Shown: in pieces, positions 1 to 49,564 of the stretch
How the letters are laid out: each line of letters begins with the position of its first letter
How positions within the stretch are numbered: the first letter of the stretch is position 1
Source of the DNA: Chloroflexota bacterium
GTDB lineage: Bacteria; Chloroflexota; Dormibacteria; CF-121
Assembly: GCA_005881715.1 (NCBI GenBank)
Contig: VBEE01000036.1
Coordinates: forward strand, 5,961-55,524
Direction of reading: 5' to 3'
Length of the DNA: 49,564 nucleotides
The notes under the pieces: generated by a model
Seen by the model: the letters and a program-made list of their open reading frames with translations, nothing else
Told to the model about the DNA's origin: nothing
The model's database searches: none
Program-made: the position numbers and the translations under genes

Positions 1-3000
1 CGACGGTCGCCGGGATGCCGGCCTCCTGCAGCAGGCGCGCGGTTCCATCGGTCGCGTAGAGCGTCAGGCCGAGCCCATGGAGCCCGCGCAAGATTGGCAG
101 CGCTTCCGATTTGTCGGCGTCGGCAATCGAGCAGAGAGCGGCCCCATCGGGCGGCAGCTCCTGCATGGTCGAAAGGAACGCCTTGTACTGCGCCGTCGCC
201 AGGTCTTGCGCGATTCCCATCGCCTCCCCGGTCGACTTCATCTCCGGACCGAGGACGGCGTCAACCGCGGGCAGCTTCGCCATCGAGAAGACGGGCGCTT
301 TTACCGCGAACAGGGGTCGGTTGGGCAGAAGACCGCTGGGAAATCCCTGCTCGGCCAACGAATGGCCGAGCGCCGCATTGGTGGCCAGCGTCACCATCGG
401 CACGCCGGTCACCTTGCTGAGGAACGGCACCGTGCGGCTGGCCCGGGGGTTCACTTCGAGCACGTAAGGAATTCCTTCCTGAAGAACAAATTGGATGTTG
501 ATCAGTCCCACCGCCTTGACCAGTCGGGCGATGAGCTTGGTGGCCTCGACCACCCGCTGCGTCTCTTCGGAGCTCAAGGTAATCGGTGGGTAAACTGCGA
601 ACGAGTCTCCGGAATGGACGCCGGCGCGCTCGATGTGCTCCAGGATGCCGGGAATCAGCACCGCGTCGCCGTCGCAGACGGCATCGACGTCGAGCTCGCG
701 GCCCAACAAGTATTTATCGATCAAGATCGGGCCGCGAACGCCAAACGCGAGGGCAGCGTCGACGTAGCGACGCAGATCTTCAGCCGAATGGACGATCTCC
801 ATGCCGCGACCGCCCAGGACGTACGACGGCCGCACCAGCACGGGATATCCGACCCGGCGCGCGATCGTCAGGGCGGCGTCGGCGCTAGTGGCCGAGCCGC
901 CCGGAGACTGCGGGATCCCGTTGTCGCGTAGCAGCGCCTCGCAGCGGCGCCGGTCCTCAGCGAGGTCGATCGTATCGACCGACGATCCCAGGATGCGCAC
1001 ACCGCCTGCGGCCAGCGCATCCGCCAGGTTCAGCCCGGTTTGACCGCCGAACTGGACCACCACGCCGAGCGCCGGATCTCGTTGCAGGACGTTGCGGACC
1101 CCCTCGAGATCGAGGGGCTCGAAGTAGAGCCGGGTCGACGCGTCGAAATCGGTACTGACCGTCTCGGGATTGCTATTGATGAGCACGCTGTCGAAGCCGG
1201 CGGCTTGCAACGCCGCCGAGGCGTGCACGCTGCAGTAGTCGAACTCGATGCCCTGGCCGATCCGGATCGGCCCGGAACCGATCACGGCAACCGCGGTGTT
1301 TCCGCTCCGGATGATTTCGTCCTCATCTTCGTAGGTCGCGTAGTAATAGGGCGTGACGGCTTCGAACTCAGCGGCGCAGGTATCAACCTGGCGGAAGGTC
1401 GGCTCGATCACCGGCACCGGGAAGCGACCGCCGCTCAGTTCGGCGATCCGGGCATCGTCAAAGCCACAGCGCTTGGCGCGGAGGACGAGCTCGCTCGGAA
1501 GCCCCCACCCTGTCCCTCCCCCGCCGGCGGGGAAGGGGATTTGCGATAGCTCGGCCTCCAGCCCGGTGATAGACGCGAGCCGGTCGACAAACCACGGCGC
1601 GTAGCCGGTCGCGGCGCAGATCTCGCCCTCTGACGCACCATCGCGCAGGGACTGGAGGACGGCCATCAAACGGCGGTCATTCGGCTGATGCAGGAGGTCC
1701 GGGCGACCGCGAAGTTGCGCGGCGTCGGGGAGCCGCTGCTCGAGCGCGCGCAGGGCCTTGTTGAGGGCGGCCTCGAAGGTGCGCTCGATGGCCATCACCT
1801 CGCCGGTCGATTTCATCTGGGTGCCGAGCGTCCGGTCGCCGGCCGGAAACTTGTCGAAGGGCCAGCGGGGAATCTTGACCACGCAGTAGTCCAGGGCCGG
1901 TTCGAAGGCGGCGGTGGTCTTTCCCGTCACCGCGTTGGGGATCTCATGGAGCAGGCGGCCGGCAGCGATCTTGGCAGCCACCCGGGCGATTGGATAGCCG
2001 GTCGCCTTGGAGGCCAGCGCCGATGACCGGCTGACTCGCGGATTGACCTCGATGACGTAGTACTGATCGGAAGCGGGGTCGAGCGCGAACTGCACATTGC
2101 AGCCACCCTCGATGCGAAGCGCGCGGATGATCCGCAGGGCAGCCGAGCGCAACATCTGATACTGCCGGTCCGAGAGCGTCTGGCTGGGCGCGACCACGAT
2201 GCTGTCGCCTGTGTGGACGCCCATCGCGTCGATGTTCTCCATGTTGCAGACGGCAATGCAGGTATCGTTGGCGTCCCGCATCACTTCGTATTCGATTTCT
2301 TTCCAGCCGACCAGGGCGCGCTCGATCAGCACCTGCCGAATCGGGCTGGCGGCGAGCCCTTCGCGAACCACGGCCTCGAGCTCAAGCGGACTCCCCGCCA
2401 TGCCACCACCGGTGCCGCCCAGGGTGTAGGCAGGACGAACAACCAGTGGAAAGCCGATGGTGGCGCCGAACTCCTGGGCCGCGTCGACGGTGTTGACCGT
2501 CCGGCTGTCCGGCGCCGGCTCGCCGGTTCGGAGCAGGACGTTTTTGAACGCCTCCCGGTCTTCCGCTTCTCTGATGGCCGCCAGCGGTGTGCCGAGCACC
2601 CGGACCTGGCAGCGCTCCAGCACCCCGGCGTCGGCAAGGGCGACCGCCAGGTTGAGCCCGGTCTGCCCACCGAGGGTGGCCAGCAGGCCGTCGGGCCGCT
2701 CGCGCTCGATGATGGCCGTCACCGCTTCGATCGTGAGCGGCTCGATGTACACCCGGTCGGCTACGCCCTCGTCGGTCATGATCGTGGCCGGGTTCGAGTT
2801 GACCAGCACGGTGCGCACCCCCTCCTCGCGGAGGGCCTTGCAGGCCTGCGTCCCGGCATAGTCGAACTCGGCGGCCTGGCCGATCACGATCGGTCCGGAG
2901 CCGATCACCAGCACCGTGTTCGGGCGCGGGGGCCGCGAAAGAATCTGAGCGATCGGCGCCGGCCGACCCGCGACCAGGTCGAGGAATTCGTCGAAGATCA

Positions 3001-4078
3001 CCTGGTTGTCCTGCGGGCCTGGCCCGCCTTCGGGATGAAACTGGACCGAGCGGACCGGCAGGCGCGCGTGGATGAGTCCCTCGACGGATCCATCGTGCAG
3101 ATTCCGATGACTGACCACGAATCCGCTATCCCGCGGCAGGCTGTCGCCGTCGACCTGAAATTCGTGGTTCTGGGAGGTGATGGTCACCCGACCGGTGCGC
3201 AGGTCCATAACCGGGTGGTTCCCACCGTGGTGGCCGAACGGGAGACGCGAGGTGCGGGCCCCCGCTGCCTGGCCGATCAGCTGATGCCCAAGACAGATGC
3301 CGAGCACGGGCAGGCGCTGCATGAGCGCCCGGGTCATCGCCACCGCCGACTGCAGTTGTGCCGGATCACCGGGTCCATTCGATAGCACGACAGCGTCCGG
3401 CTTGTGCTCGAGGATGGCCTGCAGGTCGCTATCGTGCGGCAGCACCTCGACCTCGACCCCCCGGGTGCGCAGTGATCGCAGGGTGTTGCGTTTGACACCG
3501 TAATCGACCACCACCACGCGAAGCCCCGGCCACTGACGAAGCGGCCGACCGAGCAACGCAGGGTCGAGGCGCTCGACCACGTCGGTGAACCCTTCGGACA
3601 CCTGGCGCACCAGGTCCTGTTCCTCGAGCGCTGGCACCCGCTGGACCCGTTCCCGGAGGGATGTGAGGTCCTGACGCGGTCCGATGATCGCGCGTTGAGC
3701 CCCAGTTGCTCGGAGGTGCCGCGCCAGCCGGCGCGTGTCGCAACCCGTCAGGATCGGGATTCCGAACCCGTCCAACCATTCGACCAGGGACTGATGGCTG
3801 CGCCAGTGTTGCTCGAAGCGGCTGAGTTGTCGTGTGATCAGCGCGCGCGCCCAGGGCCGCGCCGATTCCTGGAAGTCCACCGCGGCGCCGTAGTTGCCAA
3901 TCAAGGGATAGGTCATGACGACCATCTGGCCGGCGTACGAGGGGTCCGACAAGACCTCCTGGTATCCGGACATGCAGGTATTGATGACGACCTCGCCGCT
4001 CGCGTGCGTGGCCCGTCCGCCGCGCTCGCCAACGAGCACGAATCCGTCCTCCAGCAGGAGGACCATCGGCTCAGGCAT
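1..4078 (-). CDS. carAB: Fused carbamoyl-phosphate synthase small+large subunit (CarA-CarB); 3' end truncated by the window edge
   Basis: Manual translation from ATG 4078: [12 protein letters not shown]...[37 protein letters not shown] (CarA N-terminus), [11 protein letters not shown] (catalytic Cys), [14 protein letters not shown]. It continues without a stop through [44 protein letters not shown] (CarB start) and VDTCAAEF to the MGS-like [11 protein letters not shown] at position 1. The ORF track lists nothing in this frame, as expected for an ORF with no stop before the edge. Confidence 0.93.
1502..1538 (+). repeat. C/G-tract palindromic repeat copy 1 (inside carAB, in frame)
   Basis: CCCCCACCC TGT CCCTCCCCC GCCGGC GGGGAAGGGG; matches the other copies. 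Confidence 0.8.
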
Positions 4079-5213
4079 GCTGCATCACCCGTTCCATCAC
4101 GACCTGGCCGTGGCTCAGGGTCATCACGATGCGTCCGCGGAGCCGCCGCCCGGAAAAGGGCGTGTTTTTTCCCCGACTCTTGAAGGAGGAGCCGTCCACG
4201 GTCCACTCCACAAGGGGGTCGATCAGGATCCACTCGTCGTCGATTGCCTGTCCGATGATCTCGCGCGGTCGCTCGACACAGGCTCGATAGAGCACCCGAT
4301 CGTCGAGCCCCAACCCCATCACGACCGGCACGGCGGTCTCGAAGCCATGGAACCCGTTCGCGCCGGCGGCCTTGGCGCCCACGTCGTGCGGAGCATGGTC
4401 GGTGGCGATCGCATCGATCACGCCTTCGGCCAGCGCCTGCCGCAGCGCCTCGCGATCGTCGACCGATCGCAGCGGTGGATTGACGGCCCCCTGCGGGCCC
4501 AGGGCCGCCACGTCCCGCGCCGTCAGCGCGAGGTGGTGCGGCGTCGCCTCCGCCGTCACCAACAGCCTGTGCTGCTTCGCGGTCCGGATCAGCTCGACGC
4601 CGGCACGAGTGCTGACGTGCTGGATGTGCAAGCGGGCACCGGGGACCGCCTCCAAGGCCTCGAGTGCCTCAGTTACCGCCCGGGCTTCGGATTCGGGTCC
4701 ACTGCCAAGCCGCTCAATCTGCGCATGCATCAGTACCGGCAGCCCGGCCTCGGCCGCCGCCGTGAGCGCGCGACGCAGGATGACCTGGCTCATCAGATGG
4801 CGCCCGTCGTCGGAGAGGGCGACCGCGCCGGCCCGCTGTAGCGCCGCGGCGTCCGTGAGGGTTCGACCTTCGAGTCCCATGGTGACGGCGGCCACGAAGC
4901 TCACGCGGATCGGAAGTGCCGCCGCCCGGGCTACCAGCGCACGCAGCAGCTCGGGCCGGTCCGTGACCGGATCGGTGTTCGCCATCGCCACGATGTGGGT
5001 GAATCCCCCAAAGGCGGCGCTTGTGGCACCTGTCTGCAGCGTCTCCTTCTGCGGAAAGCCAGGATCCCGAAGGTGCGCGTGCAGGTCCAGCCAACCCGGC
5101 GAAAGGATGAGCCCGCTGGCATCGCGATCCGCCGCGCCGGCTGCGTTGATCGTGACGCCGGTCGGCAGCGAGAGCCCTGTCGGACCCAGGACACGCACGT
5201 TCTGGAGGTACAT
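4071..5213 (-). CDS. pyrC: Dihydroorotase
   Basis: [14 protein letters not shown] metal-binding motif, [32 protein letters not shown]; pyr operon context. Confidence 0.93.
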
Positions 5214-5764
5214 CAGCGTTCCGGTCGTTCGAGAATGCGGACCGCATCCTCGCCATCCCGTTCACGCAGGTGCACCTCCACCCATTCCTGTCGCGAGGTG
5301 GGCACGTTCTTGCCGATATAGTCCGGTCGAATGGGCAGCTCACGGTGACCACGATCGACCAGAACCGCTAGCTGGATCTGTTTCGGGCGACCGGCCGCGA
5401 TGACGGCGTCGATGGCCGCCCGCACGGTCCGCCCGTTGAAGAGCACGTCGTCGACCAGGAGGACTGGCCGCCCGTCGACAGCCGTCGCCGGCAGCACCGG
5501 GAGGGGTGCGGCCGCGGCGCGTGGCAGGTCGTCGCGGTAGGCCCGTACATCGAGGGGGAGCACCGGCGGGCGCACGCCTTCCAGTTCGGCGAGGGTCGCG
5601 GCCAGCCGCTCGGCAAGCGGTACCCCGCGAGTGACGATCCCCAGCAAGCTCAGCTGCGCGAGATCCGCCTGCCGCTCGATCACTTCGTGGGCGATCCGTC
5701 GCCAGGCGCGGCGCAGGCCCTGCGCATCCAGAATGACCGCCTTGACCGGTGGACTTTGCAACAT
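5213..5764 (-). CDS. pyrR: Bifunctional pyr operon regulator / uracil phosphoribosyltransferase
   Basis: [46 protein letters not shown]. Start taken at ATG 5764, which overlaps the pyrB TGA (TGATG). Confidence 0.93.
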
Positions 5765-6714
5765 CAGCCTGCCATCGCCCACTCGAGCACCGCCATCCGA
5801 ACCCAGAGCCCGTTGCGGACCTGCCGGAAATAGGCGGCCCTGGGATCCGCGTCCACCTGCGGATCGATTTCGCCGGCGCGCGGAAGAGGGTGCATCAGGA
5901 TAGCGTGCTCCGGCAAGCGGCGCATCAGCTCGGGACCCACGACATAGACGCCGCGATATCGTTCGTACTCCACCGCCGACTCGAAGCGCTCCGCCTGGAT
6001 GCGGGTCTGATACAGCACGTCGAGCGTGGGCGCCGCCTCGGCCAGGTCCGTTGTCTCCCGCACCCGCAGCTGCGGCCCCAGCGAGCGCAACACGTCCTTG
6101 CCCATGCGCAGGCCGGGTGGGGCGATCAGCACCAGCTCGTTGCCGGTGAATCGCGAGAGGAGGCCGGCCAGCGAGTGTGCCGTGCGGCCGTTCCGGAGAT
6201 CGCCGGCAAGCCCGATGCGCAAATGGTCGAGGCGGCCCAGTTCCTTCTTGATGGTGTACAGGTCGAGTAACGCCTGGGTCGGGTGCTGACCGGGGCCGTC
6301 GCCGGCGCTGATGACCGGTACCTGCGCCACGCGCGCGGCCCGTTGCGCGGCGCCCACCTCCGGATGACGCAGCACGATGGCGTCGGCGTAGGCACCCACC
6401 ACTCGGATCGCATCCTCGAGTGATTCACCCTTCGCCGCGGACGACGTCGTGCCGGCGCTCTCGGCGCTGATGACCTGCCCGCCGAGCCGGAGCATCGCCG
6501 CCTCGAATGAGAGGCGCGTCCGGGTGCTCGGCTCATAGAAGATGGTGGCAAGCAGCCGGCGCTGGAGCCGATCCGGGTCGCCGCCGCCGCCTTCGAAACC
6601 GGCCGCCCGTTCGAGCAGCCGCGCGATCAGGGGAGCGTCGAGGTTTTGTGGCCCGGTCAGGTGTCGAGGGGCGACCTGCGTCCGCGCGAGCGGAGCGGCC
6701 AGGGTGTCGGTCAT
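5764..6714 (-). CDS. pyrB: Aspartate carbamoyltransferase catalytic subunit
   Basis: [34 protein letters not shown]; SD AAGGAG upstream. Confidence 0.96.
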
Positions 6715-6721
6715 CGATTCT

Positions 6722-6751
6722 CCTTTCGGCCTCGCTGGGCCGGGTTAAAGG
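6722..6751 (-). promoter_or_regulatory. PyrR-binding RNA stem-loop overlapping the pyrB ribosome-binding site
   Basis: Minus strand CCUUUAACCCGGCCCAGCGAGGCCGAAAGG has the CUUUAA and CCnGnGAGGY elements of PyrR-binding loops; the closing stem uses the AAAGG of the SD. Confidence 0.85.
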
Positions 6752-6766
6752 ACGAAGGTCCGGGTA

Positions 6767-6795
6767 AGTCTACGGGGGCGGCGGCAGCCTGTCAA
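6767..6795 (-). promoter_or_regulatory. sigma70-type promoter of the pyr operon
   Basis: TTGACA (6795-6790), 17-nt spacer, TAGACT (6772-6767). Confidence 0.8.
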
Positions 6796-6854
6796 ACGGA
6801 AAGGCGGGGCCGCTGATATCAACGGTGTCTATCGAACGCATCGGAGAAAAGAAT

Positions 6855-6883
6855 TGGACAAATACCACATCGCCCGATAGTCT
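6855..6883 (+). promoter_or_regulatory. sigma70-type promoter for the glutaredoxin-like gene
   Basis: TGGACA, 17-nt spacer, TAGTCT, with an A-rich upstream tract AGAAAAGAAT. Confidence 0.6.
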
Positions 6884-6963
6884 TGATCTAGCGTTTGACA
6901 GGCGCGATATCAAGTCATGTGTCACCCCGGGCGAGCGGGAGCACATCGGAGGCATAAGGCGAG

Positions 6964-7206
6964 ATGGAAGTTATCGTCTACACGCGGCCCGACTGCGAAA
7001 GCAGCCGGCGGATCAAGGAGATTCTTGAGAACCGGGGCGTCGCATTCAAGGAACATATCTGCGCTGACGGCAAGCTCGACGGGAACGACCTGCGCAACCT
7101 CGATATCGACGTCAAGGACGTTCCGCTCACCGTGATCGACGGCGTTCCGATCGCGGGCCTGCAGCAGGCGCAGATCGAGCAAGCGATCGGCTGGATCGGG
7201 TTCTAG
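6964..7206 (+). CDS. Glutaredoxin/NrdH-like protein with a CxxS motif
   Basis: VIVYTRPDCESS...L...GV.F...VP.TVIDG..I.G pattern of the glutaredoxin fold; 80 aa. Confidence 0.8.
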   Translation: MEVIVYTRPDCESSRRIKEILENRGVAFKEHICADGKLDGNDLRNLDIDVKDVPLTVIDGVPIAGLQQAQIEQAIGWIGF

Positions 7207-7210
7207 GAAA

Positions 7211-7242
7211 CCCCTCCCTGTCCCTCCCCACAAGGGGGAGGG
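7211..7242 (+). repeat. C/G-tract palindromic repeat copy 2 (intergenic)
   Basis: CCCCTCCC TGT CCCTCCCC ACAA GGGGGAGGG. Confidence 0.85.
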
Positions 7243-7270
7243 AATCGCATTGGGCTTGTACCATGAATTC

Positions 7271-7486
7271 GTGCCCGAGATCGGGAAGCTGCTCATCATC
7301 GTCGGTGGCTTCATCGTGCTGGTCGGGCTGGTCCTCTTCTTCGGTCTGCGAGTCCCATTTCTCGGCCGGCTGCCCGGCGACATTTCGGTCGACCGCGGCA
7401 ATGTCCACTTCTATTTTCCGATCGTCACCTGTCTGCTGTTGAGCCTGGTGCTGACCCTGCTCCTCAACCTCTTTTTCCGCCGCTGA
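7271..7486 (+). CDS. DUF2905-family small membrane protein
   Basis: GKLLI..G..I..VG...GRLPGDI......FYFPIVTCLLLS signature; GTG start at 7271 preferred. Confidence 0.88.
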   Translation: MPEIGKLLIIVGGFIVLVGLVLFFGLRVPFLGRLPGDISVDRGNVHFYFPIVTCLLLSLVLTLLLNLFFRR

Positions 7487-7490
7487 TCGG

Positions 7491-8525
7491 TCAGCTCGTC
7501 CGCGCTTTGCGGATTCCCTGGTAGAGGTCGCGCAGCTCCGGCGTGATCGGTTCCGGCAGGCGAATCTCAAGCGTCGCGTACAGGTCCCCCGCCACGCCAT
7601 CCTTGAGTGCGGGCAGTCCTTTGCCCTTGAGCCGGAACACCTTGCCCGCCTGGCTACCGGCCGGCACGCGCAACTGGAGCTGGGCGCCCGTCAGGGCCTG
7701 GATGGTGACCTCGTCGCCGAGCGCCGCCTGGTCGTCGAGCACCGCCAGCGGCGTATACAGGTCGCGTCCCTTGGCGGCGAAGCGCGGATGCGGCTGCAGC
7801 TGGACTCGCAGGTAAAGGTCACCGTGCTGAGCGGCCCGCTGGCCCTCGCCTTTGACCCGGATCCGAGAACCCTCGATCACGCCCGCCGGAATCTTGACCA
7901 GGATCTGGCGCCGGGTTGCCCGCACCCCCGCGCCGCCACAGGTCGGACAGGTGACACTTTCCATCACGGTCCGATTGCCGACCTTGCGACGTTCGCCGGT
8001 GAAGCCGGACCCACCACAGGTTGGACACGTCTCGGGGACTTCGGTCTGGATGGTTCGCTCGCCACCACGGGCCGCCTCCTCAAGGGTGATCTCGATCGGA
8101 TGTTCGATGTCCTCACCGCGTTCGCGGGTGACCGTCCGTCCCCGCGGCCCTTCGAAATCGAAGCCGGAAAATCCGCCCGCCTCGCCCGCGAAGAAGGTGT
8201 TGAAGAAGTCGCTGAAGTCGCCGACTCCGGCAGCGCCGGTGCCTCGGCGTGCCTGCGACTGATACTGGCGGGCGAACTCCTGCTCCCGCTCAATGCGTTC
8301 CCAATCGGAGCCAAGCTGATCGTATTTCGAGCGCTTCTTCGGGTCACTCAACACTTCGTAAGCCTCGTTGATCAGCTTGAAGCGGTCGGTGGCTTTCGGG
8401 TCCTTGTTGACGTCCGGGTGGTACTGCCGAGCCAGGCGCCGGTAGGCTGACTTGATCTCCTTCTCGCTGGCAGTCCTGGAAACGCCCAGGGTCTGGTAGT
8501 AGTCCTTGTACTCGGGGGTGGCCAT
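7491..8525 (-). CDS. DnaJ/CbpA-class co-chaperone
   Basis: J-domain KDYYQTLGV...YHPD...AYEVLSD, G/F-rich linker, two CxxCxGxG motifs, DnaJ C-terminal domain (FRLKGKGLP...GDLY). Confidence 0.92.
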
Positions 8526-8548
8526 TCTTCAATACGGATAGATGCCCG

Positions 8549-8586
8549 AAATGGCGGCGGCCGAAACCGGCCGTATCGTCGCCGCC
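8549..8586 (-). terminator. Possible hairpin terminator after the cobB-like gene
   Basis: GGCGGC...CGGCCG GTTT CGGCCG CCGCC hairpin followed only by AUUU. Confidence 0.3.
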
Positions 8587-9993
8587 CTATATAGGCGTCC
8601 GAACCGTCGCGTACTCGCGGCAATGCTGGACGAACTTGTCGACCAGCAGGGGATTCTGTCCGAAATGGAGGTGGACGTAGCTGGCCAGCAGGTTCGGCGC
8701 CACGAATCCTTCGTAGCCGATCACCTCACCTTCGGCATTCAACATCTGGTAGGCGGACTTGAGCCCGCCGTTGTGGCCGGTGATCCGGCTCCAGTGAAAC
8801 TCGTGTCCGCGGTAGAACTGGCCGCGGGGCGAAAGAATGCTGTCCTCCAACGTCAGGAGCTGTCGGTAGCCGAAGCGGTGGATTTCGCCGTCCATTTCGA
8901 CATCAACCGGAATCACGCCCACCATCTGGTGGGCGCCGTCGGAGGTGCGCAGTGAGCGACCCAGGTACATCAGCCCGCCGCACTCCGCATAGATCGGCAC
9001 CCCGTTGCGGTAGGCGCGCTCAATCGATTCGGCCATCGCGCCGTTCCGGGCGAGCGGTTCGACGAAGCTTTCGGGAAATCCTCCACCGAGGTAGACGCCT
9101 GCGGCATCCTGCGGGAGGTGCGCATCTTCCAGCGGGCTGAAGGGCACCACCTGGGCGCCGTGCTCTTCGAGCAACTCGAGGTTTTCCGGGTAGTAGAAGT
9201 TGAACGCGTCGTCGTAGGCGACCGCCAGCCGCACCGTCGGTCCGGCAGCGGGTTTGCCCTGGAAGATTTTCTTCGGCACCAGCGGCACCAGCTCAGCCTT
9301 ACCGGCGATCCTCAGCAGTAGGTCGAGATCGACATCGCGATTGATCGTTTCAGAAAGCAGCCCGATCATCCGGTCCCACTCCTTGTTCTCCGTCACCGGC
9401 AGGAGCCCGCGCTGGCGTTGTGGAATATCGAGCTGCGCCATTTTCGGCAGCGCGCCGAGAACTGGCAACTTGGCGATATCCCAGACCGCGTCCTCGACGC
9501 TGCGGCGGTGCGCATCCGACCGGACGTTGTTGAGCAAGACTCCGGCAATCCTGGGCGACTCGCCATAACTCTTAAAGCCGAGCGCCACCGCGGCGGCGCT
9601 CTGCGCCATGTCGGCGACATCGACCACCAGCACCACCGGCGCCTTGACGATGCGGGCCACGTCAGCCGTGCTCCCGTCGGGACTTCCACCACGGCCATCG
9701 AACAGGCCGAGCATGCCTTCGATCAGCGCCAGGTCGGCCCCCAGCGCACCCTGGGCAAGCACCTGGCGGAGCGCGCCTTCGCCCAGCATCCAGGAGTCGA
9801 GATTGCGGCACGGCCGACCACTCACGTGGGCCAGGTAGGCGGGATCGATGTAGTCGGGGCCAACCTTGAACGACTGCACCGTCAGGCCGCGCGCCTTGAA
9901 CGCAGCGATCAATCCGGCAGTCAGAATCGTCTTTCCGACGTTGCTCGCGGTCCCCGCGATGACCAGCCTGGGAGTGCGAACCTCGTCCAGCAT
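8587..9993 (-). CDS. cobB: Cobyrinate/hydrogenobyrinate a,c-diamide synthase
   Basis: SNVGKT, FKVGPDYIDP, NLDSW, EGMLGLFDG, AFNFYY.ENL..L, YAECGGLMYL, GHEFH, SYVHLHF. Confidence 0.9.
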   Translation of the reverse strand: MLDEVRTPRLVIAGTASNVGKTILTAGLIAAFKARGLTVQSFKVGPDYIDPAYLAHVSGRPCRNLDSWMLGEGALRQVLAQGALGADLALIEGMLGLFDGRGGSPDGSTADVARIVKAPVVLVVDVADMAQSAAAVALGFKSYGESPRIAGVLLNNVRSDAHRRSVEDAVWDIAKLPVLGALPKMAQLDIPQRQRGLLPVTENKEWDRMIGLLSETINRDVDLDLLLRIAGKAELVPLVPKKIFQGKPAAGPTVRLAVAYDDAFNFYYPENLELLEEHGAQVVPFSPLEDAHLPQDAAGVYLGGGFPESFVEPLARNGAMAESIERAYRNGVPIYAECGGLMYLGRSLRTSDGAHQMVGVIPVDVEMDGEIHRFGYRQLLTLEDSILSPRGQFYRGHEFHWSRITGHNGGLKSAYQMLNAEGEVIGYEGFVAPNLLASYVHLHFGQNPLLVDKFVQHCREYATVRTPI

Positions 9994-10107
9994 CTTGCCT
10001 CGCTATCGCTTGCTAAACAAGGTGCCTCTTCCCCAAAGCACCTGCCTGACGGCTACCGTAGCACAGGGCCGGCGCTGTCGTAAAGGCGTTCAGTAATTAT
10101 GTCGCCG

Positions 10108-11877
10108 CTAGACGCCGGCGAGAACCAGGGCAGGTTGCGCGGCAGGACGGAGATCGCGCAGATGCAGGCGGAGCCGGTCGAGCCCGTCCCACCGATCACA
10201 CTGGAGGGCGTAGACCACGTCGAGGCGACGGCCGGCCGGAAGGTGAGGCGCGGCCGCCCCTTTGTCGAAGGCGATGGCCTCCGCCGAAGCGGTCCGGTCA
10301 CGCAGGTGCAGACGCAGGTGACGGCGATCCGCGCCAAACGTCTCGGTCCTGACGATCTCGGCCTCGCGGCTGAGCAGCAGGGGCTCACGATTTCCGACGC
10401 CAAACGGCGACAGCATCTGGATCTCGTGGTGAAGGCTCGGCTTCAGATCGGCGAACGCCGCGGACGCCTCGATCCGAACGGGCCTCGAGAACGCATCGCC
10501 ATTCAGCCGGGCTGCCGCATATGCCTCCAGACACCCCTTCAGCTCCGCGAACCGGCTGGAACGCACCGTCAGACCGGCGGCCATGGCATGTCCGCCAAAT
10601 CGATGGAGCAACGGAGCACAGTCATGAAGGCAGTCGACGAGGTGGAAGCCCTCGATGCTGCGCGCCGACCCTCGCCATTCGTCGCCGTCGGTGTTGAAGA
10701 CAAAGGTTGGCCGGTAGAACTCCTCCACCAGCCGGCTCGCCGCGAGACCCAGCACGCCGAGTGGCCAGCTGGCCGCTCCCATCACGATCACGGCCGCGGC
10801 ATTGTCCAGCTCTTCGACCTGGAGCTTCGCCTCACGGACGATCTCGGCGGTGAGCTGCTGACGTTGCGCATTCTGATCCTGCAGCCGCTGCGCCAGCGGA
10901 TCGGCTGACTCGCGGTTGTCGCTCATCAACAACTCAAGCGCCAGCATCGCGTCCTCCATCCGGCCGGCGGCGTTGATGCGCGGCCCCAGTTGAAAGGCGA
11001 GATGCTCGGCGGTTACCGGGCCACTGATCCCGGCGACCGCCAGCAGGGCCGCGCATCCTGCACCCGGCGCCTGATTCAAGCGCTGCAGACCGGCCCGAAC
11101 GATAGCCCGGTTCTCACCGTGCAGGGGGACCACGTCGGCGACGGTGCCGAGGGCGACCGCGTCCAGCGACTGCGCGGGGTCCAGCCGTCCGGGAAACGCG
11201 CGTTGCTCCAGCGCGACCAACAGCTTGTAGGCGACGCCGCAGGCCGCCAGCCCGTCGAAGGGATAGGGGCAATCCGCTTGCTTCGGGTTGATGAGCGCAT
11301 CGACTGGTGGTCGCTCTTCCCCAACCTCGTGGTGATCGGTAACGATCAGGCGCATGCCGGCAGGGCGGCCCCGGGCGACGTCAACGGAGTTGGTCCCGCA
11401 ATCGCAGGTGATCACGAGGCGCGCGCCGCGCGCGTGCAGCTCTTTGAGCGCCTCAGCGTTCAGGCCGTAGCCTTCGGTGAACCGGTTGGGAATGTAGGTG
11501 ATGACGTCGGCGCCAACCGACCGCAGCCCGCGTGCGAGCGTCACGCACGCGGTAACGCCGTCGGCGTCGTAGTCGCCGTAGACCGCGATCCGCTCACCCC
11601 GATGGACGGCATCGGCAATCAGCTCGCACGCGACCGCCATGTCCTTCAGTAAGAAGGGATCAGGTGCCCGCTCGAGGTCCGTCTGCAGCCACGGATCCAG
11701 CTGGCTCTGCCGGGTGACGCCCCGCCCGTGCAGGATTTGCCGGAAGACCGATGAGAAGGCCTCCAGCCCTGGTTGAGCCCGCAGCGGCTCGGGGAGGAGC
11801 CAGTTCCGGCGTTCCTTCTTCAAAACCGGCCGCATTATGGCACCGTCTAGCGACAGCTGCATGTCGACCTTTTCCAC
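10108..11877 (-). CDS. recJ: Single-stranded-DNA-specific exonuclease RecJ
   Basis: YGDYDADG, PNRF.EGYGL, TCDCG, TDHH, LGTVADVVPL, PRINAAGR, GSARS, FGGH.MAAG. Start uncertain (11877, 11862 or TTG 11823). Confidence 0.95.
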   Translation of the reverse strand: MEKVDMQLSLDGAIMRPVLKKERRNWLLPEPLRAQPGLEAFSSVFRQILHGRGVTRQSQLDPWLQTDLERAPDPFLLKDMAVACELIADAVHRGERIAVYGDYDADGVTACVTLARGLRSVGADVITYIPNRFTEGYGLNAEALKELHARGARLVITCDCGTNSVDVARGRPAGMRLIVTDHHEVGEERPPVDALINPKQADCPYPFDGLAACGVAYKLLVALEQRAFPGRLDPAQSLDAVALGTVADVVPLHGENRAIVRAGLQRLNQAPGAGCAALLAVAGISGPVTAEHLAFQLGPRINAAGRMEDAMLALELLMSDNRESADPLAQRLQDQNAQRQQLTAEIVREAKLQVEELDNAAAVIVMGAASWPLGVLGLAASRLVEEFYRPTFVFNTDGDEWRGSARSIEGFHLVDCLHDCAPLLHRFGGHAMAAGLTVRSSRFAELKGCLEAYAAARLNGDAFSRPVRIEASAAFADLKPSLHHEIQMLSPFGVGNREPLLLSREAEIVRTETFGADRRHLRLHLRDRTASAEAIAFDKGAAAPHLPAGRRLDVVYALQCDRWDGLDRLRLHLRDLRPAAQPALVLAGV

Positions 11878-11889
11878 AGGTCACCGCGA

Positions 11890-12747
11890 TCAGCGAATCG
11901 GCCTGCACTCCTCGAGGACCCGGCGAGCTGATTCGAGGTCACCGGGTCGGGCCACCAGGATCCGCACGATCGGAAGATCGAGCCCGGTCGCCAGCCGCAC
12001 GAATTGCTGGCGCGTCTGTCCCGGCACGCCCGCGGCGCCGATCGCGGAGACAAACGCTGGGTTTGGAGGGCCGTCCGATGCCTCGATCCGCCGCAGCTCC
12101 TGCGCGAAACCCATGCGCTCGAAGTGGCTGCGGTACGCCGGCATACCCAGGGCGTAGCGGAGGGCGGCCGCGGCCACCCGACCTCGAGCCAGCTCCGCGT
12201 CCGGATCGACGGCCGTTCTGACGTACTCGACCACGCGCGGCACCGGCCGGCCGGCGGCGAGCGCGGCAGTGACCAGTGTCTGCCGTGACCATTCGATCCA
12301 TTCGGCCGTACACCAGTTCAACGCGACACCGTCGGCCAGCTCGCCGGCGACCCCCAACATCAGGGGGCCAAGGGCGGCCACATAGAGCGGCATCGCGGCC
12401 GGCAGCCGCTGTCGAAGGTCGGTCAGATAAGGGCGCATCGCCTGAGCGGGCCGCGGCAGCAGCCCGCTGCCGACGACCAGGGTGAATCGTCCGTTTGTCG
12501 CATCCCAGAGGTGTTGCGCATGTTGCGCGTAGAAGGGCGCTGGGCGACCCGACGCGGGTACGGCGGAGATGCCAACCGGCAATCCACTCGCGTCGTGCCA
12601 GCGCAGACAGCGGTCGAATGCCCCAGCGTCCGCGCCGGAGTTTGTCCAGGCCGACTCGTAACCCAGGTCGGCGGCCAATCGAACGAGGCGCACCTCGTCG
12701 GCTTCGCTCAGGCCCTGGTCGGGATCGAGGGCGAAACCGGTTGGCAA
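11890..12747 (-). CDS. LLM-class (luciferase-like) flavin/F420-dependent oxidoreductase
   Basis: AADLGYESAW, GRFTLVVGSG, PLYVAALGPLML.VAGELADGV motifs. Confidence 0.85.
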   Translation of the reverse strand: MPTGFALDPDQGLSEADEVRLVRLAADLGYESAWTNSGADAGAFDRCLRWHDASGLPVGISAVPASGRPAPFYAQHAQHLWDATNGRFTLVVGSGLLPRPAQAMRPYLTDLRQRLPAAMPLYVAALGPLMLGVAGELADGVALNWCTAEWIEWSRQTLVTAALAAGRPVPRVVEYVRTAVDPDAELARGRVAAAALRYALGMPAYRSHFERMGFAQELRRIEASDGPPNPAFVSAIGAAGVPGQTRQQFVRLATGLDLPIVRILVARPGDLESARRVLEECRPIR

Positions 12748-12762
12748 GTCAGCCCGCGGCGT

Positions 12763-13794
12763 TTACGCGGCGGCTTCTTGCTGAACGATCACCGGCGGTG
12801 TCCGCTCCTTGCTCCAGTTGAGCAATGCGATCACCGCAATCAGCAGCAATGTGCCAATGGCCTGAGCCGGATACAGGCGCTGGCCGAAGAAAATCGTCTG
12901 GCCGAACACGGCTACCGCTGGCGCGGTTGCAATGATGGTGGCCGCCACCGGATAGGCCATCTCGGCCACCGTCGCGAGGGTCGCAGGGGTACTCGCCAGC
13001 GCGCGGTAATAGAGGAGCAGCGCCAGCAGACCTGGTATCAGGGCGATGCCAAGAAACGGAACCACGTCACCAGGACGGTATTGAGCAAAACCTGCAATGC
13101 CCGACTGCGTGAGCACCACAACAACAAGGACTGGAAGGGCAATCGTGAAGCGAAGGGCGGTGGTCGTCTGAAACGACAGCGTACCGAGGACGAAACGCCC
13201 GAGGACCGTTCCGCTGGCCCAGAGCGCCGCGGCGCCCAGCGCGTACAGCCCGACCTCGACCTCGCCGTGCTGGAGGGCGGAGATCGGCGCCGTTGGGTCA
13301 CTCGCAAACAGCACCAGGTAGACGGCCGCGATTGCAAGCGCGGCGATCGGCCAGAACCAGAGGCGCCGCCGCTCCCCCAACACAATCCAGGCGAGCGTGA
13401 TCGCAATCAACGGTTGAGTCTGCTGAAGCACGTAGGTTTCCGCGAAGAGCTGATGCTGCGCAGCCAGCTTGAACGATTGTGTGAACAGCAGGGTCGCCAC
13501 CGCTTGCGGGCCAACCCCGATCAGGATCATGGCGAGCCAGCCCCGCCATGACATCCGCTTCATCTCCGGCCATCCCCGCACCAGGAAGACGAGCAGGAAG
13601 ACAGTGATAAGGAAGTCTTCGACCACCACGATCTCCGAGGCCGTCAAATGGACCAGGTGGCTCCGGAAATAGACGTCGGACGCCCACATGGTGGCGGCCA
13701 CGGCAACCAGCACCACCGAAAAGCGATCGACAAGGCTGCGTGGCGCCGGCTTTGTTGCGGTCTGGCTCCGGGTCGTGGGAACGGCCACCGTCAT
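12763..13794 (-). CDS. DMT/EamA-family transporter, candidate riboflavin transporter
   Basis: About 10 hydrophobic segments, two EamA-like halves (LAWIVLGE; PVAATIIA...FGQRL), AAAGGAG SD before ATG 13794, directly downstream of the FMN riboswitch. Confidence 0.87.
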   Translation of the reverse strand: MTVAVPTTRSQTATKPAPRSLVDRFSVVLVAVAATMWASDVYFRSHLVHLTASEIVVVEDFLITVFLLVFLVRGWPEMKRMSWRGWLAMILIGVGPQAVATLLFTQSFKLAAQHQLFAETYVLQQTQPLIAITLAWIVLGERRRLWFWPIAALAIAAVYLVLFASDPTAPISALQHGEVEVGLYALGAAALWASGTVLGRFVLGTLSFQTTTALRFTIALPVLVVVVLTQSGIAGFAQYRPGDVVPFLGIALIPGLLALLLYYRALASTPATLATVAEMAYPVAATIIATAPAVAVFGQTIFFGQRLYPAQAIGTLLLIAVIALLNWSKERTPPVIVQQEAAA

Positions 13795-13847
13795 TACTCC
13801 TTTGGCCGCCGGGGCAGCGATCGGGCGCACCGCGTGCGCTCCGAGAG

Positions 13848-13971
13848 CCTTCTTTCATCCCGACTGTACGGTCGGCCCCGGAGTGGGCTTACACCTTCAC
13901 CGGGTCATGCGTCGTAGGACGCTCGCGGGCTTTACCGCCGATCGGGGATTCACACCCCTGCCCCGAAGACC
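13848..13971 (-). ncRNA. FMN riboswitch (RFN element)
   Basis: Minus strand GUCUUCGGGGCAGGGGUGUGAAUCCCCGAUCGGCGGUAAAGCCCGCGAGC...GACCCGGUG...UCCGGGGCCGACCGUACAGUCGGGAUGAAAGAAG has all conserved RFN blocks; extended -10 TGcTATTGT just upstream. Confidence 0.93.
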
Positions 13972-14030
13972 AACTACAACAATAGCAGCGGCCGGCAAAG
14001 GTCGCAGCCGGGATCGACGCTTGCGGTCGG

Positions 14031-14672
14031 CTAAGTCAGCCGGTCGCGCAACCTTCCGAGATCGCGATAGCCGACCGGTACGACGCCCAGGTCGGCCACC
14101 TCCTCTTCGATCCTCGTGAAGGCCGCGGATTGCTCGAGCGGTATCCGATCGAGGAGTCGGCTGGTCGCCAGGACATACTCGTGCGATGGGACGTGATTCT
14201 TCGCCAAGCGGTGGGGCACGATGACGTCCGTCCCGTGGAGTTGCTCCACCCGGCCGACTCGAAATCGTGAATATTCACCGTGATGCGCGATCACTTTGAC
14301 GGTCAGCATCGGCGCTCTCACGCAGGCCTGGCAGGAGCAATGCACGGCCCGGGTCGCGACCACATCACGGAGACGTCGATGGAAGGCCAGGTAGGTCGCA
14401 TCGAACCAGCCCATCAACTCGGGGCCAGTATTGTCGCCGAAAAAGAAAACGGCATCGCCCTCAAAGTTGGAGACTTGGAGGTGACCGCCAAGGCTTTCTA
14501 CGACTGCGTCCAGGAGCTCACCGATCAGGATCTGCGAGTGGGCGAGCTCCGTCTCGGCCACGAACGTGGTATAGCGGGAGATGTCGACAAGTACGAGCGG
14601 GCCGCTGGCACTGTGATCCTCAGGGACATCCGATACCAGTGGAGGCTCGCCTGGTCGATCCTGTGCATTCAT
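14031..14672 (-). CDS. DUF2652-like protein (nucleotide-cyclase-like fold)
   Basis: LVDISRYT.F, EGDAVFF, CSCQAC, KVIAHHGE, G.DVIV.HRL.KN.V...EY. Confidence 0.75.
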   Translation of the reverse strand: MNAQDRPGEPPLVSDVPEDHSASGPLVLVDISRYTTFVAETELAHSQILIGELLDAVVESLGGHLQVSNFEGDAVFFFGDNTGPELMGWFDATYLAFHRRLRDVVATRAVHCSCQACVRAPMLTVKVIAHHGEYSRFRVGRVEQLHGTDVIVPHRLAKNHVPSHEYVLATSRLLDRIPLEQSAAFTRIEEEVADLGVVPVGYRDLGRLRDRLT

Positions 14673-14694
14673 TTGCCGTGGGCCGGACTCTAGC

Positions 14695-16215
14695 CTAGTG
14701 CTTGAAGTGGCGCTCGCCGGTGAAAACCATGGCGACGCCAGCGGCGTCGGCGGCCGCGATGGCCTCGCTGTCCTTCACGGAGCCGCCCGGCTGGACGATC
14801 GCCCGAATGCCCGCGCGACCCGCGACCTCGATGCCGTCCGGGTAGGGGAAAAAACCGTCGCTCGCCAGCACGGAGCCCTGCGCTCGCGGGCCGGCACGGT
14901 GCACGGCAAGCTCAACCGCCTCGACCCGGCTCATCTGCCCGGCGCCGACGCCGACCGTCGCGCCCTGGTGTGCCAGCACGATCGCGTTTGATCGCACGTG
15001 CTTGACGACCGTCCAGGCGAACTGCAGGTCCTTCCAGGTCGCGTCGTCGGGGGCCTTCGCCGTCACGACGCGGGCCTCGCCCAGCGTATTACCGGTGTGG
15101 TCCACCGTCTGAACCAGGAAGCCGCCGGTGATCGGACGAGCATCTAGCGCCAACTGCAACGGCCCGGGTCCCGGCTGCAGCACCCGCAGTTTCGGTCTGG
15201 CCTTGAAGACCTCGAGTGCTGACTGATCGAAGGATGGCGCGACCACGACCTCGAGGAAGAGCTCGACCACGTTCCTGGCGACGGTGGCATCGACCGGGCG
15301 GTTGAAGGCGACGATGCCGCCGAAGGCCGACCGGCGATCGCTGGCCAGCGCTCGGTCGAAGGCATCCGCCGGATCGGAGCCGACCGCCACCCCGCAGGGG
15401 TTGGCGTGTTTGATGATGGCGACCGCGACCGACGAGAAATCCCCAACCAGCGACCAGGCCGCCTGAGCATCGAGCAGGTTGTTGTAGGACAGCTCGAGCC
15501 CCTGCCACTGCCTGGCCTCCGCGAGCCCGCCGCCCTGGGCCGTCCGATACAGCGCCGCCGACTGGTGCGGATTCTCGCCGTAGCGGAGGTCGCGCAGTTT
15601 GCGGCCGCCCAGGGTGAAATCCTCCGGTAGCGGTGTCGTCCCCTGGCCATCGCGGAGGTGTTCGCCAATCGCCGCGTCATAGGCGGCCGTGTGGCCAAAG
15701 GCCACCGCCGCCAGGTGCCGGCGTAGCGACGGAGGGATGCCGGTCCGATCTTTGAGCGCGGCGAGTACGCTCGGGTAATCACTCGGCCGGACCACCGGCA
15801 GCACATGGTCGTGATTCTTGGCGGCTGCCCGCAGCAACGTCACCCCCCCGATGTCGATGGACTCGATAGCTTCGGCGTGCCCGGCACCGGACGACACGGT
15901 ATCGACAAACGGATAGAGGTTGACGACCACGAGGTCGATCAGCTTCAGCTCCCGGTCGGCAAGCTCTTGCAGATGGCGCGGCTCGTCGCGGCGCGCGAGG
16001 ATCCCGGCATGCACGTTGGGGTGCAGCGTCTTGACGCGGCCATCGAGCATCTCGGTGAATCCGGTCAGCTCGTGCAGGGCGTGGACGGGAACACCCGCAT
16101 CACGCAGGGCGCGCTCCGTGCCGCCGGTCGCGTAGATCGTCACGCCAAGGCTGTCGAGACCGCGAGCGAAATCGTTAAGTCCATCCTTGTCCGAGACGCT
16201 CAGAAGCGCGTTCAT
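14695..16215 (-). CDS. purH: AICAR transformylase / IMP cyclohydrolase
   Basis: [52 protein letters not shown]. Confidence 0.97.
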
Positions 16216-16802
16216 CCGGTGATCGGGAGCGCCTGGCCGGCGAGCCGCCTGACGACCACCGGCAGCAGGGTATGTTCCTCGGCCTGGATCCGCTCCCGAA
16301 GTGTCTCTACGGTGTCATCGGGCCGCACCTCGACGCGTCGCTGGGCAAGGATCGGACCCGCGTCCACATCTTTGGTTACCACGTGCACGGTACATCCGGT
16401 CTCCGTGACGCGCGCCTCCAGCGCCATGGCGACGGCGTCCATGGTGCCGGCGAACTGCGGCAGGAGTGAGGGGTGAATATTGATGATGCGGCCGGCGAAC
16501 TCGCGGGTGAAGACCCGTTCCAGGATAGCGTCGTACCCGGCGCACACCACCAGCTCCACGCCGTGCAGGCGAAGCGACCTCACCATGGCGAGGTCGCGGC
16601 CCTTACGGTCGGGGTAATCGGCAAGCCGGAAGGTCGCCCGCGAAATGCCCGCCTTCTTGGCCAGCTCGAGCGCTGCGCACTCGCGGTTCGCACAGACGAG
16701 CACGACGCGCGCCGGGTAGAGCGGGTCTTTCATCGCCCCGATCAGCGCCTGCAGGTTGCTGCCCCGGCCGGACACCAGGACGCCAACCCGGAGCCGGCTC
16801 AC
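16212..16802 (-). CDS. purN: Phosphoribosylglycinamide formyltransferase
   Basis: VLVSGRGSNLQAL, INIHPSLLP, TGCTVH, VDAGPI. True start is GTG 16802 overlapping the purM TGA, not 17417. Confidence 0.93.
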   Translation of the reverse strand: MSRLRVGVLVSGRGSNLQALIGAMKDPLYPARVVLVCANRECAALELAKKAGISRATFRLADYPDRKGRDLAMVRSLRLHGVELVVCAGYDAILERVFTREFAGRIINIHPSLLPQFAGTMDAVAMALEARVTETGCTVHVVTKDVDAGPILAQRRVEVRPDDTVETLRERIQAEEHTLLPVVVRRLAGQALPITG

Positions 16803-17806
16803 TCCAGGATCTGAACACGCCGCTGCTCGGATGCCACGATGTCGCCGACCTGGAAGATCTCCCCGTCCAGGACCCGCAGCGCGGTCGCGGCGTTCGACTC
16901 CTCCACGACGACGATCATCCCGATTCCCATGTTGAAGGTGCGCCACATCTCCTCGTCGGCGACGAAGGGGGCCAGGTAGGAGAAGATCGGCGGCTCCGGC
17001 CAGGTACCACGCTGAATGCGGGCTCCGAGGCCGACCGGCAGGATCCGTGGCAGGTTTCCAACGATGCCACCGCCGGTGACGTGTGCCAGGCCTTTGATGG
17101 TGACCGCCTCGCGCAGCCGCCGTACCGGCTCCAGGTACGAAGGGTGGGGCGCCAGGAGCGCATCGAGCACCGTCTGACCGTTCCCGGGGATCGTCTGCAC
17201 CAGTGCCTGGCTGGGGATGACGCGGCGGGCCAGGCTGAAGCCATTGGTGTGCAGGCCGGTTGACGGCAACGCCAGCAGCGCGTCGCCGGCATTGATCGAG
17301 GTACCGTCGATGATGGCGTCGCGCTCGCAGATCCCCACCATGAAGCCGGCGATGTCGTAGGTCGCCGGCCGATAGAGCCCCGGCATCTCGGCCGTTTCCC
17401 CGCCGAGCAGCGCGCAATTGACCTCCCGGCAGGCGTTCGCCATCCCGGCCACCACCTCGGCCACGACCGGCGGATCGAGCACGCTGGTGGCGACATAGTC
17501 CAGGAAGAACAGGGGCGCAGCACCCGCGGTCAGGACGTCGTCGACGCAGTGGTTGACGAGGTCGGCGCCGATCTGGGTGTGACGGCCGGCTTCGCTGGCG
17601 AGCAGCACTTTCGTCCCCACGCCGTCCGTGCTGGCGACGAGGACCGGTTGCTGATACCGGCGGACATCCAGGGCGAAGAGTCCGCTGAAGGGGCCCACCC
17701 CGGCCAGCACCTCGGGTCCCTGGGTGGACTCAGCCAACGGCTTGATCAGCTCGACCGCGCGGTTCCCGGCATCGATGTCGACGCCCGCATCGCGATAGGT
17801 GCTCAT
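16799..17806 (-). CDS. purM: AIR synthetase
   Basis: YRDAGVDID, STDGVGTK, GGETAEMPG, GLHTNGFSL, AHVTGGG, TFNMGIG. Confidence 0.97.
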   Translation of the reverse strand: MSTYRDAGVDIDAGNRAVELIKPLAESTQGPEVLAGVGPFSGLFALDVRRYQQPVLVASTDGVGTKVLLASEAGRHTQIGADLVNHCVDDVLTAGAAPLFFLDYVATSVLDPPVVAEVVAGMANACREVNCALLGGETAEMPGLYRPATYDIAGFMVGICERDAIIDGTSINAGDALLALPSTGLHTNGFSLARRVIPSQALVQTIPGNGQTVLDALLAPHPSYLEPVRRLREAVTIKGLAHVTGGGIVGNLPRILPVGLGARIQRGTWPEPPIFSYLAPFVADEEMWRTFNMGIGMIVVVEESNAATALRVLDGEIFQVGDIVASEQRRVQILE

Positions 17807-19236
17807 GTCAGGACGGTCTCCAGCGCCAGCTTGTCCATCTCGAGCTGTACCGGGACCGGGACCGGGTAATCCCCGTCAAAGCAGGCCATGCAGAAGCCGG
17901 TCACATTCTTGACGGCGCGGAAGAGCCCCGCCTTGCTCAGGTATTTCAGCGAGTCGGCGCCGATCAGGCGCTCGACCTCTTCGACCGTCCGGCCCGAGGC
18001 GATCAGCTCCGAGCGGCTGGCGATATCGATGCCCATGAAGCAGGGCCACTGGATGGGCGGGCTGCTGATCCGCATGTGGACGGCTTTCGTGCCGGCCCGT
18101 CGCAACTCTTCAACGATCTTCCGGCTGGTCGTGCCGCGAACGATCGAGTCATCAACGAGTACCACTCGCTTGCCGTCGAGGATCTCGCGCAGGGGGTTGA
18201 ACTTCAGCTTGATGCCGATGTTGCGCAATCGCTGGTTCGGCTGGATGAAGGTGCGCGTGATGTAGCGGCTCTTGATCAAGCCCTCGCTGTAGGGGATGCC
18301 GCTGGCCTCCGCGAAGCCGACCGCCGCCGGCGTCCCCGAATCCGGCAAGGAGATGACGATGTCACCGTCGGCCGGCGCCTCCCGGGCGAGCTCCCGGCCC
18401 ATGTTGCGTCGGGCCTCGTACAACGACTGACCCTGCAAGCGTGAGTCGGGGCGGGCGAAGTAGATGAACTCGAACATGCACATCGCCTTCCGCGTGGAAG
18501 GAAGCAGCTGCTCGGCTGACGCTTGGCCCTGCCCCAGCAGGACCGCCTCACCAGGTTCGATCTCGCGCACGAACTCGGCGCCGACCGTGTCGAGCGCGCA
18601 GGTCTCGGAGGCGATGATGCCGCCACCGTCGGGGAGGCGGCCCAGGCAGAGTGGGCGGATGCCGAGTGGGTCGCGCACGCCGACCAGGCTGTCGCGGGTC
18701 AAGACAAGCAGGCAGTACGCTCCCTGCAATCGCGGTAGCGCGCTGCGGAGGACGGCCCGCAGGTCGGACCCACCCGTTCGGCCGAGCAGCTCCGCAATCA
18801 CCTCGGTGTCACTGGAGGTGGTGAAACGGACGCCCTCCAGTTCCAGGCCTTGGCGCAGCGACTGGGCATTCGTCAGGTTGCCGTTGTGCGCGATGGCCAT
18901 CGTGCCGAGCTGTGGGTGTTCGACTGTGATCGGCTGCGCGTTCTCGAGCCGGTTCGAGCCGGTGGTCGAGTAGCGCGTATGGCCGAGCGCGAGCTGGCCG
19001 GTCAGACGTTCCAGCGCGGCCTGATCGAAGGCCTGCGCCACCAGTCCCATTGCTTTGTGCACTCGTAGCTGGCGGCCATCACTGACCGCGATCCCCGCGC
19101 TCTCCTGACCGCGGTGCTGCAGGGCATAGAGACCGAAGTAGGTCAGGTTGGCGACATCTTCACCGGGCGCCTCGATGCCGAACAGACCACACTCCTCATG
19201 CATCCGTTCCTCGGCGAGCCAGTGACGGCGGATCAA
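17803..19236 (-). CDS. purF: Amidophosphoribosyltransferase
   Basis: EECG propeptide cleavage site, [38 protein letters not shown]-terminal FCMACF Fe-S cysteines; start TTG 19236 or ATG 19203. Confidence 0.96.
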
Positions 19237-21401
19237 AATGGGGTCTCCCAGGCGGCACGCAGGGTATCGAGGGGAACCCGGATTTCCGAGCCCACCTGGA
19301 AGTCATCCCCGCCTACCACGCCGATGGCATGCAGGGGGACATGATGGTGCGCCATCAATTTCTGCAGCTCCGGTACCCGACGGGGCGCCACGCTGACGAT
19401 GACGCGGCCCTGCGACTCACCGAAATAGAAGGCCTCACGGCTGACCGGTCCGGCGATACCCGGGCAACGGAGCCCGCGTCCGCCGAAGAGGGCGCTCTCC
19501 GCCAGCGCAATGAGCAGACCGCCATCGGCAACATCGTGGGCGCAGCGTAGCACTCCTCTCCCGATGGAATCGAGCAGCCCCGCTTGCAGGCGACGCTCCA
19601 TCTCGAGACTCACCATCGGTGGCCGGCCTTCCAATTTGGCGCCAAGCAGCCGGAAATACGCACTGCCGGCGAGTTCCTCACGGGTCTCGCCCAGCAGAAA
19701 GACGAGATCACCATCATCCTGAAACCCAGCAGGACAACGAGCCGACACGTCGTCCAGCAAGCCGACCATGCCGATCACCGGCGTCGGCGGGATGTTCCGC
19801 TCACTCGTCTCGTTGTAGAGGCTCACGTTTCCGCTGACCACGGGCAGTTCGAAGGCGCGGCAGGCATCGGCCATTCCGCGCGTGCACTCCTGCAGTTGTC
19901 CAAAAACCTGGGGGCGCTGCGGGTTCCCAAAGTTGAGGCAGTTGGTTACCGCGATCGGACGCGCGCCGGTGCACACAATATTTCGGGCCGCCTCAGCCAC
20001 CGCAGCTTTGGTGCCTTCATAGGGATCGAGGACAACGTACCAGGGGTTGCCGTCGGTGGTCAGGGCCAGCGCCTTGCGAGTGCCCGGCACCCGAAGCAGG
20101 GCCGCGTCGAAGCCCGGACCGAACACGGTATTGTCCTGGACCTGATGATCGTAGGTCCGATAAATGGGACGACGGCTGCGTAAGTTCGGGCTGGCGATCA
20201 AGTCGAGCAGGATGGCCTCCGGCTCATCGACCGACGGCAAGAGGGGCGAGAGCGGCTTATCGGGAAACGTGGCGGCCGGCGAACGCAGCGGCACGCCATC
20301 GATGAGCGTTTTCAATGGAAGATCGGCGACGACCACCCCAGCCTCTCGAATGCGGATCCGCCCGGTCGACGTCACGCTGCCGACCCGATCCGCATGCAGC
20401 TCGAAGTGATCGACGATCTGTCGCACCGCCGCCTCAGCCGGGGGTCTGACCACCACCAGCATCCGCTCCTGGGATTCGGACAGCATGACCTCGTAGGCGC
20501 TCATGCCCTGCTCCCGACGGCTGACGCGATCGATATCGATATCGATGCCGCGACGGCCACGGTGGGCCAGCTCGCTGGCGGCACTCGTCAATCCGGCAGC
20601 GCCCAGGTCTTGAATGGCCGTGACGCCGTCGAGCTCGTTGAGCTGCAGGCAGGCTTCACAGAGCAGCTTCTCGAGGAATGGGTTCCCAACCTGCACCGCG
20701 GGGCGCCGCGATACCGATCGCTCATCCATCTCCACGGAGGCGAAGGTCGCGCCGTGGATCCCGTCACGGCCTGTGTCGGCACCAACCATGAGCACGACGT
20801 CGCCGGTGCGATCAGCCTTCGCGCGGCGAAGTCGGCTCTGGGCCACCAGCCCGACGCACATCGCGTTGACGATCGGGTTGTCGGCGTAGCCGCGATCGAA
20901 ATACACCTCACCACCGACGGTTGGACAGCCGAAACAGTTGCCGTAGCCGCCGATGCCGGCGACGACGCCCTGGAACAGGTGACGATTTCGGCCTTCCTCC
21001 AATGGACCGAAACGCAAGGCATTGAGGATTGCGATGGGACGTGCCCCCATGGCAAAAACATCCCGAAGGATGCCGCCCACCCCGGTAGCGGCCCCCTGGT
21101 AGGGCTCAATCGCCGACGGATGGTTGTGCGATTCGATCTTGAACACGACCGCCAGCCCATCGCCGATATCGACGGCTCCCGCGTTTTCGCCGGGTCCCTG
21201 CAACACATGCGGGCCCTCGGTGGGCAGCTGGCGTAGCAACGCCTTCGAGGTCTTGTAGGAGCAATGCTCACTCCACATTGCGCCGAGCATCCCGAGCTCA
21301 AGATCATTCGGGTCGCGCCCAAGAGCGCGGACGATGGTACGGTACTCATCCTCGTCGAGGGCCACGGCTTCGAGCCGGGCCTTTCCAATCGCCACTGCCA
21401 C
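19233..21401 (-). CDS. purL: FGAM synthase subunit PurL (small type)
   Basis: [49 protein letters not shown]. Confidence 0.97.
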
Positions 21402-22102
21402 TAGACGGCCACCCGGGTCAGTGCATGGATGGCCGAACGAAACACGGCGAGCCCATCCTCGCTACCCAGCAGGGCCTCGCAGGCCCGTTCGGGATGCGGC
21501 ATCATGCCGACCACATTGCCGCGCGCGTTGGAGATTCCGGCGATGTTGCCTAATGAGCCGTTCGGATTCGCCGCGGCAGTCACGCGGCCGTCGGGGGCAC
21601 AGTAGCGGAACACGACCCGCCCGGCTCGCTCGAGTGACTCGAGGGTCGCCGCGTCGGCGAAGAAATTGCCCTCGCCATGTGAAATCGGGATTCGAAGCAC
21701 CTGCCCGGGACGGCAGTCAAGGGTAAAGGCCGAGTCACTCTGCTCGACCCGCAGATGGACCCACTCACATCGAAACTCGCAAGACGCATTTCTGAGGAGC
21801 GCGCCGGGAAGCAGGCGGGCTTCTTGCAGGATTTGAAACCCATTGCAGATACCCAGCACCAGCCCGCCCCGATTCGCAAAGTCGGCAACCGCCTCCATCA
21901 CCGGCGCGAACCGCGCAATCGCGCCGCAGCGCAGGTAGTCACCGTAGGAAAACCCGCCCGGCAGCACGACCAGTTCCAGATCGTCGAGAGCACGCTCGCG
22001 GTGGTCGACGTAGCGCACCGGCTCGCCGAGGATCTCACCGACTGCATGGAAACAGTCCCGGTCACTCCAGGTGCCCGGAAAGACGACGATTCCCGTCCTC
22101 AA
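21401..22102 (-). CDS. purQ: FGAM synthase glutaminase subunit
   Basis: [36 protein letters not shown]. Confidence 0.97.
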
Positions 22103-22347
22103 GCGGGTTGCACCTCGATGCGGAAATCTTCGATAACCGCATTGGCGAGAAGCTGCTGCGCCATCTCCTCGACCCGAGCCCGGGCACGATCTTCGTCCGG
22201 CTCGTCCAGCGTGATCGCGAGGTACTTGCCCGCCCGCACATCTTTCACCGAATCGAACCCAAGAGCCTGCAGGCCGCCCCGGATGGTGAGGCCCGCTGGA
22301 TCATTGACGACCGGCTTCAGCGTGACAAAGACTTCAGCTCGGTACAT
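22099..22347 (-). CDS. purS: FGAM synthase subunit PurS
   Basis: V.LK..V.DP.G..I...L..LGF..V..VR.GK...LLAN.VIE.F. Confidence 0.95.
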   Translation of the reverse strand: MYRAEVFVTLKPVVNDPAGLTIRGGLQALGFDSVKDVRAGKYLAITLDEPDEDRARARVEEMAQQLLANAVIEDFRIEVQPA

Positions 22348-23263
22348 GACGCCTCAAACGCTCGCTTCGCTCTCCGCGCGGCTCGCGTGGACCGGCAGGC
22401 CCGAGGCGCCGGAGCGCCTCGAGGTAGCGGACACTCGTTCCCTCAACGACCTCATCAGGTAGCGGGGGCGCCGGCGGTTGCTTGTTCCAACCAACCTGTT
22501 CGAGGTAATCGCGGACGAACTGCTTATCGAAGGAGGGCTGGGGTCCACCAGGACGATATCGTTGCGCATCCCAGAATCGCGACGAATCGGGGGTCAACAG
22601 CTCGTCAATCAAGATGACGTCACCACCGTGGAACCCGAACTCAAACTTCGTATCCGCCAGGATGAGCCCCGACTGCAGCGCGCGTTCCGCCGCAAACCCG
22701 TAGAGCGAAAGACTGAGACGTTCGAGCGTCTGGGCCAGCTCGCGGCCAGTCCGGTGGGCGAGCTCGGCCGGTGAGATGTTTTCGTCATGGCCGGAGGTCG
22801 CCTTGGTGGCCGGCGTAAAGACCGGCTCCGGCAGTCGGTCGCTCTCTCGCAGCCCCTCGGGCAGCCGCTCACCGGCGATCGACCCGCTGCGCTGGTAGTC
22901 CTTCCAACCCGACCCCGAAATATAGCCGCGTACCACGCACTCGAACAGGATGGGCTCGGCCATCACCACCCGCATGCTGCGCTGCTCGAGGTCCGGCTGC
23001 TCGCTGAGGACCGAGGTTGGGATCGACAGGTCAGGGGCAAGGTGGTTGCGGACCAGGCCGGCCGTCTCCCGGAACCAGGCGAGGGACAGCTGATTCAAGA
23101 CCCGGCCTTTTTCCGGGATCGGGGTTGGCAGCACGACGTCGAATGCGGAGATTCGGTCGGTCGCCACCATCAGGAGTTCGCGATCGCTCAGGCGGTAGGT
23201 ATCGCGCACCTTTCCCTGTGAGTGGAGCGGCAGCGGCAGCGAGGTGGTCAGGATGGGAGTCAT
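22334..23263 (-). CDS. purC: SAICAR synthetase
   Basis: GKVRD, ATDRISAFD, ECVVRGY..GSGW, ADTKFEFG, DE.LTPDSSRFW, DKQFVRD. Confidence 0.97.
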   Translation of the reverse strand: MTPILTTSLPLPLHSQGKVRDTYRLSDRELLMVATDRISAFDVVLPTPIPEKGRVLNQLSLAWFRETAGLVRNHLAPDLSIPTSVLSEQPDLEQRSMRVVMAEPILFECVVRGYISGSGWKDYQRSGSIAGERLPEGLRESDRLPEPVFTPATKATSGHDENISPAELAHRTGRELAQTLERLSLSLYGFAAERALQSGLILADTKFEFGFHGGDVILIDELLTPDSSRFWDAQRYRPGGPQPSFDKQFVRDYLEQVGWNKQPPAPPLPDEVVEGTSVRYLEALRRLGPAGPREPRGERSERLRRHVPS

Positions 23264-24573
23264 GCGGGTGACAGGGCCACCGGATCAAGTCCGACGCGCT
23301 CGAAGGTCACGTCCAGATGGCGCAGGTAATACGCCGGATCGAACAGCTCCGCCAGCTCCTCGGCGGTGAGTCGCTCGCGCACCTCCGGCGCCTGCCCGAC
23401 GATGGTCTTGAAATCCTGTCCATCATCGAGCGCACTGAGGGCCGCCCGCTGCACCACCCGGTAGGCGTCCTGGCGCGACATCCCCTTCTGCACCAGAGCC
23501 AGCAGGACCCGCTGGGAGAAAACCACGCCGCCGCTCCGATACAGGTTGGCCCGCATCCGCTCGCGGTCGATGGTCAACCCTTCCAGGATTTCGGCCATCA
23601 AGCGGAGCATGTAATCGAGAAGGATGCACGCGTCGGGGAAGATGATCCGTTCCGCGGAGGAGTGACTGATGTCGCGCTCGTGCCAGAGCGCCTGGTTCTC
23701 CAGCGCCGTCTGGGCGTAGCCGCGGACGACCCGGGCCAGCCCGCAGACTCGCTCGCTCAGGATGGGGTTGCGTTTGTGCGGCATCGCGGAGGAACCCTTC
23801 TGCTGCTCGCCGAACGGCTCGCGGACCTCGGAGACCTCACTCCGCTGCAGATGGCGGATATCGGTGGCGAATTTCTCCAGGCTCCCGCCGAGCACCGCGA
23901 GCGTCGAGAGGTAGGCGGCGTGCCGGTCGCGCGCGATCACCTGGGTGGTCACCGGCGCAACCTTCAGACTCAGCTTCGCGAGGCTGGCCTCTTCGACCCG
24001 CGGGTCGACGGTGGCGTGGGTGCCCACCGCGCCGGACAGCTTGCCCACCCGGATGTCGTCGCGCGTGGTGACCAGGCGCTGGCGGTCACGGTCCAGCTCG
24101 TCCAGCCAGCCGGCGAGCACAAAGCCGAAGCTGAGCGGTTCGGCATGGATACCGTGGGTCCGGCCGGCCATCAGGGTCCCGCGCTCCTCGATCGCCCGGC
24201 GCCGGATCACGGACGACAGGCGATCGAGATCGTTGAGAAGGATGTCGGCGGCGCGCACCAGCTGCAGGGCGAGCGCCGTATCGAGGATGTCGGAGGAGGT
24301 CAAGCCGCGGTGCAGATAGCGGGCATCGTCGCCGACCGATTCGGCCAGCGAGTCCAGGAACGCAACCACGTCATGCCCGACCCGCTCCTCCAGGCGCGCG
24401 ATGTGCTCGGCATCGACGGTCGCGTGCCGGAGACGCTCGATCGCTGATTTCGGGATCTCCCCGATCTCGGCCCACGCCTCGGTCACGACGAGTTCGATCC
24501 GCAGCCACAGTTCGTAGCGCTGCGTTGGAGAGAAGAGCTCGCTCATCTCCGGGTGAGCGTATCGGGGGATCAA
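23260..24573 (-). CDS. purB: Adenylosuccinate lyase
   Basis: MIPRY, HDVVAF, GRTHG.HAEP, GSSAMPHKRNP, WHERDISHS; SD AAGGAG before TTG. Confidence 0.97.
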   Translation of the reverse strand: MIPRYAHPEMSELFSPTQRYELWLRIELVVTEAWAEIGEIPKSAIERLRHATVDAEHIARLEERVGHDVVAFLDSLAESVGDDARYLHRGLTSSDILDTALALQLVRAADILLNDLDRLSSVIRRRAIEERGTLMAGRTHGIHAEPLSFGFVLAGWLDELDRDRQRLVTTRDDIRVGKLSGAVGTHATVDPRVEEASLAKLSLKVAPVTTQVIARDRHAAYLSTLAVLGGSLEKFATDIRHLQRSEVSEVREPFGEQQKGSSAMPHKRNPILSERVCGLARVVRGYAQTALENQALWHERDISHSSAERIIFPDACILLDYMLRLMAEILEGLTIDRERMRANLYRSGGVVFSQRVLLALVQKGMSRQDAYRVVQRAALSALDDGQDFKTIVGQAPEVRERLTAEELAELFDPAYYLRHLDVTFERVGLDPVALSPA

Positions 24574-24620
24574 ACGGCGGCTGGTCTCCTTTTGGGTGGC
24601 GGGCCGTCGGTGACCGGCTG

Positions 24621-24626
24621 ATTATA
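24621..24626 (-). promoter_or_regulatory. -10 element (TATAAT) upstream of the purB operon
   Basis: Perfect TATAAT 48 nt upstream of the purB start; no clear -35. Confidence 0.5.
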
Positions 24627-24738
24627 CTGGCGATTCCCCGCCCAAAACCGGTGGATCAGGCGTGACGCGGACCGTAACCTCCCTCCCTTTGGGCGCCTTT
24701 TTCTTATACAGGGAGTTGCTGGTACATTGGCCGAACAC

Positions 24739-24764
24739 GTAACCAAGAGGGGGCGTGTCCCGTT
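24739..24764 (+). promoter_or_regulatory. Candidate ECF-sigma autoregulatory promoter
   Basis: GTAAC-N17-CGTT about 34 nt upstream of the ECF sigma gene, fitting the generic AAC...CGT ECF pattern. Confidence 0.5.
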
Positions 24765-24797
24765 CAGTCTGCAGCGGGCGCCCCGTGGGGTGCCTTG

Positions 24798-25358
24798 ATG
24801 CCGGACAGATTTGAAGAGCGGGAACTTGTCGAGCGGGCGAAGCTGGACCCGGACGCGTTCGGGGCACTTTACGATCGCTATTTCCCGCAGATCTATCGCT
24901 TTGCGTATTCACGAGTGCGAGACCAGTCGCTGGCAGAGGATGTGACGTCGGAGGTGTTCTTTAAAGCGCTGAAAAACATCAAACGGTACACCTACTCGGG
25001 CCACCCCTTCTCCTCCTGGCTCTACCAGATCACGCTCAACGCGGTCGCCGACCACTATCGCGGGGCGGCGGGAAAAGAGGTCGAGCTCGAGGAGGGCGCC
25101 AGCCTGCCCAGCACCGAGCCAACGGTGGTCGACGAGGTGGTGCGGCGCGATCGCAGCCGCCGGGTCTGGTCCGCCATCGACCAGCTGCCGAAGCAGCAGC
25201 GGGCCGCCATGGTGCTGAAGTTCGGCGAGGACCGGAAGATCGAGGAGATCGCCCAGATCCTGGGCAAGAGCTCGGGGGCGGTGAAGCTGCTGCTGCACCG
25301 CGGGGTCGAGCGGCTGCGCCGCGAGCTCCCGCCGGAATTCGAACTGGGGACGCCCTGA
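24798..25358 (+). CDS. ECF-family RNA polymerase sigma-70 factor
   Basis: AF.ALYDRY...IYRF, AEDVTSEVF.KA, FSSWLY.I..N...DHYR, region 4 EEIAQILGKS.GAVK.LLHRG. Confidence 0.95.
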   Translation: MPDRFEERELVERAKLDPDAFGALYDRYFPQIYRFAYSRVRDQSLAEDVTSEVFFKALKNIKRYTYSGHPFSSWLYQITLNAVADHYRGAAGKEVELEEGASLPSTEPTVVDEVVRRDRSRRVWSAIDQLPKQQRAAMVLKFGEDRKIEEIAQILGKSSGAVKLLLHRGVERLRRELPPEFELGTP

Positions 25359-27625
25359 TGGACGACAAAGAACTCGACGAACTCTTCACCGATCCGGCCC
25401 ACCAGGAAGTGGTCGACCTCCTCAAGACCTCGCGGCCCGCGACGCCGCCGCTCGACCCCAACTTCCGTCTTCACCTCCGGGCCCAGTTGATGGCCGAGGC
25501 CAGGAAGACGTTGGTCCCGCGGGCCTCGCGGTCATGGTTTCCCTTCAACTTCACGCCATCGGTGCTCGCGCCGGCGATGGCGGCGGTGGCCGCCGGCTTC
25601 ATCGTCGTGCTCGGTATCGAGGTCTACCTGGCGAACCAGCCGACGGCAGCACCGGTGGCCTTCGATGTCAGCAAGCTCAACAACAAGTCCAACGTCGCCA
25701 CCGGTGAGCCGATCGAGATCCCCTTCAGCGGGCCGGTCGACAAAGCCGCGGTGGAGATCCAGATCGAGCCGGCAACGTCATTCACGCAGCAGTGGGTCGG
25801 CCAAACCCTGGTCATCGTCCCCGATCATCAACTGGCTCCGAACACGACCTATACGGTCACGGTGAAGCCCAGGGCGACTCTCGCCACCCCGAATCCATCC
25901 AATCCCAATAGCCCGAAGCCGGCCGTGGCACCCACGCCGGCCGTGGTGCACTTCACGACGGTTCGGGCACCCATCCCGCCGGTAGTCCCGCCGTCGTTTC
26001 GGAGCGCCGGCGTCACGTACGGCTTCGACAGCCGGCTCGGCGACTCGGGCAAGCTCAAGATTCTGAACGCGGTCTGGACCTCCGCCGGCCAATTGCTGGT
26101 CACCCGCCCCGGTGGCCAGGCCGGGCCCGCAGCGGTACCCAGCCCATCGGCGACGGCAACCGCCTCCGGCTCAGCCGCAGGCACTGATGTCTGGCTGATG
26201 AGCCCGATCGGGACGCCGGTCCGGCTGGTCGGCCCGGGCGACAACTTCCCGGCGGCGGCGCCCACGGGCGGCCTCTTCAGCGCCTGGCGCCAGCAAGGCA
26301 CGCAGGCCAACCTCGAGGTCCGTGACCTGCAGGGGAACCTGGTGTCGACCGCCGCCACGCTCGACGGCGTTCCCGATCGAGCGGCGGTCTGGATCGGCTC
26401 CGACCGGCTTGCCTACGTCGACAATGGCGCGCTTCGCATTGTCGGGCTGCACGCCCCACTCGAGGCGCCGGCGCTCAAGGTCGACCACGACGGCAGCCTG
26501 GCCGCATCGCCGAACGGGCAGTTCCTCGCGGTGCAGTCGACCACCGGCTCGGTCGTGCTGGACCTGACGCCGGGCCCCACGCAGCGCCTGCTCGACGGCG
26601 CGAGCGGCTTTACCTGGTCCGCCAAAGGCGACCTCGCCTTTACGATCCAAAGGGACACGGGTACGGAGCTGTACCTGCTGACGGGAGGGAAGACCTCCAA
26701 GATTGCCAGCAGCCCCGGCAGCCAGACCTGGTCTGACCTGAACTGGGCGCCGGACGCGGCTTCACTCCTGTTCGCCGCCAGGCCGACCGCGGGTAACAGC
26801 TCGGCATCCGTCCTGATGCTGATCAATCGCGACGGCAGTAATCCACTCAGGTTTGGTCCCCAGCGGGAATACAGCGCCCCGCAATGGTCCCCGGGCGGCG
26901 ACCTCGTGCTCTTCACCCGTCGGGACGAGGCCGGTGGGAACGCGTTCTGGACCGCCACCTCGGCCCCGTCCGGCAACGATGCGGCGGAAAAGCAGGCGCT
27001 GGCCGAAGTCGAGAAATTCATGCAGGCACGCATTCATGGCGACAACAGCACCGCGCAGGACGAACTCGACGATGCCGGTCGAGCGGCCTACCAGGCGGGC
27101 GCGTCGTCGCTGTTCAGCCCCGCGGGAACGCAATTCGCCCGCTACTATCCGGTGACCGTGCAGCTGACCGGCTCCAACCCCAACAAGTTCCTGGTGGGCG
27201 TCCGCATCTTCCTTGCGAAATCAGGCGTTGAGACCAGCTTTTTCGAAGAGCAGCTCAGTCTGACCCTTCAGGCTCAGCGTTACCTGGTCGATGGCGTCAA
27301 GGCCTCGGACACGACGGCTCTCGGCCACGGTCCGACGGTCGTCTCGGTGCAAGTCCTTCCGGCCCCGCCAGGCCAGCAGGTGCGGGTGCGGTTTGACGCC
27401 GACCTCAAGGCGGAGAGCGTAACCAACAGCACCATCCAGGTCAAGGATGCCAACGGGGAGCTGGTGGCCGCGCGGGTGAGCTTCGATCCCGACAAGCATC
27501 TGGCAACGGTCACCATCCGGCTACGGCCGGGCACTTACCAGCTCGTGGTCACCAGCGGCGTCACGGACATCAACGGCACACCGCTGGCCCAGGAATACAC
27601 CGCCCCCCTGATCATCGGTCGATAA
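25358..27625 (+). CDS. Membrane-anchored putative anti-sigma factor with Ig-like (Big_5-type) and TolB/WD40-like beta-propeller extracellular domains
   Basis: Translationally coupled to sigma (TGATG); cytoplasmic LDPNFRLHLRAQL helix; one TM helix; I.I.FS.PVD...L.PNTTYTV Ig pattern; repeated WSAKG/WAPD/WSPGG/SPNG propeller motifs; C-terminal V.V.FD..L...GTYQL.V..GVTD.NG.PL Ig pattern. Confidence 0.75.
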   Translation: MDDKELDELFTDPAHQEVVDLLKTSRPATPPLDPNFRLHLRAQLMAEARKTLVPRASRSWFPFNFTPSVLAPAMAAVAAGFIVVLGIEVYLANQPTAAPVAFDVSKLNNKSNVATGEPIEIPFSGPVDKAAVEIQIEPATSFTQQWVGQTLVIVPDHQLAPNTTYTVTVKPRATLATPNPSNPNSPKPAVAPTPAVVHFTTVRAPIPPVVPPSFRSAGVTYGFDSRLGDSGKLKILNAVWTSAGQLLVTRPGGQAGPAAVPSPSATATASGSAAGTDVWLMSPIGTPVRLVGPGDNFPAAAPTGGLFSAWRQQGTQANLEVRDLQGNLVSTAATLDGVPDRAAVWIGSDRLAYVDNGALRIVGLHAPLEAPALKVDHDGSLAASPNGQFLAVQSTTGSVVLDLTPGPTQRLLDGASGFTWSAKGDLAFTIQRDTGTELYLLTGGKTSKIASSPGSQTWSDLNWAPDAASLLFAARPTAGNSSASVLMLINRDGSNPLRFGPQREYSAPQWSPGGDLVLFTRRDEAGGNAFWTATSAPSGNDAAEKQALAEVEKFMQARIHGDNSTAQDELDDAGRAAYQAGASSLFSPAGTQFARYYPVTVQLTGSNPNKFLVGVRIFLAKSGVETSFFEEQLSLTLQAQRYLVDGVKASDTTALGHGPTVVSVQVLPAPPGQQVRVRFDADLKAESVTNSTIQVKDANGELVAARVSFDPDKHLATVTIRLRPGTYQLVVTSGVTDINGTPLAQEYTAPLIIGR

Positions 27626-29054
27626 CCGCGGCCGCGATGGCCGCCGCAACCTCGCCGCCGCCGTAGAGCGACTCGAGCGGCGAGCCCTGCGCGTCGAACG
27701 CCTTCGTTTTCTCCAGCAGGCCGGGGTGCTCCTGAATGAAACTCGTCGAGATCCGGCCCTTGAGGAAATCGGCCTCCTCGAGCAGGGCCCGATGAAATGG
27801 GACGGTGGTCTTCGGCCCGGTGAGCACCATCTCCTGGAGGGCGCGGCGGCCCCGCCCGACGGCGGCGTCCCGATCTTCCGCCCAGACGATCAACTTGAGC
27901 AGGAGCGAGTCGAAATGCGGGGAGATCTCCTGGTGCGGCCGGATGCCGCTGTCGACCCGAACGCCCGGTCCGGAGGGCGGCGCGTAACGCTGAATCCGAC
28001 GGGGCGTGGGCATGAAGTTCCGCAGGGGATCCTCGGCGTTGATCCGGAATTCGATGGCGTGGCCACGCGGCGCGGGATAACCCTCGGGTGGAATCCGCTC
28101 GCCACGAGCGATCCGAACCTGCTCGCGCACCAGGTCGATGCCGAGCACCGACTCGGTAACCGGATGCTCGACCTGCAATCGGGTGTTCATCTCGAGGAAG
28201 TAGAAGTCCTCGCCCGACACGATGAACTCGATGGTCCCGGCGTTCTCGTAACCGACAGCCGCAGCGGCCTTGATCGCCGCTTCCGCCATGGCGCGACGGC
28301 GCGCGTCGGTCAGACCAACCGCCGGCGTCTCCTCCAGAAGTTTCTGATGCCGCCGTTGGATGGAACACTCGCGTTCGCCAAGCGCGAGGGTGGTGCCGTG
28401 GCCATCGGCGAGGACTTGCATCTCGATGTGACGAGGGTGCGACAGATAACGCTCGAGGTAGACATCCGGGCTGGCGAAGGATGCCTGCGCCGCGCGACGG
28501 CAGGCCTCAAAGGCGGCGGGGAGCTCCTCAGCCCGCTGGGCCACCCGCATTCCGATCCCGCCGCCGCCCGCCGCGGCTTTGACGAGCACCGGATAACCGA
28601 TCCGCGCCGCCTCCGTAACCGCTGCCTGCTCGTCGCGCAAGGCGGTGGTCCCCGGCACGACGGGGACGCCGGCCTCGATCATTCGGCGACGAGCCTCGAC
28701 TTTGTCGCCCATCGCCCGCATGCTGGACGCCGACGGGCCGATAAAGGTCAGGCCGTTGCGCGCGCAGGCCTCCGCGAACCCGGGATTCTCGGAAAGGAAC
28801 CCGTAGCCGGGATGAACCGCGTCAGCCCCATGCTCCCGGGCGATCCGAACCAGCTGATCGATGTCGAGGTAGACCTGGCGCGGCGATGGCCCGGCTAGCG
28901 CCACCCGCTCGTCCGCGAAGTAGGTGTGGGGGGCGCGGGCATCGGGCTCGGCATAAACCGCGACCGTTGGCATCCCCATCTCGCGGCAGGTCCGCATCAC
29001 GCGCAGCGCGATCTCCCCGCGGTTCGCGACCAGGACTTTGGTGACGCTAGCCAA
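27612..29054 (-). CDS. Biotin carboxylase (PycA/AccC-type)
   Basis: KVLVANRGEIA.R, HPGYGFLSEN, MGDK, KAAAGGGG.GMR, RECSIQRRHQK, FLEMNTRLQVEHPVTE, RINAEDP. Confidence 0.95.
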   Translation of the reverse strand: MASVTKVLVANRGEIALRVMRTCREMGMPTVAVYAEPDARAPHTYFADERVALAGPSPRQVYLDIDQLVRIAREHGADAVHPGYGFLSENPGFAEACARNGLTFIGPSASSMRAMGDKVEARRRMIEAGVPVVPGTTALRDEQAAVTEAARIGYPVLVKAAAGGGGIGMRVAQRAEELPAAFEACRRAAQASFASPDVYLERYLSHPRHIEMQVLADGHGTTLALGERECSIQRRHQKLLEETPAVGLTDARRRAMAEAAIKAAAAVGYENAGTIEFIVSGEDFYFLEMNTRLQVEHPVTESVLGIDLVREQVRIARGERIPPEGYPAPRGHAIEFRINAEDPLRNFMPTPRRIQRYAPPSGPGVRVDSGIRPHQEISPHFDSLLLKLIVWAEDRDAAVGRGRRALQEMVLTGPKTTVPFHRALLEEADFLKGRISTSFIQEHPGLLEKTKAFDAQGSPLESLYGGGEVAAAIAAAVIDR

Positions 29055-30840
29055 TCGTCATCAGAACTTCGTTGGGGGCGACGATGCTCCCCTCTTTGGC
29101 GAAGACTTCGCGGACGGTCCCGCCGAGCGTGGCGACGATGTCGTTCTGCATCTTCATGGCTTCCAGCACGACCACCACGTCGCCGAGGCGAACCTTGTCG
29201 CCGGGCGCCACCTTGACCTTGACGACCATGCCCTGCATGGGGGCCTGGATAGCGCCGTTGCCGCCGGCCGCCCTGGCAGCGGACGGTGCCGCGATTGCGG
29301 CGCGAGGGGCGCCGGCAGCCTCGCCGGGGACACCATCGGCGAGAATCCGAACCCGGTACGGCTCGCCATCGACCTCAACCGTGAATTCGCGCGCTGCTGG
29401 GGGCGGCGTGGCGGGCGGCACCGAGGCGGCCACGGGCGCGGGGGCCGCCACCGACTCCACCGGTTGGCTCGAACTGGCGGCTGGAACCTGCTCGACCCGG
29501 CGCGCCGAGGGACGGAGGATGCCGGGCGCCTCGTTCGGAAACAAGATATAGGTCAGGACCTGGTCGATCCCGGTCGGCGTCAGCCCTTGCTTGCGCATCT
29601 CACGCCGAGCCCGGTCCAAGCCGGGTTGCAACAGGTCGGCCGGCCTTAGCGTGATCGCCTCCGACGAGCCGAGCGAGCGCTTGCGCACCTCGGCATCGAT
29701 CGGTGCGGGCGGCGCGCCGTACAGGCCCTTGACGTAATCCCGAAAGGGCTGATCGATGTGCTGGTAACGCTTATCGCTGAGCGTGTTGGCCAGCGCCTGG
29801 TTCGCCGCGATTCGGTTGATGGGCGCGGCCATCGGTGGATAACCCATTTCCTGGCGAACCTGGACCAGCTCATGCATCAACCGGTCATAGCGATCGATGG
29901 CCTTGCGCTCGCGGAGATTGCGAATCATGACGGCCAGTACCGGGGCCGGCAGCTGGTGCTCGAGAACGTAGACGTCGTTGCGAAAGGCGATCGGATCCTG
30001 GAACTCGAGATACTCATCGTGGATCTCGTCGAAGTACCGGCTGGCCTGGCTGATCAGTGTCAGATCGAGGCCGGTGTCATACGGCCCGTCGTGCAGGCTG
30101 GCGACCATCGTCTCGGTGGCCGGTTGCGAGGCGCCCCAGGCGAGCGCTGAGAGTGCCGTATCCACCCCGGTCGCGCCGGCTTCGATCGCGGCGAAGTAGG
30201 AGATGGGCGCCAGGGCTGTCGTTGAGTGGGAATGGATGCTGATGGGGAGCTTGGTCCCGGTCACGAGCGCGCTCACCAGGGTCCGCGCGGTGGCCGGCGC
30301 CAGGATGCCGGCGACATCTTCGATGCCGATCCAATCCGCGCCGAGCGCCTTCAACCGGTTCGCCGACCGCACCAGCCAGGCCTCATCTTCCACCGGGCTC
30401 GGGCTGTAGACGAGCGCCCCGATCACGCGCGCACCCGCCTGGTGCGCCGCCTCGATGGGCACCTCGAGGTTGCGCAGATCATTGAGCGGGTCGAACATAC
30501 GGACCACGCGAATTCCGTCTTCCACCGCCTGCTGGATGAAGGCGCGCACCACGTCGTCGGGCTGATGCGACTGGGCGATCAGCGTCTGGCCGCGGATCAA
30601 CATCTGCAGCGGCGTTTTCTCGATGGCGCCGCGCAGGGCGCGCAGCCGTTGCCACGGATCCTCCTGGAGCGCGCGTACCGAGGCCGCGAAGGTCCAGCCG
30701 CCCCAAGCATCGAGGGCGTGATAGCCGATATCGTCGAGGTTTTTGGCGATGGGCAGCACGTGCTGCAGCTTGAGGCGGCCCTGCACCAGGCTCTGCTGCG
30801 CGTCCCGCAGCACGGTCTCGGTGATCAAGACCCTGGGCAC
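29047..30840 (-). CDS. PycB/OadA-like carboxyltransferase-biotin carrier protein with a divergent active site
   Basis: ETVLRDAQQS, EDPW.RL, QMLIRG, HSH, SQPATE, Ala/Pro linker, LEAMKMQN biotinylation motif. Confidence 0.88.
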   Translation of the reverse strand: MPRVLITETVLRDAQQSLVQGRLKLQHVLPIAKNLDDIGYHALDAWGGWTFAASVRALQEDPWQRLRALRGAIEKTPLQMLIRGQTLIAQSHQPDDVVRAFIQQAVEDGIRVVRMFDPLNDLRNLEVPIEAAHQAGARVIGALVYSPSPVEDEAWLVRSANRLKALGADWIGIEDVAGILAPATARTLVSALVTGTKLPISIHSHSTTALAPISYFAAIEAGATGVDTALSALAWGASQPATETMVASLHDGPYDTGLDLTLISQASRYFDEIHDEYLEFQDPIAFRNDVYVLEHQLPAPVLAVMIRNLRERKAIDRYDRLMHELVQVRQEMGYPPMAAPINRIAANQALANTLSDKRYQHIDQPFRDYVKGLYGAPPAPIDAEVRKRSLGSSEAITLRPADLLQPGLDRARREMRKQGLTPTGIDQVLTYILFPNEAPGILRPSARRVEQVPAASSSQPVESVAAPAPVAASVPPATPPPAAREFTVEVDGEPYRVRILADGVPGEAAGAPRAAIAAPSAARAAGGNGAIQAPMQGMVVKVKVAPGDKVRLGDVVVVLEAMKMQNDIVATLGGTVREVFAKEGSIVAPNEVLMTIG

Positions 30841-30846
30841 GCCGCT

Positions 30847-30852
30847 ATTCTA
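30847..30852 (-). promoter_or_regulatory. -10 element of a probable leaderless promoter for the pycB-like gene
   Basis: TAGAAT 6 nt before GTG 30840; no SD. Confidence 0.55.
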
Positions 30853-30917
30853 GGTCGCCGAATTCAACGCGAACGTGGCGTGTCACGAGTCCCCGTTCGG
30901 GCTAGAGCTCCCGCCAA

Positions 30918-31388
30918 CTACGTCGGCTTCCGGTTCGCCTCCCGTCGCTTGACCAGCTTTTCTCGGGCCCCCGGGTCGCCGAGCGCGAGGATGCCCATCG
31001 CCAGGTGACCGGCGTTGCGCGCCCCGGCATCACCGATCGCAACGGTGGCGACCGGGATGCCGGCCGGCATCTGCGCCATGGAAAGCAGGGCGTCAAGCCC
31101 ACCGAGCGCCCCCGCGGACATCGGCACGCCGATCACAGGCAGGACGCTCCATGCCGCAACCACGCCCGGCAGGTGGGCGGCCCCACCGGCGGCGGCGACC
31201 AACACCTTGATGCCTCGGCCCTCTGCCTCGGTCGCCCACTGGCGACACCCCTCGGGATCCCGGTGCGCCGAGCGAACGACCACCTCGTACGTAACCCCGT
31301 AGCCGTCGAGCACCTCGCAGCAGCGCTGTATGGTCGGCCGATCCGACTCGCTCCCCATCACGATGCCGACCAGCGGCCCGTCGCTCAC
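30918..31388 (-). CDS. purE: N5-CAIR mutase (class I PurE)
   Basis: VGIVMGS.SD, SAHR, AAHLPG, PVIGVP, G.DALLS..QMP.G.PVATV. Confidence 0.96.
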
Positions 31389-32662
31389 GGCAGCGCGGGA
31401 GCTTCGATCTCGCGCTCCGCGAGGTCGCGGCGAAAGGTCATCCCCTGAAAGCGAATACGATCGACGTTCCGGTAGGCACGGTCCTTCGCCTCGGCCATCG
31501 ATTCGCCCAGCGCGACGAGGGTCAATACCCGGCCGCCGGCCGTCACGTAGCCCGATGGATCGGCCGCGGCGCCGGCATGGAAGACAAGAACCTCGCGCTC
31601 GATCGTGCCCAACCCTTCGATCGGGTATCCGGTGGCATAGGTCCCGGGATACCCGCGGGACGCGAGGACCACTCCCACACTCGACCTGGACGTCCAGGAC
31701 CCGCTCGCTTCCGCGAGCTCGCCGCGCGCCGCCGCCTCCAGCAATGCGATCAGGTCGGTCTCGAGCCGGGGTAAAACCACCTGGGCCTCGGGATCGCCAA
31801 AGCGGGCGTTGAATTCCAGCGCCTGGATACCTGCCGACCCCACCATCAAGCCGGCATAGAGGCAGCCGCGGTAGGGCGTACCACCGTCCCGCAATCCCTC
31901 AACGATGGGTCTCAGCACGGTCGTCACCGCCTGTTCGACGGCGTCCGGCCCAAAGAAGGAGACCGGCGAGTATCCACCCATTCCGCCGGTATTGGGTCCT
32001 CTGTCACCGTCGAAGGCGCGTTTGTAGTCACACGCCGGCGGAAGAGGCAGGATGCGTTCGCCATCGACCAGTGCCATCAACGAGACCTCGCGCCCGTCGA
32101 TTTTCTCTTCCAGCACGATGCGGTCGGCGGCGGCACCGACGGTCCGGCGCAGCATCAACGTGTCGATGCATTCCAGCGTTTCCTCCGCATCACGCGCCAC
32201 CAGCGTCCCCTTGCCTTTCGCAAGGCCATCGGCCTTGACCACGAAGGCGCGCCGCTCGCCACGCACGAAGTCCTTCGCGCTCGCTGGGTTGTCGAAGACC
32301 CGATGGGCCGGCGTCGGCACGCCGGTGCGTTCCATCAGCGATTTGGCGAACGCCTTGCTGCTCTCGATGCGCCCCGCCGCCTGGGTCGGCCCAAAGACGA
32401 GTCGGCCGGCCGCGGTCAGGCGGTCGGCCAACCCGGCGGCGACCGCCACCTCCGGTCCGATGACGGTCAAGCCGACGTCGCGCTCATTCACAAAGCGGGC
32501 GACGCCCTCGACGTCGGTTGCCTCCAGCCCGGTGTTGATGGCGATCGACCCGGTTGCGGCGTTACCGGGAGCACAGAAGACCGTATCGGTCAGCGGGCTC
32601 TGCAGCGCCTTCCAGGTCAGCGCATGCTCCCGCGCACCGCCGCCCACGACGAGGACGTTCAT
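31385..32662 (-). CDS. purD: Phosphoribosylamine-glycine ligase
   Basis: [54 protein letters not shown]. Confidence 0.97.
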
Positions 32663-32666
32663 GAAC

Positions 32667-34202
32667 TTATTCCCATTCGATCGTCGACGGCGGCTTCGAA
32701 GAGATGTCGTACACCACGCGATTCACGCCTGGGACCTCGTTGACGACGCGACTCGAGATCTTCGCCAGCACTTCGTAAGGCAGCCGCGCCCAGTCGGCTG
32801 TCATGCCATCCTCGCTCTGCACGGCTCGGACCGCCACCACGTTGCCGTAGGTGCGGTAATCGCCCATCACGCCCACGCTTTGCAACGGCGTCAGGATGGC
32901 GAAGGCTTGCCAGAGCGAGCGATAGAGCCCGGCCGCTTTGATCTCGTCGATGACGATCCAGTCGGCCGCCCGTAGGGTTTCCAGCCGGTCACGCGTGACC
33001 TCGCCGATGATGCGGACCGCCAGCCCCGGACCAGGGAAGGGTTGCCGCTGCACCATGTCATCGGGAAGCCCTAACGCGGAGCCGATGGCGCGGACTTCGT
33101 CCTTGAAGAGGTAGCGAAGCGGCTCGACGAGCTGGAAGCGGAGGTCGGCAGGCAAGCCACCGACGTTGTGATGGGTTTTGATGCGGTGCGCATTGACCGT
33201 GTCATGACTCGTGCTTTCGATCACGTCCGGATAGAGGGTGCCCTGCGCCAGGAAGTCGACATTCCGCAACGTCCCGGCCTCGCGCTCGAAGACGGTGATG
33301 AACGTCGCGCCGATGCGCCGGCGCTTTTCTTCCGGGTCGATAACCCCTTGCAGGGCACCCAGGAACTGGTCGCTGGCGTCGACAGTCTTCAGGTCGATGC
33401 GCAGATGCCGCTGCATCACGTCCTCGACCCTGCGCCGCTCGTCGCGGCGGAGCAGCCCATTGTCAACCAACAAACAGGTCAGCTGACCCGGGACTGCGCG
33501 ATGCACCAGGGTTGCGCATACCGCCGAGTCGACGCCGCCGGAAAGCGCGCAGAGGACCCGCCCCTCGCCTACCTGTTCGCGAATCGCGACCGTCGCCTGC
33601 TCGATGAACGCGGCCGGCTTCCAGCTGCCGCGACAGGCCGCCACCTCATAGAGAAAGTTCCGGATGATCTCACGACCTTGCGGGGTATGAATCACCTCCG
33701 GATGGAAGGCGATGCCAAAACGCCCGGCGTCATCAGCCATCGCCGCGATCAGTGAATTGTCGGATTCGGCGAGACGCCGAAAGCCGGCCGGCGCCTCGAG
33801 GATGCTGTCGCCGTGGCTCATCCACACCGAGAGGGTCGAAGGCAGGTCCTTGAACAATCGGGAAGGCTCATCGACCCGCACGCTGGCCGGACCATACTCG
33901 CGCTTGCCGGCGCCCGCCACCCGACCACCCAGCTGGTGGGCGAGGAGCTGCATGCCATAGCAGATCCCGAGTACCGGGATGCCTGCTGTCAACACCGCTG
34001 GATCGGCAAGCGGTGCCCCGTCTCCGTACACGCTAGCCGGCCCGCCCGACAGGATGAGCGCCCGCGGGGCGCGAGCCCGGATCGTCTCCCATGGTGTCGT
34101 TCCGGGAATTAATTCGCAGTAGACGCCGGCCTCACGTACCCGGCGAGCGATCAGCTGGCTGTACTGCGAGCCGAAATCAAGCACCAGGACCAGTTCCTCC
34201 AC
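32667..34202 (-). CDS. guaA: GMP synthase (glutamine-hydrolysing)
   Basis: [58 protein letters not shown]. True start is GTG 34202 (or TTG 34211), not 34970. Confidence 0.96.
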
Positions 34203-34228
34203 CCCAACCAAGCCCTGCCCCGTAAGGG
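34202..34228 (+). repeat. Degenerate C/G-tract repeat copy 3, abutting the guaA start
   Basis: CCCCAACC AAG CCCTGCCCC GTAA GGG; eroded right arm. Confidence 0.5.
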
Positions 34229-34273
34229 AATGATGGTGTTGTGGGGCGACGGCCCCGCCGGCGCGCGCCGCGG

Positions 34274-35479
34274 CTATGTGCCCATCCCGACTTGCTGGGC
34301 CTGCTGAAAGAGCTTGCCTTCGTTCTGGATCGCCGGGGCGATCACGAGCTCGGTCTGCTGGAACTCGCGAAGCGTGCGCGCCCCGCAGACCCCCATCGCG
34401 GAGCGCAGGGCACCGACGAGGTTCTGTGTGCCATCGTCGACGCGAGCCGGGCCCAGCAGCACCTCGCGAAGCGTCCCGCGCTGGCCGACTTTGATTCGGG
34501 TGCCGCGCGGCAGGTTGGGGTCCGGCGTGGCCATGCCCCAGTGATAGCCGCCGCCTGCGGCATCGGTCGTGCCGGCGAAGATCGATCCGATCATCACGGC
34601 GTCGGCCCCGGAGGCGAAGGCCTTGGCGATGTCGCCCCCCACTCGCATCCCGCCATCCGTGATGACCTGGACACGCCGCCCGGTTTCTTGGAGGTACGTC
34701 TCGCGGGCGGCAGCCACGTCGCTGGTCGCGGTAACCTGCGGGACGCCCACACCCAGAACCCCCCGGGTCGTGCAGGCGGCCCCCGGTCCGACTCCGACCA
34801 GGATGCCGGTAATGCCGGTCTGCATCAATTCCAGCGCCGTCTCGTAGTCGACACAATTGCCGGCGATCAGTGGGATCGTCAGGCTCGCGCAGAGCTTCTC
34901 GAAGGAGAGCTGTTCGTACGAGCGCGAGATGTGGCGGGCGGTGAGCACCGTCCCTTGAACGACCAGGCAATCCGCTCCCGCCTCCTGTACCAGGTCGGAA
35001 CGCCGGCTGGCGTGGGCCGGCACCGTGGACACCGCGACCGGGACGCCGGCTCGCTTGACGGCCGAGATCCGCTCGCCGATCAGCTGTTCCCGGACCGGGG
35101 CCTGATAGACCTTCTGCAGCAAGGCATTGATGCGGTCGCGGGGAGCTTCGGCAATTTCGCGGAGGACCCCGCTGGGGTCGACATAGCGGGTCTGGAGACC
35201 GTCGAGGTTGATGACGGCCATTCCTCCCAGCCGGCCCATTTCCACCGCGAAACGGACGTCGACGACGCCGTCCATGGCGGCCGCCAGGATCGGGACGGCG
35301 AGCCGTAACGAGCCCAGCTCGAAGGCGCTGTCGACCTCCTGTGGGTTGATCGTGACCCGCCCCGGCACCAGCGCCACCTCGTCGAAGCCGTAGGCCCGAC
35401 GGGCTCGCTTGAATCGACCCAGCTCCAGCGTGTCGCCGGCCACGATGGCCGATGGCTTGACGGGCGCACGCACACTCAT
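34274..35479 (-). CDS. guaB: GuaB3-family IMP dehydrogenase-related protein
   Basis: [31 protein letters not shown] (catalytic Cys), VPQVTA, DGG, HWGMA; no CBS domains. Confidence 0.9.
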
Positions 35480-35550
35480 CGCCGTCGACCTCGAAACCGT
35501 GTCGAGCTCAAAAGGTATGCGTGAACCTCAGTAGGGGGTGGTTTTCGGGG

Positions 35551-35556
35551 ATTATA
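35551..35556 (-). promoter_or_regulatory. -10 element (TATAAT) for guaB-guaA-purD-purE
   Basis: Perfect TATAAT about 72 nt upstream of the guaB ATG. Confidence 0.5.
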
Positions 35557-35572
35557 GCGGATGGGTTTTTCG

Positions 35573-36088
35573 ATGGATCAACAACTTTCACCGCCAGATC
35601 GGGTCAGCGCCGCGTTGAGGAGAGCCGGAGTCTCGGCACGCATCGAGCAGTTTTCTACCTCCACGCGCACCGCTCAGGAGGCGGCCGACTCGATCGGCAT
35701 CCAGGTCGGCCAGATCGTGAAATCCCTGCTCTTCCTCGCGGGCGAGCGCCCGGTCCTGTCGCTCGTGTCCGGCGTCAACCAACTCGATGTCGCACGCCTC
35801 GCTTCCCTGACCGGATCACCCATCCGAAAAGCCGACGCGAATGCGGTGCGCGACGCGACCGGTTACGCCATCGGCGGCGTTCCGCCTACCGGTTTTCCGA
35901 AGCCGATCCGGACCTTCATCGACCGCGACCTGCTGCAGTACGACGTGGTCTGGGCGGCCGCCGGCACGCCGCGCCACGTGTTCCCCATCGCGCCGCAGGA
36001 GCTGGCGCGTGTGACCGCCGGCACCGTGGTCGATCTGAAGCCCCCACCCTACCCTCCCCCAGAGGGGGAGGGAAACGATCAAGGGTAG
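35573..36088 (+). CDS. YbaK/EbsC aminoacyl-tRNA deacylase family protein
   Basis: TRTA.EAA...G....QIVKSL, V...TGYAIGGVPP, D.DLL.Y..VWAAAGTP; start 35573 or 35561. Confidence 0.9.
   Translation: MDQQLSPPDRVSAALRRAGVSARIEQFSTSTRTAQEAADSIGIQVGQIVKSLLFLAGERPVLSLVSGVNQLDVARLASLTGSPIRKADANAVRDATGYAIGGVPPTGFPKPIRTFIDRDLLQYDVVWAAAGTPRHVFPIAPQELARVTAGTVVDLKPPPYPPPEGEGNDQG
36041..36072 (+). repeat. C/G-tract palindromic repeat copy 4 (encodes the YbaK C-terminal tail)
   Basis: CCCCCACCC TA CCCTCCCCC AGA GGGGGAGGG; peptide PPPYPPPEGEG. Confidence 0.85.
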
Positions 36089-37374
36089 ATGCCGCGGATG
36101 GTCGTGGCTTGCGCGACCTTGTCGACGGCCAGCACGTAGGCCGCGGTGCGCATCATCACCTTCTTTTCCAGGCTGACCCTGAGCACGTTGTCAAACGCCC
36201 GCAACATGATCCGCTCCAGCCGATCGTTGATGTCGTGCTCATCCCAGAAAAACTCCTGCAGATCCTGGACCCACTCGAAATACGAAACAGTGACGCCACC
36301 GGCGTTGGCCAGGATATCCGGGATGACGAACACCCCCTTGTCGTAGAGGATCTGGTCGGCCTCGGGAGTGGTCGGGCCATTGGCTCCCTCGCAGACGACC
36401 TTGGCCTTGATCCGGCGGGCGTTTCCCTCGTGGATCTGGTTTTCCAGCGCGGCCGGCACCAGCACGGTGACGGGCAACTCCAGCAACTCTTCATTGGAGA
36501 TGAACTCGCAGACTTTCTGCCGCAGCCGGCCATTCAGCTCCTTCTCGCGGACGACCTCGTCGAGCTCGATGCCGCCTTCGTTGTAGCAGGCGCCGTTCGA
36601 GTCGCTGACGGCGATGACCTTGCAGCCGGACTGGGCGAGCAATTTGGCGGTGGTGTAGCCGACATTACCGACGCCCTGGACCGCGACGGTCGCGTCCTCG
36701 GGGCGGATCTTTAGATGCTTCAGCGCCGCGAGCGTGGTCAGCTGGCAGCCGCGCCCGGTCGCTTCCGGCCGGCCTTCAGAGCCGCCGATGCCAAGCGGCT
36801 TGCCGGTCACAACCGCCGGCACGGAGTGGCCGGCGTGCATGCTGATGGTATCCATCATCCAGGCCATGATCTGGGCATTCGTGTTGACATCGGGGGCGGG
36901 GATGTCCCGGTCCGGTCCGATCAAGATGCTGATCTCACTCGTGTAGCGGCGGGTCAGGTTCTCGAGCTCATTACGGCTGAGGCGCTTGGGCTCGACGATC
37001 ACCCCACCCTTGGCCCCGCCGTAGGGAATCCCGACCACGGCGCATTTCCAGGTCATCCACATGGCGAGTGCCTTGACCTCATCGATGTTGACGCCCGGGT
37101 GATAACGAATGCCGCCCTTGGCGGGCCCGCGGTCGACGTTGTGATGCACCCGAAAACCGGTGAACATCTGCACGGTGTGATCGTCCATCAATACCGGGAA
37201 GGTGACGGTCAGTTCGCGCTTGCACTCCCGTAGCACCCGGGCCATATTCGGATCGAGCCCGAGCACCTCCGCGGCGATATCGAACTGTCGCTGGGCAATC
37301 TTCCACGGATTCGAATGGTCCGGCTCTGGCTGCGCAAAGCCCCTGCGCGGCGTCGCCTCTACCTTCTGAGCCAT
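36079..37374 (-). CDS. gdhA: Glutamate dehydrogenase (Glu/Leu/Phe/Val family)
   Basis: GPAKGGIRYHP, MTWKCA...PYGGAKGG, DIPAPDV, TGKP...GGS.GR..ATGRG, QG.GNVG, EGANGP, NAGGVTVSYFEW. Confidence 0.93.
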   Translation of the reverse strand: MAQKVEATPRRGFAQPEPDHSNPWKIAQRQFDIAAEVLGLDPNMARVLRECKRELTVTFPVLMDDHTVQMFTGFRVHHNVDRGPAKGGIRYHPGVNIDEVKALAMWMTWKCAVVGIPYGGAKGGVIVEPKRLSRNELENLTRRYTSEISILIGPDRDIPAPDVNTNAQIMAWMMDTISMHAGHSVPAVVTGKPLGIGGSEGRPEATGRGCQLTTLAALKHLKIRPEDATVAVQGVGNVGYTTAKLLAQSGCKVIAVSDSNGACYNEGGIELDEVVREKELNGRLRQKVCEFISNEELLELPVTVLVPAALENQIHEGNARRIKAKVVCEGANGPTTPEADQILYDKGVFVIPDILANAGGVTVSYFEWVQDLQEFFWDEHDINDRLERIMLRAFDNVLRVSLEKKVMMRTAAYVLAVDKVAQATTIRGIYP

Positions 37375-37443
37375 GTCTCCTCCTCGTTTACGCCGGCGAT
37401 GAACGCTGACCGGCGCCGGGCACCCATTACACTACACGGCACC

Positions 37444-38169
37444 GTGACGCCGCGGATGACGGTCCTGGCAAGCGTCTCGCTTGCAACGTTTCTCGTCACC
37501 GGGCTTGCCGCCACCCAGTTTCGGAGCCAGCCGCTCGCGTCCTCCAACCGCCTCGCCCGGGACGAAGCCTTGCGCCAAAGCGTGAACCAGCTCGAGGACC
37601 AGAATCGGGCGCTGAAGGCGCGGGTTCAGGCCCTGCAGGCCGAGGTCAAGGCGGGGGAAGACGAGAGTGCCCGCCGCTCGAGCGCCGTCCAGCAAGTCAA
37701 AGCCCTGCTCGATGAACAGAAAGCGATCGCCGGGCTCACCGCCCTGCACGGACCCGGCTTGACCATCGTGCTGCGCGACGGCGTCGACCCGAACGACCCG
37801 GCGGACCGTTCGCTCGGATGGACGATCCACTACCAGGATTTGCAGGACATCGTCAGCTTGCTGTGGGCGAGCGGCGCCGAGGCGGTCGCCGTGAACGGGC
37901 AGCGCGTGGTGCCCAGCACGTCATTCCACTATGCCGGCGTCAACATTCTCATCAACAACGCCAACCGGCTCACCAGCCCCTACACCGTGACGGCCCTGGG
38001 GGATCCCTCAACTCTCGCCAATGGGGTTGGCGATCCCGACCAGCTGGCCGAGCTCAAGAGCCGTAATCGCATCTACCGGCTCGGCCTGAGTTGGCTGCGC
38101 AGTACCCGGCTGAGCGTTCCGGCCTACGATACGACCTTTCTGGTGAAGAGTGCGCAACCGCTCGGCTGA
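37444..38169 (+). CDS. DUF881-family membrane protein
   Basis: N-terminal TM, coiled coil, AGLT...GPG..I.L.D, DL..IV..LW.SGAEAVAVNGQR, PY.V.ALGDP; GTG 37444 preferred start. Confidence 0.87.
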   Translation: MTPRMTVLASVSLATFLVTGLAATQFRSQPLASSNRLARDEALRQSVNQLEDQNRALKARVQALQAEVKAGEDESARRSSAVQQVKALLDEQKAIAGLTALHGPGLTIVLRDGVDPNDPADRSLGWTIHYQDLQDIVSLLWASGAEAVAVNGQRVVPSTSFHYAGVNILINNANRLTSPYTVTALGDPSTLANGVGDPDQLAELKSRNRIYRLGLSWLRSTRLSVPAYDTTFLVKSAQPLG

Positions 38170-38833
38170 CCGGACCGCGCGTTTTCAGCGGGTCATGGTG
38201 GTCAGCCTGATCGGCCTGGCGCTTGGCTTTCTGGTCGTCGTGCAGCTTCGGTCGCAGGCCGCGGTCGCCCGCACGCTGGCGTCCCAGGACAACACCAGCG
38301 TGGCGTTGCTGATCAACGACCTGAACCGGGCCAACAATCAGCTCATCCAGCAAGCGGCGGCGCTTTCCCTGCAGGAGACGCAGCTGCGCCAGGCCCTGAC
38401 CGCCGGCGGCGCCGACGCGCAAACAATCTCGAAGGAGCTCCAGACCCTGCGGGCGGTGACGGGTGCCGTCCCAGTGCACGGCCCTGGACTGCAAATTCGG
38501 ATCATGGGGCCGATCATGGACTTTGAGTTGCAGGACTTACTCAACAGCCTCCGCGCCGCGGGTGGCGAAGCCTTCTCCCTCAATGGCAGTCGGATGATCG
38601 GCAGCACGCCGATTGCGAGCCGTGGAAACACGCTGATGATCGGCGGGCATGCCGTCAGCGCACCCCTGGTGCTGCTGGTGATCGGCGACCCCGAGCAACT
38701 GGAGCCGGCGGCGGACCTGTCTGCCAGCAGCCTCCAGACCCGGGTGCAGGTCGATATCCAGCGTAAATCCGACATCACCATCACCGAGGTCATCAGCGCT
38801 CGTCCGCTGATTTACGCGCAGCTCGGCCGGTAG
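38150..38833 (+). CDS. DUF881-family membrane protein (second paralogue)
   Basis: LGFLVVVQ.R, G..PV.GPG..I.I, L..LLN.LRAAGGEA.SLNG.R, IGDP..L; start 38150 or 38195. Confidence 0.87.
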   Translation: MRNRSADRTARFQRVMVVSLIGLALGFLVVVQLRSQAAVARTLASQDNTSVALLINDLNRANNQLIQQAAALSLQETQLRQALTAGGADAQTISKELQTLRAVTGAVPVHGPGLQIRIMGPIMDFELQDLLNSLRAAGGEAFSLNGSRMIGSTPIASRGNTLMIGGHAVSAPLVLLVIGDPEQLEPAADLSASSLQTRVQVDIQRKSDITITEVISARPLIYAQLGR

Positions 38834-38842
38834 ACTCTGTTG

Positions 38843-39907
38843 ATGGCCCGCGTCGTCGAGCTGCGCAGCGATACTTTCACGCAGCCCACCGAGTCGATGC
38901 TGAAGGCGATGGCGATCGCGGAGGTCGGTGACGATGTATGGGACGAGGACCCCACCATCCATCGCCTCCAGGAGCGAGCCGCCGAGATGGTGGGCAGCGA
39001 GGCATCGCTCTTTACCCCCAGCGGGACGATGGGCAATCTGTGCGCTCTGCTGAGCCACGCCCAGCCAGGCGACGAGGTCATCGTGGAAATCGATAGCCAT
39101 ATATTTCAGAACGAAGTCGGTGGCGCTTCCGTCGTCGGCGGGCTGCAGTTGCGCCCGCTGGACAGCCAGAACGGCCGGCTCCAGCCGGAGCAGGTAGCGC
39201 GGGTCATCCGGCAACCGGACATCCATGAGCCACGCAGCACGCTGCTCTGCCTCGAGAACACCCACAATCGCAAAGGTGGGACCTGTTTGAGCCCGGGCCA
39301 GACCGAGGCGCTCTGCGCCGTGGCTCATCAGGCGGGTTTGAAAGTTCATCTGGACGGCGCCCGGATTTTCAATGCCGCCGTCGCGCAGAGGGTCGACGTC
39401 CGCGAGCTCACCGGTCCGGTGGACTCCGTCATGTTCTGCCTCTCCAAGGGATTGAGTGCGCCGGTCGGCTCCGTGCTGGCCGGCCCGGCCGACTTCATCG
39501 AGCGGGCTCGCCGGATGCGCAAGATGGTCGGCGGCGGTATGCGCCAGGCGGGTGTTCTGGCCGCTGCGGGGCTGTGCGCGCTGAACGAGATGGTCGATCG
39601 CCTCGCGGAGGATCACGCCAATGCCAGGCGCCTGGCCGAAGGCCTGCAGGGACTGTCGGGGTTTGACGTGGACCTCTCGACGGTGGAGACGAACATGGTC
39701 TTTGGCCAGTGCCGTCCGCCCCTCACCGCCCGCCAGTTCATCGACCGCTGCCGGACGGTCGGCGTCTTGCTCGACCAGGCATCACCCGATCGATGGCGGA
39801 TGGTCACCCACCGGGGCGTCAGCGCCGATGACGTCGACTACGCGATCGAGGCCGTCCGCGGGCTGTTTTTCGCGCCGGCCACCACACCGCTTCGCGCCAC
39901 CGGCTAG
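38843..39907 (+). CDS. ltaE: Low-specificity L-threonine aldolase
   Basis: ELRSDT.T.PT..M, GDDV..EDPT, PSGTMGN, LENTHN, HLDGARIFNA, CLSKGL.APVGS, GGGMRQAG; TAGACT 6 nt before ATG 38843. Confidence 0.93.
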   Translation: MARVVELRSDTFTQPTESMLKAMAIAEVGDDVWDEDPTIHRLQERAAEMVGSEASLFTPSGTMGNLCALLSHAQPGDEVIVEIDSHIFQNEVGGASVVGGLQLRPLDSQNGRLQPEQVARVIRQPDIHEPRSTLLCLENTHNRKGGTCLSPGQTEALCAVAHQAGLKVHLDGARIFNAAVAQRVDVRELTGPVDSVMFCLSKGLSAPVGSVLAGPADFIERARRMRKMVGGGMRQAGVLAAAGLCALNEMVDRLAEDHANARRLAEGLQGLSGFDVDLSTVETNMVFGQCRPPLTARQFIDRCRTVGVLLDQASPDRWRMVTHRGVSADDVDYAIEAVRGLFFAPATTPLRATG

Positions 39908-39939
39908 CAGATCCCGACCACCGGGGCTGAGGAGATGGC

Positions 39940-41817
39940 TTAGCGAACGGGCACGCCGGTCATCGCATCGAATAGCGGACCGCCGAAGGTCGCGTCCGGT
40001 AACAGGAGCATGCTCCCAAAGGTCTGCCAGTCACCGCTCGCGTCCGTCATGATGCCGGCCGGCGCCTGTGGGGTGCCACCAAGCGCGATGGCCACCGGTC
40101 TCCCCGGCAACATCCAGCCGGACGCCACGGTTGCGAGCCCGGGATCGGTGGCACCGAAGGCGTGGACGGCGCCGGCGCTGTCGAGCGCGAGCCCGGCGTG
40201 TGATCCAGAGAATAACGCCGCATCGACCAGGGAGGCGCCGGCAGAAAGCGAGACGGAGCCCACAACCCGACCCTCCCCCGCCGCGGGAGACGGTGCCACG
40301 GCGACGGCGCCGGCCGCATCAACGGCGACGATGCTGCCATCGCCGGAGCCCAGCATCCGCACGGGCGCCTTGAGCGCGAATCGCGGTCCGGCCGTCCCGG
40401 AGCTGCTCCAGGTGGTCCCATCGGCCAGCAGCCGGAGCGGGCCGGAAGGCAGAGCCGCAACGTCGACGGCGGCCGCCACCGACGCCGGCGGCGCGTTCGA
40501 TATCCCTGCGCCTCCGCCCAATCCATGCAGCGAGGCATCGGTGCCGAGCAGGAGCGCGCCATCCGCCGATGGATGTTCCTGGCGCACGCCCATCGTTGCC
40601 GGCGTGCCATCCGGCTGAGCCGGGAGTGCGCCCAGCACCGCGTGATCCGCAGCCGTGGCCGGCATGGCGGCGCGCGCCGGGAGCGAGGCCGTCACCACGA
40701 CGGGTGGCGCGGGATTTCGGGCGGCGTCGTTGAGCGTGAGCCGAAGCCGATAGGTGACCCCTGGATCGCCGAGGAAGCGGAGCGCGCCCTGGCTTCGCCC
40801 GGCGGTGGGCTGGTCCGCCGACTGCGTGAACCACTGTCGAAACCCGGCCGATCCCGCTGCCACCTCGATCGCCATGCCCTTGACGCCGGACAGGCCGTCG
40901 TTGCCCGACCAGTGCAGACTGGGCGCCGTCGAAGCTCCGGGATCGACGCGCAGCGCCGAGGTGGGCGGTTCGACGTCATATAGATATAGGTAGGTGATGT
41001 CGGCGCTGGTGCCGGCCCGGTCGAAGACGCGAAGGTGCAGGGTGTGGGCTCCGGGGCCGGGCACGGCCGCGCTGCCACTGGTCGCCAGCGTCCGGCCGGC
41101 CGCCGCACCAGGGTCCTGGTCCCAGCGCGCGGCAAATCCAGCCAGGCCGTGTCCTCCGTCCCGGAGGCGCCAGCTCACCGGCGGCGGTGGCCCATCCATG
41201 CCGTACCAGGAGTTCCAGTGCGCCCCACCAGGAAAAGCGAGCGGCAGCAGGAAGGGCACCGGCGGGTTGCTCGTCCACAGATTGCCCAGGTCCCAACGCC
41301 AGGGATCCTTGCCCGGCCCGGTCCAGCCGTAGGGATCGACCGAGTGCCACGGCGTGAGCAGGTCGCGCACCTCGAAGTGAAGATGCGGGCCCGTGGAATT
41401 TCCCGTGCTACCGCTGAGCGCGATCAGCTGGCCTCGAGACACGTGCTGTCCCGGATACACGAAGAGTTGATTGTTGTGGAAGTAGGCGGTGCGGTCGTAG
41501 GCGTGATCGATGACGACGCCCCAACCGCCGCTGTCGCTCCACTCGCTGTAGATGACGGTGCCCTCATCGGCCGCCAGCACCGGCGTGTTCGACGGTACGG
41601 CGAAATCCGTACCCCGATGGCCGTCATAGGCGTAGCCCCGGGCGCCGTCGAAGCGGATCATCGTCCCGTCGTCTTGCCGGTCGGGGTAATGGTGGTCCGT
41701 CCACGAGGTTATGCGTGGATGCGGGTCGGCAAAAGGCAGGGTCAGGTTCCCGGCTGCCGCCGCGGACTGCGCGGAGAGCAGGGACAAGGCAATGGCAAGA
41801 GTTACCGCCCTGTGCAA
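39940..41817 (-). CDS. Secreted M23-family metallopeptidase with long C-terminal beta-rich domains
   Basis: Signal peptide ending AQSAAAA, GHRGTD (HxxxD), PVLAA.EG.V, YFH, G.TGNSTGPHLHFEV. Start estimated at TTG 41817; the ORF track gives 41973. Confidence 0.85.
   Translation of the reverse strand: MHRAVTLAIALSLLSAQSAAAAGNLTLPFADPHPRITSWTDHHYPDRQDDGTMIRFDGARGYAYDGHRGTDFAVPSNTPVLAADEGTVIYSEWSDSGGWGVVIDHAYDRTAYFHNNQLFVYPGQHVSRGQLIALSGSTGNSTGPHLHFEVRDLLTPWHSVDPYGWTGPGKDPWRWDLGNLWTSNPPVPFLLPLAFPGGAHWNSWYGMDGPPPPVSWRLRDGGHGLAGFAARWDQDPGAAAGRTLATSGSAAVPGPGAHTLHLRVFDRAGTSADITYLYLYDVEPPTSALRVDPGASTAPSLHWSGNDGLSGVKGMAIEVAAGSAGFRQWFTQSADQPTAGRSQGALRFLGDPGVTYRLRLTLNDAARNPAPPVVVTASLPARAAMPATAADHAVLGALPAQPDGTPATMGVRQEHPSADGALLLGTDASLHGLGGGAGISNAPPASVAAAVDVAALPSGPLRLLADGTTWSSSGTAGPRFALKAPVRMLGSGDGSIVAVDAAGAVAVAPSPAAGEGRVVGSVSLSAGASLVDAALFSGSHAGLALDSAGAVHAFGATDPGLATVASGWMLPGRPVAIALGGTPQAPAGIMTDASGDWQTFGSMLLLPDATFGGPLFDAMTGVPVR
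40259..40293 (+). repeat. C/G-tract repeat copy 5 (in frame inside the M23 peptidase)
   Basis: CCCACAACCC GA CCCTCCCCC GCCGC GGGAGACGG; peptide PSPAAGEGRVVG. Confidence 0.65.
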
Positions 41818-42035
41818 CCTTAAGAACCGCGTAACAACGGGGCCGTAACGCGACCTGAAAGAAAGCCGCAACAGGCCCGCGACGGCACCGTCACGATGCA
41901 GGCCCCCTCTTGGGGTCGCTACAGGCTTTCCCATAGGCTGGCGTTGAATTGCGAAGGAGTCCAAGGATCTCACCTGTTTTGCCGCGTGTCCCGTGGCCGC
42001 GCAGCGGCGATTCTAACCGCTCAGGAAAACAAGGA

Positions 42036-42545
42036 ATGACGCAACGGCACTCACGTTCACGCGGGAAACGGGCCCAGGCGCTGGCCGAGATGGCCGTGAT
42101 GGTGCCCTTCCTCGTCATCGGAATGATGGGGATGCTCGACCTCGGCCGGGCCTTCTACTACCAGATTGCCATCACGAACGCCGTGCGGGAGGGCGCCCGC
42201 TATGCCGCAGAGCCCTACTACTTCGGGCTCAACCCGAGTTGCGCCAACGTCCCGCCGCCCTCGACACCGGGCGCCAATTGCGTGACCGCCGGCGACACCA
42301 CCATCCAGGACCGAGTCAACCGCGAGCTCACCGGGACGGGCTTCTTGATCCCGACAGCCGACATCCTCGTGACGCCGGATCAGAGCCAGCGGGTTACCGA
42401 TTTCACCAGCCTCACGCCGACATCGCAGTACCCGATCAAGGTCACGGCCAGCTTCCGGTTCAACTTCATCACGCCGATCATCGGCAGCCTGATCGGGAAC
42501 CCACTGACGATCAGTTCCAGCGCAGTCTTCAGGGCGGAGTACTGA
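42036..42545 (+). CDS. tadE: TadE-like pseudopilin
   Basis: Basic leader, RA|QALAEMA..VP.L, D.GR......TNAVREGARYA; SD AAGGA before ATG 42036. Confidence 0.88.
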   Translation: MTQRHSRSRGKRAQALAEMAVMVPFLVIGMMGMLDLGRAFYYQIAITNAVREGARYAAEPYYFGLNPSCANVPPPSTPGANCVTAGDTTIQDRVNRELTGTGFLIPTADILVTPDQSQRVTDFTSLTPTSQYPIKVTASFRFNFITPIIGSLIGNPLTISSSAVFRAEY

Positions 42546-43021
42546 TGCGCAAGGGCCTGTTGCGCCGTCACCGCGGCCAGTCGATGGTCGAGTTTGCCGT
42601 GCTCTCGCCGGTGTTCTTCCTGCTGCTGCTCGGCACCATCGACCTGGGACGCGCGGTTTACATCTATAACACCATCTCCGATGCCGCCCGCGAGGGTACT
42701 CGGGCCGCCATCCCCTTCGATTCGCCGCTGCCGACGAATGCGGCGGTGGTCGCGGCCGTCCAGAGCAAACTTGGCGGCGGTTTCACCCTTGCAGTCGACA
42801 ACGCGTGCGCCGGGCAGCCAGCGGGCGGGAGCTGTCCGACCGTTCCAACCGTCCCGAACACAGGCTTCATCTGGTACGGCCCGGGCATTGGAACGCCGGG
42901 CCGGGGCGAGGTCACGGTCAAGATCTCGTTTCTCTTCCAGCCGTGGATCCCGGTGGTGCGGGATGCGGCCGGCAACGGCGTTGTGATCTCGGCGCAATCC
43001 ACGATGGTGACGGAGTATTGA
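42545..43021 (+). CDS. tadE: TadE-like pseudopilin
   Basis: RG|QSMVEFA...P....LL.G.IDLGR......DAAREG.R.A; coupled TGATG start. Confidence 0.9.
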   Translation: MRKGLLRRHRGQSMVEFAVLSPVFFLLLLGTIDLGRAVYIYNTISDAAREGTRAAIPFDSPLPTNAAVVAAVQSKLGGGFTLAVDNACAGQPAGGSCPTVPTVPNTGFIWYGPGIGTPGRGEVTVKISFLFQPWIPVVRDAAGNGVVISAQSTMVTEY

Positions 43022-43025
43022 ACAA

Positions 43026-44639
43026 ATGCTGATCAAGCTACGCAAAGGTAAGCGCGCCCAGAGCCTGGTGATCGTGGCGCTTTCGGCCACGGCGCTGTTC
43101 GGGATCATCGCCCTGGGACTGGACGCCGGCCGGCTGTACTTCCAGCGTCGCGATGTGCAGAACGCCGCGGATGCCGGCGCGCTTGCCGGAGCGCAGGAAC
43201 TGCTGCCAACCGGCAGCAACACCACGGTCACGAGCGCGATGATTGATTCCGCCGGATGCCAGGCATCCGTGTATGCGCTGCTGGGCCTGCTGGACACGCC
43301 GCGCGACGGCAGCGGCACCAACTGCAATCCGGCCCCGGGCGCCTACCATCCCAACAGCTTCGGCGGTGGGATCAGCGAGCCGGCTGACCACATCTCGGCC
43401 ACCGTCCAGGTCTGGACGCCCAGCCGCGGCAACAGCAACGAGATCCACGTGCGGGTGACCTACAACGTGCCGCTGACGTTTGCCGCGGTGCTGGGCTTCA
43501 CCACCTCGGCCGTGGTTGCCGACGCCTATGCCCACGGCGGCTTCTACAACAAGACCTACACCGTCTTCGGCTTCGACGCGGGCGGTAATGGCAACGCCGT
43601 CAACTTCGACCAGAACGGCAATGCCCAGATCGACGACGGCTTCAACGGCAGCGACATCTGCCAGCCCAGCCCGGACCAGGGCCGGCTGGTGTCCAACTCG
43701 AAGTGGCACGCCCCCAACCCGGGTGGGGACTGGATGAACCTCAACGGGCAGTTCTACTATTCGCAAGCGTCAGACACACACGCGCTGATCGAGTACTGGT
43801 ACAAGAGCGTGGGGACATCCCAGCCGATCGAGGGGTCGCCCAACTACGAGCCGCCGCTGAAGCCCGGCTTTGCACTCCCTCCAACAACGACTACCTACAA
43901 CGGGAAAACCGTTCACGTCTACTACCCGGGAACCTACATCAACCCGATCAACGCCACGAACAACAACGACTACTACCGCTTCATGAACGGGATCTACTAC
44001 TTCCAGGACGTCGATTTCAACATCACCGGCGGCATCGTCTCCAACACCTCGGATGGCGTACCACACTACGGCCCCTATGGCGGCGTGTCGGACCTGCCGG
44101 CGGCTGCCGACAGGACCAACGGGGTGACCTTCGTCTTCGACGGCAATGCGAAGTTCACCGCCAGCACCAGTGGCAACACCTCGCCGAGCGTCTTCTTTGC
44201 GGCGCCGAGCTTCATCTCCAGTGGCACCGACAGCATCGCCTTCTTCATCAAGGCGACGGATACGATCAGCGGCCCGAACGGATCGCCCTGGGACGAGGAG
44301 ATCGACGGCACCAAGGGGACGGCGGGCGGCTATCCATTCCAGGTCTGGGGCTCGGTCTTCAATGCCGACAACAACGGCTCGCATGGGACGGTCGTCACGC
44401 TCCGGGCGGTCAGTGCCTCCAACGGCACAAACCGCTACGCGGTAACGGGTGAGGTCGTCTCGCCCCAGGTCGACCTCGATGGCGGCAACATGGTGAGCGG
44501 ACCCTACACACCGAACGCGCCGGCCCCCCCGCCCGGCTGTCGGGCAAGTGACTATCACCAGAGCCCGGCCGGGTTAATGGTGCAGTTCAACGCCCACTAC
44601 GTGCCCCACTGGCGGGGCCTCGCCTACCTGGTCAGGTAG
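43026..44639 (+). CDS. tadG: TadG-like pilus-associated protein with a large Asn/Gly/Tyr-rich adhesin-like region
   Basis: RA|QSLVIVAL, ALGLD.GR......QNAADAGALAGA..L N-terminal Tad motif. Confidence 0.82.
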   Translation: MLIKLRKGKRAQSLVIVALSATALFGIIALGLDAGRLYFQRRDVQNAADAGALAGAQELLPTGSNTTVTSAMIDSAGCQASVYALLGLLDTPRDGSGTNCNPAPGAYHPNSFGGGISEPADHISATVQVWTPSRGNSNEIHVRVTYNVPLTFAAVLGFTTSAVVADAYAHGGFYNKTYTVFGFDAGGNGNAVNFDQNGNAQIDDGFNGSDICQPSPDQGRLVSNSKWHAPNPGGDWMNLNGQFYYSQASDTHALIEYWYKSVGTSQPIEGSPNYEPPLKPGFALPPTTTTYNGKTVHVYYPGTYINPINATNNNDYYRFMNGIYYFQDVDFNITGGIVSNTSDGVPHYGPYGGVSDLPAAADRTNGVTFVFDGNAKFTASTSGNTSPSVFFAAPSFISSGTDSIAFFIKATDTISGPNGSPWDEEIDGTKGTAGGYPFQVWGSVFNADNNGSHGTVVTLRAVSASNGTNRYAVTGEVVSPQVDLDGGNMVSGPYTPNAPAPPPGCRASDYHQSPAGLMVQFNAHYVPHWRGLAYLVR

Positions 44640-44644
44640 GGCGA

Positions 44645-44677
44645 CCCCCACCCCGACCTTCCCTAGCAAGGGGGGAG
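44645..44677 (+). repeat. C/G-tract repeat copy 6 (intergenic)
   Basis: CCCCCACCCC GA CCTTCCC TAGCAA GGGGGGAG. Confidence 0.75.
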
Positions 44678-44716
44678 CGAGATTTCTGGGGACTGACGCC
44701 TTACAATTCGGGGAAC

Positions 44717-45259
44717 GTGGCGCACGCCATCTATTGCTTCCTCGACGGGGAGACGCTACACGGCGATCCCCCCAAGGGCGAGCTGGACAGCCCCGTCGTG
44801 GAGACCCGTGTCCTGAACCTGGGTACGAATAACCGTGGTGCCTTCGTCCCGCTCAGCAGCCTCAAATATGTCCTGCTCGACTCGCGGCCGCCCTCCAACC
44901 CGGTGGACATCGCCCGCTACCAGCGGGTGGCGATCCATTTCGTCGACCACGAGGTGCTCCGCGGCTACAGCGACCGCCAACTGCGGCCGTCCCGATATGG
45001 GGTCACCCTCTCGCTGGTATCGCCCGACCAGAGCGAGGTCAAAGACCTGGCGATCCCCTTTACCGCGCTCAAGGGGATCTTCTATCTCAAGACCTGGGAA
45101 GGCGGCGATTCGCCCATGCTCGAGTCCGACTGGGTTCCGCGCATCCTCGAAGCGCGCGAGCAGGAGCAGGTCCGGCGGCAGTACTCGCCGGCGGGCAAGC
45201 CGCGGCACCTGATGCCGTTGTTAGAGAGGATCATCCGCCGCCGAAAGATCGCCGAATAG
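44717..45259 (+). CDS. Hypothetical protein with an internal duplication (DUF6982-like)
   Basis: Two similar units, F.DGE.L.G...VP.SSLK.V and F.D.EVL.GY...IP.TALK.IF; TACAAT 9 nt before GTG. Confidence 0.7.
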   Translation: MAHAIYCFLDGETLHGDPPKGELDSPVVETRVLNLGTNNRGAFVPLSSLKYVLLDSRPPSNPVDIARYQRVAIHFVDHEVLRGYSDRQLRPSRYGVTLSLVSPDQSEVKDLAIPFTALKGIFYLKTWEGGDSPMLESDWVPRILEAREQEQVRRQYSPAGKPRHLMPLLERIIRRRKIAE

Positions 45260-45286
45260 CCCCGGTTGCAGCGGTTCCGCCCTGAT

Positions 45287-46297
45287 ATGTTGAATCGTAA
45301 GATGCAGCCCGCCGCCGTCCCGCCGCAGGCGGCGGTCACGCGATCGGCCCTCAAAGACCGGCTGCTCGATCCGCGGACGCTGATCTCCTTCGGAATCCTC
45401 GCCGTCGTCCTGTTCGTCGTGCTCACGCATGTCCAGTTCGACTACGGCGACAGCCTGCGCGCGATCAGTCAGACGAACGTCCTCATTTACGCCCTGGCAT
45501 TCGTCGCCTTCTACTTCTCCTTCGTGGTGCGCACCATCCGCTGGCAGATCCTCCTCCGCAATACGGGCGAGTCCAACCGGTTCGGTGAGCTCTTCCACAT
45601 CGTGATCCTCGCCTGGTTCGCCAACTGCGTCCTGCCCGCGAAAATGGGCGACTTCTATCGCGCATATCTGCTCCGTCAGCAGACGGACGTCTCCGGATCC
45701 AAGGGGTTGGGCACGATTTTCAGCGAGCGCGCGCTCGACTTCCTGGTCCTGATGAGCCTGCTGGTCATCAGTGGCCTGATCAGCTTTCGGGCAACCGTCC
45801 CGGAACGATTCGTCCCCGCCTTCATCGTGGGCCTCCTGATCGCGGCCGGCCTGATCGCCGGCCTGCTCGTCGTCCGCTACAGCGAGGGCCGGCTGTCGCG
45901 GTACCTTCCGGAGCGTCTCCGCGAACGTGCCACCCGCTTCAAGCATGGCCTGCTGAGCGCGTTTGCCGGCCGCCTACCCCTGCTCCTTGGCCTGACCGTC
46001 CTTGTCTGGATGGCGGAGTCCACCCGCCTCTTCCTGGTGGTCCAGGCGCTGCCGTTGCACGTCTCGCTCAGCCTGGCGCAGATCATGTTCATCGCACTCG
46101 TGGCCTCGCTGCTGACGACGATCCCTGCCCTGCCGGGCGGGCTCGTCCTGGTGGAGGGAGGAATCATCGCGGTCCTGGTCTTCTTCGGCCTGACCGCCTC
46201 CCAGGCACTCTCCGTCGCCATCCTCGACCGCCTGATCAGCTACTGGAGCCTGATCGCCGTGGGGCTGGTGGTCTTCCTGATGAGCCATCGGCGTTGA
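45287..46297 (+). CDS. Lysylphosphatidylglycerol-synthase TM / flippase-like (UPF0104) membrane protein
   Basis: R..RW.ILL, FAN.VLPAK.GD.YR.Y, ER.LD, P.LPGG...VE, DRLISYW; start 45266, 45287 or 45302. Confidence 0.85.
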   Translation: MLNRKMQPAAVPPQAAVTRSALKDRLLDPRTLISFGILAVVLFVVLTHVQFDYGDSLRAISQTNVLIYALAFVAFYFSFVVRTIRWQILLRNTGESNRFGELFHIVILAWFANCVLPAKMGDFYRAYLLRQQTDVSGSKGLGTIFSERALDFLVLMSLLVISGLISFRATVPERFVPAFIVGLLIAAGLIAGLLVVRYSEGRLSRYLPERLRERATRFKHGLLSAFAGRLPLLLGLTVLVWMAESTRLFLVVQALPLHVSLSLAQIMFIALVASLLTTIPALPGGLVLVEGGIIAVLVFFGLTASQALSVAILDRLISYWSLIAVGLVVFLMSHRR

Positions 46298-47247
46298 AAG
46301 TCCTGATCACCGGCGGCGCGGGCTTCATCGGATCCCACATCGCCGACCGGCTCCTGGTGGAGGGGCATGAGGTCGTGATCCTCGACGACCTCACCACCGG
46401 CCACGTCGAGCGCGTCCCTCCGGGGGCGCGCTTCTACCAGATGGATGTGCACTCACCCTGGCTCGAGGAGCTTTTCAAGATCGAGCAGCCCCAGGCCGTC
46501 GTCCACCAGGCAGCCCAGGCCAGCGTGCGCCGCTCGGTCGATGACCCGGTGTTCGACGCCGGCGTCAACGTGCTGGGAACGGTGGCCCTGCTGCAGACCA
46601 GCGTCCGTCATGGGGTCCGTCGCGTCCTCTTTGCCTCCACCGGCGGCGCCCTCTACGGCGACGCGGAGCTAACGCCCACCCCGGAGGACTACCCGACGCT
46701 TCCCGTGTCACCGTACGGCGCCTCGAAGCTGGCCGGCGAGGTGTATCTGCGGACGTTTCACGCGGTGCATGGCCTTTCGTACGCCGCGCTGCGCTATGCG
46801 AATGTGTACGGCCCTCGCCAGGATCCCCACGGCGAAGCGGGTGTCGTCGCCATTTTCAGCCGGCGGCTGTTGAGCGGTGAGGTCGCGCGCATCAACGGGG
46901 ACGGCACACAGACCCGCGATTTCGTGTATGTCGGCGATGTGGCGGAGGCGAACGTCCGAGCCCTCACGTCGGAGGCCATCGGATCCTTCAACGTTGGCAC
47001 CGGTGTCGAGACCGATATCAATGCGGTCTTCCAGTTGCTGAGACGCCTGACGGGCAGCAGCCAGGCTGAAGTCCATGGGCCGCCGATGCCTGGCGAGCAG
47101 CGGCGCTCGGTGGTGGACGCGCGGAAGATCGAGAAGGTGATGGGATGGCGTCCAACAACGAGCCTGGAGGCAGGCCTTACGGCGACAGCGCGGTATTTTC
47201 GCGAGGCGCAGGGCGTGCCGGCGACAGCGCCAGGGCGGCCTGCCTGA
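46294..47247 (+). CDS. NAD-dependent epimerase (UDP-glucose 4-epimerase-like)
   Basis: ITGGAGFIGSH, AAQASV..SV.DP, STGGALYG, YGASK, RYANVYGPRQDPHGEAGVVAIF, TRDFVYV. Confidence 0.92.
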   Translation: MKVLITGGAGFIGSHIADRLLVEGHEVVILDDLTTGHVERVPPGARFYQMDVHSPWLEELFKIEQPQAVVHQAAQASVRRSVDDPVFDAGVNVLGTVALLQTSVRHGVRRVLFASTGGALYGDAELTPTPEDYPTLPVSPYGASKLAGEVYLRTFHAVHGLSYAALRYANVYGPRQDPHGEAGVVAIFSRRLLSGEVARINGDGTQTRDFVYVGDVAEANVRALTSEAIGSFNVGTGVETDINAVFQLLRRLTGSSQAEVHGPPMPGEQRRSVVDARKIEKVMGWRPTTSLEAGLTATARYFREAQGVPATAPGRPA

Positions 47248-47665
47248 GCGCCGTATCGCCGGCGTCCATCAAGCCGCGGGCCGCCTCCACGATCAGCGGG
47301 TTGCGGGCGCTCTCGCCGCCGATCATGCGGCTCGCCCAGTCGTAGGCCTCGCAAGCCCGGCCAAGCTCGGCCCGTAGGTCCGCCGCCTGGTCTGACCCGC
47401 TGGCCGGACGGAGCCGAAGCATCTGGTAGTAACCGGTCTGAAAAATCTTCCGTGTTTCCTTCGCGGCGTCGGCCCACTCCGCCTGGGGTGCAGCGTCGAG
47501 CGCCTGGCGGAGCTGGGTGGCGGCCTTTTCGACACTGACCGCGACGTCGGCAAGGACGATGTGATAATCCGTCGGGGCCAGCTTCGACGGCGTTCCCAGG
47601 ACCCGGTACACGGCCCACAGCGCGGCCGCCAGCACCAGCAGGATCAGAAGATACAGCCAGACCAT
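47177..47665 (-). CDS. Hypothetical N-terminally anchored helical protein
   Basis: Hydrophobic N-terminus MVWLYLLILLVLAAALWAV, GGAG SD and TAACCT upstream, helical Ala-rich body. Confidence 0.7.
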   Translation of the reverse strand: MVWLYLLILLVLAAALWAVYRVLGTPSKLAPTDYHIVLADVAVSVEKAATQLRQALDAAPQAEWADAAKETRKIFQTGYYQMLRLRPASGSDQAADLRAELGRACEAYDWASRMIGGESARNPLIVEAARGLMDAGDTALRQAALALSPARPAPRENTALSP

Positions 47666-47690
47666 CTCCTGGCTTGAGGTTAGCGCGCGG

Positions 47691-47999
47691 CTACTTGTAG
47701 CGGAAGATGATCCGGCCCCGGGTCAGGTCGTAGGGTGACAGCTCGACCCGCACCCGGTCGCCGATCAGGATCCGAATGTAGAACTTACGCATTTTCCCCG
47801 AGGTGTAGGCGAGGATGGTCTGCCCGGTTTGCAGCTTGACCTTGAACATGGCGTTGGGCAACGGCTCGACCACCTCGGCGTCCATCTCGATGGTTTCCTC
47901 TTTGTCGCCGGGCGTCTCTTTCTCGACCAGGGTGTCGATGCCGGGCCGCAACGTGGTGGGGCCGCCGCGCTTCTTGGGGTAACTTCGTTTCTTGCGCAA
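47691..47999 (-). CDS. infA: Translation initiation factor IF-1 with an N-terminal extension
   Basis: [55 protein letters not shown]; start TTG 47999 or 47951. Confidence 0.93.
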
Positions 48000-48043
48000 A
48001 TCGTCGCCATATTACCCGAGTTCCGCGTGAGAGAATCGGCCGA

Positions 48044-48253
48044 GTGCAGATCAAGGCCGAACTCACCGGCAATCTGTGGAAGATCGTGGTTCGCGAGGGC
48101 CAGCAGGTTGGCGCTGATGAGACGCTGATGATCCTCGAGTCGATGAAAATGGAGATCCCGGTGAACGCGCCGCAGGCGGGCCGAGTCACAAAAATCCACG
48201 TCCAGGAAGGCCAGACCGTGCAGGAAGGCCAGCTGCTGGCGGAGGTCGACTAG
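48044..48253 (+). CDS. Stand-alone biotin/lipoyl carrier protein
   Basis: G..WKI.V.EG..V......ILESMKMEIPV.AP..G.V..I.V.EG..V.EG..LA. Confidence 0.9.
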   Translation: MQIKAELTGNLWKIVVREGQQVGADETLMILESMKMEIPVNAPQAGRVTKIHVQEGQTVQEGQLLAEVD

Positions 48254-48254
48254 G

Positions 48255-48428
48255 TCAGGCTGCGGCTTGCTCGCGCTGGTTGGGGGCGAAAAACGCGATC
48301 CCGACCACCGACATGCCGCGCTTGCAGAATTCGCAGTAGGTGACGGTCACGCTTCTCCGGCTCTCCCACCGCCGTGTCTCGCGCCGGCCGCAGTGCTGGC
48401 AGACGAGGTCGAACATCATGTCGGCCAT
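48255..48428 (-). CDS. Small zinc-ribbon protein, 57 aa (not in the ORF track)
   Basis: Manual translation MADMMFDLVCQHCGRRETRRWESRRSVTVTYCEFCKRGMSVVGIAFFAPNQREQAAA*; two CxxC motifs; GC-rich third positions; TGgTACGGT and GGGG upstream. Confidence 0.72.
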   Translation of the reverse strand: MADMMFDLVCQHCGRRETRRWESRRSVTVTYCEFCKRGMSVVGIAFFAPNQREQAAA

Positions 48429-48503
48429 TGCCCCGCGACCGTACCACCGCTGACACCCCCAGCTCGAAACAACTCGGCTGCGTCCCGGAACAGAAATGTA
48501 AAC

Positions 48504-49373
48504 CTAGCGCAGCAGCTGGTCGAGAGCGCTCTTGAGCTCGTCGGTCGCGGTCGCGCCTTCGAAGCGAGTCTGGATGATCCCCTTCGCGTCGACCAGGAAG
48601 ATCCAGGGCTCGGTCTGCAGCCGCCAGTCCAGCACGGTCTGGGCCAGTTTCCGCTTCGACGGGTCGGGCACGAAGTCGCGGTAGATCTCTATATGAATGA
48701 AGGTCAACTTGTCTCGGTAGGCGGGCTCCAGGCTCTGCACAGCCTTGACCTCAGGTCCGCAGGTGCGGCTGGTGCAGAACGCCGGCGACGCGAAGACGAC
48801 CAGCGTCAGGCGATGCTGGGTGATCGCATCGGCGATCGAGATCTGGTGCATGTCGTCGGGCGGCCGGCCGCTGTCGATGGTGGTGGCGTCAGCCTCCTTG
48901 ATGGTCGGGTTGTGGCTCATCGGAGCGGGCTGCCCCACCGCCGGCACCACGGGGGTCGTGACGACCGCCAGGGGACGGCCGTCGGCGTAGGTCGAGAGCC
49001 GCAGGGTCGCCCGCTCGCCGTTGGGACGAGATGCCGTAATGTCGAGGCCCCAGGTTCCCGCGGTCATGAGATCGAGCCGGGCGACGTATACGCCGGCGCC
49101 TTCGAGGCCGGCGCCCTTGAAGGGCGCATCGGATGCACCCTTGAAGACTCCGGTCGTCCCCTGGAGGAAGAACGCCCGGACATGCACGGTGGCGTCGTTG
49201 ACCGGGGTGCCGTGATCGAGGATGCCGATCGGAACTCGCTGCTGCGCTCCAACGACTAACTCCGAGGCAACGACCTGCGCCTGCAACTGGGAAGGGGCAC
49301 CGGTGGCAGGGGCCGCCTGGGAGCCGCAGGCACCCACCAGCACGGCCGCCGCCAGGGTGGCGGCCCTTCTCAC
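48504..49373 (-). CDS. Lipoprotein with a C-terminal thioredoxin-like domain
   Basis: Lipobox LVGA|C, VVFASPAFCTSRTCGP, FIHIEIY, W.L.TEPW.FLVD..G.I..RFEG. Confidence 0.8.
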   Translation of the reverse strand: MRRAATLAAAVLVGACGSQAAPATGAPSQLQAQVVASELVVGAQQRVPIGILDHGTPVNDATVHVRAFFLQGTTGVFKGASDAPFKGAGLEGAGVYVARLDLMTAGTWGLDITASRPNGERATLRLSTYADGRPLAVVTTPVVPAVGQPAPMSHNPTIKEADATTIDSGRPPDDMHQISIADAITQHRLTLVVFASPAFCTSRTCGPEVKAVQSLEPAYRDKLTFIHIEIYRDFVPDPSKRKLAQTVLDWRLQTEPWIFLVDAKGIIQTRFEGATATDELKSALDQLLR

Positions 49374-49564
49374 CGGGTCCGGACGCGTTCGATGAAGAGC
49401 GCGGGCCGCTGGATCTCCGCCAGGGTCGGCAACAGGTCGGGTCCCTCCCAGACCCGCGCCAACAGCGGCTGGCCACCGGCGTCCCGGACCTCGCGGCAGA
49501 AGCGTTCCCCGAGGACGTATTGGCGCATCTTCATCTCCAGCCCGGTGAGGCGCAAGAAGGCGCG
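49370..49564 (-). CDS. C-terminus of a zinc-dependent metalloprotease (DUF2342-like), 5'-truncated
   Basis: LTGLE.K.RQY..GE.F...V...GG...L..VW..P..LPT..EI..P..F..RV pattern. Confidence 0.75.
   Translation of the reverse strand, partial: RAFLRLTGLEMKMRQYVLGERFCREVRDAGGQPLLARVWEGPDLLPTLAEIQRPALFIERVRTR

Follow-up and report, generated by a model that had tools for sequence, protein, structure and literature searches.

The window analysed here, a stretch of 49,564 nucleotides from a Chloroflexota bacterium, contains several short C- and G-rich palindromic segments that all read the same way. They raise the question of what kind of element they represent, how it could spread and whether its orientation follows replication. 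The initial annotation had proposed six copies of a small mobile or self-propagating repeat resembling the BoxC/PIT motifs of Escherichia coli. The repeat was followed through the window, the genome to which it belongs (G000, 89% complete) and sampled genus relatives and sister species (G001 and higher numbers).

RESULTS

A strict three-segment pattern run on the window and on 100 dinucleotide shuffles gave exactly three matches in the window (1502, 7211 and 36041) and none across the shuffles. A profile made from the 86 copies of G000 and then searched against the window scored these three and two further sites, with the E values given in the following list.

2..4078, minus strand: fused carbamoyl-phosphate synthase gene carA-carB, host of copy 1502, about 1461 aa and extending beyond the window start
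1502..1540, plus strand: repeat copy with intact pattern, within the fused carA-carB (E = 9e-9)
7210..7242, plus strand: intact, intergenic repeat copy with a 9-bp hairpin, between a glutaredoxin-like gene and the plus-strand gene that follows (copy 7211; E = 1.1e-7)
34202..34236, plus strand: not a copy; start and ribosome-binding region of the minus-strand guaA, adjoining an IMPDH-like gene
35561..36088, plus strand: YbaK/ProX-like aminoacyl-tRNA editing gene, host of copy 36041 (PF04073, 2.5e-24)
36041..36075, plus strand: intact, apparently young repeat copy in the last codons of the YbaK-like gene (E = 6e-10)
40256..40293, plus strand: old, decayed, in-frame repeat copy inside a minus-strand M23-peptidase gene (copy 40259; E = 0.005)
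44645..44679, plus strand: decayed repeat copy directly past a Tad-like gene's stop codon (E = 5.6e-6)

Five of the six proposed copies were retained, three intact and two decayed (44645 and 40259), while the segment at 34202 gave no profile hit at E ≤ 10 and is the guaA start. All five real copies lie on the plus strand, as first described, and their hosts are found on either strand: carAB and the gene of the M23 peptidase on the minus strand, the YbaK-like and Tad-like genes on the plus strand. The host of copy 1502 reads the G-rich strand, and its carA-carB fusion recurs as open frames of 1409 to 1561 aa in 11 genus relatives. Copy 36041 changes the C terminus of its host from ...VDLKRG* to ...VDLKPPPYPPPEGEGNDQG*, and its borders are marked by loose ends of metagenome reads and contigs (36040/36041 and 36072-36075). 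Copy 44645 matches its subfamily consensus at 31 of 35 letters (read by eye) and has lost the hairpin. A depth spike at 48129-48162, considered as a further repeat, stems from a small carrier protein, whose conserved biotin-attachment motif is encoded there. Rfam models at gathering thresholds gave no match at the repeats; the sole hit in the window was an FMN riboswitch. The window contains no mobilising enzyme, as stated in the initial annotation, and none was found in the 89%-complete G000 either.

The repeat is GC-rich and 31 to 38 nt long, typically 35 bases. On the plus strand it consists of CCCCCACCC, 2 to 3 nt, CCCTCCCCC, a loop and GGGGGAGGG, where CCCTCCCCC and GGGGGAGGG form the hairpin, with a G/C stem of 9 bp (9 to 11 bp across the family). 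The third arm, CCCCCACCC (GGGTGGGGG on the opposite strand), mirrors the purine arm, which is the geometry that an antiparallel purine-motif intrastrand triplex requires, and it satisfies the rule for such triplexes (G.G-C, T.A-T or A.A-T) against the purine arm. Across lineages, the agreement of each third arm with the mirror rule of its own hairpin was 0.624, versus 0.574 ± 0.011 for swapped arms, a score reached in none of 200 permutations of the third arms; A positions lay opposite A or T in 198 of 233 cases. Among the copies of G000, the arm mirroring GGGGGAGGG is GGGTGGGGG in 48 of 86 and GGGAGGGGG in 5 of 86, and the second loops, of 2 to 3 nt, are CGA (20), TG (17), TGA (10) and others. 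The four G-runs described on the minus strand are indeed present, as GGGGGAGGG-ACA-GGGTGGGGG. Folding as single strands gave 9-bp hairpins of about −11 kcal/mol for 36041 and 7211 (z of −3.3 and −2.2, respectively), whereas the carB copy at 1502 has a mismatched stem and folds indistinguishably from shuffles.

Genome-wide, the motif is not limited to the six sites first listed: G000 has about 86 copies (87 regular-expression matches minus one overlap artefact). Exact matches numbered 10 to 102 per genome in 18 of 18 sampled genus relatives, most in G013 (102), G017 (78) and G001 (66), versus 0 for a reversed-pattern control. In other genera of the class, the motif was present in 1 of 12 genomes, with five matches; overall, it occurs exactly at at least 122 loci in many phyla, with unrelated flanks.

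The repeat is unstable or mobile. Orthologous sites differ between sister species: some are empty and some filled, and others have tandemly multiplied, inverted or partly deleted copies. The 36041 site is cleanly empty in G015 and G005, whose two convergent genes overlap there by their stop codons, and the 7211 spacer is non-homologous and repeat-free in the same two genomes. In carB, a copy is present in 3 of 11 aligned genus genomes; that of G000 is a net insertion of 11 aa relative to the closest relative, G015, and the same loop is filled in G004 and G013, with possible remnants in G006 and G003. For argG, one copy was observed in G000, three in tandem in G013 and none in three other genomes, and for cysS the counts across six genomes were 2, 1, 1, one inverted, 0 and 0. 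At 40259, an extra segment of 21 to 33 nt is common to G000 and G015 and absent in G005 and G013. These empty orthologous sites, together with the copy number and the genus-wide presence, support the small mobile or self-propagating element originally proposed. Four soil-metagenome runs over 30000-49564 revealed no repeat-skipping joint, at a raw depth below 1.5× and with Logan contigs, which drop rare variants.

In G000, 38 of the 87 matches fall within called ORFs. A Pfam search of 19 host ORFs placed domains spanning the repeat, or flanking it on both sides, in 10 of them (11 copies); the remaining nine, which may be gene fusions or have mis-called starts, are ambiguous and were left out of the in-gene count. 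With the carB copy, this gives at least 12 in-frame copies, in hosts that include carB, argG, cysS, aroE, tilS and dnaG. This shows that in-frame copies, which encode Pro/Gly-rich peptides, are tolerated in permissive loops of housekeeping proteins. The accessible parts of the literature on BoxC/PIT and on DUF559 contain no in-gene copies of this repeat type that we could find.

Along the contigs of G000, adjacent copies have the same orientation in 31 of 34 pairs, and hand counts gave 27 of 31 concordant neighbour pairs in G009, 31 of 46 in G006 and 29 of 38 in G003. Neighbouring copies belong to different subfamilies (list read by eye), so simple local copying does not explain this concordance. 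Transcription was also rejected as its determinant, the copies pointing either way with respect to their host or the closest gene. In 14 genomes, the surroundings of dnaA, where oriC was assumed to lie, have 10 plus and 3 minus copies on the left side and 0 plus and 6 minus on the right (Fisher p = 0.003), a count that takes in several copies per contig and possibly inherited ones. The G-rich form is thereby on the presumed leading strand in 16 of these 19 copies. On these 14 contigs, gene-strand bias also reverses at dnaA, and contig C5 of G006 shows a second origin-like switch. Within G000, orientation was unlinked at contig level to gene-strand bias (608 versus 636 genes), the agreement ranging from 58% on contigs with three or more elements to 44% on those with a single one. 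GC skew relative to orientation was +0.001, in a lineage whose skew of ±0.002 leaves the test without power; no 6- to 8-mer polarity exceeded label permutation, and within ±10 kb of the copies GC skew, GC3 skew and gene-strand bias were all unlinked to orientation. The proposed replication-strand bias is in keeping with the local concordance and with the copies around dnaA, but is not confirmed by the gene-strand bias, GC skew or k-mer polarity of G000.

A gene for a possible partner enzyme was found in sister species. DUF559 is present in 7 of 30 genus genomes and was not found in the 89%-complete G000; a control genome of E. coli likewise gave no PF04480 hit. All four DUF559 loci scoring 1e-38 or better have exactly the repeat described here within about 50 nt, and three of them are bracketed on both sides by inverted copies, the fourth being cut by a contig end. 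At the sister-species loci L135, L136 and L137, the inverted copies flank the DUF559 ORF with their third arms facing the gene, which encodes a 132-aa Vsr-fold PD-(D/E)XK nuclease (nearest solved chain 3HRL, E = 1.6e-26). One sister-species locus displays a series from empty, through a decayed solo hairpin, to the full DUF559 unit. Of 30 DUF559 loci sampled across the phylum, about 24 lie within 160 nt of a TM-type hairpin and about 14 have one on each side; the sequence of this hairpin varies with lineage. The search of G000 for a counterpart of the DUF559 locus returned only a 77% paralogue, and the extra DNA at this locus in G009 and G001, considered as a unit, turned out to be unrelated membrane-protein genes. 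The repeat-rich G013, G017 and G001 gave no DUF559 hit, which indicates that copy number does not track the gene among these genomes, which are fragmented MAGs with the DUF559 units on short contigs. The initial annotation had envisaged an endonuclease or HUH-transposase gene flanked by the repeat; a bracketed nuclease exists, in sister species only, and no HUH transposase was found in G000. We found no mention of the DUF559-repeat link in the accessible parts of the literature on DUF559 or BoxC, including PMC4666352.

DISCUSSION

Repeats of the BoxC/PIT/TM type have been on record for some 30 years, and we know of nobody who has explained their spread or their role. Intrastrand triplex motifs of this type were reportedly described in E. 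coli by Hoyne and Maher in 2000. Like them, the repeat studied here has a C-rich 9-nt arm and, beyond a loop of 3 to 7 nt, its G-rich complement, followed after a short second loop by another G-rich arm that would be able to form G.G-C and T.A-T triplets. It is also GC-rich, dispersed, closely similar in sequence between copies, variable between relatives and linked to no known transposon. The suggested likeness to BoxC/PIT thus applies to the three-block architecture and does not extend to the strict TMECO pattern of E. coli, CCCTCNCCC N3-6 GGGNGAGGG N3 GGGNGAGGG (Holder et al. 2015, PMC4666352), which has 0 matches in G000. The third arm is here GGGTGGGGG instead of GGGNGAGGG and the second loop 2 to 3 nt; a pattern allowing GGGNGNGGG as third arm and 2 to 3 nt in the second loop gave 35 matches in G000. 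In the same article, TMECO is reported as always intergenic and without strand bias, in contrast with the in-frame copies and the strongly concordant orientation along contigs observed here, and its triplex as forming in vitro with single-stranded molecules but neither in duplex DNA nor in vivo (PMC4666352). A further difference from PIT, BoxC and TMECO is that the present repeat brackets a DUF559 gene in sister species.

Other known systems share parts of this behavior. The Rickettsia palindromic elements (RPE) are said to have been described by Ogata et al. in 2000 as AT-rich, lineage-restricted and about 100 to 150 bp long. They too lie in frame in housekeeping genes and are tolerated in surface loops, a likeness of behavior alone, since the present repeat is 31 to 38 nt long, has a mirror third arm and occurs in many phyla. 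Among nucleases, the single-strand-specific GIY-YIG enzymes of the Ssn family (Chenal et al. 2025, PMC11893778), with their NTS/SRM repeats, likewise tie a small nuclease gene to its own dispersed, many-copy, hairpin-type repeat. Action on single-stranded DNA would suit the strand polarity of our repeat. DUF559 differs from Ssn in its Vsr-like PD-(D/E)XK fold and in its repeat. In the REP/BIME and RAYT systems, short GC-rich palindromes also flank the gene of a supposed mover enzyme; the bracketed gene is here a nuclease and not a transposase, and, compared with MITEs, the sole parent-like unit carries DUF559 in place of a transposase.

Taken together, we consider it probable, at roughly 60%, that these are genus-wide, short, non-autonomous selfish repeats of the BoxC/PIT/TM type with replication-polar orientation, those of G000 being orphans of a DUF559 unit. 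The DUF559 nuclease may recognise the folded repeat and trigger its copying or loss via host repair; a 132-aa nuclease alone cannot join DNA. The G-rich, triplex-capable strand would lie on the leading strand, that is, on the lagging-strand template, an arrangement in part observed and in part presumed. Such polarity would suggest that some step acts on single-stranded DNA at the replication fork, or that the survival of a copy depends on its orientation. The reverse order of events, in which the DUF559 gene would home into existing repeats, fits the same data.

The repeat could also spread and decay without any dedicated enzyme, its hairpin or triplex folding stalling replication and leading to template switching, slippage and gap repair, with DUF559 genes landing in such fragile sites or being retained between them. 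Slippage at a structured repeat predicts the tandem number changes, one-arm remnants and in-place inversion, Holder et al. (2015, PMC4666352) tie TM motifs to local instability, DUF559 was not found in the high-copy genomes, and the strand polarity suits a replication-dependent process. Slippage, however, gives loss or tandem gain and would not bring one and the same 35-nt unit to unrelated new places, of which 36041 is an example, and it leaves unexplained why the repeat flanking DUF559 varies by lineage while the arrangement stays. We regard enzyme-free spread as unlikely.

It is quite improbable that the repeats serve the host under selection, as an mRNA 3'-end stabiliser or terminator, a REP/BIME-like site for nucleoid proteins or gyrase, or a polar signal that organises the chromosome like the FtsK-orienting KOPS, with the DUF559 association being incidental. 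Such a role would agree with the 38 of 86 copies that lie within 60 nt of a gene 3' end in G000 and with the polarity of the family along contigs. The hairpin word GGGGAGGG also agrees with GGGNAGGG, the E. coli KOPS consensus, but it belongs to the palindromic part and is hence identical on both strands. In addition, copies at 3' ends are mixed in orientation relative to the gene (24 same and 13 anti), the hairpins of the copies inspected have no T-run on their 3' side, and repeats are also found within coding loops and close to 5' ends. PIT motifs had neither promoter nor terminator activity in E. coli according to PMC4666352. Finally, the sites are not conserved between close species.

IS200/IS605-type single-strand transposition has a replication-linked orientation, and a REP- or MITE-like element whose transposase (RAYT/IS200-type HUH or DDE) has its gene at another place in the genome would share this trait and the short, dispersed palindromic form, but with no Y1/HUH transposase (PF01797) found in the 89%-complete G000, no minus-then-plus pair of copies within 3 kb on any G000 contig (list read by eye) and no clear target-site duplication at the two clean empty/filled pairs (carB and 36041), it is very improbable.

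Tentatively, and with the odds against so general a statement, BoxC/triplex-type repeats across bacteria could be recognition sites of DUF559 units, or the dispersed ends of such units. The nuclease would then act on the triplex-clamped hairpin into which the G-rich strand folds while single-stranded on the lagging-strand template. If true, this would be a nuclease-driven, transposase-free and replication-polar way of spreading DNA that could write Pro/Gly loops into essential proteins. This genus of about 30 species provides a natural experiment, in which one and the same locus can be empty, contain a solo repeat or carry the full nuclease unit, and copy number and orientation vary within one protein loop. 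The repeat has a chromosome-scale polarity not seen in E. coli. Whether DUF559 nucleases recognise the repeat, whether their substrate is a folded single strand, and how often such repeats remodel essential proteins thus become testable questions.

The repeat family in the window and beyond

The sequence common to the copies of the repeat amounts to only about 33 to 37 nt and follows the pattern CCCCCACCC, a linker of 2 to 3 nt, CCCTCCCCC, a loop of 3 to 6 nt, and GGGGGAGGG. The strict pattern matched the window exactly three times, compared with 0 matches in 100 dinucleotide-preserving shuffles, and the same three sites carry all three blocks on reading of the sequence. The initial annotation had proposed six copies. 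These were scored with a profile built from the 86 copies of the source genome (G000) and compared with relatives (other G numbers, mostly of the same genus). The window features needed below are as follows.

Features of the window
2 to 4078, minus strand: fused carA and carB, one gene of about 1461 aa extending past the window start
1502, plus strand: full three-block copy, profile E-value 9e-9
7211, plus strand: full three-block copy, E-value 1.1e-7
13843 to 13974, minus strand: FMN riboswitch (RF00050, 83 bits, E=1.6e-17) upstream of the minus-strand ORF 12763 to 13830, an ordinary feature
34202: start region of guaA beside an IMPDH-like gene, not found by the profile of 86 copies
36041, plus strand: full three-block copy, E-value 6e-10, with borders at 36040/36041 and 36072 to 36075 set by the loose ends of metagenome reads and contigs
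40259, plus strand: old in-frame copy, E-value 0.005, an extra segment of 21 to 33 nt common to G000 and G015 and absent in G005 and G013
44645, plus strand: decayed copy that has lost hairpin folding, E-value 5.6e-6
48129 to 48162: conserved biotin/lipoyl attachment motif of a 69-aa carrier protein (PF00364)

Five of the six sites are real copies, one of them decayed and one old, and 34202 was rejected. All five lie on the plus strand with host genes running in both directions, as had been described, and the initial observation was largely right. Rfam returned no family at the repeat sites. A depth spike of up to ~1300× in soil metagenome contigs at 48129 to 48162 was considered as a further repeat and rejected, since the conservation of the PF00364 motif there points to cross-mapping from many organisms.

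A tolerant pattern run over G000 (2.42 Mb, 125 contigs) gave 87 matches, or 86 after one overlap artefact was dropped (44 on the plus and 42 on the minus strand, contig orientation being arbitrary), well beyond the few copies listed for the window. Exact matches numbered 10 to 102 per genome in all 18 sampled genomes of the genus, with none for a reversed-pattern control; of 12 genomes representing other genera of the class, a single one had any (5 matches). When one genome per species was scanned, at least 122 loci with unrelated flanks contained the exact three-block motif; among the loci listed were Alpha-, Beta-, Gamma- and Deltaproteobacteria, Bacteroidota, Planctomycetota, Chloroflexota, Nitrospirota, Armatimonadota, and one candidate-phylum genome. 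Soil metagenome runs from at least 15 studies contain 82 to 92% of the sampled words of window positions 34000 to 43999, so the organism appears widespread in soils.

Architecture and relation to triplex motifs

On the G-rich strand, the hairpin (CCCTCCCCC-loop-GGGGGAGGG) is followed by a third arm, GGGTGGGGG, which mirrors the purine arm and places a T opposite the single A-T pair. Judged from its sequence, this is exactly the arrangement that an antiparallel purine-motif intrastrand triplex would require. The suggested resemblance to the BoxC/PIT motifs of E. coli held for the three-block architecture shared with PIT, BoxC and TMECO, but not for the published TMECO sequence pattern, which has no match in G000 and reaches 35 only when looser forms of the third arm and second loop are allowed. 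On this misfit, we class the repeat as a variant of the PIT/BoxC/TMECO kind, which is itself already published, and not as TMECO itself. Holder et al. 2015 (PMC4666352) report these motifs in 262 proteobacterial genomes, describe those of E. coli K-12 as always intergenic, without strand bias and with no tie to mobile elements, and link the motifs to local instability; the triplex formed in vitro on single strands and was undetectable in duplex DNA or in vivo.

In G000, one hairpin (contig C42, 408 to 452) is flanked by third arms on both sides, in the order C-arm, hairpin, G-arm, and this symmetric form was also seen in unrelated phyla (loci L028, L107, and L114). Two opposite copies that overlap may account for it, or it may be a junction form.

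Copies within genes

ORFs called by a crude codon-bias gene caller contain 38 of the 87 matches. Pfam was used to examine the 19 host ORFs in which a copy is 90 nt or more away from either end. In 10 of these (11 copies), Pfam domains span the copy or flank it on both sides: aroE, a DAO/GCV_T oxidase (2 copies), a Pyr_redox_3 enzyme, argG, DUF1015, tilS, dnaG, cysS, KduI/IolB, and an S9 peptidase. The other nine were ambiguous and were left out of the in-gene count. Together with carB, G000 has at least 12 in-frame intragenic copies, in contrast to the E. coli motifs, which are reported as exclusively intergenic. The encoded peptides are rich in Pro and Gly, e.g., PSPLAGEGRGGG or PPPYPPPEGEG. 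These in-gene copies resemble in their behavior the Rickettsia palindromic elements, which also occur within genes.

The copies of G000 divide into 38 close to 3′ ends, 23 close to 5′ ends, and 25 located within ORFs by 30 nt or more. Some run with the gene and others against it, which speaks against a terminator-like role. At contig C24 (26005 to 26081), two tandem copies separate luciferase-like monooxygenase and UbiA prenyltransferase domains within a single continuous open frame of 712 aa; the two explanations are a gene fusion mediated by the repeat and read-through of a stop-less spacer.

Gain, loss and rearrangement at orthologous sites

Empty orthologous sites were sought and found. 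One is 36041, where G015 and G005 (DNA 86 to 90% identical) have a clean empty site at which the convergent genes overlap at their stop codons; the copy lies in the final codons of the YbaK-like gene, changing the C-terminus from VDLKRG* to VDLKPPPYPPPEGEGNDQG*. At 7211, the spacer of G005 and G015 is non-homologous and repeat-free. The carB copy is a net insertion of 11 aa relative to the closest relative; the same loop holds a copy in G004 and G013 and what look like one-arm remnants in G006 and G003. The argG loop has one copy in G000, three in tandem in G013, and none in G015, G006, and G005. For cysS, the states are two tandem copies in G000, one each in G015 and G005, one inverted copy in G013, and none in G004 and G006. 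Such gains, losses, tandem changes, and partial deletions are what a structured repeat that is unstable or mobile should show, and the multistate loci are, as far as our searches show, a new observation. That identical loops are used repeatedly may be due to the choice of target, or copies may survive only where the protein tolerates the insert. The long carA-carB frame (1409 to 1561 aa) is also present in 11 relatives of the genus.

Orientation and replication

In G000, 31 of 34 pairs of neighboring copies on the same contig, up to 29 kb apart, point the same way (binomial p=8e-7); by hand count, 27 of 31 pairs do so in G009, 31 of 46 in G006, and 29 of 38 in G003. Runs of uniform orientation reach 100 to 190 kb, and local concordance is solid. 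Local copying of one subfamily was rejected as its cause on reading of the G000 copy list, as was transcription, orientation relative to genes being mixed.

On the contigs that carry dnaA in 13 genomes of the genus and in G000 itself (14 contigs), 10 plus and 3 minus copies lie to the left of dnaA and 0 plus and 6 minus copies to the right (Fisher p=0.003), and the majority orientation agrees in all seven contig sides with copies. With oriC assumed to be at dnaA, the G-rich form would be on the leading strand, i.e., would have the sequence of the lagging-strand template. Gene-strand bias on the same contigs switches at dnaA, from 57.5% on the minus strand to the left to 66.4% on the plus strand to the right. 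The corresponding GC skew values are only −0.002 and +0.002, which leaves the skew test powerless in this lineage. By synteny with contig C29 of G006, the window lies ~115 to 155 kb to the left of dnaA in the same orientation, and its plus copies match the dnaA-centered rule.

Orientation-labeled contigs of G000 showed no gene-strand bias (608 versus 636 genes; by contig class, the gene test ran from 58% where there were at least three copies to 44% where there was a single copy), a GC skew of only +0.001 on the predicted leading strand, and no 6- to 8-mer polarity above a permutation control. Contig C5 of G006 has a second origin-like switch that runs contrary to the rule. The replication-strand bias proposed initially is thus supported by the concordance and the dnaA counts but not by genes, skew, or k-mers within G000, and we place the probability that the polarity is linked to replication at about 0.6. 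The dnaA-centered polarity is new as far as could be found. Contig C83 of G000 (89.9 kb, dnaA at 51.4 kb) has no copy over its whole length, and copies are likewise missing from 6 of the other 13 dnaA contigs. On these small samples, copies may be depleted near the origin.

A candidate nuclease

The stated absence of a mobilizing enzyme was borne out: neither DUF559 (PF04480, a Vsr-like nuclease family) nor a Y1/HUH transposase was detected in the window or in the 89% complete G000. PF04480 is present in 7 of 30 genus genomes, and all four loci with E≤1e-38 have exactly this repeat within about 50 nt. In three of them (G008:C74, G033:C10, and G012:C231), the gene lies between inverted copies with third arms inward; in the fourth, a contig end cuts one side and the visible side has four tandem copies. 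Two loci of G002 are bracketed by a different hairpin, and partial matches have none or one. The 132-aa DUF559 ORF, at L137 565 to 963 on the minus strand in the G012 unit, extends into the downstream repeat, and its nearest solved relative is 3HRL, an uncharacterized "endonuclease-like protein" (E=1.6e-26).

In other species, the G012/G008 locus is empty (in G003 and G015 and, judging by coordinates, in G011), has a decayed solo hairpin (G038 and G017), or contains unrelated genes (G009 and G001). The spacer (L137, G012:C231 568 to 1080, with orthologous sites in L301 to L312) follows a livF-like ABC ATPase gene and is a variable hot spot across the genus: besides the empty state, it may contain the DUF559 unit, a decayed hairpin, or unrelated genes for small membrane proteins (881 nt in G009 and 1304 nt in G001).

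DUF559 at E≤1e-15 occurs in 60 of 201 genomes of a phylum sample; this tally and that of 7 in 30 include G036 and G076, both marked as unpublished, on neither of which the specific claims depend. Among 30 such loci fetched, ~24 have a hairpin of the repeat's type within 160 nt and ~14 have it on both sides, the sequence varying by lineage (CCCTCTCCC/GGGTGAGGG, CCCTCCCCC/GGGTGGGGG, TCCCCCTTT/AGGGGGATT, and others). Third arms follow the mirror rule of their own hairpin with a score of 0.624, against 0.574±0.011 when arms are swapped between loci (0 of 200 permutations reach 0.624), and A or T stands opposite 198 of 233 A positions.

The simple reading of this arrangement is that the nuclease is a candidate for moving the repeat, although the most repeat-rich genomes of the genus have no DUF559 match and a small nuclease alone cannot integrate DNA. 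The gene may equally home into pre-existing repeats. Among the listed papers that mention DUF559, no title is about repeats; one paper finds these genes enriched among predicted invertible targets, and another groups DUF559 with Vsr and a group I intron homing endonuclease. The closest published precedent in logic is that of the GIY-YIG Ssn nucleases and NTS repeats (PMC11893778).

In-gene copies and the DUF559 bracket are confirmed in this high-GC soil lineage. Function and mechanism are inferred. The initial interpretation stands up better than most: the element is a real, abundant, and unstable repeat of BoxC/PIT architecture with strand polarity, and the window has no mobilizer for it.
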